A stretch of DNA of 63,975 nucleotides, filler included, from Klebsormidium nitens (lineage: Eukaryota > Plantae > Klebsormidiophyceae): the NCBI GenBank assembly GCA_000708835.1. It is 6 parts of 6 records of this genome, joined end to end, with 100 filler letters (N's around TTAATTAATTAA, not from the genome) between each part and the next. Parts side by side here need not be neighbours in the genome. Positions count along the whole stretch, not along the records: positions 1 to 17,160 come from DF237972.1; positions 17,261 to 48,629 come from DF237760.1; 4 more parts are not named here. One strand, given 5' to 3'. Positions within the stretch are counted from its first letter, which is position 1. Each line of letters begins with the position of its first letter. Shown here in pieces: positions 1 to 63,975 of this stretch. The notes beneath the pieces were generated by a model. That model had not been told where the DNA came from and made no database searches. It was given only the letters and a program-made list of their open reading frames with translations. The position numbers and the translations under genes were made by a program.

Positions 1-818
1 AAAAAGTATCTAACAGTGGGCAATATCCAGACGAGTCAGCTTCTGTGGGTACCGCCCCGGTAGCTAAGGTACCGGAGGTTGGCGCCTGACGTACCCCGTA
101 CGGTCTGACTCAGTGTGTCAGAGCTCTAGTGATAATCAACCGTCCGATCGATGACTGGGCAAGCTTGGGCCGTTCGATGTCCGAGCGTGGTCAAAGGTTC
201 ACATTGCACAATGTTGACACTGCATTGTTGTCTAGTAATTATCTGGTACTCAGGTTCCAAGTTCGGCCTGCATTATGATTATTTAGCTCCTGATCAGACT
301 ACAGAGCTGACATGCATGAGGGCCAGGCGCAACTGGCCCCGGCTTTTCCTGAGTCAACCAAGCGAGGCCACCTAGCTTGGCAGCAAGAAGAAGTGACCAT
401 TGACAATGGCATTGTTGGCACGAGTTGTTGAAATGCCCCACGATCGTCGACGAGCAGGGATGGGAAACTTTTTGTGAATTATGCTTTCTGCGCTGCTGGA
501 CAGCTCAACTGCCAAGTTCCAGAAGTCCTAACCAACCGAGCTGCACAGAAACTTGCCAGGCGCGCCAACCTAGATGCGCTTTTTCCGACAGTCAGGTCCC
601 CTCGAGCCCGCGCCTGCTTGCTGTCAACGAAAGAGCAATCTTCCCGCGTGATGCCGTAATCAGCCAACACAGCGCCCCATTTTACCAGTTGAGTACTTGT
701 CCTCTTGTATAAAAACCCTGAGGGCGCAGAGAAAGCACGTGGATCTTGCTTTCGTCTTCAAGAGCCCAGCTCATGTCGTGCAGGAACAATTTCCAATTGC
801 CATAAACCAAAGCGCATC

Positions 819-3800
819 ATGCAGTCAGTCCCGCTGCAAACCTCCCACTTCCTTGGCCAGCAACGTCTGGTGCGCACTGCAAGCCTTTTGCGCTCATCCG
901 GCGGGCCTGGTCAATCTGCCGGGGGCCATCTCGCTGGTGTGGGGATCAATGCAGCTGCCACCGCAGGCCGTGCTCGCGTCAGCATGAGCTCAGCGGTGGA
1001 GAAGGTTGACGTGGCCATCATTGGCGGGGGCCCCGGCGGCCTCGCCACGGCCAAGGGGATCACCCGGGCGTGCCCGGAGCTGAAAGTGCGCGTGTTTGAA
1101 CGGGCCAAGCTGCGGCCGAGGGGCGCGTCGGTATTCGTGATGCCGAATGGGATGCACGCTTTGGAGGTGAGCCCTCGATGCATCTGTTACCAGCTCAACT
1201 GATCGGTTGGAGGTTTCTGGTTTGAGTCATGCTGGGTCACAGGTCCTTAATTTAAGGAATGCTTGACCAAAGTCTTACTGACCTTGGTTATCAAGAAACC
1301 CTGCCCCACTAGATACGTTTGACCTTCCTCCTTCTTTGATTCCTCTCTTGTCTCAGAGGGACATTTCTGGTTTGCAGCCGTATTTCTTCTCAGTGCGCAC
1401 TTTTATGAGCTCAAGTCCTTCAACGCACGAGATCAGCCTGCGCCTCCATGTGTGCTAGGAGTGAGAACCATAGTGTTGTTGACTGGCTTCATTGGGTTAC
1501 AATGATGCAAGTGGTTCTTCGGAGCAAGGGCGTTCCTGCTGCATCCAATCAAGTGACGCGAGCTGCAAACCCTGGCGGATAAGACAGACAGCCCAAAACC
1601 CCTGCGTTCACCAAGGTTCCTCTCAATAAAGCTTCCCATGATTCACAGCTTTTCATTGGATCGGCACCTGCTTCTGCGTTTGGACCGCTGCTTTTCATGC
1701 AGCCTAGTTGTTACAGACGCCGACTGAATGATTCACAATCTTTGCGCCCGGACCGCCACTTTTCACTCAGCCTGGCTGCTACGGCTGCTGACTGAAATTC
1801 ATGGTGTTAATACCTTCAGGCCCTCGATCCCGAGACCCACGCAAGAGTCTTGGCGCATCACTCGCCGGCAGGTGCGACAGTCACGCGCAATATGGCCGGG
1901 GAGGTCATAGGCGAAGCGGGGGGCGACTCAGTGGCGGCGCCGTTTGCTTCGTATGGTCCGTGCGCGTACCTGCTGTGGGCGTCGCTGCAAAAGGCCCTGG
2001 CAGGTACGTACCCTCTTTGCCTTTGAAAGTACGAGGCATCTTTCATTGTTGTGCGCACCCTCCAGGGCCAAGCGGGAGAACAAAGAAATGAGCGAAGTGG
2101 ATATAACAAGCAGATCAGCGAGCAACAACCTGAAAAATGAACGCAAGAACGTGGTCAAATTTCAGAAGCAAAGACTGCGTGTTACCTGAGTTGGCACACT
2201 CCTGGAGCACCCAAGCCGGGTCGATCAACAATGGTTTCAACTAAGAGTGTCCAAGAGTAGGATTCGCTGCTGTCTTTAGAGGCTGACCAAAGTTTTAGTC
2301 CTGGCAACCCCGGTTATGTCCTGGAAAGCAGCAATCGGACTTGGTCAGTGTCTCCTAGCCCAGTTGCCTAACCCCGTTTTTTGGGTTGGATCTGGACCGT
2401 TGGGATGTTCAGTTGCCTAGAACGAGTGGAGCCTTCACCGCGGTGCCTGATTGATCCAACACCCGATGGCCCCCATCACTGCGCGATGAAAAAGCTCTTC
2501 TCTTTTCAAAGGATGAGAGTGACCCGCCTCTGGACCATTCCCCCAGACTCTCTGCCGGAGGGGGTCCTCGAAACGGAGGTGCGTCTGGGGGACTCGCCCC
2601 CCCGGGACGAAGGGGACCATGTCAGACTGCAAATAGTCTCTGCTGGTAGGAGACCGGACGGAGCGGCGGCGAAGGAGATCGAGGCGCGGGTTAGTATCCA
2701 AATCATTGTCCTGATATTCCAAATGCCAGACTCCAAACTCCATGGGCACAATTCCTGACTACAAACCGCAAACTCTTAATAGCTAACTCCAATTTTCAAA
2801 TGGCAAACTACTTCAACTCCAAACGGCGAATTGCCTGCTGCTCGTGGTAGTTGAACGACTGCGAAGCAGTGGTTTACCAGATTCTGCCTAGTTCCTTCTA
2901 CGGGGAGAGCGCACAACCCGGTGTCAGATTTCGAGCCCTTGCTTGGCAGAGCGCCAATCATAATGAGTATGAGAGTCGAATCACCTCACCGTCGCCTTTT
3001 AGATTGGTCGCCGGACCAGATACGTACCTCTGACTATCTTTGTCAACCCCGCCGCTCTTCTGCTGCACCCGGCCATACCAGGAGCTCATGCTGTTCGACC
3101 GGGATGGAATGAAACCGTCAGCAGCTGGCACAACGGTGGAGATACGGGAGACGTTTACGGGAAAACGCCAGCTGTCTTGTCCCGGGCACTCTTACTGAGT
3201 GGCGGTCCCACTTGTCTTTGCCGCAGGTTGTGGTCGGGGCGGATGGCAACCAGTCGCAGCTGCGGCAGCACATTTTGGGCGACGGCCCGTCCAGTTCCAT
3301 GGGCGTCGGGCTGTTCCGGGCACTTCTCCCGAGGCCCGAGAAGTGGATCGCACCAAACTCAGCCACTATCTGGGCAGGCAAGTAAACCGGGCGCTTTTTG
3401 GGCAGGCGAGTAACTGAAAGAGTTTCGGAGCCACCGTTGAGGGTCAAACACAATCCTCGTAAGTTTTTCAGGATATGAGAGAGAGCGTCGGACAGTTCCG
3501 GGCACTTATCCGAAGGCCCGAGAAGTAGATCGCGCCGATTTCAACCACCGTCGGGGGACTTTTGCCTGCCCAGGTGGTGTTTAGGCCCTCAGCCACTACC
3601 TATGCAGGCAAGTAAACTCAGCCCCTTTTTGGGCAGGCAAGGAAATGGCCATGAATGTTTTTGGTCCACGGCTGAGGGTCTAGACACAACAACCCTACGT
3701 TATTATGGATATGAGACAGCTCCTCCGGTCACTTCTCCCGAGGCCCGAAAAGTGGATCGCACCGAATTCAGCCACTATCTGGGCAGGCAAGTAACTCGAC

Positions 3801-6800
3801 TACTTTCTTTTGGGTCGGCAAGCGCATGGCCGGGGAGCAATCGTCCCACCATCCATCAGGGCCTAAACACAATTCTCGTGCGTCGATAAGGATATGGCGT
3901 TCGACGAGATTTCGTTTAGACGGGTTGCTGGGCCGTTCGGGGCACTTCTTCCGACGGCCGAGATATTGATCGCACCCAACTCAGCCACTATCTGGGCAGG
4001 CAAGTAAAGTCGGCCACTTTTGGGCAGGCAAGCGACTGGCTAAGTAGAATTGTGGTCCTACCGGTGAGAGGGTCGAAACACAGCAATGTACGCTGTTTAT
4101 GAGGATATGAGACAGAGCGTTGGGCTGTTCCGCGCACTTCTCCCCAGCTCTGAGACGAGAATCGCACCGAACTTAGCCACCATCAGGGCAGGCAAGTAAC
4201 CCAGCCACTAAGTATGAAGGCAAGTAAAGTCATCCACTTTCTGGGAAGGCAACTTGTAAAGTCAGCCACTTTTGTGCAGGCAGGTACAATTAGCTACTAT
4301 TTGGGCAGGCAAGAAAACATGGCCACTTTTGGGCAGGCAAGTGAATGGCCGGGAGCGTCTGATTCCGCCGCTTAGGGCCTGAATGGTTTTCTCATACATT
4401 GGTGAGGGTGCGATCCTCGACCAAAGTCGTTTACACAGAGCGTCCGGCCGTTCCGGGCACTTCTCCCAGGGCCCAAAAATAACAAACGCCCCGGATTCAG
4501 CCACTATCTGAGATCAAGACAAGTGTATGGCCTAGGAGTATTTCAAGGTCCCACCGTTGAGGGCTTGGTAATACTGCTCGTACGTTAGTGAAGATGTACC
4601 GCTCGACCAGACTTCTTCAGCGCAAAACCTTGGCTATTATGAGCTCATCATCACAGGAAGCGTTTCCCTTCAACCACGATTGGTTGAAGAACATCGAACC
4701 AGACATGAACCACGGTTGCTTGGTAGCAAGGCAGTTGACCAACCACAAACCAAGCTTGATTGACGCTGATCTCGTCCTGTGTCGCGCCCGTACAGGCCCT
4801 AAGCAGGCTTTCCGTACGGCCGTCTTTCAAGGAGACGTCGCCACGTGGACGGGGATCGTGCCGTGGCCGGCAGAGGAGGAGCACCTGCTACAGGGGCGGG
4901 CGTACATCGCAGGTGAGGGCGAACTAGGATGCCGACAAACTAGGATGGCGTTTGGCTACGGGCCTCTTTTCGTGCGGATTCAGGGGCTTTCTTTTCGAGG
5001 AATTCTTTATACGTACTCTGGTACATCCCATGTCACTTCAGAGGCAATTGGATCAAGAGAGGCGTCCGAGAGACAAGGTGGGGTTAGCAGGGCGGTTAGA
5101 TTAGGTTCGTGTGCGGAGCGCGAAAACTCCGGGTATGGGGATTCTCGTTAAGTGCCCGGGAAACGCCAACCCTAATTTTACCGTTAGTGAAACCCGCTCC
5201 AAACGGTTTCGAAGCACTTTCCCAACCGGGGTCTGACCCGGGCCCCTCTTCCATTACCACAGCAAACGACGCCGGCGAGGGCACACGGTCTGCGCCGAAG
5301 GAGCGCTGCCTCCGGGCGTTCGAAACCGCCTCGGACGCCCTCTTTTTGTTTGCCTTCTTTCTTGTCCCGCTAGGTATAATTGCGGTCCATTTTCCGGTCT
5401 TCGAAACACTTTCTTAACCCTTTTCCATCTTCCTTAACCGCAGCAAACGACGCTGGCGAGGGCGCGCGGTTCTCGCCAAAAGAGCGCTGCCTCCGGGCGT
5501 TCGAGCACTGGCCGGACGCCGTCCGCGGAATCATCGCGGCCACGGACGCGGACTCGATCCTGGTCCACGGACAGAATTACAGGTGCGGTTTTCATCAAGC
5601 GAGAGCCTCAGACGTACTCGAGACCCCTTGTTTTGGGTGTACTTCTTTTCTTGAAGTGCTGGGACCGAAGTCACCTAATTGCGCTGCGCCGATGCGTGGA
5701 TTTGGGCGGTGATGGAATGTAGCGTTCCCTGAAAGGAGGCCGGACAAAAACAACGTCGCAATGCTATAATTGAAGACGAAACTGGAAGAATTTGAACAAA
5801 ATCAACGAAGACAAGAAGTATTCAAATAGAGCGGGCGAATGATACAGTCATTACGAATCTTCTTTTAATAGAACCTATTTCTTTAGTGGGAGGTGCCGTC
5901 GAAAAGCTGTGAAGCGACTGCCGCTGCGAATTGCGTGGAGAGGGGGAATATCGAGCGCTAAAACATCGAATTCAAAAAACCTTGAAAGAAGATAATAATA
6001 CGGTAACTGCATTGGGAAGAGTCAGATTAGGGTGGGGGTTAGGGTGGGGTGGGGTGCGGAGTAGGTTCTTACTTCGCTTCGTTTTTCCGTGTTAGTGCCC
6101 AGGATTTTCTTACTATCTCTGTCTCTTGAGTTTCATTCTAACACCGGCCTGTCCCTAGCACTCCAGCTTACGTCAGCTCGAACACGGTCTTTGGCCCCGA
6201 CGACCGTCTCGAAATCAAGGCACGGCTTCCCGCGCTGAGCAAACAGTTTCGAAATTCTCCCAGTTTGAAAACGGGTTGAATCGTTGCAGGGACCCGGACC
6301 GGTGCACCGTTTGGGGCCGCGGGAGGGCGACCCTCGTGGGCGACGCAGCGCACTTGGGGACGCCCCTTTTGGGCCAGGGGACCAGCCAGGCGTTGGAGGA
6401 CGCCCTTGAGCTCAGTAGGTGAGGAACGCAAAGCGCAAACGCGCCCGAAGGTGCGGCTACTGCGGCAGATTGGTTGTAAATGTAACAGTAGGTCTCAATC
6501 CTGAAACCGGCAGAAAGTAGGTTTGGTCTGGCAGATTCTTTGTAAGCTACGTAAAAGTAGTGCACAATCGGGCAGAGTCCACGTTGAAGAAGTAGCTAGA
6601 AGCAATTCTGCTCTGAAGTTTGGCAGATTCTTGGAGATGACGGAGTGGATTCGAGTGTAGATTCCTTGTAGCGGTGGGATCTTGCGAATAACCCTTCGAA
6701 CAAGCATGCTGCTCTGAATCATGCCGTGTAAGGGTTTCGAATTGTCTCGATCAGGAATGAGTCACGGCTGTGTTGAGTTCCAGATCGCTGCCCAGGGGAC

Positions 6801-7230
6801 ACGTGGGGTGGGTTTGGAGGTTTAGGAATTATATGGGCGCGTCGAGGTGGAGCATGTTCACTTCTGGTTCGGGTTCCATTCCAGTGAAGACCGGGGATTC
6901 CGAGATCGGTCAACATGACAGGCCTAACTCAACGTTAATCTGAGACCTGTAGTGTTTCGGCAAGGCCCGACAACTCTGTCGGACGTGCAATCGCACCAGA
7001 GCCGGCCGTCCGTTCCGCCCAGGTGCATCCACGCCCACGGTGCGACTTCCAGCGCGCTGCGCGCCTACGAGCGCGCGCGGCAGCCGCTCGCGCAGCCGAT
7101 CCAGGCCATCAGCGTGGACCTCTTCAAGCGCTTCCAAGCGGGGGAGAGCTTCCCCCCCGACAACGAGGCGCGGCTCAGCATTGAGCACGGCTTCGTCGCG
7201 CGCTCGTTTCGCCCTCTTCCGGTGGCTTGA
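819..7230 (+). CDS. FAD-dependent monooxygenase (salicylate-hydroxylase / zeaxanthin-epoxidase-like superfamily), probable organellar transit peptide; 8 exons
   Basis: Phase-consistent exons: 819-1166, 1820-2003, 2547-2689, 3227-3377, 4796-4912, 5444-5582, 6290-6418, 7023-7230. The spliced protein has the three family motifs: VAIIGGGPGGL (GxGxxG), VVVGADG (DG) and GRATLVGDAAHLGTPLLGQGTSQALEDALEL (GD), then ALRAYERAR. An alternative start is ATG 984; the 819 start adds an S/R-rich leader. Substrate unknown. Confidence 0.9.
3480..4540 (+). repeat. Intronic tandem array of about 5 decayed copies (roughly 190-320 bp apart) of the exon-4 3' end plus its GC donor
   Basis: The motif CCGGGCACTTCTCCCGAGGCCCGAGAAGTGGATCGCACC...CAGCCACTATCTGGGCAGGCAAGTA lies in the exon at about 3316. 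Variants recur at about 3498, 3725, 3938, 4130 and 4453. Confidence 0.9.
5245..5340 (+). repeat. Partial duplicate of the exon-6 acceptor and 5' half (pseudo-exon)
   Basis: CACAG|CAAACGACGCCGGCGAGGGCACACGGTCTGCGCCGAAGGAGCGCTGCCTCCGGGCGTTCGAA (5263) matches CGCAG|CAAACGACGCTGGCGAGGGCGCGCGGTTCTCGCCAAAAGAGCGCTGCCTCCGGGCGTTCGAG (5444). Confidence 0.9.
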
Positions 7231-7315
7231 CAGCGGCGTTCCGCCCAGCGGCGCGTTCCGCCCTCTGCCTATGGCTTGACAGCGGAGCGTTCCGGCCTCC
7301 GCCCTGGCTTGTACA
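7205..7315 (+). repeat. Short tandem duplications of the stop-codon region of the monooxygenase
   Basis: CGCCCTCTTCCGGTGGCTTGACAGCGG is followed by CGCCCTCTGCCTATGGCTTGACAGCGG and a third, more decayed copy, CGCCCTGGCTTG. Confidence 0.8.
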
Positions 7316-8767
7316 TACTAGAAAAGGGTGTCGAACGGCATTCGATCAACTTGCATTAGGAGACGAGTGCGCTTTTCAGATGGACATTGAAGTCGAAAAC
7401 TGATTGGAAGTTCGGGTAGGCGTTGAAGTCAAAAAGGCATTCGCAAATGATTGGGTTTCGAAGTGTGCATTAAAGTCAAAAGGCGTGTGAAGACAATGGT
7501 AATAGTTTTGCAGGGTTGCGTTACTGTCAAAGATTTTTCGACCTGTGCAGCGACGAGGCTGTAATCTTCGGCGGAAAGCCCTTCTGCCGAGCCTCGGAGT
7601 GACTGCGTTCGACTCAGATTCTAGGACCGAATGGTCGTTTGGAAACAGACACTTAATCTTTAAGTAGTCTCCTGAAAGAGAGAACATGTACCTCATATGT
7701 TCCATTTAAAAGATGAACGATCCGAGTCGTTACCTAACATGCGCATATGTAACGAGAGTGTTTTAGTGCTTCTTAGAAACTTAGAAGATTAAACAGTCAC
7801 TGGCCAAAAACTTGAGCTTTGATTCACATCGACACAATATTGTGCCCGCCAACATCGCCACTGACGTACGTCGGCGGACCCGGCGGTGCAACGTATCTTT
7901 CTTTGATCATGCAATGTGCTTTTTCTGCATGATGAATACGTACGAGAGTGACAAAGCGCCGCGGCGGCTTTGAAGTTCGTTCGTGTTCGTTTTGTGCACA
8001 TTCGTAAAGGTAGGAATCCATTTAGCGCGCCGCCCAAGGGGCATCGCTAATTTGGTGACCATATGTACGTATAAAGAGGCCATTAGCGTTCAGAGACGTC
8101 ATGCAGCTTGCCAGTTGATTTGTATTGAGCGTTGTGCATGATCATGAGTTCAATGCGCCGTACGGTCGAGTCCATCACTGATATATGTATGGTAGCCGCA
8201 TATCACCTAGATAGTAATTCTCGCCGCGATACACGTACATGTGATTTCACATGTGGAACTTAGACCAACAAGTTGTTTCCAACAATGATGCTGATAACAA
8301 AGCTTAAAGCTACTAGTAAGCTAGGCAGGCTGGATCTCAACTTACGATCCAGTCTATACGCTGAAATTGCATATATGCAGATTTGGGCGGCATATACTGT
8401 ATAATAGGACATGCGCCGGCTGCGCTCATGTGCAATAACTTAGTAGCCTAGCTAGATAGTCTTCAGACGTGGTCCGACCGTACGAAGCGGGCGGTTCATC
8501 TTCAAGGCTTGCCAATTTGCCACCGTCATGCGCGCAGAGCTATGCCGATGAGCTGGTGCGCTCATATAGCCTATACACAACATCCCATTCATTTCGCTAT
8601 ACTAACAGGCTTCCGCAAAGTCATATCCATTCATGTCGATTTGACTCCGAACCTCTTGAAATGTATGCTGATTAGGGAATCATTCCATATGCGTGCACAC
8701 GCATGCATATGCTCGCTTTGAGGTGAAAGTCTTCAATCAGAGCAGAAACTGATACTAAACTTGGAGC

Positions 8768-9152
8768 CAGAGGGCGCAGACGCCCAGCCAAAATATGTAG
8801 CGTCCAGTAGCGGGCAGCCCGTATGGGCTCCACCGCGGGCGCGTCCACGAAACTTTGCAGACGTCTTATATGGCCTGTTGGCTACCATTTCCACCCATTT
8901 TCGGGTCAGCTCACCGGGGAGCCCTCAGTGTCAAGGACGAAGTGAACCTATGTCTGACTTTCCCAGCTAAAATGGAAAATCTGGGCAATAAAAAGGACCG
9001 GTGGAATGTCGCCCAAAAATGGCGGAAACTTGTAGAGAACGTTTTGGGACCTAGCCAAGACGTTTTGACCTTGTGGGCGGTTTGGATATGATGATTCCGC
9101 CCGCTTACATTTCTGCTCGCGCCAACATTTTGGCTGGCGTCTGCGCCCTCTG
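8768..9152. mobile_element. Non-autonomous hAT-type MITE (385 bp)
   Basis: Terminal inverted repeat (TIR) CAGAGGGCGCAGACGCC is perfect for 17 bp, then continues imperfectly (AGCCAAAAT). Identical 8-bp TSD CTTGGAGC at 8760-8767 and 9153-9160. An 8-bp TSD with CAG termini is typical of hAT elements. Confidence 0.9.
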
Positions 9153-9505
9153 CTTGGAGCGTCAAGACAAGGAATCCGTTGAGACTCGGAGCTAGGCAAG
9201 CCGCATGTCAGCTTGCGTCCGACCAACATCAAGCTGCACGCCGCCGTTGCATACGAGCCAATTGCAGAGGTACTCTTGACGGGTCATGTGCACATCAGTG
9301 CAATGTTTAACTAGATTCAAAGCAACCACCAATAGGCCGCGGGTCCGACCACACCAAGGTCACTCCTATACATTATGAAATGTCTTCCTATATTACGTAG
9401 GGCTAAGCTTCTAGTTTGCAGGCCTTAATTACAGTCCAATGGACCGTCGGTACAACCGACGTCCCTAAGTACACTTCTGTGTTTGCAACTTGAGCCGCGC
9501 CTCAA

Positions 9506-11541
9506 TCAGCTATCGAAGCCCGTCTCCTGACTCGTTTCAATCTTCCCTTCCTCCTGCTGATCCAAGATCTTGGCAACAATTCGCTCCTCGACTTGCTCTG
9601 TGAGCCGTGCAATCGCAGGCGTAGCGCCATACATGCCGATGATGCACAACCCCTGTTTGTACATGTTGCGCTCCCAGTTCAGTACCCAGCGCGAGTACTC
9701 CTGCCGCCGAAACAGGTCCGGTTCGACCTGTAAGGGTGACGTATGACTGATATCAGCAACCGAGTCTGGTGGTTGTTGACTTCTTCCATGTTAGATCCCT
9801 AAGCAGTGCTAGGCCCTGTCTTTGGTAGGCACGCAGGTGTGCACTGCTCTCCCTTTCAGAAGTGGGTAAACCTGCGCTGTCCACAAGAGCTAACACACTT
9901 CGATTCATATGCAGATCGTGGAAACTTCGGTTACGAGACCTTCATCGAGTCCGCAGAGTCTTGCGCTTTGTCGAAGCGGCTGCCCGTTTCCGGAGGTGCA
10001 CGGCCCTTGTAATACAGGCCGCGCTCCCAATTCGTACCCAGCGATCATAATTCTGCCGCCGAACAACGTTCGCTTCGACCTACCGAAACTCTTTGAGAGC
10101 TGAAGAGAAGGTTTCAAGGACTTCACATAATGCAATCGAAAGCTGACCTCCTGCGAAGCCTTGCAGGCAGCATAAAGTACGTCCCTGCCAAGCAGACTTT
10201 CTGGAGACCGGTTCTAGCGGGTTTCGAAGATGGTCGGGAACAGGCTCTAACCAAGCGTTCAATCGGACCGTTTGTCGCCGAAGCACCAGACAGGCTTTAG
10301 GAGTGATAATCTAGATTTGAGTTGGGTGCCTGTCGTCTGGAACCACAGTCACTTCGAACCACTGAACTTCTATTTTGGCATCCGGTATTCTGACCAGCGA
10401 CAAGAGAGCCAAGCAGCATGACCTTTCCTTTGTCCTCAACCTTCCTGCCGAAGATAGGTCCTTGTCTGAAGTGTTTTGCCGTGGCAAAAGCGGGGAGGAC
10501 TATATCGCACACTCTCTCCTCCCCTCTTACTCAATCAAGCGCTTGGTACGGACACCAAGTTTGATTAAGCGAAACGGAGACTCGACTAAAAAGAGCTTCG
10601 TAACAGAGTGAAGCCTTTACTGACTCACCGCTTTGACGTGAAACTCCATGAGTTCTGGGTAGCTTTGCATGGCGAACTTCGTTTCCTTGAGATCCGTCCG
10701 CCACCGGTGGATCATCCCCCCCACAAACCCAAACGTTGCTCCGCCCTGCAAACGAAAGACGCACATGTTCGTTGATCGGAAGTCTTGAGGTGTCCGTAAG
10801 CAGAGTCGTGAACCACTGTCGAATGTGTGGACGCAAGGTCAAAAGCCAGATTTCGAGTTGTAAAGATAGATATTGATCGCATTTCTTTTGAGAGGAAACC
10901 TTCTTTAGCTTTCTGAAGGAGATCACGGACGTTTGAGTTGAATGTCTCACTAAAGCTCAATCTCGAAGATTCTATTCTTCGAGCCTAGATTAACTCCGAC
11001 TGGATCTGAGCCGTGTATTAGCAGGATTTATGGACCGCATATAGTGGTCTGCCAAAAGAAAGTCTGCACATCGAAGTGGGACCGTAGAAACACCCCCTCT
11101 AAACATGACTACTGAAGGCCTCTGACGAGGTGCGGCGCTTTTGACTTCCCTAAAAACCTACGAGGACGAAAGGGCATGTATTGGACTACAGCATCATGGT
11201 CCTTTTAAGATTCAGGGGATCGACCACACTGACTTGTGTATGTTAAGGGAATCACGGAAAGCGATACGCTCTGTGTTGAAGGCGCAAGTGATACGACCTC
11301 TGAAATACTTTATCCTCAGAGAGGTATTGCGACGACCAGTCCTACAGCTGATGTACCGAAGCTGGGCAAGGAAAAACGGTGCTTAAGTGTGGTCTCGGGA
11401 GGACGAGCTACTGGGGATGCTCGCCAGAAACGGCAGTCCTGGTCCAAGCAACATCATGCTGACCGCCCCAAAGCAGAAGGAAGCGGCGACAGAAACCTGC
11501 ATGAGCGCCATTCCATCCATAAGACGGGCCTGATCCAGAAG
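9506..11541 (-). CDS. Hypothetical membrane protein (5' end unresolved)
   Basis: Phase-0 exons 10745-10629 (GGATFGFVGGMIHRWRTDLKETKFAMQSYPELMEFHVKA) and 9727-9506 (VEPDLFRRQEYSRWVLNWERNMYKQGLC...GFDS*) have canonical AG/GT boundaries. A probable upstream exon 11541-11464 (LLDQARLMDGMALMQVSVAASFCFGA) completes a hydrophobic helix. No family recognised. Confidence 0.6.
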
Positions 11542-13738
11542 CTGCTTCAAGGAGATCCACGGATTAAGTGTTGACGAAAGTTGCTTGTTTCAGACACCAG
11601 GAAGCTACTCAGGACTTGACGGTAAGCTAAAAGGGTCATCTGCTCTGAAAGTTGAGGAAGCTATGCGCGGATATTGACAGGAAGGCTTTGGACTTGGAAA
11701 ATCAACTTTCAACACTGAATGGGGCCAAGCGTCCAAGCTTTCTGGCGCGGTTGAGGTGCAATTTCTTTCCAATGAAGCTAGTACATACCTCAAAAGCTTA
11801 TTGAAATGATCTCAAGTAGAGAACTGTAGAACGACCAGACTCAGGTTTTGATTAGACACATGAGCAGAACTAAAATCGATAGATGCACGAAAAAGGCACC
11901 TTCGAATAAGATAGTCTTAGAATTGTCCAATTCGTGCAGATCTAGTGAAGGGTGTGATGCTACCACAAGTAGCTCTGTGGTGAACATCAACGCTGACTGT
12001 AGTTTGCGAAGTTTGAAGAACGCAGCAAGTACGTCACGGCCCCTGAAGTTCCTGCTAGACCCTATAGAAAGTGACTCAAGTCCCTCTTCACAACAATCGT
12101 TTTCTGCACGTTCGCTAGCTTCACTTTACGCTCCTTCTGCGCACATTCCAGCTGAACGGAAGGTACTTGCTTAAGCCAAGCCAACAGTCGGAGAGAACAG
12201 GGCCTTACAGTGATGCTCTTGACCATAAAGAGCCCCTGTCCAGGCGTCAGCGACTTGGAGGCTCCAAGGATGTTGAGCAAGCTGCATAGATCGAATAGAC
12301 AGCTTAGGATAATGGCGGTTGAAGGTGACATGGCACGTCCGCGGCCGTATGATTGCTGCAAAAGCAACGGAACAGTAAAAGGAACTTCTCTGTGATTATT
12401 GAAGTCTGCAAGTGTGGGACGACGGTGGCGCCCAATTTTTCGGTGACCTTGCCTTGACTTGACAAAAGGAGACCTCTTGAGTCCGGAGCATCCGCCAAAA
12501 TTTGTGCTTAGGCATAACCAACTGCCAGCTCTCTGCCCCATCTCCTTGTCAGGTTGGCGGTGCAATCGCAGAATCCACCTTAATATGCAGTATGTGGGGT
12601 TCTCATACAAAGGACATCATGTATGACGTGTTAATTTGCAAGCTCAGAAGAAGGGCCCAAAGGAGCTTCTCAAGGAGGGGGACTTTTTGAAGAGCTGACT
12701 TACTTCATGCTGCCCCCAGGGCCCTGACTCTGGTACTCCTGATACAGGCTGGAATTTGCAGCCATTGTGTCCTCTCTAGGCAAGTCAATGCAGGTTTGTA
12801 CAGAACAGTGCGAAATTAAAATGCTGCAGTGTTCTCAATGTGCCAGCATCGGACCACTGAAAAGTCAGCCTAGAATCCAGCAGAGGCGTGTTGTAGAGAC
12901 GGCTGCTTGACATTGCATACGCTCTCCCACGCTCCGACCTTACCATATGAATGACCAGAATTGCAGGATGCAGCTTGTAAGTAAACAATGCTGCAGTGTC
13001 CTGCAGCATTCAACCTTCCTAAATGAGTCTGCGCAATTCTGCTCGGCTTTCATGGACCTTGTTATGGGACAAGACACTGTGACTCAGGCTGGGCTCTTTG
13101 CTGGTTCAGCAGCTCCCCAGCTACCTTCCACTTGTTTGCTTTCAAGAGCACCTCCGCACATTGTAATTTGTGGTTCACAGGGACCTGAACTTCAAGAAGA
13201 ACTTTCAAAGAGGTGCAGAAGGTGTGTAGATCCGTATTCCTCGAACGGATCGGTGCGATAGCCGAAGCAAATGAGATTGACGGCGTCTCTCACGTCACTC
13301 GCTGAGTTGATCAAATGCCCTTTGGCCACCAAGTGCGGGACGAAAATTATACAAGGGTACTTCCGTTGGAACAAACGTCAGGCACATGTGCCGGCCTTCT
13401 GGCAAGTCTTATTCCGTGTACTGCGCCGATGAAAATTCCTTCTGCTCAGGTTCTGTACATACCGGTAGTTCTCGTGCTCTCTCCAGCAGAACCCAATTGA
13501 AACGTTTGCAAGCATAAGAGGGAGGCGGGCAGAAGCAGCCTTCACGTAGCTGGAAGTACCGGTATTCGTGATCCTACTTAGGAGTACCAGCATATGCAGC
13601 TTGCTGAGGGAGTTTCGCTTCGGGTCAAGATTGCTGGCACGGACTACTCCCTGAGGGCGTTAGACGGTCAACTCACACTTTTGAAAGGGACAAACCCTGC
13701 ACGAATTGTTGTTGGAAGTGTTTCGATTTTAGTGAACC

Positions 13739-16663
13739 ATGGCTTTTGTCATCCAACATATCCCTGCTCCCCTCGCACCCGTAAAGGAAGTAGTCCTCTA
13801 TCCCTACAAGGCGACATGCTATTCATATCTGAGGCAAACCCCTACGGCCCAGGCGCCCAATCCTGCCAAACCGCTGTCCTGCAACAAAGACCAGGGTAAC
13901 CTGTTTCTTGAGTTTCACAGTCGGTACACCCATCAGCTCCAAGTTTCCGAGATGGTCAGTATCGCCGTGTCTCTCCAACCATACGCCCTAGCCACCAAAT
14001 TTTTCCCAGCGGAGGGCTGCGACTGGCCCGAAAAACCTGAGATTGTCGTCACCATCTCTTTAAGCCCAACGCCTATAAACAATGCCGCAAACCATGGCTA
14101 TTATAATGCACCCGAGAAGCTGCAGTACAGGGGGAGCGTGTCTGACAGGTACAAATTGAATCTTGTGACAAGCAAAGTGCCTACTGGATATCGCATTGAA
14201 ATGAAGGGGCTTGAGGTGGCAAGCGCCGACCAACACTCATATCCACTGTTTTGCGAAAGCGTTGATGGTTTTGGTTCAGAAACAATGTCGGCCTTCGTGC
14301 ATCTACGGCACAACGGCAGGTTCAAAGTCTTTTTTGAGCTGCGGTTAGTGGCTGTCAAGCCACATGCCAATTTACTCAAAACAGCGCAGACTTTGGCGGG
14401 CAGGCTGATCAGCAGTGCGGAGGAAACGGGCGATGTCATCCTGAGAACTCAGGTGAGTGTGATTATTCTGAGTTGGTGCTGTGATCACGGTGTTGGCTGC
14501 CAATCCATGAGCTTCAAGCACTGGTCAGATATGCTTCGCTATCGATGTTTTCAGCAACCTATGACGTTATGAAACGCGTTCTCAGCTGCCTGACGCTCAT
14601 TAAGCCTTGACACGGTCAATAGTGAGTTGAGCTTTGGCTGTTACTGGAATGCACAACTTGGAAGGGGTCATCGCCTTCCCCCTAGAAACCTCGCGTCTAA
14701 GCCTTTCTCGACGCTTGTCTGCAGTAGCTGCCACCTGTGCTCTTGTGTGTCTCTCATCCTGCCAAGCTCAGACACTTTGAGTCGCCATGTCAAACCTCTC
14801 CCAAATTCTCAAAGGCTGAGGTCTCATTCCTTGTTCATTTTTGTTGTTTGGTAGGAAGGGGTAAGAGTGTGTACGAAAGAGCAAGGAGCTCTCCAGAGGC
14901 CAACCTTCATGTGGAATGCCCCAGTTGGACAACCTTCTGTCATCCCTTGGCATGCAAACCCTCCGTGTTGGAACCTGTTTCTTTTTGTCTCAGGCGTGCA
15001 GCTTTACTTACTGATTTGCAAAGGGAGCTGTGTGTACATTCCCGAAAAGATGGAAACACTACAACACTGATTTCTCTTTCCAAATGCATTTGAACCTGCT
15101 CTTCTCTCGTTTGCAGGCCGGCACTGAGTTGCCGGCGCACTCGGCCGTTTTATCAGACATCCCCTATTTCAAGGCCCGTTTTGGACCCGATTGGAGGAAG
15201 GAGCCCGCGGCAGGAGAGCCTACGGTGTGTTTACTTCCCGTAGAAGCCAGTGAGGAGAGTTTGACCATCTTCCGGTCGTACGTGTATGGCGAGCCGCACA
15301 CTCTGGGAGCAATCAAATCGCACGAAGTGCTTCAGGTGAAACTCGTCTTTTCATCACCTTTTCACACATTGCGGGTCCTTGACGCTTGCAAGGTTTCAGT
15401 GATCTTTTTGCGAATTGCAAAGTGAGGGCTGTAAGTGTTTCATTCTGCACGTTCACTTCCACGAACGCAGATTTGGCAGATTAGCCTTAAATCAAACACT
15501 TACTGGGTCCACTGTGGCGGCGTTTCAGTGCTGCTTTCGAAGTTTTCGCTTCTCCCCCGGCTTTGACGGGGTCTAGATTTGAGAGCAATTGCGAAGAGCA
15601 CCGCTTTCTGGATAACGAAACACCACGTGGCTGTGAGTTGAACCACTTGCTCCTTTCCGGTCCCTCCAAGTAGAACAGGGTAGCTCGCTCACTACGCTTT
15701 GGAAATTGACAACTGAAACGTTGCTTGCGCCAGGGCGTCAATCCAGCCCTTCTTTAAGTGCTGATGCTGCAAAAAGTCAAACATGTTCAGCTGAGGCTTG
15801 AGCTAGCTTCAGCTTCACGCTTGAGCCTGAGCGTGAAGCTTGTTTCCGTTTTGTAACCTGGCAGGGTGCCGGTTGATTACTCGGCCGGTATCAAATCCAG
15901 ACTTGTGAAAGGAGTCGTAACACTCCAAGTTGCAAACAGCGTCAGCCAAAATCGAGAAGTTGAGCCAGGGCCCTTTACACTCATATCCGACTACATCCTC
16001 TAACCGTGCTTGTACTTTCCTTTAATATAACGTCAGGGTGGGGCTCGCAAACCCTGTTCAAGTTGCTTGGTGTCTTGCTTTGTTGATGCGAGCTTGTTAC
16101 CGCATCTTCAGGACAATCTAGCTTAGCTACCCAGAAAAGCTGTAATTTCCTACTTTCAGCACCTGAGACGGAGGGTACACTTGGAGTTTGCTCTTCTTCT
16201 TTTAGAACTGTGATCCTTTACTTTGAGTATCTGAGACGGAGGGTGCTTGGAGGCATTTTGCTTTCGGAAAAGAACCTTGCAAACTCTGCGTTTTCGGTCG
16301 AGCTTACTTGCCAAGCATTGTGAGGCCCGCTGTGCAGGGCGCTTTGGAGTTCCAGTTGATCAGGACCAGCGACTAATCAGCGGATGTCGCTTGCAGGCGC
16401 TCTTCTCACTTGGAGAAGCTTGCGACCTCCCAACCCTATGTAAAGAGGTCGCAAGTGTTGTCAAGATTCAAGAAAACGAGGTCTCGGATTGGGTAGATTG
16501 GCTGGGAAGGGAACACCTTCCCGAGATACAACCAATCAGGAAACAGGTAACAGCTCTTGTGAAGCAAGCCGTGCTGTCTAAGAAGACCTTCTGGGAGGAG
16601 CTGTCAATGGAGGACCTGAGCCACATCTACCACGCTACGAAGCGGCATAAGAAAAGCGACTAA
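13739..16663 (+). CDS. BTB/POZ-domain protein with an unrecognised N-terminal region
   Basis: Exons 13739-14452, 15117-15335 and 16397-16663, all phase 0. BTB signature ETGDVILRTQ|AGTELPAHSAVLSDIPYFKARFGPDW...EESLTIFRSYVYGE, followed by a helical tail (ALFSLGEACDLPTLCKEV). Start codon uncertain. Confidence 0.8.
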
Positions 16664-16987
16664 TAGCTACCATGGGACACTTTAACTCCTATTAAATTCC
16701 CCCCGATACGGCCTCAGTTATGGCAGATTGTGCTACTTGAGTTGACAAGATATGAGTTTGCCAAATGCAGCACATACAATCAGCACCAAGCGGGTCAGCG
16801 GCATGCGGTCATTGCGTCCTCAACGATGTTCTCTTCTTCTCTGTCAAAGCGCCGTATAGCGACATGCATGGGGCATATAGGCCCATAGTACCAATGAGCC
16901 ACATAAACGCGCTTGCTTCCTTCAAGGAAGGCAATCTCCAGTTGGCTTGCTCGCTTGCTCGTTGTTGAACGATTCAGTGCGACTTTG

Positions 16988-17160
16988 AGGGATCCCTCTG
17001 CAGAGTCCAGACCCATATTCGACCAGACCGGACTCGTTGCAGTTGGCCGGCGCTCGCTCTAGATGCTCTCCGAGGGATCCCTCTGCAGACCCATTATTCG
17101 ACTATAGACGGGACCCGTTAATTCGCATTTGGCGCTCGCTCTAGATGCTCGCTGCTTAGG
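16988..17160. repeat. Imperfect two-copy direct repeat (about 85 bp unit) abutting an assembly gap
   Basis: GAGGGATCCCTCTGCAGA...GGCGCTCGCTCTAGATGCTC occurs twice in tandem. Confidence 0.75.
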
Positions 17161-17260
17161 NNNNNNNNNNNNNNNNNNNNNNNNNNNNNNNNNNNNNNNN
17201 NNNNTTAATTAATTAANNNNNNNNNNNNNNNNNNNNNNNNNNNNNNNNNNNNNNNNNNNN
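17161..17260. other. Scaffold gap (100 bp, N run with artificial TTAATTAATTAA six-frame stop spacer)
   Basis: The same construct occurs at 48630-48729, 52033-52132, 55639-55738 and 62254-62353. A plain N gap lies at 49733-49841. Confidence 0.97.
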
Positions 17261-17333
17261 TGCGAACGCCCCCATACGCGCGCGGACAATATACTGGGAC
17301 GAGTTCGATATGAAGATTCATAGACTCGAATCG

Positions 17334-17615
17334 TCACACGAATGGAGTCTGGTATAAGCTGGCGTTGCACTTCTGCAGCTGAAGGGGAGGGTTGGGATGG
17401 AAAAGGGGGTTGACCAAGCTTGTGTTGTCGCGAAAGAAAGCATTGAGTGGACCAGGATCAGGCAGACTAGTGTTCCCTTCCACTTCCACATAAGCAATCA
17501 CCACCTGAAGGGTAATGTTGGCTGCTTCACCTCTGTTCAAGGCGAGTGCTGCAACCATGATCAGAATAGCAACCCTGAACAAAACACACCCCGGTGGCAC
17601 CTTCGGATCTGCCAT
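17334..17615 (-). CDS. Possible secreted or membrane protein N-terminus (may continue into the gap)
   Basis: MADPKVPPGCVLFRVAILIMVAALALNRGEAA has a signal-peptide-like hydrophobic core and an AxA-like cleavage site, followed by NxT/S sequons (NIT, NTS, NAS). Confidence 0.4.
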   Translation of the reverse strand: MADPKVPPGCVLFRVAILIMVAALALNRGEAANITLQVVIAYVEVEGNTSLPDPGPLNAFFRDNTSLVNPLFHPNPPLQLQKCNASLYQTPFV

Positions 17616-18594
17616 GCTTGACTTGAGCGCCTTTCGTCCGCACGCGATGACAACGTGCTCCTTTTCTTTGCCGCGCTTTAGGTACAGAGAGTTGCTGGCC
17701 GAACCGCGGCCGCTGAAGCGGATTCCCCAAGGTTTACAAGGGTTTCGCGGGAACAACAGTGCGGCGACGCGGCCGCACTGCTGACCCGATCGTCCGGATC
17801 GACGGCCCAAACACCGTACCGGCCGGCCCGGCGTACGTGGGACTCACGGTCTTTCGATCCGCGACGGTTCGGACGATGTCTTTTGTGCGGCCGCGGCCGG
17901 GCCGCGCATTGTCCCGGTAAGGGACCCCGAGGACTGGTGGTTGGAAGTTGAATGATCGGGGCACTCTTTAGAGTTCTTACAAAGTTTTCCGAATGCGCTT
18001 GCTGATTCGATCAGAAGTTGCTGCTCAGCAGCTATACTCTCCTGAAACTGTTGATTCATGTTCCAGCGCTGCCGGCCCACTATTCCCGTCTGCGACATGG
18101 AGGCATTAGTCCCAGGGCCGGGGACGGCCCTGAAGAAGCTGTCATTAATTGCAGAGCAAGAATGGCACGATTACTAGGATATGACAGTCAATAGTATGAA
18201 AGACCCGACGGAAGTGATTGGCGCGTCGGCCTAAAATACGAAGTCGTATGTGATCGAGTAATGACTTGTCCGACTCGATCATAGATTGATGCTGCCTTAC
18301 CGAGCCTGGGCCTTGATTTTCATATCAGATCACATCCGATAGCATCCATACTTCTGTCTCTTGACAATTATATAGGGACGAAAAGCTGCGTCTGGACAGT
18401 TCGCAGCGCCACATGGAACATGCATCCACTTGAGCGTATGAGCGCGGAATGACGCAAATGTTATGATTATACTGCTCAAAATGGGTGTCGCAACCCAGAG
18501 TATTTTACGTAATCTGCAGTACCGCTGTGTTAGGTATGCTCGCATCCTGGATTGCTGGCATCATGAAGAGCTGGAGCATAGTACTTGCTCCATG

Positions 18595-21500
18595 TCAACT
18601 CGATAAGGTTATTGCCACAGGAGTCGAAGCCTGGGCTCTCCTGGGCGAAACCAAAAGTGGTGTCGCCGGTACGCTGACGCTCAGCTGCTTCTTTTCTGCC
18701 GATGTGACCAATCTTCGCCGTGCCTTCGGCTGTATATCCTTCTCTAGAAACAGCGCCAACTGCAAGAGAAGAAGGGAACTTTCAACGAAAAAGGTAGTCG
18801 AGACAATTGACAGCGTACTCCTCTGCCCAAGAGAAGTTGAGGCTCTCACCATATCTGTTTACCTACAAGCAACTTAACGAGATTACGGTTCTCTACTCAC
18901 ACATTCTTCTTCCTTGCTACATCCTCTACTTTGTCATGTTTCAAGTCATGCCGAGTCTTCCTTGTTATATGTCTTGGACTGCTTTAGAAGTCGTAACGAC
19001 CTTCTTGTTCTTGTTTCGGACTGCCCCCTCATAATAGATCTTGCAGAATTTTTCAGGACGCAGCCCACGAAAGGCTGCAAGAAGGGCCTACGGAGTATCC
19101 CGGACGCTGACGTCTGTGACGTCTAATTTCTACAGGAGGAGATACACACGTCTGCCTCTAGGCAAAAGATCTGGTTCAAAGCAGCCCTCCTCTCTATCGT
19201 CCAAATTGCAAAGCATGTTTCAATCATAGAGTCCAAAAATCTGGTCCATCACAGGCGAGCTACAAATCCAGAACCGCCCCCACACTAAACGTTCCGAGGA
19301 AGAAACTCTCAGGGGGATCCCTCAAAGGTTAAAGCCGCTCACCCGCTTGGACAGGTGCGGCGGCCGCGGGTTGCCCACTTTCTGCTCTAGCGGCTGCTTG
19401 TACCGGAACGCCGCCAGCCGGACAAGCGCTTCCAAAAACTCCATGTACGTCAGCGTGGGCTCGCCGGACTCCCCTCCGAGCACGTCCGGCACGTGGACTT
19501 TCGCAAAGATGGCGTCGCAAGCAGCCTGCAAAAGAAAAGACTACGATCTGGAGCACGATTTCTTGTCATCATGGAAAAGGAAATAGCGGCTTTCGGCATG
19601 ATTGCAAAGCGGGGCGAAACCAGAAAGGACTCTTCGTCGACCAGGTCACCATCTATAGCGGCCGATACAGAAACACTTTTGCGACTCCTTCTCATCGAAG
19701 ATCGTTTTCCAGATTGGAGGTGATTCTGTCCACAGCAACTTCAGCAACTTCCCTCAGAGGGCGCTTGACTGCGACTCAGAGGCCTGCTTTTAAAAAACTC
19801 GCACGCGCTTTTGAAGACTTTCAAAAGACTCAAGATATGGACGACATTCCCAGGTCGATTTGGATAAGTGGTGTCGCTTACGGGTGCGACTGCGATGCCA
19901 GGCCCGTCCGCCTGCCGTTTCAACAGGCCGATGTCCCGCACTAGTTTTCCTGCAACGAGAGGCGGGGAGGAAACTCGGTGAGACAGGTGAGAGCAAGGCT
20001 GAATCCATAAACAGCGAGGTAATCCTAAGCGAAACCAAAAGGGACCACGGACTCGAAGTTCAGCATTTTGCGGAAGCTGCATGTTCAGCCCTTCAAGCTC
20101 ACGTTGTAATCAAAGCAAATCGTTCGATTCGTTCCGAATGCTCTTGAACCATATTGACGGCATTCAGAGGGATTCCGGTCGACCTTCGTGACAAATGAGT
20201 GCAAAGAGAAGCACGGTCCCCCCGCCTTCCGTCGCCAACTTTCAAGATTCGTAACACAGAGTCCGGCTGATTAAAGTTGAGGAGAAGGGCTTGATTAAGG
20301 TCACCGGTGAGCCAGGGGGAAGAATCAATTATGGTGTATTCCAAAACAGAGAAAGCGTGTAGCTCAGCATAATCCTGCTACTCTGCAAGCGTTCTTGTCA
20401 AGACGCAACTTATTCAAACCACTCGATGCGGCGCAGGTGAGTCCCAAAAAAGAAAGAAACGCCCGCTCACCGAACTGCAGCAGGGTCATGCTGGGGCGGC
20501 TCTTGTCGGTGTAGCTCTTCCCCAGCATACAGTAAAAGGCGTAGATCTCCTTCAGGTGCTCGTCGGCGCCCGCCAGTTTCTTTTGGACCGCGTTCAGTTG
20601 CGCCGGGCCGTCATCCTCCTGCAGCGACGGAACTAACCGGAACGTGAGTGCGTGGCGGTCGAAAGCACGCAAAATTCAACGGTTATGAGATTTTACCTTC
20701 GTTCAGGTCAATGACTCGAATGATAAAAAGAGTCTGTTGCACTATTTCCTTACTCGCCCCTTTGGCTTCGATTGGTCTGGCTGCAATCCAGATCGGAAAT
20801 AGCTCCCACAATGCAGGTCACCGGATGATGAAGAGATGATGAAAAGATAACGGTTGAATAAAAGGCTATTGGTCAACAGTGATACATCATGGCTTCTGAT
20901 ACTGGACACCGAATCCTTGATATCTTCGACTTCAAAGCATCAGCTTTACGGCGACCAAGACCATCACGTATGGAGTCTGAGAGGAGATAAATTGCGAAGC
21001 TCGTCTTTTGACACCTTTTCAATAGTGCTCCTACTTCCCCGTTCGCACGGCCTGATCAATCCTACTTCAGATCTCATTTTCGTCCGGATTCATGCTTTGG
21101 TGTTTTAGCCAGAGCTGCATACCCACCGTCACCAACAGATCCTCCACGTTGATCGTAATAAAGTTTCCGCCCGCTCGCGGAGAGATCGCCGCGCTGTACA
21201 GCGATATCTGGTCGCCATCCACGCTGGGCGCCTCCAAAACGACGGCCGGCGTCGCCCTGCGCGCGGCCGCCATCGCTGCCGCGGCCGCGGCCGCGGCGCC
21301 GTCGCGCGCGGGAAGCGCGCTCCCGAAGCGCTCGCGGAACTCCACCAGCTGGCGGCTGACGGCAGCAACGACCTCCTTCTCTTCGTCGACGTTCTTTCGG
21401 AGGGACGCGCACTCGGCGCGCGACGCGGCCAACTCTGCAGGGGTTCGAAAAGACTTTCGGGACGCCGCGAGCAGCGTTGCCGCGAAATGTACTCATTGTG

Positions 21501-24500
21501 GCTCCGCTTAAAGACTGTAAAATCATTCAAAGCTTCGCCGCTTGAAGGCCATGTCTTCAACCAGGGACCGGATGCAAGACCATTCAAGTGGCGTCCCGGG
21601 ACTACCAGCTGAGTGCAAGATTTTGCGAAGGTAGCGCGTACGACGGTTGGAAGGGACCGGAGTTAAGGGAAGCGGATTCAGGAACCCAACTTGGTGGCGA
21701 AATTGAGGGCAACACATTGATTAAATTAAACGCCGCCTGGTTCTGCTTGATCTCTTACTCACAGCAGTTTGCCTTGATTCTAGCAGCAACACATACGCTC
21801 AATAAATTTCAGTTTAGCGACAGAACATGTCAGACAAAGTTTAAAAGGCGCTCTTCCAAGCCGGGGGCCTCACCGATGAGCAGCTGCGCCTCCCCCTGCT
21901 TCAGCAGCTTCTGCGCCTCTGTGTGCTCCACGATCGCGCTCATCGCCGCGTCGCGCTCGCGCCGAAGCAGCTGCAAAAGGACCACGCGCGCGAAACGTCA
22001 GCGAGTGGTAACGTGGCGGCCGTGTGCGGCCGAGCTTAGTCTCGTGAAAAGGTGGTGATACTCTTCAATTATCACATGAGTTCGAGACTACTCTTTCAAT
22101 GAAAGTGTTATTCAAGCCAACCTTGATCGCGCGCAATTGGCAAGTTCCAAAGGCAATCTGCACAATCTACAGTGGAAAGGTATCTACAAATCGAAACTAA
22201 GCGCTTTATCCCCAAAGCCTTACTGTCTTCCATGATTACCAATCCGTCGCAGCTTTTTGTACAGCTTCAACTGGGGTATGCAAAGCTGGGCAATCCTCCT
22301 CCTCTAGTTGACAGCACGCGTCTGGCCTGACTTCTGAATACGTCAGCACCGGCAAACGCGTTCCGGCCGAAGATCATGTTTCGTCACCCGCCACCTCACC
22401 TCCAGCAGTTCGTCCCGCTCTTTGGTCACGCCCGCGAGGTCCGCCGCGAGCCGCGCGTTTTCCTCGCGCAGCGCGTGTTCCTCGCGGCCGGCCGCCTCTA
22501 AACCCGTCTTGGCCTCCAGAAACTGCGCGGTCAGCTGGCGCACCATCGCGTTGTAAACGCTGTGTTGCTCCGCCAGGCTGGCCTCGCTCTGCGCACGAGA
22601 CGAGCAGGTGACGTCAGCGAAGAGGGACTGGCGTCAGCACACAGAGATGATTCCAAAAATTGCGCGGTCAGCTGGCGCACCATCGCGCTGTACACGCTGT
22701 GCTGCTTCGCGAGCTAGCTTCGCTCTGCGCGTGCGACGACGTGGTAATGTCAGAAAGTGCGTGGATACGTGAACAAACTGAGGCGACGTGTCTTTCTCGT
22801 TTGCAACGCGCTCCAGAAAACCACGCAGTGTGCATCGCCAATCCACCGAGCCCTCGCCTCCCTTGTGTGCAGTAGAACTGGTGACGTGAGCCAGAGATAC
22901 TTTTCAGAGAGACGATTTTCGTTTCCGCGATTGTCCCTGAGCTTCCGCGTTTCCAATGCTCTTGTTTACTTTTCCCTTCAGCAAGGGACAGTCTCTGAAA
23001 GCCTCCTTAATGAATGAAGGTCTGCAGAACGTCAGAGCACACTAGAACGGTCAACCATGACGGCGACGTCTCACCTCTTGCAATCGCCTTTTGGTCGCCT
23101 GCAGCTCCTGATAGAAGTGCTGCACTTGTTCCCGGCTTGCTTCGACCTCCTGGAAAGAGAAGAAGGTACTGTGTGTAAGTGCTTCGCGGACCGCAATTGT
23201 TTTTCGGACTGCTTTCAAGAACGTCTTGGCACCACAAATACTCTGATATGGTTTCCTGACTGCCGAAAATTCAATGGTACTGGAAATGGACTCCAGACTC
23301 CACTCTATTTCCAATTTCCAGAACCGATGCCTATGTCGGAAGTAGGAAGAAATTCCACGCTGGTGAGCTTGATCCTACTGCTTTCTCTCATATTCTCTTC
23401 TGCATGCATTCAAGAGCACAGAATCCAACTAATCTTCGAAGCGACATGACCTGCTCTGTTTGCGAGCAAGTCCGCAAAATGATATTAGCGACTCTCAACG
23501 AACGCGTGTCCACGAGAAGAAGACTGAGCGCTGTCAAGCCGTACCTCTGTCAGAGTTGCCGCCATGTCCGCGTCGCACTTGCGGTCCCGCCCGCCGTACG
23601 TCCAGAAGCGCGTCCCGGACGCTTCCTGCGGACGCTTCGACGGCGAGACGTGAGAGCCGCTGGTGGAGGGGTTCCCGGGGCCCCGCTGGGGGGACGGTTG
23701 CCGGACCGCGCTGTACGGCCTACGGGCAAAAAACGATGATCTTGTTAGAAACGGGGCCTTACCAGTTCAGCCAAACGGAGCGATCGCAAAGATGCGCGCG
23801 CTGAACGTTACTTTTAAATACTCTGGCGCATGATTTGATGCTGAACAAAGAGCGTACTGACGCAAAAGACGGTGCATGAGACGGAGCCTCACTTTGTCAA
23901 ATGCAGAATCCAATCTCTGGTACACTTGGACCTTCAGCTCGAAGCCAAAACAACCGGCAGATTGACATTGGCATCTTCTTTGCAATCATGGTACTTTTTT
24001 TGGTGATTGTCCCCGCATCAATTTGGTCGGAGGATCTCGCCTCACGCCTCCAATTACTCACGGGGGATGGTGCCCGGCGGTCGCCACCAGCGCGGCCCCC
24101 CGGGGGCTGTCCTTCCTGTCGCGGGGGCTCGCCAGCGCGCGCGCGTTTCTGGCGCTCCTCAGGGAGTCGCTTGGTGACTCTTGCCGGGCGTCCGCAATGC
24201 GCGCCTCGCGCTCGCGCTCTTTGACCCAGTCGCTAATGACGCTGGTCTTCCGCTGCCCGGTTTTGTCGTCCGTATACTTTAAGGCTTGGCTTGAGATGTG
24301 GGGGAGGTCCGGGGTTTGGAGGTTTCGGAGGGTTTGGCGCGGAGACGTCGCGAGGGCGCCCGCCGGGGCGTGCTCGGTAGAAGAGAGGCCCGTCGTCTCG
24401 GAGATGTACTGCACGAGTTGCAAGTGATAACCGTCTCAGAACGGTAGGAGAAAGAAAAGGGGCTCCCGAGGCGGATTGCCTGGGGGCCCCCCGCCAATAC

Positions 24501-27500
24501 AAACCACTTCGATCGACGGTGAATGTTGGTGATATTGTTCAACCCAGTCCGTCAATCCCGGGGGGGTATTGCTGAATAGGGTCTCTTTCTCGAGAGCTTC
24601 TTTTCTCCCTCCTCTTGTTCTCTCAGGCCCCAGAAGATTCAGTTTTCAGAGTCCTCTGAACCCCTAACTTCCTTGATGTTGAAAACAAAAGATCATAGGC
24701 CAACGCAAAGATTGGCAGATGGGGGCGTCGTCACCTGAGGTTTGTTGGCACACATAAAACGACACCTTTCTTGCGCCAGAATTTTTGCAAGGACTACCAC
24801 AACCATTCTCTCCCGTGTTGAACGTCCGAATGATAAAAAAGTGACGTACCTGCGCCCATTTTGCTGAGTGCACGGCGGTCAGGTAGATTCTTCCCTCCAA
24901 GCCCCGCACGAACTCCGCCACGAACCCCACGAGGCGGTGCCCGTGCGCCTTCTCGACGTAAGTGATCAATGAGCTGGCGGCTGCATACGTCAAGGTGGCG
25001 TCAGATAGGCGTTCTCGAAAGCGATTAAACCCCGCTCTTTAGAGGGGCCGCAAGTTGTAGGATGGTCATATCGAAACGCCTCTCGAGGACAGCACGCGTA
25101 TCATCAGCTTTCCTGCTATATCGAATCTCATCAGCTCGTGCGGGACAAACCTTTTCCAAAAACGGCTTTGCCAATTCATCTGGACTTTTGGTGTTCGCAG
25201 CTAGCAAACCACGTGCCGCTTGACCAACGTGGCGATATGAAAGGCCCTTGATCGAGCTCCACATAAGCTGCTTGCGCTTCCTCTCACCTCTTCGGACGTC
25301 CGTCTTGATACGGACGTCCTGCAACGGCCTGCTCTCCTCCGCGTCTTTCTCGTCGCCCCTAGTTCCTCTTGACCGCGCGCTCAGCGCGCCCTCGTTGGCA
25401 CTCCCAAGGTAACGCCGGCTGTACAACCTGACTGTGGCGTTACATCGAAGACCGTCCCCTTCTTGGACGCATGTCGCGACGAACCTCTGGTCCAGAGATG
25501 GCGGGACGTAGACCTGGAGACGATTGCACAGGTTGAGAGACCGGAATCCCCATACAAAATCGAATGGGGAAGAACAGAACATTGAAAAAAAGTTCTCGCT
25601 TCTTTCCAGGATGTGCGTCGAAGAATGTGAGTGTGAATCTTTGAAGCGACCGCAGTTGTTTGCAGTGACTTTTTCTCGAACACCTTGTTCTCGGAAGTTT
25701 GGAAGGTGGTTTTCGCACGGAAGCAAGACTTGTCTCAACTGGGTCACTGAAAGCAAAGCCTAACCAAGCCTGTACATCACAAATTGAGTGACTCGAACAG
25801 CCTGCAGTTTTCCTCGGCCTAATGTACATGTCTACTGCGCTCCTCTCAAGCTCTCCCAAAGCGCTTTTCTTTTCAGCTTACCTGCAAACAATGCGGACAG
25901 CACAACCCCCCGAAAGCTCCCGGCCCCAACGGCTGCTCCGCTGTGGCCGCTTTCCGCCGGACCTTTCCGTTTCCGTACACCCTCGGACTCCGGACGCCTT
26001 GTTCGGATGGAGAAGGGTCCGAAAGCGAGCACAAGAGCTCGTCCAAATCGTCCTTTCTAAGCAGCTGCGAGATCTCCTGGTCGCCGGGGCCAAGGGATCG
26101 GGCGACGGCGATCCACCCCTCGGGATTGCAGGCGTCCTGAACCAAAGGAGAATCTGAATTGAGCAAGTAGGGTTGGTCGCGTGTTTAGAGGTAGTCAAAC
26201 GTCTATGGTCAGCATTAGCTGGATCGTCGGGGTTTGGAAAGCGAAGCTAATGCATTTCAGACGTCACGCTGCAGCAGGGACCTAAGATTGTACCTCTAAG
26301 CTGTTCGACGGTCACTTTACAAGGAAAGTCTTCTTCCGCAGCGGGCCCACTCAAAACACGTCTTAGGCGTTTTTGAACCTACTAAGTTAGCTCTCCTGAA
26401 TCTGCTAATGTAGCAACTTTACCCGCAGTAGCTGTCCGGATGCAAGCCTTCTATCCAACTGCCGTCTGCGCATGGCAAAGTTGCTCTGTCTTCCATTCCT
26501 GTAATCAACAGTTCCCTTGCATATTGGAGCTTGCTCTTCTTCGTGCTGGTAACGTCTAGCGCTGCAGACCCATAGAAAGAAGGATAGAAACAAAGTGGCT
26601 ACTTAGGTGAGAGCAACTTATAACCACGTACCTCCGTGAACTTCTCCTCGCATCGCTTCCGAAACGCCTCCCTGGTAGCCTTTGAAGTGGCCACTCGGTT
26701 AACGTACCCATCGTCCGAGGTTTGGTACCTGCCGGCCAATCAGCAAGCGTCATGACCTGAGTCGTAAATCTGCTACACTAGGTCCAGTTATCCTGGTGAC
26801 TGCTAGAGAGATGCAAACGGAGTCTCGTTAACGGCATGCTCGAATGCCGAAGCCGTGTTTCGTGACTAGATGGTATTGTCAGAAAAGAAATTCGTGGTGT
26901 GGACCATTAGCTGTGGTTTCACCAGCGAAGTGAAGATGCGCTCTGATGAACTCACAACGCATTGGTGAGCCTCTGTTCGTATGAAGCTGAATATAGACTG
27001 AATCGAGTCTTGCATCCTGCTCAATGTTGACCGCAAAGCGGACGGCTTCGGCTTGATAGCCGAACAGTGTCTGGCAGCATCTTTCGTAAAGCGACACAGC
27101 TTCTTTTTCAACTCTGAGCAATGTAAGCACGCAAGAGGGTTGTATAAGGGAGCTCAAATGAAGAAAAGAGTCGAAGGAGCAGGGTTCGTTTACCAGACGG
27201 TTAGGCAGCCCTGGTCGATGATCAGCGTGTCAGGAATGTTGAGCCGCAGTTTCAAGCCCCTGTCCTGCACAGCACACACCAGCACAGCCTTTCAGACTCT
27301 GTGCTGCTTTGCAATTTTAAATGGTTGAACAGCTTGCATGAGCTGAGTGCCTCTCAGTTCAAACGCCTTCTCTCAGTAATTGCTCCATTGCCTGATTGAC
27401 AGCATGAACGCTAGCTGCACATGCAGGTTATGCTTTCTCACGTCAGAACGTTGAACTGCTCTTTATGAAACATCTACCACCACGTACGTCAGCTAGCACT

Positions 27501-29601
27501 CTCCAGTCGAAGTTTTCGTGAGCAGATTGTTGTGGTAATAAAACAGAAGACTTGAAGATACACAGAGGCTCAATTGGGATGAGCAATGTGCTTCAGATGA
27601 GCGGTGTGCTTCGGAAGGGAGTAAAGAAGGACCGTAAGAAGTGGAGAAAAGTGCTGATTGATCCTAACGCTACAATGCTGTCAAAAACGGACACAGTACG
27701 AGCTTGCTTTCAGAATAAACGAAAGCAAGCCGGAGTCCTTCCAGCATGAGCTCTGCTGTGTTGCACATTCTGCAAGATGACATAAACCCTTTTACTCTCA
27801 TACTGGTTGAGCTGAAACAGGTATGTACTTGTTGCGTCTTGCCAATATGATCAAAGTGGAGCCTCTTTGCCTATGTAATACTCGCCGTCTCCTGCTCTTA
27901 ATGAACAAGGAACACCCCCGGCTGTGTTGCAAATCTTTGACAAGCAACTCACAGCAAGCATTTACTGCATGCTAGAACTCAACTGCTTGCTTTACAGCCC
28001 GATCCCCAAACCTTACACTTCCAACAACGGCAGATCTCAAAGATATTCATCAATGAGGTGCCATCATGAAGCTTTAGGCACAGGAAATGCTCGTTCCGCT
28101 GAGTCAAAACAATTTTGGCTGGCTTCAAAACTGGGACGTACTCTGACTCTAAGCCACCGCATGCAAGCCCTCTTATCAAACCCTTTCTTCAACGCGGTTT
28201 AGCCTCAGCTTACATCTACCGTCAAGCGTCAGCAGCAGAGTTCTGCCGTTAGCAAAAACCTGAAGTTGAACAAAACCCTCTCAATGTGTAGATCAAGTAT
28301 GTTCTGGAGCTGAGCATGTATTGAGATGCTCGTTATAGACGGGGGTGACTTACGCTTACAAAGAGGCGGAAGAGATCAGACCACCAGCCCGCTACAATGT
28401 GGCTGTGACCAGGTCCGATTGGACTGTCGGACACATCCATTGTAACCCGGCATGCCTGCCCAGGGTGTCAATCGTCTTACATGCACTTCCGCCGCATTTT
28501 GGCCCTCATCTATGGTGGACTTCTTGAGCATCACGTCTTTGCCTACCCTGCTTTGCCATTCTTCAGACGGATCAGGCCGGTCCAACACACAGCAAGGCTA
28601 CGCCTGACCCCTCCTGCTCAAGAAGGCGAAAGGTCCCTTGGGGCAGCTTCCAAATGCTCTCACGCATGAGTGCTAGTATTGGAAGGAGACTCCACATCTA
28701 CAGAAAGCCCATTCTGACCTTTCTAGCACTCTCTCTATTCTCTGATACCTTGACATCCCGTAAAGTGCACACGCATGGTGTTGCCATCGGCCAGGCATCC
28801 AATGGGGTTTGCCGGTTTGCAGCCACGTCTGCTGTGAATGGGGATCGTGGTGGCGCGTGCACGGGTGACAGCCTGATTGCGCCCTGCGGTAAAAGTCTTA
28901 TCATTTCTATTTCATTCGGAGTACACTGTACATAGCAACCAGAGGAGAACCAGAGCGCCTCCAGAGCGTCATCAGGTCTGAATTTTGGACTCACCTATAA
29001 AGTCTGTGACATCAGCACCTACACCTGACTTCTGTGCATAATGGATCTCAATCGAGACGCAGAGCTGGTGCTCAGCTGGTGCAGCGGAGGAGTGCAGTGA
29101 AACTGCCGCACTGGCCAGCCTGGCCGGGCGGTACTTTGCAAGGTACTGTGCTGGATCCTGCACGTACTGCGACTGTGCTAACGAATGACGTGGCCCGATG
29201 AACCCACAACTCGAAAGTGGAGCAAACTGGTCCTTCATGTGTATGAGCTGCTCCAGTAGGTAGTACAGCCTGGCAACGTACTTGAAGGGTCTCATGAATG
29301 CACCCTTTAGCTTGTTTAGGTAGAAGCAGATGACATCAGCAGCAGATTGAGAGAAACAGGCTATTGAACCGCAAACTGGAATGCAAAACAGACGGCGCAA
29401 GAAAGGCAGAACCTGCCGTCGGATCCGTGACAATCGTATCGTGGCTGTTGGTATTCCAGACGTCGATTTTCAATGCTACCTTTGTCTGCCGTCCAAGACC
29501 GTCGGTCCAACATCCGGCCGGCCGAAATCTATCTTGTCGTTTCTGCGCTTTTCAAGCTCCTGACGTAAAGCCACGTGGCTATACTGAAGCTCCCGCGCCA
29601 T
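18595..29601 (-). CDS. Very large multi-exon coiled-coil protein with a C-terminal p25alpha/TPPP-like (EF-hand-like) domain; may be two genes
   Basis: First exon 29601-29480 (MARELQYSHVALRQELEKRR...). Coding blocks at about 29300-29030, 28990-28720, 27110-26880, 26560-26420, 26140-25886, 25520-25030, 24990-24850, 24420-24060, 23740-23530, 23152-23077, 22588-22400 (heptad-rich) and 21440-21140. Phase-consistent terminal exons 20618-20471, 19949-19882 and 19525-19379 give LKEIYAFYCMLG...SMTLLQFGKLVRDIGLL...AACDAIFAKV...LTYMEFLEALVRLAAFRY. The 3' end is uncertain. Confidence 0.65.
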
Positions 29602-30134
29602 CTAAGCCGTCCAACCATTCTGGTTGACCTTTCCCTTTTGACTTTCCGTGCACACCGGTTGCGCGACTTCTTGGAAATTCACTCAAAGGCCGTGACAGGT
29701 GGACAAGGTGCATTCTTATGCGACGATCTTTGCAGTGCTCAGATGTTTGCAGTGCTCAGATGTTTGTTGAAGATCGACAAGGCCAGACGCGCTTTCTTGA
29801 AATTCTTCTTCCAGTGCTTCTGGATGTGGTCTTCTTGCTTGATATGAGAATCAAAAACGGCACAAAGGAGGCATCTTGCAAGTTCTCTGAAGGCGGCACA
29901 ACGCTGTTTACAAAAGAGATTTAGGCAGGCTTGTTCTACCTACTTTTCAAACCACTTTACAAGTCTGGGAGCGCTTATTTGTTGCTGTCCTTGGCGCTGC
30001 ATCACTCCACCCTTTTTGTTTCTTTGAAGTTGTGCCCCTGCGGCTGTAGTGAAAGACAGGCGTTGCGCAAGCCCCTGTTGAGGAAAAATAGGAGTAGGAG
30101 ACCGTCAAATGTGGAGTAGCCTCGCAAAGCAAAG
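29602..30134. promoter_or_regulatory. Putative bidirectional promoter / 5' UTR region
   Basis: About 530 bp between two divergent start codons (29601 minus, 30135 plus). Contains a tandem 17-bp duplication, TTTGCAGTGCTCAGATG x2 (29729-29762). Confidence 0.5.
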
Positions 30135-33100
30135 ATGGCTTTCTGTCAAGCTTCCATTGCGTCTGGACTTGCACTTTTCCTGAACCCAAAATCGCTCAGG
30201 CCGTCAATTTGCCGTCCCCTGCCACTACAGTCCACTATATTACCAAAGCATGAGATCTTACCCCCTCAAAGATCGTCACTTCCACTGGTTGGAAAACACT
30301 CTCACCATGGGGTCATTAGAGCAGTGTCTGAACGTTCCAGTCTTGACACTGTCAAATACCCTTTGAACCAAAGGCGACCAGGCAGAGTGAGCAGCGACCC
30401 CATTGCAAAGGCGTTGGAGGTGGTTGCTTCTGGTAGGAGAGGGAGCGGCCTCTCTGACCGGCACAGCAGCGCAAGAGTATCCAAACGAGGCTCCTTTGTG
30501 CTGTCTCGCCTGTATGAAGCCCAAGGCATGCTTTTGGGAGGCCGGTCGAAGGGGAGGGGCTCTGCGAGGTGGAAGACAAGGAAGGGCAAAGTGCAGGCAG
30601 GGAGTGTCTTGGAGGCAAAGAGCTCAAAGACTGCCGGTTTGCAAGGGGTGGACTCGCCATACCTGGCGTTGGACTCTGAGGGGCACCGGTGGACGGCGCC
30701 ACTGAATCTGAAGGAGCCCCCAACTCTAGTTCAGTACATGAAGCAGATTGTGGCTCAGGGGCAGGCGGCACAAGGAGAGACAATCCTCCCAACTAAAATG
30801 GAGGGCCTGATGGGAAGTGTGACTGGCCTGAGCATCGAGCAGCTTTTGACTGATGAGTCTGTCTTCACCCGCGAGCTGAGGTATGCCCCTTGCTTAACTT
30901 TCCGTAGTATCTTTCGCTGTGATCACGTGCTACCTATCTCAGCGAATTGCACGAGCTCTACAAGGCTGCAGACATAGAACAAAGGCAGCACTGAGCTGAG
31001 GGGAAAGTACTGACGGGTTGGTTCTGTCACCTTCTGAGTGATGGGATTTAATGAGCTATTGATTGTTTAGAATGCTTTTTATCATGATGACTAATCGATC
31101 TGAGGAGTTCAGTTTACCTGTACTTATCGAGATAACTTTTTGATTGTCAAGGACACCGCTTCTTTCAGCTCAACTCTCAAGGACATATGCATATGAGGCA
31201 ATTGCGTTTATACTGCAGTTGGCTGTTTTTGAACTGGAGAGTACTCCATGTCGCCATGGACCAGAGAACCCCACTCCACGAGCGCCTCCGCTTTCTTGGA
31301 ATTGCGGCCGCCAGCCTCGATGAGTTCTTTGAGTGCCGAGTTGCCAGCTTGAAGTGGAAGGAAGCGGTCTCTCAAGACGCCAGCGCAAAGCAGGGAACCA
31401 GAGGATGTTGCTCACTGCAAGAACGCCTGAAGAACATCTCTTTGTAAGTCATCAAGGAGTTCAGGTTACGATTGTGCCGAAATGTGGTTTTGAACATCCT
31501 TGACGCATTCTTGTATCTGGTTTTGGTGTTGTCGATTACGAAGAAACAAGATGATGTCCCTTGTGAAGACGTTTTGTTCGATAAAATAAGAACTCTCTTC
31601 AGTCAGCCATGTTCCCTTATCCAACGAATTGCCACTGCCTTTGACAAGGTCAACATAAACAGCTGCCCCAAGACCTGTGTTGTGAAACCACTTGCAGCTG
31701 CAAGTGGCGTCTTTTACGTCCACCTATGACATGTTGCCACTCGATTAGGCATACGACAATGCTGTTTTGGTTGAAAGATCGTTCTATTTCCATAGAACTA
31801 ACGAAGGGCGTTCGTTTATGCAGGGCGGTTCATGACATCCTCTCTGCTCAGTCCACCGCCCTCCGCGGCAGCATCCTTCCCGAGCTCCAAAAGCACGGCG
31901 TCTCCATCGCCTCTCATAGCCAGCTCACCAATCCCCAGCAAGACAACCTCCGTGACTACTTCACACAGGAGCTGGAACCCCTTCTCACCCCCCTCGCAGT
32001 CGATCCAGGCCACCCTTTCCCGTTCATCAAGCACTTGTCCCTCAACATAGCAGTCCTCCTGCGCGACCCGATCGACGACGCGCACCAGTTTGCAATAGTA
32101 ACCGTCCCCTCCAACCTCCCCCGGTGGAAAGCGCTTCCAGGGGGGGCCAGCGCAGACTCACCACAGGCTGGGGCGGTCATCCCCCTGGAAGAGATCGTCG
32201 TGTCCAACCTTGACCGGCTGTTTGGCGGGATGGAGATTCTGTCGGCGCACCCGTTCCGAGCCACCCGCACGATGCTGGTTTTGGACGATCTGAAGAAGGG
32301 GGAAGAGGACCACTGCGGCGCGGACGATCAAGGGGATCTGGCGGCGATCATCGCACAAGAGATGCACGAGCGCAAATTCAGCCCGTTCGTGCGACTCGAG
32401 GTGGACCGCAGCATGCCGCTCGAGATGGTGGCGCGGCTAGCCGGGGAGATGGACCTCGACCTGGAGCAGGTAAATGTTTTGTTCGTTTCATGCCACACCT
32501 TCCTCTTTGACTCTCACTTAGAAAACGCTGCAGCTTGAACTTTGCTGGCGTGCTCTCTTGTGAAAGTCCTAGCTTTGAGCTGGTTCAGTAGGGCGGTCGT
32601 CGCTGTAGGAATGTCGTGTTAATCTTTCTTTCTCCCTCCATCACTCTTAGAGAAGGTAGCTGCTCTGGGCCAGAAAGGGTACTGTGGTCACTGTTCCCAG
32701 ATTTAGCAAAGAGCTGGTGGAGCCGATTTGGGAAAACACTCTGATTCGCAAATCGAGCTGGATCCGTCTGTCTGAAAGTCACCTAATGACGTGTCACGGA
32801 CTCATTTGCCCTTTCAACCGGCAAGATGGACGCTCTTACGCTGCCAAAACACACGCGGCCACAGAAGGTTTTTTGGGCAATTGTTTACTAGGCCACTATC
32901 GGCACTCGGTGCAGAATGTTGTGCTTCTCTCCCTATCACATTCCTACTAGTTTCTACGCTCAAGCAGCCCCTCCCTTTTTGACTCCAGGACGTCTACACC
33001 ACAGAGAGCCCTCTCGCTCTGTGCGACTTGCAATCTCTCCCCGCCCCCACCTCCTCCCCGGCCGCGCTCCACTTCCCCCCTTGGCAGCCAATCACCCACC

Positions 33101-36100
33101 CGCGCCTCGCTGACGTCAGCCGTTCGTCAGCGGCCATTTTCGACGAGATCCGCGGCGGGGGGGACATTCTCGTGAAGCACCCGTACCACAGCTTCGTGAC
33201 CAGCACGCAGGCGTTCTTCGAGGCGGCGGCGCGGGACCCCGCGGTCGTGGCAATCAAGGCGATCCTGTACAAGACGAGCGCCAACAGCCCCGTCGTGCAG
33301 GCGCTCGTGGCGGCCGCCGAGGCGGGAAAGCAGGTGGGTGCGACGCTTATGAAGCAGGGACCATTGCTAGTTCTCAGCAGCTGTGAAAGAATTTGGAGTT
33401 GCACCAGTGTCCGCTAACCGAGAGAACAAGCTGGGAAGGCTGGAAGGCGAGCTGGCTGACGTCATTTGCCTATGTTTGCCTCCGCATCAGCCTGCCATAC
33501 TGTTCACCGCGTTGCTTATATACCTCCTCCACGCAACAAGTCTGCTGGGGTGCCTATCATTGTTTCTTTGTTGGTCTTATTTGTGGTTGTGAAAGGCAGA
33601 AAGGTTTTCGAGTCTGTGAAGGAAGAGTTCCATTTGCATTCGGACATCTTTTCATCACACTCCACAGCTCCGTAAAGTCCTGGCACATGATGGATTCGAC
33701 CATTCTGTAGGTGACGGTTCTGGTCGAGCTGAAGGCCCGCTGCGAGGAGGCCCGCAACATCAACATCGCGGAAATGCTGGAAGACGCGGGCTGCAACGTG
33801 GCCTACGGTCTGGTCGGCCTCACGACGCACGCCAAAGCCAGCATGGTGGTCCGGCAAGAAGGGTCCGAGCACAACACGTACGTCCACGTGGGGACCGGGG
33901 ACTACAACGTCCGCCAGGCTGCGGCATACTCTGACGTCAGCCTCTTCAGGTTAGGACCCCGGTGGTAATGAGAGACAGGTAAACTTTTTCAAGTGTACAA
34001 CGCTTGTTATTGCATCTGTTTTTGAACCATGAATTGACCAGAACCTGATCTATCTTCCAACCAATAAGATAGATGCATTTGGCAAACTCCTCGGTCGACG
34101 CGCTCCTCAGCTCCATGTGTCAAACCCCGTCACCTCTGCCCGTAGCCGACACGTACTCCTCATGAGGTTCTAGTTTTTGACTTACTCAGAAACCGCTCCG
34201 TCTATAGAGCAGCCATTCTAAGCAAGCGACTTAGCTGTATGATCCGGCATTAACCAGCTCAGTTGTTTAACCCGGCAATAACAAGGTCCGTTATTTAACC
34301 GCATTTTCTCCCCGCTGCTGCAGCTGCGACCCGGAGCTGGGCCGCGACGTGTCCGACTTCTTCAAGTACCTGACAGGGTACCACCGCCAGAAGCGGTACC
34401 ACTCGCTGCTGATCGCGCCGCACAGCATGCACCAGCAGCTGATCCGCCTGTGCGACACCGAGATCGAGAATGCGCGCAAGGGCCTCCCGGCGGGGATCAC
34501 CATCAAGTGCAACGCGCTGGACGATCGGGTAAGGAGCTGAATCTAAAAGCAGGGAGACGGCGTCTCCTCACGTGGCTCTGCACACGCAGCCTGTGAGATG
34601 GTACTAGTGCGTGACCGTGTGCATTAGTGGGCGATTGCTAGAGCCAGAGCCTCAGCTAATACGTTTGCTTAGTAGGACCGGTTCTCCCGCCCTCTTCAAA
34701 GCCCTAATGGCAGATATGACGGACAGTCCAGTGGCCGCTGGGCGTTCTGCAGGCAGACGTCGGGTCTGCTTTGAAGGGGCCGCGTCTGGCAGGCTTGCCT
34801 GTTGCAACGTATAGTGGAGTTTGATGTTTCCGAAGAGATGGCGTCTGATTGGGCATTGATCGGGGCTAGTGTGGACGCGTTTATCGTTGTGAACTTCATG
34901 AAGGAAAAGAGATTCTCCTTACGGCGATGGAAGATTGCCAAAACGTTGTCGCTGAGCAAACCCTTCTTTTGCAGGTCCTGTGCGCGAGATTGTACGCAGC
35001 ATCGGCTGCTGGGGTGAAGGTCAACCTCATCGTGCAAGGCATCTGCCGGATCCGGCCCGGCGTTCCTGGAATCAGGTGACTGATTAGTTCACACCCAATA
35101 GGAAAAGCACAATCCATCTAGCCTGCAGTAGGGACGCGTATCTTCCGAGCTCTCAAAATACACGAGGTTCAACAGAGTCCTCACTGTGCTCGCTCGCCCT
35201 CTCGGCAATCTGGAACTTCTCTCAAGAAAGTTGACGCACTCTTGGTTGCTTGCGCGCATCTCGCTGGAGTTCGTTCTAGTTTCACACCCTTCCCGATCAC
35301 TTTACTTGCTTCGACCATCCGGCGCGTTGCGTGCATTTTGCTTGTTTTCGCGATCATTTTTCTTACATGGAACATCGTGGGACTCCCTGGAGCACAGTCG
35401 CGTGAAGCGTTGCGAGTTCTGGGGCGACCACGCTTGCGTTTGTTATCATTCCCAGTCGCGCACTTGCTATTTATAGTACTTGCTCCCCCCCTGCAGTGAA
35501 AATATTCGAGTTGTAAGCATCGTGGGCCGTTTCTTGGAGCACAGCCGCGTGATGCGCTTCGAGAACGGCGGCGACCCGCGATTCTACCTCTCCTCCGGGA
35601 ACTGCACCACCCGGGACCTCACGCGCCGCGTCGAGCTGGCGCTGCTCGTCAAGGACGACAAGTGCAAACAGGAGCTACAGGTACGGCTGTGAAAAGGCTC
35701 GGTATTTCTCTTTCTGATATATACCGTGTTTATGGTTATGAAGATATTAATCAGGACGGCAATTGCAGTCAGGAGCTGCAGGTACCGCCGCAAACAGTGT
35801 TCGTATCCGCAATCTTTTGTTAAGCCGTGCCTACAGTCTTGAAGATATTGTCGAAGGATGACAAGTGCGAACAAGGGCTGCACTTACGGCTTGGAAACGT
35901 TTCTGTATTTGTGCTTGTCCTTGTTGGCCGAGCTCATAGTCATCAAAGGTCGCGATGAAGATCTGCGAATGCTTTTGAATAATATCAGGAGCGTCTGGGG
36001 TCCCGCCTTGATGTCATTTCCGTCAGGTTCAAACGTGGCTAGTTAAAGTGCTTCGCTATGCTGGCTTTCGTCCATTCGGGGTTCTATCTCAAGTAGGCGG

Positions 36101-36518
36101 TCTTTCGACAACAGCAGTCTCTTCTTTCCCTCGGATACTAGATCCAAAGCCGTTGCCATCTTAACGGGCACCCTTTTGTCGCCGTTTTCAGATGCTTTAG
36201 TTCCGCAATTTCTTTCCTGTAAACGGCGTGTTCTCCATCAGCTTATCCGATGTGTATCGTCCGCAGGACGTTTTGGACCTCTGCTTGAGCGACCGCCGCA
36301 CCGCCTGGGAGATGCGCCCCGACGGTCTGTACAGTCTGCCCGCGCCTAGTAACGACACGACCGGTAGTCATGCAACCGGGACGAGAGACGCCCGCCTGGC
36401 CGCGATTGGGCTGCAAGCCGCGCTGATGGAGGACCTTCTGAAAGAGCGGGAAAAGGCCAGGAAAGTCGAGAAGTTGAAGATCAAGGCCACCGCGGGGGGC
36501 AAAAGGGATAGAGTTTAG
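30135..36518 (+). CDS. ppk1: Polyphosphate kinase 1 homolog (bacterial type), probable plastid transit peptide, divergent active site; 9 exons
   Basis: Phase-consistent exons: 30135-30880, 31219-31443, 31824-32469, 32989-33333, 33711-33949, 34324-34528, 34975-35075, 35497-35680, 36267-36518. Motifs: [26 protein letters not shown]...[65 protein letters not shown]. Confidence 0.93.
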
Positions 36519-37985
36519 TGGTTGAAGTATTGTTTATGGAGAGCACGTGGTAAATAGATGGATGATAGATAGATAGAGCGCGAGGTGCGGTGCAAGTGTA
36601 CAGCTTAATAACGCCATTGCGAAACCGTAGCTTGACATTGCCGATAGAAGTTAGCCTAGTCAAAGAGGGGCGACTGTGTCGGTTTACACAATTGCTTGAG
36701 CGTGTCTGTATGATGATTGTTCCGAGACTTCGTAGGAGTCTTCTACAACTGCTCGAGTAGGCCAGCTAGGCAGGTTGTAGTCGAGGCGCTGGTAGGATAG
36801 GGTTAGCATTTGAATCCGAAAAGGGGGGGGGAATTGTGTGGCATCAAGAGAGCTAGAACCTAGTCAGGGTAGATAGATACAGATTCGATATCATGTTCTT
36901 GAACATTGCTTGAGACCAACAAACTTCCAGACCTTGTGTTTATACTTGCTGACTTCAAACCAACTGAACCAAATTCAAGTCAGCGATTCTGCATGCTGGA
37001 CAATATGGTACACCATATCCGAAATCTACCGGTGTGAGTACGTCCGCCACCAAAATGCTGGCCGGGCTAGGTCAGTATTCAAGGCCACATATGGCGCGCT
37101 TGGCTCTGGCAGGCTAATGTTGAAGATCAAGTTGTTGGTCCAGGTTTATATATGATCATGGCTGCGCGCGGCGGTCGCGCTCTTTAGCCGCGCCCGGCCT
37201 ATCTGCTGGTGATTACGCGTAAAGCTTGATCTAGTCAGGAGTCAAATGGTACAGAATGACGTATGCGTCCAACTCATGGGTGGCCAGCTAAGCCATGGCA
37301 CGTGTGGCATGCCATGGCGTACCTAGTTCATTGCTGACTCGATGATGGGCTGCCGCTAAGGCCTTAAGCCCAAATGTGCAAGCTATCATGATCGACCCAT
37401 GGATCGACCCGGCCTTGAGTTCGCGAGGATAGTCACTTACAAATTGGTGATAAGACCCCATGTCACACATGTGAAACCGCTGCCGCCACATGTTTCTCAA
37501 GACATCTTCAGCAAGACGTGCATGTATATAAGCAGGCTCGATTAGCTTTCACTGCGGGAGGCTGAGCCATGGTAATCCGCAATGCAGTGTGAATGACGCG
37601 TTTGCCCAGCCGGTGGCTTATCGGTGGTTGTCGGCCCTCATGCTAGGCCGCTGTGGCCGAATTTAGGCCAAGCCCCACGATGGGCCTTTGGCACTGGTCA
37701 ACTCACAAGCATATTGCATCTATGAAGATCGGTCAAGTGCATACCAGTACCTCGCAAGCCCGAATCTGATCTGCTTTGTCCCTTCCCGGGAAGTGAATGA
37801 TTGAAGGTGACAGAGGGCAAGCAGCACCCTGTTTGCCTGATTAGACGCTTCAGGAAATCCTTCTGAATCATCACCGCACTCTCGTGACATAATCATAGAA
37901 TAACTCACCACTTAAAAGCAAAAAGGCTTCGACTAAAGAGCCCTGTCCAAGTACCGGCTGCAGAGGAGAAGTTTCTAGGCTGTCC

Positions 37986-39407
37986 CTACTTGAAGAGCGA
38001 CTTGAGCACCGAGAATGCAGCTCCTCCCCCCAGGACGATGGCAACTGCAATTGCCAGCCCAGGAGAGGGCGTCTCTAAGCCCGCCAACTGCAAAGATTGA
38101 AACAGATAAAATTCAGAAGAGCAGATAAGTCGTCAGTGCTTTAGGTTGGGGTTCCGCTGTGCTTATGCTTACTAGTGTAAAGTAAGAGCGTGAAATCCGC
38201 AAACATCATATGCCTCGGTATGTCCAGCTTTGCGGAAGCATCATCATATCTCTTATGACGAGTAGAAGGGACGGGTCACTCAAAGCCTCACCGCAAAAAC
38301 CCCCTTGCCTGCTACGATTTCGGTTGTCAGGACCGCCGTGAATGCTAACATAGCCGCCCGACCCAACCACACGTCAGCACCGGAAGCATTGGTTGACTGT
38401 GCATCGGGCTCAGCCATGCACCGAACACTCCGTCGAGTCGGAGCGGACACCGTCCGAGTCAAAGCGCTAGGAGAAACTGCAAGTAAATGAACGTGAACGG
38501 TCATGTCATATGGGCGTTGCGCCACTACGAAAGCATGTTGGGATTAGCTTTTGCTGTAGTTTGTGACACTCCAAGCTTTGCCGCCCTCTGGCGTCTACTC
38601 TGCGCTATATGTTCAGTCTAGTGGCAGCAAACAAGGGGTCGGTGTGCCTTTAGGCTGCCAGATGGAAAAGGCAAGGCCGGTTCTGAGCAAAGTAAAGCAA
38701 GTTCTGTGCACATTAGCGCCCCTTTTTGAGTGTGGGTGCCCTTCTGAAAGAAACACAGTACATCTCTGCTTAAACAGACTGCCACTTCACATATCTTTGA
38801 GGGAAAACTCGACTAAGGGAACTGCACTGGTCAAAACCATTTGGCAGGGGCCACGGTATGACCTTGTGCTTCAAACGAAAGCCGTTGTTTTGGGACAAGT
38901 TCACGAGATTCCCACATGGGGGTTTTGAATACGTGCACCCTGTGTGCTGCGCCTCACCTAGAGGAGCCCCAGAAACGAAGGTTGACCGGATGAGTGGCGA
39001 CTTGCTTTTTTGTAGGTGGCTTCTTACACCCGCTCGCTGGCTTCGATGCCCTTGGAGCTGGCAGACTACGGTGCGCTTGGAGCTCCTTGCTGCCGAATCA
39101 ATCGATTGCAGGGCTGCAACAGGAGATAATGCAAGTCTGAAGACCAAAGAATGTAGCAGTCTAAAAGACAGACGTGTCCAACGATGCTGACAATGCAAAA
39201 GTTGGCTCAGAAAAGGCAGGAGTGGAAGAAGCGAACCGCTCTTTGTGACTGAGCTCAAGTGCAAAGCATTCCAGCATTGAATGTAGAGGAACGAGAAGCT
39301 CGCTCAACCTCCAAAACGGTCCACCTCGGGATCAAAAGCAAGCCTTTTTCTATGTTTGCACCTGAGCATTGCAATGCCGCCTGCTGCGCAACTGCCGAAG
39401 CCGCCAT
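37986..39407 (-). CDS. SEP1: Stress-enhanced protein 1 (two-helix light-harvesting-like protein)
   Basis: Exons 39407-39362, 38476-38292 and 38087-37986. Product MAASAVAQQAALQCSVSPSAL...RCMAE...DVWLGRAAMLAFTAVLTTEIVAGKGVFALAGLETPSPGLAIAVAIVLGGGAAFSVLKSLFK*. The DxWLGRxAM variant of the chlorophyll-binding motif plus a second helix matches SEP1. Confidence 0.85.
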
Positions 39408-40145
39408 GGCTGGTGCTTTGCGTCCGTTCCAACTTCTCGCTTTCTCTTCAAAATGTGGCCTGATATCACCTGTTCTGAACACAATCCACCTCAGAGTCAC
39501 AGACTCTGCGACTGTGACAGGCGGCTGACAAAAGCCTTTGGAGCTGTGCAAATGCACCCGCTAGTTACCTATCTAGTAGGCCCTAGGCACCCGCTAGGTA
39601 TCCTACCTACCTAGTAGGCCAGCCTGAGCATTGCAGCCTGCAGGAGCTTTCTTCTCGTGGCGCTGTTCGGATATTGCAGTAAAATTGGAGTCCTACCGGT
39701 GCCATCATGAAGACCAGTGTTTACAATTCTATGATTCTAGTCATTCTAAAAACATGAACACCAATTCTACATTCCTGCCCAGAGCAGACACATTAAAGCG
39801 GCCCTATACCTGGATCTACAACGTGACCTCCAAATGTGCATGATGATGGGACGGTGAACCCTCTGCATGGTCAGGGATCAGACGTCTGCATTCTCGACGA
39901 CCAAAATCGCGTTCACAAACTGGAATCTGCATGCATTTGGCACCTTTTTCAGTGAGGGAGGACAGAGAGCAGCTGCAAGAAGGAAGGGCAGGGAAAGATT
40001 TTAGCTGGTTAGGCCGTATCAAGCGGCAATTGGTTGCATGTCGCAAAGTTGATGTTCCAATTCTCGGATCGCTGTCCAATGTGAATCTGCGTGAGTTCTC
40101 AAGCTCATTCTCCATGCGTGCGGGTAGTCTGCGCCTGAACTCACG

Positions 40146-43100
40146 ATGAGGCCACCCAACTTCTCCTTCGCTAGGTTTAGATCTGCATTGGCTGCTCTAC
40201 AGCAACCGCTTCTGTCAAATGTACGCAAAGCGGCTGCAGAGCCCGGGGCAAAACTCCAGGAAGCAGGGACTAGATTCCAGAATGGCCGTGACTTCTTTAG
40301 ATCAAGGACCCCCTACCTATTGGCGTTGGCAGCTAGCGGCGGCCTGGGGGGGTTGTGCATGGCCCTGGCAGATGCCCCCCAGAAGAGCTCACCAGTTGAG
40401 GGCACAGTCCAACAGGCGCAGGAGCAAGCGGAGAAGAGCGAGGACCGCAAGAAGAGGGTGGTCATCCTGGGCAGCGGGTGGGGGGCTACTGCAGTGATGC
40501 AGGTCAGGACATGCACCTTTTGTCATCTGGTCCGTTTTTCTCAGATCTTTCTGTATGTTGATTCTGAAAAGCATTTTTCCCGCTGCCATACCTGCGCTCA
40601 TCACATAAAACACACTCGGTGATTTACAGAAATAGTACTGGCGACAAGATGCAATAGCTTGTGAAGACATCCTGTCTCTCTGTCATCTAGGAAAAGTGCC
40701 GACGGCTGACCCAGGGACCTATGTTTCTAGGGAAAGTGTTCACTCTCACCGATTATATCTGTCTGATTTCCTACTGGTTAATTTGCGCAGTACTTCGTCT
40801 TGTCAATTGTAAGAGTCCCCCCAAGTATTCCTGCAGTCTTTCAATTGAGAGGGCCACATTTCTTCCGACGCTTGTGGACAGCATTCTCTGACATATCGTC
40901 ATGTCTTGTAGGGACTTGATACGAGCCTCTATGAGGTGAGTTTTTAACACATGAAGTGGAGGTCGAAGCACGCTACTTTCCTGGATTGGAATCTCTTCGA
41001 GACCTTTATGAGATCTGGGTCCTCAAGTTTGTCATATGTCATGCACAGAATTCTCAACTTTGTGCTTCGTATGTCGCAAATGTTTCCACCATCTTACTGT
41101 AGTTCTGAGGCAACGGGGATCTATGATTCTTGAGTTCCCCATCAATGCTGGCCGGAAATCAGATTACACCGGCACCGTTATTTGAGGACAATTCAAAATA
41201 TCCATGAACTTCCACTCAGTGAGGCTGGCTATTGTCTCGACAGACCATCATCGTATCCCCCCGCAACTACTTCCTGTTCACTCCGCTGCTTCCAGGAGTT
41301 TGTGTCGGGTGAGTGCCGCAACTCGCTTTTATGCTCTTTCGAATTTTGAGGAATGATGTAGAAGGTTTGGCATGCAGAAGCGGGGGGGGAGGTGCAACAG
41401 GCCAGAAGAGTTGCATCCGTCAATTCTAGCTTTTGTCCAATGTCACTTTTTTCACCTTAAAGATCTGGCATAAATCAGCTAGGTTGCTCATCGTATTTCT
41501 GGCTGTTCCTGATGCGTTGTTGAACATCTGGCAGAACGGTGGAAGGCCGGAGCATCTCTGAAGCGGTTCGCAAGATGATCGTGAATGTAAGTAACTGCCC
41601 TTCAGAGGCAATCTAAAGGCTTCTTTTGAGTCTGGTGTTCTCATTTGAGACATCTTGACCGCAACTGTACTACTTGCCCTCTGAGGCGACGGAAGGGGGC
41701 TGCATCAATAGCAAGCGAGGCTCGCAAGCAAACTTGCAAGACAAAGGAGATCGTATCATGCTTTGATAATACTTCTGACCGCCTTTCCCATGCGGCAGCC
41801 TCCAGAAAGTATCGCCTGGCATTATTCTTTCAGACCACCCCCGTTTGCATGGAAAACCTGTCAGTAATTTCGGCCCACTTCTACATATCGAGCAACAGAT
41901 CATCCTGCCAGTGAAAGAAACTTCACCCGCATCCTGATAACAAACATTCGTCGAATCACTGAAGAAGTCACGCAGTCTTCATGGACGCAAACAACGGTCA
42001 ATGAACTCATGCATATTCAGTTCAGTTGAAACGGTCGATGAACTCATGCATATTCAGTTCAGTTGAAGGAACTTCGGACTTTATGGCTGATTGTCCTCTA
42101 ATCAGATGCGGTCAGGATAAGACCCCCAATTCGACCACTGTAATATCAGTGAAAAAGATGTAGTGATGCGGTCCTTAACCCTCCTCACTAACCCGATTTG
42201 TGTAGGCTAAAAGCTCGGCAAAGTACCAAGAAGCAGAGGCTATCAGCATCGACCCAAAGAATCAGCAGGTGCTTTGCAAGGTAAGCGCTTCTCTGCTCAT
42301 CACCTAAGACATTATCAAAGCCTTCACTTGTGGGTGCTCTTGTATCTGTAGAAGAAAAAAGGACGGCTGTAGGTTGACTCAAGAGCGTGGCCGAAACCTT
42401 TTTACAATACAGGCCGTTTGCTTCGTCTTTTTCAATACGATTGACGTGAGAAGCACCCTTGGAAATGTCAATGTTCCTCGAACCTCTAGTACAATTCAAG
42501 CGAGGTGGTCTCCTTGAAATTGCTGCATGATCAGAGACTGCATACTGGCACAGACGAGGTTTTCAGCATGCGGATAGACGTCTCATTTGAGCATATAAGA
42601 TTCCTTCAGGGGTTTCTAAAATATTACATAATATCATGCAGGACACGTCCGCAATCAGCGTCACCGGCAAGGACTCTTTCGCACTAGACTACGATTATCT
42701 GGTCGTGGCGGTGGGGGCCGAGACCAACACGTTTGGAACGCCGGGTGTGAAGGAGCACGCATACTTTCTCAAGGTGGGGAGTCTCGGGCCACCCATCTCC
42801 AAGATGGGTCCTGTGGGCCGTTTCAACCGCACATGTTTGAGATACATTAGATTAGAGCACGTTATTTTCGGCGTTGACCACTGACCCCACATCTGGGCAG
42901 TTGTTTGCATTGCATTGGAAGCAGACCGGTTTTCTCGCGTAAGCTGCCCGATTCTGTGCAGGTGTCGCCCTTGTTACAAACATTGACAACGCTGACGGAT
43001 CGTGGAAAAGTAATAGTATCCTTTCCCGCAAGAACCGGTTCGTAGTTCCTTCCCCACACTTTAAGGTCGCGTAAAGAACGAACGACTCGAACTGCGAAGA

Positions 43101-46100
43101 GCAAATGCAAATACTTCCCGAAACCGCAGGAGATTGACGATGCCGACAAGATCCGCGAGAAGGTGATTGACTGCTTCGAGACGGCGTGTCTGCCGAGCAC
43201 CACGGAAGAGGAGAAGCGCCGCCTGCTGCACTTCATCGTCGTTGGGGGGGGCCCCACCGGGTGCGAGTTTGCCGCAGAGCTGCACGATCTGGTGGAAGAG
43301 GATCTGAAGCGGTTGTATCCAGAGTGTGCGCCTTACACCAAAGTGACGCTGGTCCAGTCGGCGGACCACATTCTCAACACGTGAGCACGCTTGTCCCTGC
43401 GCTAACTTCTCGTTTCAGGAAGTTTGGTTTATTGTAGCGTGCAGCATACAGAGCAGCGGTTGGATCGTGTGGATCTCAGCCAAGGGGCTTGTTGCAGTTC
43501 GTCAGACGCTTGCGCTGTGTGCGGTCAGCGGATGCAGACAGAGTCTAGAGCAGCCTTTCAAGCCGGAAACCTTGATCTCAGGGTAGAGCGGCACAAGTAG
43601 ATACGCCCTTGGCAAAGCAGGTCGTCTCACATCACAGATGCGGTTACCGTGACAAATGTTGTCTGCTCTGTGATTTTTATGCAAGCCCCAAAAAAGTAGT
43701 TCTCGATTCTCAAACAATTGTGTCTCACTCGCGATTTGCAAGCTGGCAGAAGCCACTGAAGCAACGCCGAAGTGACCAGATTCGTCTGCGCCTGTCACTT
43801 GGTTGATAGCTTCTCAAGAAAGCAGTACGGTCATTGTGCCCACTTTCTTATGCACAAAGTACTGACCTATGCAACACTTGGCTTTGCAGATTTGATCAGC
43901 GGATCAGTGACTACGCCACCAAACACTTCTTGAGGTAATGCGTATGACGCTTTTTTGTCGATGTCGCTGTTGCTAGTATTCTCCGTGTCTCTCCAGAATT
44001 GCTTCCATTCATTCACTGTTAGAAAAGCTGGAAAACACCCTGAAGCACACAACTATCGGCGGACCTCTTCTTCCAACTTACAATACGCTTCAACCTGCTT
44101 GCACTGCCCATGCTAGCCAGACTCGCAACTAGAATATCGCTGGAATCCAAGCTCAACGTTCTGCTTAACCGCACTTGTTCGGTCACCATTTACACCTCAC
44201 TTTACACCCATTCGCACCCGTCTGCGCAGGTCCGACATCAACGTCAAAGTCAGCTGCCGCGTAATCAACGTCACGGACCGCACGCTGACGATTTGGGACA
44301 AGTGGAAGAAGCAAAAGGAGGAGCTGGAGTTCGGGGTTACGGTATGGGCGACCGGAATCGGAACAAGGCCTCTCGTTTCAGACCTGATGGAGAAGATCGG
44401 GCAGTCGGACCGGAGGGCCCTGTTGACGGACGAGTGGCTACGGGTGAAGGGCACGCAGGGGATCTACGCTATTGGGGACTGCGCTACAGTGCAGCAGCGG
44501 AGTCTGGTGGTAAGAGACTGGAAGTTTGGGACTTGGATGGTTGGGCTCTGGTCTTGAATATTTTGGTTGTTAGAAGTTCGGCCATTTTCTGCTGTGGGAG
44601 TTGCGCGGTGGCTGGGCTTTGGCGGTGGAACGATGGGGATTGCGAACATTGCAGGTTGCATGGAGCGCTTGATGGATTCGAGATCGGTTCATCTTGGGCT
44701 CTTGAGGAAGAACACCTCCGGTTTAGTGAACAGGAAGGCTTTCTGCTGATTGGAAATTCGGATGTGGACGGTCCGGGGATTTGGACGGTCTGGGCTTTGA
44801 TTCGGACGTCTTAACTTCTGCTTTCGGACGCCTTGGGTTTAGAACACAGACGTTCCGGGCTCTTAAACCGGACGTGTTGGGCTCTGGCTGTAGTGTCATG
44901 ACGAAGTGGATGAATTCCAGGGGTAGTTTGACAAGGGATTATGCAAAGTTTGGCGTCATCGTCGTCTCCCGCTCTCAACATCAAGCAAACGTGTGCAGTC
45001 TGGTTCACGGCTGAATCTGTATCTCTTCCTCGCTGCGCAGGAGGATGTGACGTACTTGTTCAAGCTGGCAGACAAGGATGGTGACGGCAAGCTGACGTAC
45101 GATGAGCTGGCCAAGGTGCTGAGCGAGGTCAAGGAGCGGTTTCCCCAGGTGAGCCAGTCTCGCTTTTGTCGACACGTGCTTTGGGTTGAGGTCTGCCTAG
45201 ACGCAGCCTCTTATGAATACAGGGTTGAAAGTGGGGCTCGATGCATTGGATCGATTTTGAGGTGACAAAGTTGCGACATGGCCCGTTCATAAGGATTTGA
45301 GAAATTTACCCAGCATGGGGCCGTGCTCTTCGGTTTGCGAGCAGAGGAAGGATCACAAGTTTTTTTTTTCGGGTTTGCAGTCTCAGGGTCTCCAGCCGAG
45401 GACCCCAATGTGCCCAGAAAAATTAGCCTTGTGAATCGGGGTTGAGGTATATAGACGTTCATTTTAGTACAGTAAGCAAGGAACGATGGACTACAGAGGT
45501 CAGGGAGGGTTTGAGTACTCAGCAGATCAAACTCTGACTAGACTCTTTTCTGAATGCTCGCCCCAATGACGGATTGTGAATCAACCCGGCCAAAAGCAAC
45601 TTCAAATGGAAAGTACACCTCAGACAGTGTCCTAACACCTCGAAACAACAAGTCCTAAGAGCTTCATGTCGCGCTTTTTGACAATATTAAGTCCTAATAG
45701 CTTATTTTCGAATCTTTTTCTGCTTCCCGCAGGTGGAGCACCATCTGAGCAAGTCGGGGCTGCGCATTCTGCTGCACGATTTTGCGGAGGACCCGTCCAA
45801 GATAACGCTTGACATCGACGCTTTCACCAAGGCGCTCTCAAAGATCGACAGCCAGGTCAAGGCGCTGCCGGCGACCGCACAGGTAATGCACGAGCGTACT
45901 TGGTCCCCTCTTGAAAGCGAAGAGCCGATGGCGAGCACAGTCACGAAGCTAATGGATTGTAAAGTGTACTCTCCTGTTCTTCCATTCTGCGCCCCTTTCC
46001 CGAGCTACGGCCGACTTTGGCAGCTTCCGCCCACAAAGGAAAGAAGGGAATAAGAGTGGGGGCGGACGCGCACAAAGAGCCATTTGAGTGGCGGAAGGAG

Positions 46101-47913
46101 GCTGACGTCATGAAAGCGCTTTGAAGCTTTCCAAGAGTGCTTTTGGAGTCGGCATTCTTGGAATATAGATTGTTTGAAAAATGGAAGACTCGGCAGTCTT
46201 GGACAAAAAAGTCAGCCATGCGGGCTGCAAAGAAATCAATGGTCATCTCTTGCAGTTTACACCTTGGCTGCTGGCAGGGTTTCGCCGTTTTTAAATACCT
46301 TACCTTACTCGATCTCCCTTCTTCAGTAAGCCAGCGGTTCTAGTATCTTCAAAATTGTCCGCAGTTCAGGTTCACTACGTAGCAGCAAACCGTATTACGT
46401 CTGTAACCCCGCCGTCCAGGCGTCGTCCAGGGTTAGCCTCCTCAGTAGAATTGTACCGCAATCTACTTCCATTTATTGCTCATTCAATTCTTGTGATATC
46501 TGCCAGGTGGCGTCACAGGAGGGCACGTACCTGGCCAAGGCACTGAACCACATGGCCGAGCGGAACATTGTACCGGAAGGACCAATGCGGATAAGGGGCG
46601 AGGGGCGCCACTTGTGCCACCCGTTCAGGTGCGCGGACCGTCCCGTTTTGACTGCTCCCCTCCGCTTCGACAGTTCCGTTCCGTTTCCACAGCTCCGTGT
46701 ACTCCGCTGCCGAAAGTATCTCCAAAGTGGTCCAGAAACGACCAGTGGAAAAGTCGGAACCAAGACGATCAAAAACGTATGATATCACATATGATGTAAT
46801 AACTGCTCCTCCAAAGCCACCCCGGTTTGGATTTTCTGGTCAGACCATTGAAGTGAGTTATTGGCGTGTTTTAAATGATAAGGGGCGGCAGTGTCTGATT
46901 GGCCTGAGGTTTGGCGTTCACTCACAGAGTCGTGGTCTCGATCTTCCAGAAGTTCAAGGTAGAGTCGTTCGTCCAGTCGTAGAACGTTGACGTCCAAGAA
47001 CGCGCCCGTCGTGAATCTCTGTGGCCGTTGGGTTGCTTGAGAACCAGGTACGTCGAGGGCAGATGTCACCAAGCTTGGTAGAAGAGCCTGCTATCAGGTA
47101 CAGACACCCAACAAACCTGTTAATTCCTTTCCTGCTCAGGTACAAGCACTTCGGGCAGTTCACGACACTGGGCGGCGGGGAGGCGTCCGTGGAGCTGCCC
47201 GGGGACTGGGTCAGCTCCGGGCGGAGCACCATGTGGCTCTGGTACTCGGTGTACGCGAGGTGAGCCCTGACGTCATCCTGGCAGTTTCGTGACGTCTACG
47301 TTTTCAGGCGTATTGGGTTCACCTGACCTGGGGTAGCTTTGGTAGTCGGCCGGTGTGCACATGTGGGAGCTGACGAGTCGTATGATGCTTTTTCGATGAC
47401 GTCTTCAGTATTGTGCCACATGTGCACCATGGCAATTGCATACGGGCTTTGCCCTTATTGGTGACAGAAGTACCCGGCGATGTGACGAAAGAATCTGACA
47501 GCTCATTTCAAAAGACGGTTTCAGCCGCTTCGTTATTCTGGATCGAGTCGGTTGGGCTGGACGCATTGGTGGGTTGAAGCTCCTCGAGCCTGCACCTTTG
47601 CCGGAAGTGTGCACATGGGTGTTAATGACTGTAAGTTCGAGTAGCAAATTGCCTAGGATGCTATATATGGAAACGAAAGCAGCTTCCCGGAGGTTAGGAT
47701 GGCACATCGGTCTTCTCAAGTCGCAGCTCTCGTAGGCCCGCCAGCAGTTCAATGTCTGAGATGCCTTTTTGACGCACCTTTTGAAATCTGCTCAATTTGA
47801 CGTTTTACTTGTTCCTTGGCTGCAGCAAACAAGTGAGTTGGCGTACCCGTTGCCTGGTCGTCATGGATTGGATGAAGGCGGCATTATTTGGTCGAGACTC
47901 GAGCAGAATGTAA
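40146..47913 (+). CDS. NDB: Mitochondrial external alternative (type II) NAD(P)H:ubiquinone oxidoreductase B with EF-hand; 14 exons
   Basis: Phase-consistent exons: 40146-40501, 40912-40935, 41244-41308, 41535-41586, 42206-42280, 42642-42773, 43130-43380, 43890-43934, 44230-44509, 45041-45148, 45733-45882, 46507-46628, 47140-47259, 47826-47913. Motifs: [54 protein letters not shown]-hand [49 protein letters not shown]. Confidence 0.96.
41993..42066. repeat. Near-perfect 37-bp tandem duplication in an NDB intron
   Basis: AACGGTC(A/G)ATGAACTCATGCATATTCAGTTCAGTTGA x2, one mismatch. Confidence 0.95.
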
Positions 47914-50900
47914 GAAGGTCCTGGTTGAGCAGCCTGTCGGTTGCAGAAAAGTACATATGGATATTCAGATTCGATTGAACTCGTCTTCCCAAACACAAGT
48001 CGGTTATTGTAAGTATCTGACCGCGTCGTTCCATTTCTTGACAACACATCGTTATGCTAAGTCCTCTTGTCATAGCCATGTATACTTTTGAGATATCAGG
48101 AGCTGGGCGCAATCGATTGGGCGCGCAACAAATGCAGAATCTGTCATTACGGAGCTATGTCTGTACACCGTCTGGACGTTGCTCGATTTTTGGCCAGCTC
48201 GCGCTGAGATCATACGCTAGATCTCTGTGGCCCGAATTGTAGAGGCCGAGTAATCTAGTGGCCGTGACCTATTTGCTGGTCACGCCTCTCTGCACGGAAG
48301 CTTTGTGTATGACCTAATATGCATGCGGTATCAACAATTCACGGTGTACGGTGCTCTGTACGCCATATGTTTATTTCATCCGTGCCACTTACATGAACAA
48401 CCGACCGTCCCGGCCAATCGTTGTTAATTAGCCTGAGCTAATGAAGACTCCCTTGGGGCCCGCGGCTCTCGCCATCGTCAATGACGGGGTTTGCATGCAT
48501 GAGCAACTTTTTCAAGCACGTATTCCGAAAAATCTGCAAACCATGACGTACCGGTTATTCTAATAACAGTTGTCACGCCAGATTGGCTCCTTGCCATAGC
48601 ACGTCCTGAGCGCGCGCGCGCGCGCATCGNNNNNNNNNNNNNNNNNNNNNNNNNNNNNNNNNNNNNNNNNNNNTTAATTAATTAANNNNNNNNNNNNNNN
48701 NNNNNNNNNNNNNNNNNNNNNNNNNNNNNTGGGCGCCCACTGATCGGTACCTCGCCATCCGAGCGTGAAGGGGTCCTTCGTGGTCCAGGCTGATCCGCAC
48801 GTGGCGCGTTTGCCTGGGCCGTTGACAGCCCTTCGTCTGTAAGGATGTCCAAAAACAGGTGAGAAGAGATAAGAAATGAGAGGTGTATCAGGTACGTGTT
48901 TGCAATGATAGGTAGTTGTGGATAAAAAGTCAATTTTAAATGCGCTGTTTAGGACATGTCTGGAAGGCCTCAGAGTAACTTCTGGCGGTATGGCGGTATG
49001 GCTGAAACATGCAGGTCGGAAGCTGGCCCTTCCACTTCTTGTTGAATCAAACAGGGCAGAGTGGCAAACGGATGAGACTCTAAACCCAAAAAGGCGTTCC
49101 TTGGACATCGTACAGATTCAGACACAACAAGGTATGATGTTAGCGCGTCCATAAGCCGTGCACATTCGTCGAGCAATCCAAAATTCTGTGAAAATAGACA
49201 CTAATCAGGCGTGCGCTGACTGCTTCCGGCGCCTCCAAGAGGTTAACCATTCTCTGACAAATAAGTAAAAACACGCGGGAAATCGGACGCTTTTGGCGAG
49301 CCCGCTGAACGCTGGCTAACTTGCCGAAGGAGGACATAAGCAAAATCAAAGCAACGCAGACAGGTTCCAAGAACCTCGGCCAATCGGTTCCATGGTCAAA
49401 CGCGGTTAGAATTCCTCTATGTCAAGCAAGCACTTGTGGAATCATTTTGTATTAAACCTTACAAACTAATAAAACTGCCGTCCTCAACTCGAAAAGTACC
49501 CTTCAGGACTATCGGGTCGTGTTGCGGTGCTCATGAGATGGATGAATGCAGCAAGGGTCGGCAAATCTCGTTCTCATTCTCGGGATTATGCAACGAACCC
49601 ACTGAAACGAACAGGAGGAAGATTCATCGACATTTCCGAGAATGTTCTGGATCGGACCAACGCGCTAACAACCTACCATGACTGCTGCTCGGGGCCGGCG
49701 AATTTGATTCAGTCCCTTTAGCGGCGCTTTTTNNNNNNNNNNNNNNNNNNNNNNNNNNNNNNNNNNNNNNNNNNNNNNNNNNNNNNNNNNNNNNNNNNNN
49801 NNNNNNNNNNNNNNNNNNNNNNNNNNNNNNNNNNNNNNNNNCAGTAACCAGAACTGGAGAGGGTGAAAGGGGACTGAAGCAAAGCAAAAGCACTCTGCGA
49901 GATGCGTTGTGAGCGCAGCGAACACGAACAAGCTATACTTGATGATACAATTTTCATAACCAGGAAAAGGAACCGAGATGATAAACATAGAAGCATATTC
50001 GGATAACAGGTGATATAGAGGTTGCTTGCAGAATCTTTGGAGCTGGGCTTTATGACCAAAAACTTTATGCACAGCAACAGCACTGCGCACGCTGGAGCAA
50101 GGTCTGGTGTCCTTGCTTATCTCAAGGCCCTTTTACAAAGGCATTTGCAAACAAAGCACAGCAAGAAGGAACAAAAGTCCACTCTTTTGCAGACGAGTCG
50201 ATACAACAAAGGCAGGCCCTACCTGCAGACTCCTCCACCTGGGCAGCCGATGGGCCTGTAGTGCCTTCATTCGACCCTGCATCAGTGCCCGCACAATACA
50301 GGTCAGACTGCTACCGGCTGGGCTCAGGCGGTGTTGGCTGGCAAGAAGTCGGTCAACAATGAGCACTGTAATATAAACTTAGCTACTTACAAGCTGATTA
50401 TGTGCAACAGGCACTGTGCAAGTTAACAAAGCGCTCACAGAAGATTGGAGAGACTCCTAAGTTTCAGGATAGTTATGCTAACTGTTTACAAACGAGATAC
50501 ATGTGCCACAGAACTTTGACATTGGACAATACATAAGGATCTCAACTGGAATCATCAAGGCTATGCTGTGGCCAAAGAAGCTTTCGGCACAAGGTTGGCA
50601 TAGGCCCAGGCACCCTTACGAGATAGAATCACCGCAGCCCTTGTAGGCCCTCAAACGGAATATGTTGATTGTGATGAAGAAGCCATGCTGACACGCAACA
50701 TTTTCTTCCCTTTTTCTCACCAAGGGGGGTCTTCTTTGCTCTGGGGATCCTGGCACGTTCATCGCAGGAACTCCGCGTCGGTTCAGGTTGAGCCGCATTT
50801 CCCTTTGTTTTGGGGGCTTGAGCATCATGGGAGGGGCCTGAACAGTTTAAATAGTACACGCGATCTGTTAGCTTGTCTGCACAAAAGGCACATCAGTTTT

Positions 50901-53900
50901 GCTCAGCGACCGCCGACTCGGGTTACAGGGTCTCAGAGCTGCCAATGGGAATCGACAGGGCACCAGCGCACAAGTCAGTCCTCAATCAGGATCTGTGCAA
51001 GTTCTGAATGAAGCCACTTCAACTGAGAAGCTGCGACGATACGTGGTCATTGAAGGCCATCCAGTTTCAAAAGCCAGCACGGCAATCATCCTCAATCAGA
51101 AGACGACTTGCTCTGATCATTCTCTGATGCAGCCTTCAGTGGATGCAGTACGGGTTGTCCTTTCTGATCATATGAAAAAGCAAGTTGCACATAGATCACT
51201 TGTGGAACCGCAGTCGTCGATGCAAAATGGATCAGATTGACAAGTAAGCAAGGAGTTAGGAAGCTTTGTCCAAAGTTGTCAGTGAAAGTCACAAACAGAA
51301 AGCGATCATAGGAGACCTTGCACTTGAAAGAAAGTTTCCTTGGAGGCAAACACACCTTTGCTTTGCTCGCCGCCCTCTCGTCGCTGCAGCAGTTGCTCAT
51401 CCAAGAAGGAATCAAAGTGTGCGTTCTCTAGGTGTGCTAGTTTCTTCAGGACACTCCCGTACTACTCTGAGTTGAATGTCCTTTTGGACAAGTCTGACCA
51501 GGGGTCGGAATTGTTCAGTTTGATGAGCTCAGTCCAAGATGCAACACCTTTCTCCTTGGCATAAGAGAGAAGAGCTGTTCCTAGCTCTGGGATAGTATAA
51601 TCTTGCCCTCTGGTGGGAATGTTTTTCCTGAGGAGGGCTGGATAATTGTTGCTCTTGATTTTGAGCCCCTTCCAATGTTGCTTCAGAGCTGTCTCCATCT
51701 GTTTCACATTGCCAGGTTCCATCTCGGGAGCAGATGACCTTGGTACTCAAGACAAAGCCACGTTCAGGGCCACAAAGCTCAGGCAACCCTATCCAAGCAG
51801 GCCTGCAAGGGAAGCCAAAGCCTGAGCACAATAATGCAGCTTTCTTGCACAATGAAGGCTTCAATTCAGTTCTTGCGATGATTCTCCTGGCGGAACGCAG
51901 CTCCAGAATGAGGATAAACCACTGAATGGAAAGCTGAACCTATAGATGCGAGAGCGGCCGGCAATGGCGGCATATGGGCTTTGTTCCATATGCTTATGAC
52001 GGCCGTCACATACAGGTAAGACCGCCGACTCANNNNNNNNNNNNNNNNNNNNNNNNNNNNNNNNNNNNNNNNNNNNTTAATTAATTAANNNNNNNNNNNN
52101 NNNNNNNNNNNNNNNNNNNNNNNNNNNNNNNNATGAGTGGGAGTACAAGCTGTGCCAATCATTGGCACCGCAAAAGTCGGTGAGTTTCCAATCCATGTTT
52201 TGTCCAGGTCGATGGGCTACCTTGCGCCAGAGTCCCAGTGTCTAATCTGCCTAGATTGTGGGTATTATAAAATTTCCGCTCAAATTCACGTGCCGACATT
52301 CAAGACTTCCGGTCTGAAATTCTTTGTGTACACCCACAAATCCACTTGAGATCTATGTACCCAGCCTCAACTATTAAGAAATCGAGAAAATCGCCAAGAA
52401 CAGACGAATCGATGGCCCGCAATTCGATTTTGCTGACATCATCACCATCCAACGGCCCACATCAAAAATAACTATTAATCTCAGATTTTACAGCCCGAAG
52501 GGTGTATCCATAGGATTTTTTCTAATGACCAAGCTCGATGCCCTGAGCCACCTCGCAAATTTCCGAGGCCCGATAGGCCCGATGAAAATGATGGCGCTAC
52601 GTTGCGATCAGCTAGCTGCTGCCTGGGAAACTGGTTCACGGTGGATCACAACAACTTTGCAAGGTTCCACTGGTCGAGTCTGAGCAGGAACTTAGGCAAG
52701 ATAAATGAAGCCTCAGTGAAGCGCTTCATTGCGGGCTCATTGCGCCCAGATCTGCGAAACGGATTCGAAACATCAGAAGCGCATCAGTTATAGTTGAGCC
52801 CGCGGGCTGGCCTCGACTGCAGGTTCAATTCAATTGATCGAGTCGACCTGTTCACACGGGGTTAATTACATGGAGAGTGACTTCAAAAGCAAGTTCGACA
52901 GAAAGAGAAAGTCTTCAATCATCTTGATCAGGCTTTCAAATATGGCATTTTCAAAAGACCGACGTGAGATGCAACACCGGGACGACGACACCGTTGGTTG
53001 AAGGTTGGTTAAGGGTCTTCCGAATCATTCGCGAAGCTCTGATTTACTAGTAGGTCAGCGCAACGACATCGAACGAACAAACGAACAAACGAAACGCATA
53101 CGGCACTGCAGCCTTGCAGGCATGCCACGCTTCGCCGGTCAAATGGATCTGCTGCCAACTCGCCGCAACCTTTGTGCCGCGGTGCACGCACGGTAGTCCT
53201 GCCATAGAAGCGGCGCGTGTCCTAGGTACTCCTGCCGCACTTTCTTGTGATTGCCTCGTACGAAGCCAGCAGATCATGCCAAGGACCTCGTTCTTGAGGA
53301 CACTACACTGACAGCTTCCGGAGGTTAAGCGTCAAGACTTATAAACGTTGACCATTGATGACGTTGTGACCCCAAGCGACTTTGCCCTTGAGTTGGTCAA
53401 CTGGTGGACATGTATGTGTTGGCTTTTTGGGGGTTTTGTGCACGAGGGGGGCCGGGGTGATAGCTGTCTGCTGTATTTGACGAGTTTAGACCGCGCCAAT
53501 TCCTCCACAAGATCCGGATGGTTGGAAGACGTCATGGGGTGACCGTAAGATCCTGCTGCCCGTTGTGCTGGACGTGAATTTTGTTTTAGCCGTCGTTGAG
53601 CTGTCTGGCAGAGTCCAATAATGAAGACGAGGGCGCGGCGATTGATTGGTCGATTGGGGCAAGCCCACCTTCTGAGATGCTAGCATCGACGGTCCAAAAC
53701 AATCACAGCGATGTGGGCAGCGATGTAAAGCACCCATCAGTTCATGTGGCTGAATATTGCCCAATTTGCCGCAAATCCAGCATGGAAGCTCATGGCGTAA
53801 AGCTCATGGTGCAGTCTGAAGCTGTCTCATTGAAGCTTCTGCACGTGCAAGAGGTCCATCTTGAAGCGCCGTACGAGCCTCCAAAAGTTCATTCAACGGT

Positions 53901-54099
53901 GGAACGTGGTGGCGCAAAGGTCGACTCGGCCCCTGGCCAAAAGGTCGAGTCGTCCCCATGACTCGAACCCTTGAGGTTAGGCTGCCGTACGGGCGGCTTA
54001 ACCAGTTTTGTCATAGGATACGTAAAATTCTCGAAGTTTCAGCGTTGACGTATGAAAGTGACGAGACCGAAATACAATTACATTTTGAACCGTTTGATC

Positions 54100-55050
54100 A
54101 GGTCACATGATTAGCTTTTGAATAGCTAGTACCTCAATGTGGTAGGTCACTAGCTGAACTAGCTCCGGCTTGAAGGGTACAACGAAGTGGATTATCATAC
54201 GAGTTATAGTGTCAGACGCTGCTTTAGCTAGGTTAGAGATAAGTAGTACGGTATCTCGGAGTAGATGTTCGAACTCATCGAATCGTGTGTTGACACCGTT
54301 CGGGCCCATGGCGCAAGCTACGGTCCTTATAATAGAAGTATGAATGAATGAATTGAGTGCACCTTTGATCCGCTGAGACTGCTGGACACGCAGTGGAACG
54401 AGTCGCGCAAAGTCCTCACAAAGTAAGATTATTCTGAGCGTCCTTGAAAGATTCTCCGAACCTTACGCTTTGCAAGTTCTCCAAGAGAAGCCAAGTGTTC
54501 TTGAATCTGCTGATTTGTAAGTCGTAGGGCCTGCAAACTCTGCATCTAGGAAAAAAGCAGCCTGGTCATACGAATCCCGAGCGAATGACAATTGTGTTTG
54601 TTCAAGACAGTGTCTCTCTATGGCGAGCAACCCCGCAAAGATTTTTGCAAGACGCCATGGCTCCACATTCTGCTGCCCCCACTGGATAGGGCACACCTCA
54701 GAGCGTCCAGACGAGGCCTTGCATGTATCAAACAATGAAGGAAGAAGGAGGAGATAGAAGTCCGCCATTGTCGCAACCTGGTGGAAGCCATGACCAAAAC
54801 CCAAAAAGCGCACACAAAATCTTTGCCAAAACCGTCCGAAGGAAGTTGAACTGGTCTTCTGCGACCGTCCGATGAAAAAGTCCTGGCAAAATGCGGGCCA
54901 AGATATAAACGGCATGAGTGGGCCAGGCGACTTGGAAACTTGATGGTGCTCTGTAGTTTTCAGTAATTGCAGGGCCGCTGGAGGCGGCTTTGTCGATCGG
55001 AGCGATTTGAAACGTTTCATGAATGTCACTTGTGCACCAGCACATGCTGC
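54100..55050 (-). pseudogene. Possible decayed DNA-transposase remnant (CACTA/Plavaka-like)
   Basis: Intronless reading frames broken by stops. RFLGFGHGFHQVATMADFYLLLLPSLF and MGPNGVNTRFDEFEHL loosely resemble, by eye, the F..G...T..E and G...T...E..H motifs of Plavaka/CACTA transposases. The region lies between assembly gaps. Confidence 0.3.
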
Positions 55051-56310
55051 TGAGCAGTCCGGCGAGTCTGGCATTGCCTCAGGCTGCATGAGCCCGGATT
55101 GCATGATTGACCGGAGCTTCAGTTGCACGCCGGCTGAGTCACATCAAACCAAATAGATTAGTACAGACATTAAGAGAGTGCGTAGACTGGGATGGCCGGT
55201 CGTGTTCTGCTTGTCTGCATGCAGAAGCTTCGAGTATACTTGCCCAGAAATTGAACATGACTTGCAACCGTAGCATTGAAGACGCGGCTGCGCTGCGGAG
55301 TCAAACCTTAATTGTATCGATCCCGGTCTCACCGGCCCGAACATTGCCGGGCCAAAGCAATGGCAAAGGCTCGGCGTGGCCCAGCCTGGGGGTATGGACG
55401 CAAGTGACCATCGGAGCTTGTTGACACTGCAGGCTGAGGCGGCTTGCTACGGCTGCAACTCAGTCCGATCATGGCCGGTTTTCTGACTTAAGTCCTAGCA
55501 TTTATGGTGCACACAAACAGGCACCGGCCAAAATATTATTACCTTAGTGAAAGTATGCTTGAATTGAGAGTGCCAGAAGTATATCTGCTAGCTAGCCTGA
55601 GTGACCGTCTGGTGTGCATGTGGAAACCTAACTGTAACNNNNNNNNNNNNNNNNNNNNNNNNNNNNNNNNNNNNNNNNNNNNTTAATTAATTAANNNNNN
55701 NNNNNNNNNNNNNNNNNNNNNNNNNNNNNNNNNNNNNNGCTTAGAGCTATTGGTTTTTGCCGACTAAGGCTTAGGAGGTACCTTCCGATGTATCCTTTCA
55801 TGTGCAAAAGACGGATCTCAAAAAGATGGAGCGAAGCATGAGATATGCATGAAGACGTCTTCATGATCATCGTCCCACGGCATTAGGGTTTTGAAATCGT
55901 CGAAATAGGGAAGTTCGACCTTTAACCTGTCTCGAGTCAGCACTGCTGCGTGAGTCCGAGTCTGAGCTTCTCGAATGAAGCAGAAAAGTGACAGGAGTCG
56001 CCGGACAGAAGAAGAAGCAGTGCATGAGAGAGACGGGCTTCGTTTCATGCAGTGGATCGCTTCTCTGCAGAGTTGGCACCAAAGTGGTTGTCTTTGGACT
56101 TGTGTTCCACTGACACCAGTTGCCGCTCCAAGAACTTTTGAGTTCACGAGCTGTGGACGAGAAAAGACGAAGCAGTGGTGATTAAGAGTAGCATCTTTTT
56201 TACAATTGGTGTTCAGGCGTCCTTCCTCTTCCAGCAGAAAACCCCAAAATTGAAGTTGAGATATTTGCGAGTATAACACGGGCAGTGCCTCAGCTGCCTG
56301 GCAGCGCAGC

Positions 56311-59300
56311 ATGGCTGAGAAGTGGTCTGGGGCGGTCAGAGTAGCGGACTTGAATGATTTTATTGCCCCATCACAAGCGTGTGTGGTCAACTTGAAGGGG
56401 CAGAAGCAGTCGGAGGAGGAACAGCAGGGGCAGGCCAAGGTATGACCTGCAAGTAATTCACGGGCATGGAAGACTCCTGCCATGGCTTCTCTATGCCCAC
56501 TTTGATGGAACGCTTGCACCCATCAAGACCCAATTGGGATCTGCTCTTCTGGAACTGGTGCCCCCCATATGCACTTTCCAGGATAATTGGTGGTGTCAAA
56601 TTGGTGCTAAAGAATCTAGTGGACGTTCCTACTTGCGAGTGGTGGCGTTAAGTCTAGAAGTGGGCCTCTCATAGCTGTGCGCTGTGCATGATAAGTGAGA
56701 GCCCTGCACAAAGTCGTTCAGGAAGATCTACAATGTTGATGCCCGCTTCTTGTGGTATGCAGGATGGTCTGGTGCAGATTCAGGCCCGGAAGATTGACTT
56801 CCCCCAGGTGCGGAAGGCTGCTACTGATGAAGCCATCAAAGTCAGCCTGCATGACTGCCTGGCGTGCAGGTAAACGCCCGCTAGCACCATCTGACGTACG
56901 TGCTTTAACCCATTCCACAAGATTGGTTCATGATTCTCCGGTTTTTCCCCCATTGATGACACGCTCTCCTTGGGGGCTGCTGACGCTGCCCCCTGTGTCC
57001 TGCGCAGTGGGTGCATCACGTCTGCAGAGACCGTGATGCTGCAGCAGCAGAGCACCGACGAGTTTGTGCAGCGCCTCAGCAGTGCCACGCAGGCGGTGGT
57101 GGTCTCCCTCTCGCCTCAGAGCCGGGCCTCCCTGGCCACCCACTACGGCATCACCCCCCTCCAGGTACCCCGCCCAGCCCGACGGTTGCTAGGGAAGCCT
57201 GAAAAACGGGTTGCTCAGAATTTTGAAGTGACAGACAATAGCTGGCTTTTCTTGGACAGGGCGGCTGGCATGACATAAGTGGGGCTTGCGATTGGTTGTC
57301 CTTGTTCTCTGGCGGCACCCTGAAACACTTCGGACGTTCTTGTGCACATGCAGGCGTTCCGCAAGCTGACTGGCTTTCTGAAGTCGCTGGGAGTGAGGGC
57401 GGTGTTTGACACCAGCTGCAGCCGCGACCTGTCCCTCCTAGAGTCCTGTCAAGAGTTCGTGGACCGCTACAGAAAGGCAGCCGGCAATAGTGCCACCAAA
57501 CAGGGGGAGCTGCCCATGCTGGCCTCCGCCTGCCCAGGTAAGTTGCAATAATTCCAGATTGATGCCGCATCCGAGGAGCCAATACAGACGAGTAGCCTCC
57601 TCCCCTGAAAACGACAGAATTGGCGAAAGACAGGGTGAAGGCGCCAATGAGTCGTCTGGCAAGTTGCCAGTGCTTGTTCAGAGTAGTGTTTTGTAGACAC
57701 GGGTTGTACGTGACCATTTTGTGATGCTGTCTGTTGTTGCAGGCTGGGTGTGCTACGCGGAGAAGACGCACGGGCAGCACATCCTGCCGCACATCAGCAG
57801 CACCAAGAGCCCACAGCAGGTCATGGGCACGCTGGTCAAGCGCCATGCCTGCTACCGCCTCGGCCTCAGGTCAGACCGCACCCCCGCGACCAGCCCGGGC
57901 ATGGGCCTCGTTTCTTGGATGACTGTAGACGGGCTGGTCAGAATACGGAGTCTCAGGGACGTGTTCCCCGCTTCTTGACTTTCTCAGGAAGCTGGTCCGT
58001 CACCTGTCTCTGTTCAATTACTGGAGTTTTGTTGGTGATTGGTTCAATGTTCGAAGAGCCGTTGTCTTTGTGGCGACCCCGTTGGTGGGGCTGATTGGTT
58101 GCTTCCCTCTGACACAGGCCTGAAGACATCTACCACGTGACCATCATGCCGTGCTATGACAAGAAGCTGGAAGCCGCGCGCGACGACTTCATCTTTGCAG
58201 TCGACCCAGGGGGCGGCACGGGGGACTCGGGGCAAGCAGGGCCGAGGGTTACTGAGGTGGACTCGGTGCTGACGTCAGGCGAAATTCTGGACCTGCTGGA
58301 GGTGAGGTCCTTCACCAGGAAGCCGGCAGCGTCTTTGTCAAAAGAGGGAGACCGCTCCACCTTCGAGGGCTGACCATGACTGTGCACGTGGGCTGCCAAA
58401 GATGGCGTAGGCCGAGCAGGCTAGTCCGTTCACCAAGGATTCGGGCGGGCTCTGTTCTTGCGCGTGTTGCCAAGTGGCACACTGATAGTCAGTGGCAGTG
58501 TACGACGGCTCAATCGAAGTTCTACTCGAAGTTTGGCGCTCACGACTGGCAACGCAGGTTCTGACACTTGTCCAAGTAAGGCCTGGTTGAAAAAAGGTTT
58601 AGTAGCAAGAAAGTCGAAGCTTTGCATCGAAGGCCACTCAATCATTCACGTGGCAGGAGGGCTGCGGAGATTGCGAAGTCGAACTTGCCTCAGCTTAACC
58701 GATCCTACAATCTTCCGCCCTTCTTGAAGCTTGGTCACGCCGGATCTTGACACTCCATTCCCTTTGCTTACAGTCCCGAGGCGTTGACTTCGCTGCCCTG
58801 GAAGAAGCCCCACTGGACCTCATGTGAGCTTTGTCCCTCTTGTAAACGCTCTATGTCATATTGATTCTTGCTGGAGGCATGATCAGGACGATGCATGGGC
58901 ACCCTCGTTTGCTTGCGCACATTTGTACCCCCTCTGCCCCGGACTTTCCCCTCAGCTTGCGGCGTCGCTGGCTGGCACAGGCTGAGCAGCGTGGACGAGG
59001 CGGGCCACGTGTACGGGGTGCGCGGCGGTGCGGGCGGCTACCTGGAGACTAACTTCCGACACGCGGCCAGGGTGCTCTTCGGGCAGACGGTGGAGGGGCC
59101 GCTGCAGATGAAGACGCTCCGGAACGCCGACTTCAAGGAGGTCTCGCTCGAGGTCAGGCACGAGGCGCGTCGCAAGGCGGGAGAAGCAAGAGTCACTAAC
59201 GGTCTTGACACATCCCTGCCATTCTCAAACGAACATAGATGGAGCAGATGTCCTGGACCAGAGAGGTACTACTCGCTCATCCGCTTGCAAATTCTTCAGC

Positions 59301-59915
59301 TGTCCGGCTGGTTTTCTGCCCTTGTGAGGACCCTTCGTCCTGACGTGCCCTGTCCCTGTTTTGCCCAGGTGGACGGCAAGCGGGTGCTCCACTTCGCCGC
59401 CGCTTACGGTTTCCGGAACATCCAGAACCTGGTGCGCAAGATCAAGCAGGGCAAGTGCGAGTACCAGTTCGTGGAGATCATGGCGTGCCCCGCGGGCTGC
59501 CTCAACGGCGGCGGGCAGATCAAGCCGCGCAAGGGCCAGACCGCCAAGGACCTCATCCAGCACCTCGAGGCCGCGTACCTGCACGAGGTAGCCACCGACG
59601 GGCCACGTTAGCGGCTGTGATGGCAGGCGGGCTTGGCACGCTGGGCTGGACTTCTCGGACTTGGCACGCTTCCATCTGACTTGCTTGCCTCTGGTGTCTC
59701 TGGGTTGACCGCACCTGGTGATCAGCGATCGACTCTGACTGCCTGCGTTGATTTTGCTGCAGGTGACAGTCCGTGACCCAGCGGACAACCCCCTCGTCCA
59801 GGAGCTGTACCGAACGTGGCTTGGGGGCCCGTATTCGGAAAATGCCCGCAGCTTATTGCACACGCAGTACCATGAAAGAGAACGAACGGTGACAGCCTCA
59901 ATCAGCAACTGGTGA
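56311..59915 (+). CDS. NAR1: Cytosolic Fe-S cluster assembly factor NAR1 / NARFL ([FeFe]-hydrogenase-like); 10 exons
   Basis: Phase-consistent exons: 56311-56439, 56763-56869, 57008-57164, 57354-57537, 57743-57869, 58118-58301, 58774-58823, 58981-59152, 59369-59587, 59763-59915. Motifs: [85 protein letters not shown]. Confidence 0.96.
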
Positions 59916-61117
59916 CAATAGCATAGAGGAGTAGGCAGGGTCCTCTTACAAACTAAATGCGCGCGTTTTAAGTCGTAGAAGCAAGTCTGCTGCATCATGA
60001 GGCCGCATGTGCAGCTTACTAGGAATCAAAGAACGTCGAATTATCTGCGGAGAGAACGAATTTAGCCGAATAGCGCTATATGTAGCTAATCCAAACCTTA
60101 GGCGCTTGGAGAGCTAAAGCTTAGAACAAAGGGCTGAGCCTAAAGTGAGTCCTTGGTTGTTTAAGAAGGATCACGAAGGACAAGACTCTTTTGCACGGTA
60201 TCCGATGAAGGCGACATGCCGCAACTTGCGAGTAACTAACCTTAATTCGAGGTGCATTGAAAGGTCTCTACTTTGTAACCTAGCCTTTGCCAGATCCATC
60301 TGCGCAACGCCTTGGGTACCTGATAGTCGTTGCTTCAAGTTTATCTGCGCGATTTGGTCGACCGTACCGCAGGCTCACAAATGGCTATTCTTGCTAATTT
60401 GCCATGCAGATCTCTTGTAGGTACGTCATGCGTGTTGGGCACCGTAGCTATAGAGATGTGTCTTCGTGGCCTCGTTACCAACGGAAGCTGGAGGGAGGCA
60501 TAGCTCAGCGACAAGTGAAATTTGAGGTGCTATATGGAACTCACATGCAACTTTGACTCTTTGAATTGGCTTGGCGAATGATCCTTGTTTGCATACAAAT
60601 AGCCTATTTGTATATATAGTATATCGATACTGATATATTGTAATTGTAATTTCGTTTGTTGTCATTGCAGCAGTGACCAAAGAAATTGATGCGTACAGCG
60701 CGGCCTCCATTGCAATTTACGCGCGAGACCATTGTTTGTATGGTGCTGAGGGCTATCATGTTAAAGCTGTTGGCCATGACAACGCATGTACTCATGACAT
60801 GGTAGATTCATTGCCTGGGCTTCTCCTGACATCCGTATCGGGCCCGGCCGGGGTTGCATGTTTTCGGTCGTGCCTATATTAGTAGCTAGGGCCTATGTAG
60901 TAGGCAGCAATATTATCATAATGATCCCATTGAACGTACCATTCGGAATTCCATGCCCCCCGACAGATTCCTGAGATTGACTTTGACATGCATCTGCCCA
61001 CTTACCGTCCGATACGATTATACCTGAAGCATCGAACGTTCGCATTAGGAGCTGGGCCCTGGCCCTGCGTCACCTGGGTGAGCCGGTGCCAGGTGGACAG
61101 TGGGCAGGTGGGTACCC

Positions 61118-61317
61118 ATAAAGTTTAATACCTAAAAGGATCTAATAGTAAATACGGTACCTATAAGGAAGTACTCGGGGCAGCAACCTAACTAAAAACC
61201 CTAATCAACAAACATGACCCGCTCCGCACCCTAACCTACCCTAACCATCATACCAACCCCACCCGTTCGCCGGGCGTGCCTTATAGCTCTTAGATCCTTT
61301 TAGGTATTAAACTTTAT
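61118..61317. mobile_element. 200-bp MITE-like element with perfect 27-bp TIRs
   Basis: ATAAAGTTTAATACCTAAAAGGATCTA and TAGATCCTTTTAGGTATTAAACTTTAT are exact reverse complements. CCC flanks both sides. The interior has ACCCTAACC-type motifs. Confidence 0.8.
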
Positions 61318-61362
61318 CCCTATGCCGTGGACACTGGACACAGGCTAGTTATACGCGGACCC

Positions 61363-61918
61363 TAGGTTCGCGACGGTCCCTCGACCGTCGGGTAACCGTT
61401 GGCCAACGGTTGGCCGCAACACTCCGAAAAGTGTCGCAACACTGTTGCGACACTTGCTCAGTAATTTGCCCCCAAAATAGGGGCAAAAAAAGATTTTACA
61501 CCGCGTTTCACTTCCGCTCGAAGACACACTCCCTACTTCGAGACTTAAGCAGGCCTAGGTGCCTGTAACATACTGCAACTTAAAGCAGAGTGTGTCAATT
61601 GGGCAATTTTAAATGGTAACAGTGTCAATATGCTTCGACAATACGCTTCACAGTGGTGAAGTCGTCGGGCCTCGCGAGGCCTGCCCTCGAGTTTTCCGTC
61701 CGGCTATCGAATATTTACCAAGTCTACGATGTTAGATTAGTAGTCTGAAATTTTGACTCGGCAGGCGGTTATGTTGGCCACGTATGAAAATCGAATGTCG
61801 AAAATGTACTTTTCAGTGTTGCGACACTGCCGCCCAGTGTTGCAACACTGTTGCAATGTGTTGGCCAAACGTTGGCCAACGGTTGGCCAACGACTGGCCG
61901 ACCGTCGCGCGAAACCCA
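61363..61918. mobile_element. Foldback-like element with long imperfect inverted arms built from palindromic subrepeats
   Basis: Left arm GGTTCGCGACGGTC...CCGTTGGCCAACGGTTGGCC...GCAACACTGTTGCGACAC mirrors right arm GTGTTGCGACAC...GTTGCAACAC...TTGGCCAACGGTTGGCCAAC...GACCGTCGCGCGAAACC. Confidence 0.65.
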
Positions 61919-61928
61919 AAATTGCATA

Positions 61929-62253
61929 TACCGTACTACCAAGGTATGATTCCGAATAAATAAATAATTATCTGCATTCGGAAAGTCGGAAATTGCAAAT
62001 AAGCAGTCGGAATCTGCTTTTTCGGAAAGGAAAAATAATTGTTAAATCCTGTTTAAAAGTATTATCAAAGCCCATATGAACCCAAGGTACGTACCGGCAC
62101 CCTTGAAAAGCCAGAAAACCAGGGTACCTGGGTACCTTTGAGCTCATTCGGATTTAGGGTCGGATTCTGAAAAATAATACAACATTTGGGCTCGCATTCC
62201 GTAAAATAATTGCATATTTTGAGCATTCGGAATCATACCTTGGTAGTACGGTA
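61929..62253. mobile_element. Tc1/mariner-type MITE (TA target site, TIR CCGTACTACCAAGGTATGATTCCGAAT)
   Basis: 61929-61957 and 62225-62253 are exact 29-bp reverse complements including the terminal TA. The interior has many ATTCGGA/TCGGAA subrepeats. The element ends at an assembly gap. Confidence 0.85.
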
Positions 62254-62585
62254 NNNNNNNNNNNNNNNNNNNNNNNNNNNNNNNNNNNNNNNNNNNNTTA
62301 ATTAATTAANNNNNNNNNNNNNNNNNNNNNNNNNNNNNNNNNNNNNNNNNNNNTCTATTTGCCTCTCGCCTGTTGCCCTTGCAATTGAGCTAATGACGTG
62401 GGTGCCACAAGTTTCTCTCTAGATATTTTCAGGGAGACTGCTGGCTTCAAAAAAGAGTTGAACGCATTGCTGAGATGATAAGTCTTTTCTTCTCTTGACC
62501 CCTGCCAGCTCAGGTCTGCTTGCGTCCTTGGGCCACACATCAAACACACACACAGGGTCCACAAATTTGTCTTCGAATTTTGCAG

Positions 62586-63723
62586 GGAGGAGCAACGATG
62601 ACGACTGGGATGACAGCGTGGATGAGGAAGTCAGCAAAATCCTGGAGCGTGCCTTTGTGTCCCCGGAGAAGAACGGGCAGCCGAAGCTTGATCTGAGGCC
62701 CCCACCCCCGAGCAACCCCGTTGCGAGGAGAGATGTTTCCGTCGTGTACTATGGCAACACACCCAGCCTGCTGCTCACGAATCTTCCCGAACGCAACGAG
62801 CGTGGCCTTACGAACGCACAGACGTTGCTGGCGCAGAATAAGCAGCTGCATGCATCCAAGGGTGTCCAGGGCCAGGTGCAGACCCGCGCGACTGCGCTCA
62901 TCGCGCCTTCAGGAGGCGGGAAGTCCCGCACGGCGCTCGAGGCATCCTGCCACGAGTACAGCTTTTACCTGAGCTTCTCCACAGAGAAGGAGCCCGGCGC
63001 GAACATCCTCCGGGAGGCAATCGATTGGCTGAGGGAGAGACATAGAGATGAGTACGCGAGAGTTCGGGGTGACGCAGAGCGTCTGAAAGATTTCCGCGAG
63101 AACATGCTGCTCGACATGGAGAAGTTCATCACGCGCATCCTGCTGACGTTCGCATTGGGCCTGCGCAAGTACCTGAGCCAGCATGGAAGCCATGCCAGCC
63201 CGAAGGGCTTTCTCCTGTTCCAGCTCATCGGCGTCAGTGCACAGGAGGTGAGGGCTGCTTGTACTTCGGGAAATTAGCTTCTTGGGACAGGGGTGCAGAC
63301 TCCGTCAAATGCTAGTTCCTTTGCTCCCGTGGTAGCTTCTGAAGGACGACCTTGCTTTCGCACTCCCTCCATTCTGCAGTCTGCACAGTTGCATCTCGTT
63401 GCCATCACCGCTTTTTCTGCTGCTCCCAAGTCGCTCATGGCCTTTGTTGTGGTTCCAGGACTGGGTGGAGGAGACCTGGCGCTGCCTGCTGGGCCTGTCA
63501 CGGGAGGCGGTGAAGCTGAAGCTGCAAGCGGTGGTGGAAGAGCTGCGAAGGTGGACCAATCAGGACTTCTTCAACACCTTCCTGGATGAGGCGCAAGCCG
63601 GGATGCGGATTATGGACGGGTACTTCCCGAGCCGTGACGGGACGGGGGGGCGCCCGCTGCTGAACGGCTGGGTTCGAAGCCTGCACAAGAGCGTCTTTGT
63701 GCACTTCCACTTCAACCTGACAG
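62586..63723 (+). CDS. Partial P-loop NTPase resembling Crinkler-like (CR-NTPase) proteins; both ends incomplete
   Basis: Exons 62586-63247 and 63459-63723. Walker A ALIAPSGGGKSRTALE followed by YSFYLS; PKGFLLFQ; Walker B FLDEAQ followed by YFPSRDG..GRPLL; strand HFNLTG. Confidence 0.7.
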
Positions 63724-63975
63724 GTACGTCTTGGAAGGGCCAGTCAGCCCCCACGGCAGGTTGACGGTCTTGACATCCTTTTGCTCGATACCACTCAGCG
63801 CATATCAGCCCTCTGCCTGCAGCACCGCAATTCTCAGACCCTGCCATTTGTCTCTAAAGTCAGTCTTTTCATGCAGGCCGTCCAGCAGTCACTGATCTGG
63901 CCCCTCTTGCTTGAGTGCAACTCGCATTCTCCCGGAGTTTGTCGGAGTAATGGGTGCCTTGGTTCGTGCAGGTAC

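What the first reader, a model, noticed from the sequence alone, without database searches (positions are those of the whole stretch)
3290..47150. Window-wide 'junction echoes': introns hold decayed copies of the adjacent exon-intron boundary with strict polarity
In at least five unrelated genes (monooxygenase, the unknown 9.5-11.5 kb gene, the large coiled-coil gene, PPK1, NDB), intron sequence is a degraded copy of the neighbouring exon edge plus its splice site. Acceptor-plus-exon-start copies always lie upstream of the real exon, and exon-end-plus-donor copies always lie downstream (seen in sequence). Tandem duplication across a splice junction predicts this polarity, with one copy kept as exon and the other absorbed into the intron (inference). 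Copies range from near-identical to barely detectable, which suggests an ongoing, frequent process of intron growth and a pool of cryptic splice sites. I do not know of this being described as a genome-wide feature in these algae.
Basis: partly seen in the sequence, partly recalled or inferred. Interest (0 to 1): 0.8.

Follow-up and report, generated by a model that had tools for sequence, protein, structure and literature searches.

The report
Decayed splice-junction copies in algal introns
In the green alga Klebsormidium nitens, 6 of 61 introns hold old side-by-side copies of the neighbouring exon edge and splice site that the assembled RNA skips; they are likely harmless leftovers of local DNA duplication, a known kind of repeat ("mirages" in lancelets), here possibly more frequent at exon edges than chance predicts.

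Summary
Partly confirmed. The window is Klebsormidium nitens. Six of 61 annotated introns, in four genes, hold head-to-tail copies (period 101-353 nt, exon part 72-89% identical) of the adjacent exon edge plus intron flank: four acceptor-type upstream, two donor-type downstream, none of wrong polarity. NDB has only weak candidates. RNA contigs splice at the original sites and cover three echo introns without differences, so these are not assembly errors. The polarity is forced by tandem geometry. The monooxygenase array is star-shaped (one old burst), and the differences fit neutral decay against a constrained exon, so 'ongoing' is not shown. The structure matches lancelet 'mirages' (PMC3087553), human F7 intron 7 (PMC1557585) and a potato case (PMC4974935); this scan noted it before in animal and protist DNA. 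I found no report for algae. One open point: all six duplications of 100 nt or more span a junction, while nine non-junction ones are 32-85 nt (post hoc P 0.001-0.04). Genome-wide frequency could not be tested.

The parts
3227..3377 (+). FAD monooxygenase exon 4; its last ~75 nt are the template of the array; ends at a GC-type donor
   Evidence: RNA joint 3374/4793 in 4 of 4 runs, resolved as GC-AG intron 3378-4795
3481..4620 (+). Donor-type array in monooxygenase intron 4: six further units of about 145-230 nt (exon end + donor + intron start), nested shorter donor repeats (12 donor-like motifs in all) and one inverted donor piece near 3545-3590
   Evidence: exon part 78-89% to the real exon, 68-77% between copies; covered by RNA contigs 3357-4008 and 3979-4822 without differences
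5160..5344 (+). Acceptor-type echo in monooxygenase intron 5 (intron end + AG at 5261-5262 + first ~80 nt of exon 6); period ~185
   Evidence: exon part 83%, intron part 65%; real intron 4913-5443 RNA-supported in 4 of 4 runs
5444..5582 (+). Monooxygenase exon 6 (working copy)
   Evidence: RNA joints
9480..9727 (-). Last exon of the unknown gene (working copy; far end approximate)
   Evidence: RNA joint 9725/10627 in 4 of 4 runs; no Pfam hit
9990..10340 (-). Acceptor-type echo in unknown-gene intron 3; exon-like part 9990-10079, AG kept but pyrimidine tract lost; offset 353; the intron part aligns only at noise level
   Evidence: exon part 72%
22400..22588 (-). Coiled-coil gene (KFL_008110010) exon, working copy
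   Evidence: (1 of 4 runs, low depth)
22646..22790 (-). Acceptor-type echo in coiled-coil gene intron 22589-23074; AG kept (last intron-like base 22725); period ~140
   Evidence: exon part 82%, intron part 70%
35270..35435 (+). Acceptor-type echo in PPK1 intron 7 (core 35368-35433); AG not recognisable; period 145-165
   Evidence: exon part 74%; intron covered by RNA contigs without differences
35469..35469 (+). Likely branch-point A of PPK1 intron 7, downstream of the echo
   Evidence: one contig of run X14 joins 13 letters matching 35457-35469 (last A read as T) to the intron's first base 35076
35497..35680 (+). PPK1 exon 8, flanked by echoes on both sides
   Evidence: RNA joints in 4 of 4 runs; PPK1 relatives
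35746..35950 (+). Two donor-type echoes in PPK1 intron 8, period 101; first keeps GT (35782), second has lost it
   Evidence: contig 35652-36293 without differences
62400..62436 (+). Candidate acceptor-type echo (offset 155) upstream of the exon at 62586; not among the 61 introns
   Evidence: score 36; exon border read from sequence only

Best explanation
These are old head-to-tail duplications of about 100-350 nt that each span one exon-intron border; the copy continuous with the exon is the one spliced, and the spare copy likely decays neutrally inside the intron. Steps: (1) a local tandem duplication covers an exon edge plus its flank (shown; the DNA mechanism, break repair or slippage or unequal exchange, is not determined). 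(2) Only one arrangement leaves the protein intact, so donor copies must lie downstream and acceptor copies upstream (logic). (3) The spliceosome uses the site that restores the original exon (shown in contigs). Spare donors stay silent even when identical, likely by first-come 5' site choice as in human F7; spare acceptors all score lower than the real ones (shown), which may be the condition for survival (inferred). (4) The exon copy is held by selection while the spare drifts (shown by the substitution pattern). (5) Junction copies likely outlast purely intronic ones, because only one partner diverges and because a later collapse through the decayed exon part would damage the gene (inferred). 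Net effect: introns grow by 140-1,140 nt, with no function required.
For: Head-to-tail units with intron flank. Intron-part identity matches twice the exon-part distance in 6 of 6 comparisons within 0.07, though four are at the 0.59 noise level. Monooxygenase array: 49 changes on copy branches, 2 on the exon branch, both silent; copies carry stop-creating changes; 5 indels over 11 copies. Differences by codon position 16/13/25%; silent share 33 of 76 fits neutral echo plus silent exon drift with transition bias (expected 0.39-0.43, p 0.25-0.5). RNA joints only at the original sites; a lariat-type contig places the branch point past the PPK1 echo. Nine non-junction tandem duplications show a general local duplication process. 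Precedents: PMC3087553, PMC1557585, PMC4974935.
Against: All six duplications of 100 nt or more span a junction and none is purely intronic or intergenic, although simulation detects 170-nt intron-intron pairs at 93% or more up to branch length 0.2. Uniform placement with a modest persistence advantage gives P 0.001-0.04 for this, so step 5 or a formation bias is needed, and step 5 is untested. Copy-branch changes in the array are slightly more often silent than expected (19 of 49, p 0.04-0.16). Contigs drop rare isoforms, and 2 joints were not shown.
Confidence: 0.75

Rival explanations
1. Duplications form preferentially at splice junctions (breaks or replication errors linked to exon-intron chromatin borders or co-transcriptional splicing), so echoes record a junction-targeted mutation process.
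For: 6 of 6 long duplications are junction-spanning; periods 101-353 vs 32-85 nt do not overlap (p 0.002). The monooxygenase donor was recopied at several scales, once inverted. PPK1 exon 8 has echoes on both sides.
Against: Size cut is post hoc and the window was selected for the feature. Over all 15 events the excess is weak (expected 2.5-4.3 vs 6; P 0.016-0.29 at persistence 1.25-1.5 across model choices). Retention bias gives the same pattern.
Confidence: 0.12
2. Echoes are exon ends of other alleles, captured by unequal exchange between diverged haplotypes.
For: Raw dS/dN between exon and echo is 2.9 (bootstrap 2.1-4.6); coiled-coil echo has 7 silent and 2 replacement differences.
Against: The excess disappears once transition bias (40 transitions, 33 transversions in intron parts) and silent exon drift are modelled; the array is star-shaped with mostly private changes.
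Confidence: 0.05
3. Echo splice sites are kept as decoys that tune splicing or intron retention.
For: Four of six array units keep an exact copy of the 9-nt donor; unspliced contigs cover monooxygenase intron 4 in 4 of 4 runs and PPK1 introns 7 and 8.
Against: Echo-free introns are also covered by unspliced contigs (PPK1 4 and 5, 15336-16396); contig depth cannot rank parts; one unit and one PPK1 copy lost the donor; no use of echo sites seen.
Confidence: 0.05
4. Assembly artefact or chance similarity.
For: The window is small scaffolds joined by N pads; the NDB candidates are within or near chance.
Against: Copies are 11-28% diverged; contigs from independent studies match three echo introns letter for letter; z 12-46.
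Confidence: 0.02

Closest known systems
Lancelet 'mirages' (Adh3, troponin C, globins BflGb6/BflGb9, PGBD5); PMC3087553 and PMC3902484, passages read
   Same: Tandem duplications of an exon-intron border, on either the 5' or the 3' side; many but not all keep AG/GT; normal splicing; globin units of 150-160 nt overlap this size range.
   Different: Here in a streptophyte alga; copies older (68-89% vs 81-100%), mostly one or two, star-like with no concerted evolution; four of nine neighbouring genes affected.
Human F7 intron 7 37-bp VNTR; PMC1557585, abstract read
   Same: First unit spans the exon-intron border; identical downstream donors stay silent; the most upstream is used. Matches the monooxygenase array.
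   Different: Units here are about 180-230 nt, decayed, and the donor is GC-type.
Potato RdRp gene duplication of intron 3' end plus exon 5' start; PMC4974935, results section read
   Same: Same geometry as the four acceptor echoes, in a plant.
   Different: There both acceptors are used and a new intron arose; here the spare copy is skipped.
Internal gene duplication (Gao & Lynch 2009, not held; seen only as cited in PMC4974935, PMC3087553, PMC3443670) and AGGT-duplication intron gain (PMC3265369, passages)
   Same: Small intragenic duplications are common and touch splice sites.
   Different: The AGGT model duplicates exon sequence only and makes an intron; these copies include existing intron flank and make none.

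Membership tests
Mirage-type junction duplications | Tandem repeat whose unit spans an exon-intron boundary (the published definition) | tested here: met
   six loci, head-to-tail, exon edge plus intron flank; for the unknown gene and PPK1 intron 7 the intron part is at noise level
Mirage-type junction duplications | Either boundary (5' or 3') can be copied; many but not all copies keep AG or GT/GC | tested here: met
   4 acceptor and 2 donor loci; AG kept in 3 of 4; donor dinucleotide kept in 6 of 8 units
Mirage-type junction duplications | Regular splicing is undisturbed | tested here: met
   All six introns spliced at the original sites in contigs; rare isoforms not visible in contigs
Mirage-type junction duplications | Copy-number variation between haplotypes or cells (reported property) | not testable with these tools
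   No second strain or relative found
Actively turning-over minisatellite (not filed here) | Concerted evolution, high identity among units | tested here: not met
   Copies 68-77% to each other, 78-89% to the exon; star shape
Intron gain by AGGT tandem duplication (not filed here) | Duplicate is exon-only and forms the intron's two ends | tested here: not met
   Echoes lie inside introns of 421-1418 nt and include intron flank
Duplicated alternative exons (not filed here) | Whole exon copied with both splice sites, frame kept, used in mRNA | tested here: not met
   Only one edge copied; indels and stops; no wrong-polarity hits; no joints at echo sites listed

The most novel reading that the evidence does not exclude
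In Klebsormidium, duplications of 100-350 nt accumulate specifically at splice junctions genome-wide, in about a tenth of introns and about 8% of intron DNA, because they form there or are locked in once the spare exon edge has decayed. That would be a junction-anchored ratchet of intron growth, and thousands of natural competition tests showing how a streptophyte spliceosome picks the exon-restoring site (spare donors silent by default, spare acceptors weakened).
Probability: 0.3. Interest if true: 0.6.

Novelty: new member of a known kind. Interest (0 to 1): 0.33.

Why it matters
As it stands it extends mirage-type junction duplications to a streptophyte alga and shows them in several neighbouring genes. 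If the junction bias of long duplications holds genome-wide, it gives a measurable route of intron growth and a large natural data set on splice-site choice in the lineage leading to land plants. Practically, such copies can mislead gene prediction and read mapping.

Tried and rejected
Genome-wide test: no genome is held for this window. Relatives' DNA: metagenome scans with P0001 found nothing and with a PPK1 exon only 5 loci at 38-43% identity, not used; genome-contig scans found nothing. Protein search for the coiled-coil exon returned only the K. nitens protein. NDB as an echo gene: best z 3.9, not accepted. A 13-nt match near 39622 that would be wrong-polarity did not reach threshold. Allele capture: not needed. 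Detection bias alone for the lack of long intronic pairs: persistence ratio only 1.23 up to branch length 0.4. Dropped before the count of 15 duplication events: marginal hits with score 32-33 (8319, 27742, 35290, 56762, 59431), the exon-exon match at 32224-33317, the element-like repeats at 61387-61901, and the seventh candidate at 62400. No run is on record as RNA (a guess by the tool); their spliced joints argue they are. NDB, the LHC-like, NAR1-like and last genes were not covered by RNA. Gao & Lynch 2009 could not be read. 'Exon stuttering' gave no listed paper. No supplements were consulted.

Full report
Origin and annotation. A coiled-coil exon retrieves one protein, KFL_008110010 of Klebsormidium nitens, which maps at 100% across 18.6-28.5 kb apart from exon borders. 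The window is several scaffolds joined by N pads. No whole genome was available. Contigs of five public runs from five studies (kind guessed as RNA) gave 12 joints in 600-17150 and 15 listed joints (2 more not shown) in 17270-37200; all resolve to GT-AG, one to GC-AG. With P0001 and open-frame reading I annotated 61 introns in 9 genes, median 441 nt. Gene labels: FAD-binding monooxygenase-like, NDB-like and NAR1-like from Pfam hits plus recalled names; PPK1 from relatives.
Noticed in passing
35076-35517: A contig of run X14 carries a lariat-type junction (branch A 35469, 27 nt before the acceptor); PPK1 intron 7 may persist as lariat RNA.
   Followed up: partly
8768-9152: Short element with ~27-nt terminal inverted repeats; contigs run on into unlike sequence at its ends, so it is likely a multi-copy MITE.
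   Followed up: partly
30134-36518: Expressed, 9-exon polyphosphate kinase 1 with a likely plastid-type N-terminal extension; best relatives of exon 3 are only 49% identical (Mesostigma, unnamed eukaryote transcripts, Caldilineaceae), so it is a divergent copy.
   Followed up: partly
3378-4795: The most amplified junction is the only GC-AG intron among the 61.
   Followed up: no
9480-12900 (-): Well-covered spliced transcript with a long leader and only a ~120-140 aa open frame at its 3' end; no Pfam hit.
   Followed up: partly
28354-28531 (-): The RNA joint (donor at 28353) differs from the annotated first exon of KFL_008110010.
   Followed up: no
7198-7311: Three ~50-nt tandem copies across the monooxygenase stop codon: the same process at a coding end.
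   Followed up: no
61118-62253: Cluster of inverted repeats (31, 76 and 29 nt) beside an assembly gap; likely element ends.
   Followed up: no
62586-63723: Gene with a Walker-A-like motif (read by eye) and no Pfam hit for the first exon.
   Followed up: no
17160-17260, 48630-48729, 52033-52132, 55639-55738, 62254-62353: N pads with an all-frame stop linker join separate scaffolds; 17261-48629 is 31,369 nt, the contig length given for P0001.
   Followed up: yes

Follow-up and report, generated by a model that had tools for sequence, protein, structure and literature searches.

PPK1, the polyP synthase that textbooks describe for bacteria, is also a drug target, and the residues of its pocket are treated as invariant. 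In the E. coli enzyme, the residue numbering of which is followed throughout, N45 was reportedly identified as an adenine contact by Zhu et al. in 2005, and Tzeng and Kornberg are said to have found in 2000 that polyP synthesis is lost in R375 and R564 mutants. Docking on the 1XDP structure placed W14, F17, E48, R53, R375, R405, D407, N459, N461, Y468 and H592 in the ATP pocket (PMC7301697). In M. tuberculosis PPK1, residues touching the ATP phosphates were replaced by alanine in the R431A, R461A, N515A, R624A and R654A mutants (E. coli R375, R405, N459, R564 and R594, respectively), in which only NTP synthesis was lost (PMC3215733). Both activities were lost in the Y524A, S668A and E681A mutants, which affect the equivalents of Y468, S610 and E623, and the last two of these residues position the phospho-His; R375 and R564 mutants behaved otherwise in E. 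coli PPK1, as noted in the same report (PMC3215733).

Bacterial-type PPK1 proteins of Viridiplantae have been described by Whitehead et al. 2013 (PMC3680246), and PPK1-Nudix proteins of the Cyanidioschyzon merolae type, which, like other eukaryotic fusions, are eukaryotic PPK1s of bacterial origin, are believed to contribute to polyP accumulation in algae (PMC12526157). The gene analysed here, likewise a eukaryotic PPK1 of bacterial origin, lies in a 63,975-nucleotide stretch of Klebsormidium nitens DNA (GCA_000708835.1), hereafter the window, in the part derived from DF237760.1. The window protein features the same four domains as the PPK1s of Physcomitrium patens (Q2MEV6 / XP_024403299), Mesostigma viride, Netrium digitus, Spirogloea and Closterium (PMC3680246), as well as a long eukaryote-specific N-terminal extension, spliceosomal introns and a comparable length (980 versus 973-980 residues). 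In contrast to the 21-22 introns of moss PPK1 genes, the window gene has 8.

The gene spans positions 30135-36518 of the plus strand and consists of nine exons encoding 980 amino acids (981 codons with the stop), with a consistent frame arithmetic (Table 1). The eight introns are all of the GT-AG type and were set by spliced RNA contigs from four runs of four studies. Contigs measured 2.8-3.8 kb in three of the four runs, while the fourth yielded short contigs with the same joints; no letter differed between the contigs of any run and the gene. The initial annotation had delimited the gene by positions 31219 and 35680, which are true exon boundaries, but the span between them holds only seven of the nine exons. 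The motifs that it quoted are all found on the plus strand at the places given: ASLDEF in exon B, LYKT in exon D, KARCEE, GLTTHAK and GTGDY in exon E, KCNAL in exon F, IVQGIC in exon G, and LEHSR and a 15-residue motif in exon H.

Table 1. Exons and relevant residues of the PPK1 gene of the window.
Feature	Position	Strand	Content	Basis
Exon 1 (A)	30135..30880	+	Start codon; 248-residue N-terminal extension	Splice joint 30878/31217 (cut +2)
Exon 2 (B)	31219..31443	+	PP_kinase_N, Pfam PF13089, E = 2.3e-18; N45S (AGC, 31313-31315), F17L	RNA joints
Exon 3 (C)	31824..32469	+	End of N domain and head (middle) domain; Pfam PF02503, E = 2e-42	RNA joints
Exon 4 (D)	32989..33333	+	Linker and start of C1; Pfam PF17941, E = 5.7e-19; R375K (AAG, 33271-33273); S380 kept	
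Exon 5 (E)	33711..33949	+	C1 core; Pfam PF17941, E = 4.2e-28	PDB alignment to 1xdo
Changes in exon E	F406C (33741), D407E (33744), K433T (33822), N459D (33900), T464Q (33915)	+		Codons
Kept in exon E	H435 (33828-33830)	+	R405, phospho-His H435, K437, H454, N461, Y468, D470	Alignment
Exon 6 (F)	34324..34528	+	End of C1 and start of C2; Pfam PF13090, E = 2.8e-9; F488, P507 kept; KCNAL	
Exon 7 (G)	34975..35075	+	C2; R564Q (CAA, 35035-35037)	Spliced RNA contigs, 4 runs
Exon 8 (H)	35497..35680	+	C2 core; Pfam PF13090, E = 1.2e-21	
Kept in exon H	H592 (35540-35542)	+	H592, R594, S610, R616, R621, E623	Alignment
Changes in exon H	D612N (35600), N617D (35615)	+	A611G, D612N, W613C, M614T, N617D	Alignment, codons
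Exon 9 (I)	36267..36518	+	C-terminal part of C2; Q674 kept; basic tail; stop TAG 36516-36518	

An exon-by-exon hmmscan search returned PF13089, PF02503, PF17941 and PF13090, all above the gathering scores and in the order N, head, C1 and C2. PPK1 structures (1xdo/1xdp, 2o8r, 9uuh, 9urj and 9uri) were matched in the PDB, and the window exons align to residues 1-74, 333-403, 395-474, 473-543, 545-576 and 573-635 of E. coli PPK1 (1XDO / 1XDP). The H-x-K motif of PPK1 (H435/K437) and H454 are found in exon E, within THAK and YVHVG, and the second PLD-like motif (H592, R594), S610 and E623 in exon H, within LEHSR, LSS and RRVE. Identity to the E. coli protein is about 29% in the N and head domains and 42% in C1 and C2; unlike the latter, the window protein is extended at the N terminus and ends in a basic tail. 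Within exon A, which contains neither a Pfam domain nor a Nudix match, the first ~65 residues (D+E 2%, R+K 11%, S+T 15%, P 12%) look like a transit peptide in composition. Unlike the C. merolae fusion, no exon translation matched a Nudix domain in hmmscan. In exon C, the conserved motif FRVTRNAD is changed to FRATRTML, and an insertion of about 10 residues follows.

Relative to E. coli PPK1, the N45S, R375K, F406C, D407E, K433T, N459D, T464Q, R564Q, D612N, W613C, M614T and N617D changes are observed, and both F17 and N45, the reported adenine-pocket residues of the N domain, are replaced. Of the set holding the ATP phosphates, R405 and R594 are kept, while R375, N459 and R564 are changed. In terms of the M. 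tuberculosis mutants, the window protein is altered at three residues required for NTP synthesis only (R375, N459 and R564) and at none of the three required for both activities (Y468, S610 and E623). Residues R405, H435 (the phospho-His), K437, H454, Y468, D470, H592, R594, S610, R616, R621 and E623 are all retained, as the initial annotation had stated for His435, His592, Tyr468 and Glu623.

The rarity of these changes was assessed on 76 representatives sharing less than 70% mutual identity, selected from 221 PPK1 proteins of many phyla and spanning bacteria, archaea and eukaryotes. Among these, 52 columns are conserved at 98% or more. The window protein deviates at 8 of the 52. For the other sequences the median is 0 and the highest count 6, which makes the window clade the strongest outlier and points to an excess of changes beyond chance or ordinary divergence. 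R375, D407, K433 and R564 are found in 76/76 representatives, and N459, T464, D612 and N617 in 75/76. Columns N45, F406, F17 and M614 are less strict (67-71/76). In 150 proteins chosen without reference to motifs, D407 and K433 are present in all and N459 in 149, and 23 further metagenome loci are canonical throughout the parts covered. Columns 406, 407 and 459 were judged on the 150 proteins, since 80 GTDB loci had been fetched with DNA patterns containing ARFD and GTGN and provide no evidence at these positions. An earlier count, made at 90% and 97% thresholds on a set consisting largely of Netrium-like sequences, was dropped as misleading because E. coli PPK1 itself deviated at 17-68 columns.

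The substitutions listed in the initial annotation are real and centred on the nucleotide/phosphate pocket, but two are unremarkable. KMNSL to KCNAL involves variable columns, and Cys is found there also in the canonical Netrium protein (KCNGL); column 613 varies among W, L and M. Overall, seven or eight residues around the nucleotide/phosphate pocket that are universally invariant elsewhere have been exchanged, whereas the catalytic histidine machinery is retained. Asn is changed to Asp twice (N459D in C1 and N617D in C2) and Asp to Asn once (D612N in C2); in the initial annotation, these were regarded as reciprocal swaps between the two C domains, which may be compensatory. N459 and N617 sit 24 and 25 residues past the two His, and the equivalence of the two positions is argued from this spacing alone, as a C1-C2 profile-profile alignment matched a single strand-helix segment (probability 19.5%).

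Four related loci (L110, L002, L003 and L004), found in metagenome or Logan contigs, form one rare clade with the window gene. L110, L002 and L003 are independent contigs that span the whole gene, have the same gene structure and carry the derived residues. Orthologues share the start of exon A, and conservation starts at a 12-residue motif. Exons are 67-93% identical to those of the three loci at the nucleotide level, while introns are mostly unalignable. The derived residues are the same in spite of synonymous codon differences at C406, E407 and T433. The dN/dS of the window gene, a comparison suggested in the initial annotation, is 0.14 against L002, 0.13 against L003 and 0.08 against L110; exon E, which encodes the phospho-His, is the most constrained (0.048 against L002). 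R564Q and A611G are found only in the window and L110. At position 564, L002 and L003 have CGC (Arg); R564Q is a later change.

That the unusual residues denote a decaying pseudogene, a bacterial contaminant or an assembly artefact is very improbable, and nothing beyond the residues themselves speaks for it. The 981-codon frame is intact, transcripts identical to the gene are spliced in four studies, and the gene structure recurs in three independent loci. The decaying-pseudogene reading was rejected on the spliced RNA contigs and the dN/dS of 0.08-0.14, and a bacterial contaminant is excluded by spliceosomal introns and a eukaryote-type N-terminal extension. The view of the initial annotation that the changes do not reflect decay is thereby sustained: this PPK1 gene of a green-lineage eukaryote is genuine, expressed and kept under selection.

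Membership in the Viridiplantae PPK1 clade is indicated by the eight introns and by the head-domain tree, in which the window clade (99/100 support) is placed among green-lineage sequences, apart from a bacterial and archaeal clade (100/98). The nearest canonical relatives, found in streptophyte algae and mosses (Mesostigma, Netrium, Physcomitrium and Spirogloea), keep all the canonical residues. In contrast to the window clade, the Viridiplantae PPK1s named above retain N45, R375, F406, D407, K433, N459, T464, R564, D612 and N617; all but F406, together with F17, are pocket residues of E. coli PPK1 that are replaced in the window protein. Identity to these Viridiplantae proteins is only 48-51% in the N and head domains and 59-62% in C1 and C2. 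E. coli PPK1 and the window protein share H435, H454, H592 and the other catalytic residues.

The locus would thus be a functional nuclear gene of the Viridiplantae group encoding a bacterial-type PPK1, the product of which is probably imported into an organelle. Its pocket may have been remodelled on the stem of the rare clade, both in the N domain (F17L/M and N45S) and around the triphosphate site (R375K, D407E, K433T, N459D, T464Q, D612N and N617D, with R564Q following later), the new states then being fixed by purifying selection. The protein is probably an enzyme with altered properties rather than the product of a dead gene. We consider the chances about even that it is catalytically active as a phospho-His transferase but differs in its behaviour toward the nucleotide, the metal or the reverse reaction. 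This reading follows from the M. tuberculosis alanine mutants at the equivalents of R375, N459 and R564 (R431A, N515A and R624A; Mittal et al. 2011, PMC3215733), which still synthesize polyP and have lost only the conversion of polyP to ATP. These mutants are the best functional analogue of the window protein, although they are single laboratory changes to Ala, whereas the window protein features Lys, Asp and Gln, along with five more changes, fixed by selection.

As the parts serving the phospho-His step are intact (H435-x-K437, H454, the ribose contact Y468, S610/E623, H592/R594, R405, R616 and R621), we infer that the protein still autophosphorylates on His435 and passes the phosphate to polyP, handling the nucleotide differently. 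Base preference may be relaxed or shifted. The reverse reaction (polyP and ADP to ATP, and the NDP-kinase activity) would probably be weakened, resulting in a more one-way polyP synthase. Positive charges are lost from the pocket with K433T and R564Q and negative charges gained with N459D and N617D, D612N recovering only one unit. With fewer positive and more acidic groups, the pocket may lean more on divalent metal. The same shift counts against the preferred reading, as it should weaken the binding of polyanionic substrates unless metal compensates; so does the fact that the catalytic His is conserved also in some pseudo-enzymes.

In its initial annotation, the protein was regarded as a possible pseudo-kinase, a status that is not established by the present data. 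A pseudo-enzyme would have lost phosphotransfer, keeping the fold and the polyP/nucleotide surface for a non-catalytic role, for instance as a polyP sensor, a scaffold or a protein regulating another polyP enzyme. The eight changes in columns invariant in 75-76/76 representatives, all around the triphosphate site, and the move of the pocket charge toward the negative are consistent with such a role, for which purifying selection is expected equally. Moreover, R375 and R564 mutants are reportedly more severely affected in E. coli than in M. tuberculosis, and because of this difference the window substitutions could harm more than the mycobacterial data suggest. We nevertheless hold a pseudo-enzyme to be unlikely. 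Such proteins usually lose the nucleophile or its partners, whereas H435, K437, H454, Y468, S610, E623, H592 and R594 are all intact here, a number of the substitutions are conservative (R to K, D to E and N to D), and the phospho-His exon is the most constrained. The retention of the whole apparatus under very strong constraint argues for continued catalysis, and the corresponding M. tuberculosis mutants still make polyP (PMC3215733). Should the protein prove inactive, no PPK1 pseudo-enzyme maintained by selection would have been documented before it.

Similarly improbable is an ordinary PPK1 in which tolerated variants of low effect were fixed by drift along a long stem branch. Overall divergence is moderate, as identity to canonical green PPK1s is 55-62% in C1 and C2, compared with 61-82% among the canonical proteins. 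The stem of the window clade measures 0.87 in the head-domain tree and does not exceed the branches of Mesostigma or the prasinophytes in length, and M. tuberculosis PPK1 mutants with alanine at three of the positions continue to synthesize polyP (PMC3215733). Yet these mutants lose the reverse reaction, so that some functional change is to be expected. In addition, columns never varying in 76 diverse representatives are unlikely to be neutral, and the changes are clustered in the pocket rather than spread across the protein, whereas E. coli PPK1, although more distant overall, deviates at only 4 of the 52 columns, all of which lie outside the known pocket residues.

Possible, though doubtful, is a new specificity in a streptophyte-type algal lineage. 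N459D and N617D, at the two pseudo-symmetric PLD-like Asn positions, may build an extra metal site together with the loss or weakening of K433, R375 and R564, and the protein would work with another phosphoryl donor or acceptor, or act as a strictly one-way organellar polyP synthase. If the new-specificity or one-way reading is true, the forward and reverse PPK1 reactions would be naturally separated, and a one-way or altered-specificity PPK1 could serve polyP production or ATP-regeneration biocatalysis. A selected natural variant in which eight pocket residues are rewritten around a preserved phospho-His core would be a ready-made experiment, which could reveal the contacts setting nucleotide choice, metal use and reversibility. 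It also bears on how polyP is made, by bacterial-type PPK1 or by VTC, in green algae close to the emergence of land plants.

Ten long ORFs flanking the gene gave no Pfam match, and a second, canonical PPK1 was found neither in the piece of the window carrying the gene nor on the orthologous contigs. A canonical, intron-rich PPK1 (L111) was identified in a sister sample of the metagenome from which L002 and L003 derive; it is no nearer to the window gene than other canonical genes.

A single protein-coding gene lies on the + strand between 30135 and 36518. Its coding sequence comprises 2943 nt (980 residues and a TAG codon), exon phases are consistent, and introns split four codons (for S, L, S and S). 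The initial annotation had placed a nine-exon gene at 31219-35680; both limits coincide with exon boundaries defined by RNA joints, and the exon count is correct for the whole coding sequence. Translated open stretches of the gene match all four PPK1 Pfam domains in order, i.e., PP_kinase_N, PP_kinase, PP_kinase_C_1 (two matches) and PP_kinase_C (three matches). The exon encoding C1, one of the PLD-like C domains (C1 and C2), aligns to the solved PPK1 structures 1xdo/1xdp, 2o8r, 9uuh, 9urj and 9uri. In tblastn comparisons, E. coli PPK1 (from NC_000913) matched six stretches of the gene and nothing elsewhere in its piece of the window (17261-48629). By architecture and catalytic core, the protein is assigned to the green-lineage branch of the PPK1 family. 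No Pfam match was found in the ten longest open stretches of the flanks (17261-30000 and 36600-48629).

Exons of the PPK1 gene (A to I are exons 1 to 9)
Exon	Coordinates	Strand	Basis
A	30135-30880	+	RNA joints, after cut shifts
B	31219-31443	+	RNA joints, after cut shifts
C	31824-32469	+	RNA joints, after cut shifts
D	32989-33333	+	RNA joints, after cut shifts
E	33711-33949	+	RNA joints, after cut shifts
F	34324-34528	+	RNA joints, after cut shifts
G	34975-35075	+	RNA joints, after cut shifts
H	35497-35680	+	RNA joints, after cut shifts
I	36267-36518	+	RNA joints, after cut shifts

Exons were aligned one by one to a profile in which E. coli PPK1 sets the residue numbers. Substitutions affect the N domain (F17L, N45S), C1 (R375K, F406C, D407E, K433T, N459D, T464Q) and C2 (R564Q, A611G, D612N, W613C, M614T, N617D). 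N45 was reportedly found by Zhu et al. in 2005 to be bonded to adenine. Residues W14, I41, E48 and R53 in the N domain, S380, R405, H435, K437, H454, N461, Y468, D470, F488 and P507 in C1 and beyond, and H592, R594, S610, R616, R621, E623 and Q674 in C2 are all kept. Two positive side chains (K433, R564) are missing from the pocket and a third is weakened (R375K); carboxylates are gained at two positions (N459D, N617D) and lost at one (D612N). Since the new Asp residues are found 24 and 25 residues past the two His of the respective PLD-like halves, N459D and N617D are probably pseudo-symmetric, an equivalence that the C1 versus C2 profile alignment did not confirm.

The frequency of these changes was assessed in a set built from three sources: 150 full-length PPK1s, retrieved with exon C in an exhaustive search and with the Netrium protein in a word search; 80 PPK1 genes of GTDB species spanning many phyla; and the E. 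coli protein. Among 233 rows, 221 passed as genuine PPK1, and were reduced to 76 representatives sharing <70% identity. R375, D407, K433 and R564 are invariant in all 76, and N459, T464, D612 and N617 are present in 75; N45 and F17 (71/76), F406 (69/76) and M614 (67/76) are less strictly conserved, and the W613 column is variable. Because the GTDB set was retrieved by patterns containing ARFD and GTGN, columns 406, 407 and 459 were judged on the 150 unbiased proteins, which feature D407 in 150, N459 in 149 and F406 in 145 cases. The changes at N45, R375, D407, K433, N459, R564, D612 and N617 noticed in the initial annotation are thus present and rare (canonical in 71-76 of the 76 representatives), and such substitutions are not common among the PPK1s sampled, eight columns being canonical in 75-76 representatives. 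The protein does not have the full set of otherwise invariant phosphate and adenine contacts of PPK1s.

At 52 columns conserved in ≥98% of the proteins, the window protein deviates eight times; the median among the representatives is 0 deviations and the highest count is 6, the latter in a truncated protein, and E. coli PPK1 deviates at four columns, none in the pocket. All 23 further metagenome loci matching exon E are canonical in the parts covered. Overall divergence is only moderate: over C1 and C2, identity between the protein and canonical green PPK1s is 55-62%, against 61-82% among the latter, and the stem branch of the clade it forms with four related loci (window clade) is 0.87 in the head domain, which is not exceptional. 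The changes therefore cluster in the pocket and do not reflect a general acceleration. It is unlikely that a pocket altered in this way belongs to a PPK1 of ordinary function.

The exhaustive search revealed one cluster at 81% identity and nothing else above 50%. The four related loci were reached from members of this cluster and from a fragment identified by searching with exon E. L002 and L003, both from the same JGI metagenome, and L110, from an ENA metagenome, span the whole gene; L004, a Logan contig, covers exon C only. The three complete loci have the same exon structure as the window gene and exons 67-93% identical in nucleotide sequence, and introns are mostly unalignable. They share with it N45S, R375K, F406C, D407E, K433T, N459D and T464Q in the N domain and C1, and D612N, W613C, M614T and N617D in C2; codons for C406, E407 and T433 differ synonymously within the clade. 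R564Q and A611G are found only in the window gene and L110. As L002 and L003 retain Arg at codon 564 (CGC, versus CAA in the window), R564Q is a later step. Nei-Gojobori dN/dS values are 0.14 (dS 0.82) against L002, 0.13 (dS 0.86) against L003 and 0.08 (dS 0.32) against L110, the last indicating that strong constraint continued after R564Q; exon E alone gives 0.048 (dS 0.58) against L002.

The head-domain exon tree recovers the window clade with 99/100 support and places it among PPK1s of the green lineage; bacterial and archaeal sequences form a clade of their own (100/98), and no one group is singled out as sister to the window clade. The nearest named relatives are Mesostigma, Netrium, Closterium, Spirogloea, Physcomitrium and Ceratodon. 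Judged by its relatives, the gene probably comes from a green alga of streptophyte type. In L110, the closest relative, an apparent frameshift occurs within exon 3 (L110:1581-2224); because coverage of this long-read assembly is so low (3x), it probably reflects a sequencing error rather than a true lesion. The other L110 exons are all intact (88-100% protein identity).

RNA evidence was obtained from contigs of four public runs (four studies, two organism labels) mapped on 30650-36600. Spliced molecules of 2.8-3.8 kb occur in three runs, and the fourth has the same joints in short contigs; the gene is therefore transcribed. Eight joints, all GT..AG, are common to the four runs, without differing letters. 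A pseudogene or artefact, to which we assign a negligible probability, is refuted by this spliced RNA and by the dN/dS range of 0.08-0.14.

Mittal et al. (2011) analysed M. tuberculosis PPK1 mutants designed under guidance of the E. coli structure (PMC3215733). R431A, R461A, N515A, R624A and R654A, affecting ATP phosphate contacts, abolished NTP synthesis from polyP alone (PMC3215733); by offset arithmetic, these residues correspond to E. coli R375, R405, N459, R564 and R594. Y524A, S668A and E681A abolished both activities, Y524 (Y468) contacting ribose and S668 and E681 (S610, E623) positioning the phospho-His (PMC3215733). The window clade has three changes in the former class and none in the latter. 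As R375, Y468 and R564 mutants behave differently in E. coli PPK1 (PMC3215733), the effect of the substitutions may exceed that seen in M. tuberculosis. In 1XDP docking, the ATP pocket comprised W14, F17, E48, R53, R375, R405, D407, N459, N461, Y468 and H592 (PMC7301697).

The protein is probably a phospho-histidine transferase still making polyP, given that H435/K437, H454, Y468, S610, E623 and H592/R594 are intact and that exon E is under extreme constraint. A pseudo-enzyme kept by selection appears improbable. We see about an even chance that pocket remodelling would alter nucleotide preference, increase dependence on divalent metals and weaken the reverse reaction. A literature search found no published account of such a PPK1 variant. 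Known eukaryotic PPK1s are canonical proteins and Nudix fusions (PMC3680246, PMC12526157); unlike the latter (PMC12526157), the window gene carries no Nudix domain.

L111:1000-14000, on a 44.8-kb eukaryotic metagenome contig from a sister sample of the L002/L003 metagenome, is a canonical PPK1 gene (GC 51%) with many more introns. It features RNLDEF, LYRT, KARFDE, GLKTHCK, GTGNYN, IVRGIC and GSADWMTRNL, and shares two intron positions with the window gene, before [10 protein letters not shown] and after KxELQ. L111 may be a canonical paralogue from the same algal group or derive from another streptophyte.

Exon 1 encodes a 248-residue N-terminal extension in which no Pfam domain was found. Its first 65 residues are 2% acidic, 11% basic, 15% Ser+Thr and 12% Pro, and similarity to orthologues begins only at [12 protein letters not shown]; the extension looks like an organellar transit peptide. 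In run X11, the transcript contig reaches 947 nt upstream of 30650, so that the 5' UTR is at least ~430 nt or extra upstream non-coding exons exist. In exon 3 (31825-32469), the head-domain motif FRVTRNAD, which is followed by EEEAEDLLEMI and conserved in ≥90% of relatives, reads FRATRTML, and is followed by a ~10-residue insertion common to orthologues (region [19 protein letters not shown]).

Intron 7 (35076-35496) is present as a separate unspliced contig in all four runs, spanning 35046-35523 or 35076-35517, at ~1/5 to 1/2 of the depth of the spliced contig. A considerable fraction of transcripts may retain it, in which case C2 would be truncated; alternatively, these contigs may represent pre-mRNA or DNA. 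A ~101-nt unit occurs in three tandem copies at 35651-35910, so that intron 8 contains two further copies of the exon 8 end (30 nt) together with the adjoining 5' splice site. Copy 2 keeps a donor-like CAG|GTACC, and copy 3 reads CAC|TTACGG; RNA joints use the first donor site only. In L110, partial extra exon 8 sequence lies directly upstream of exon 8.
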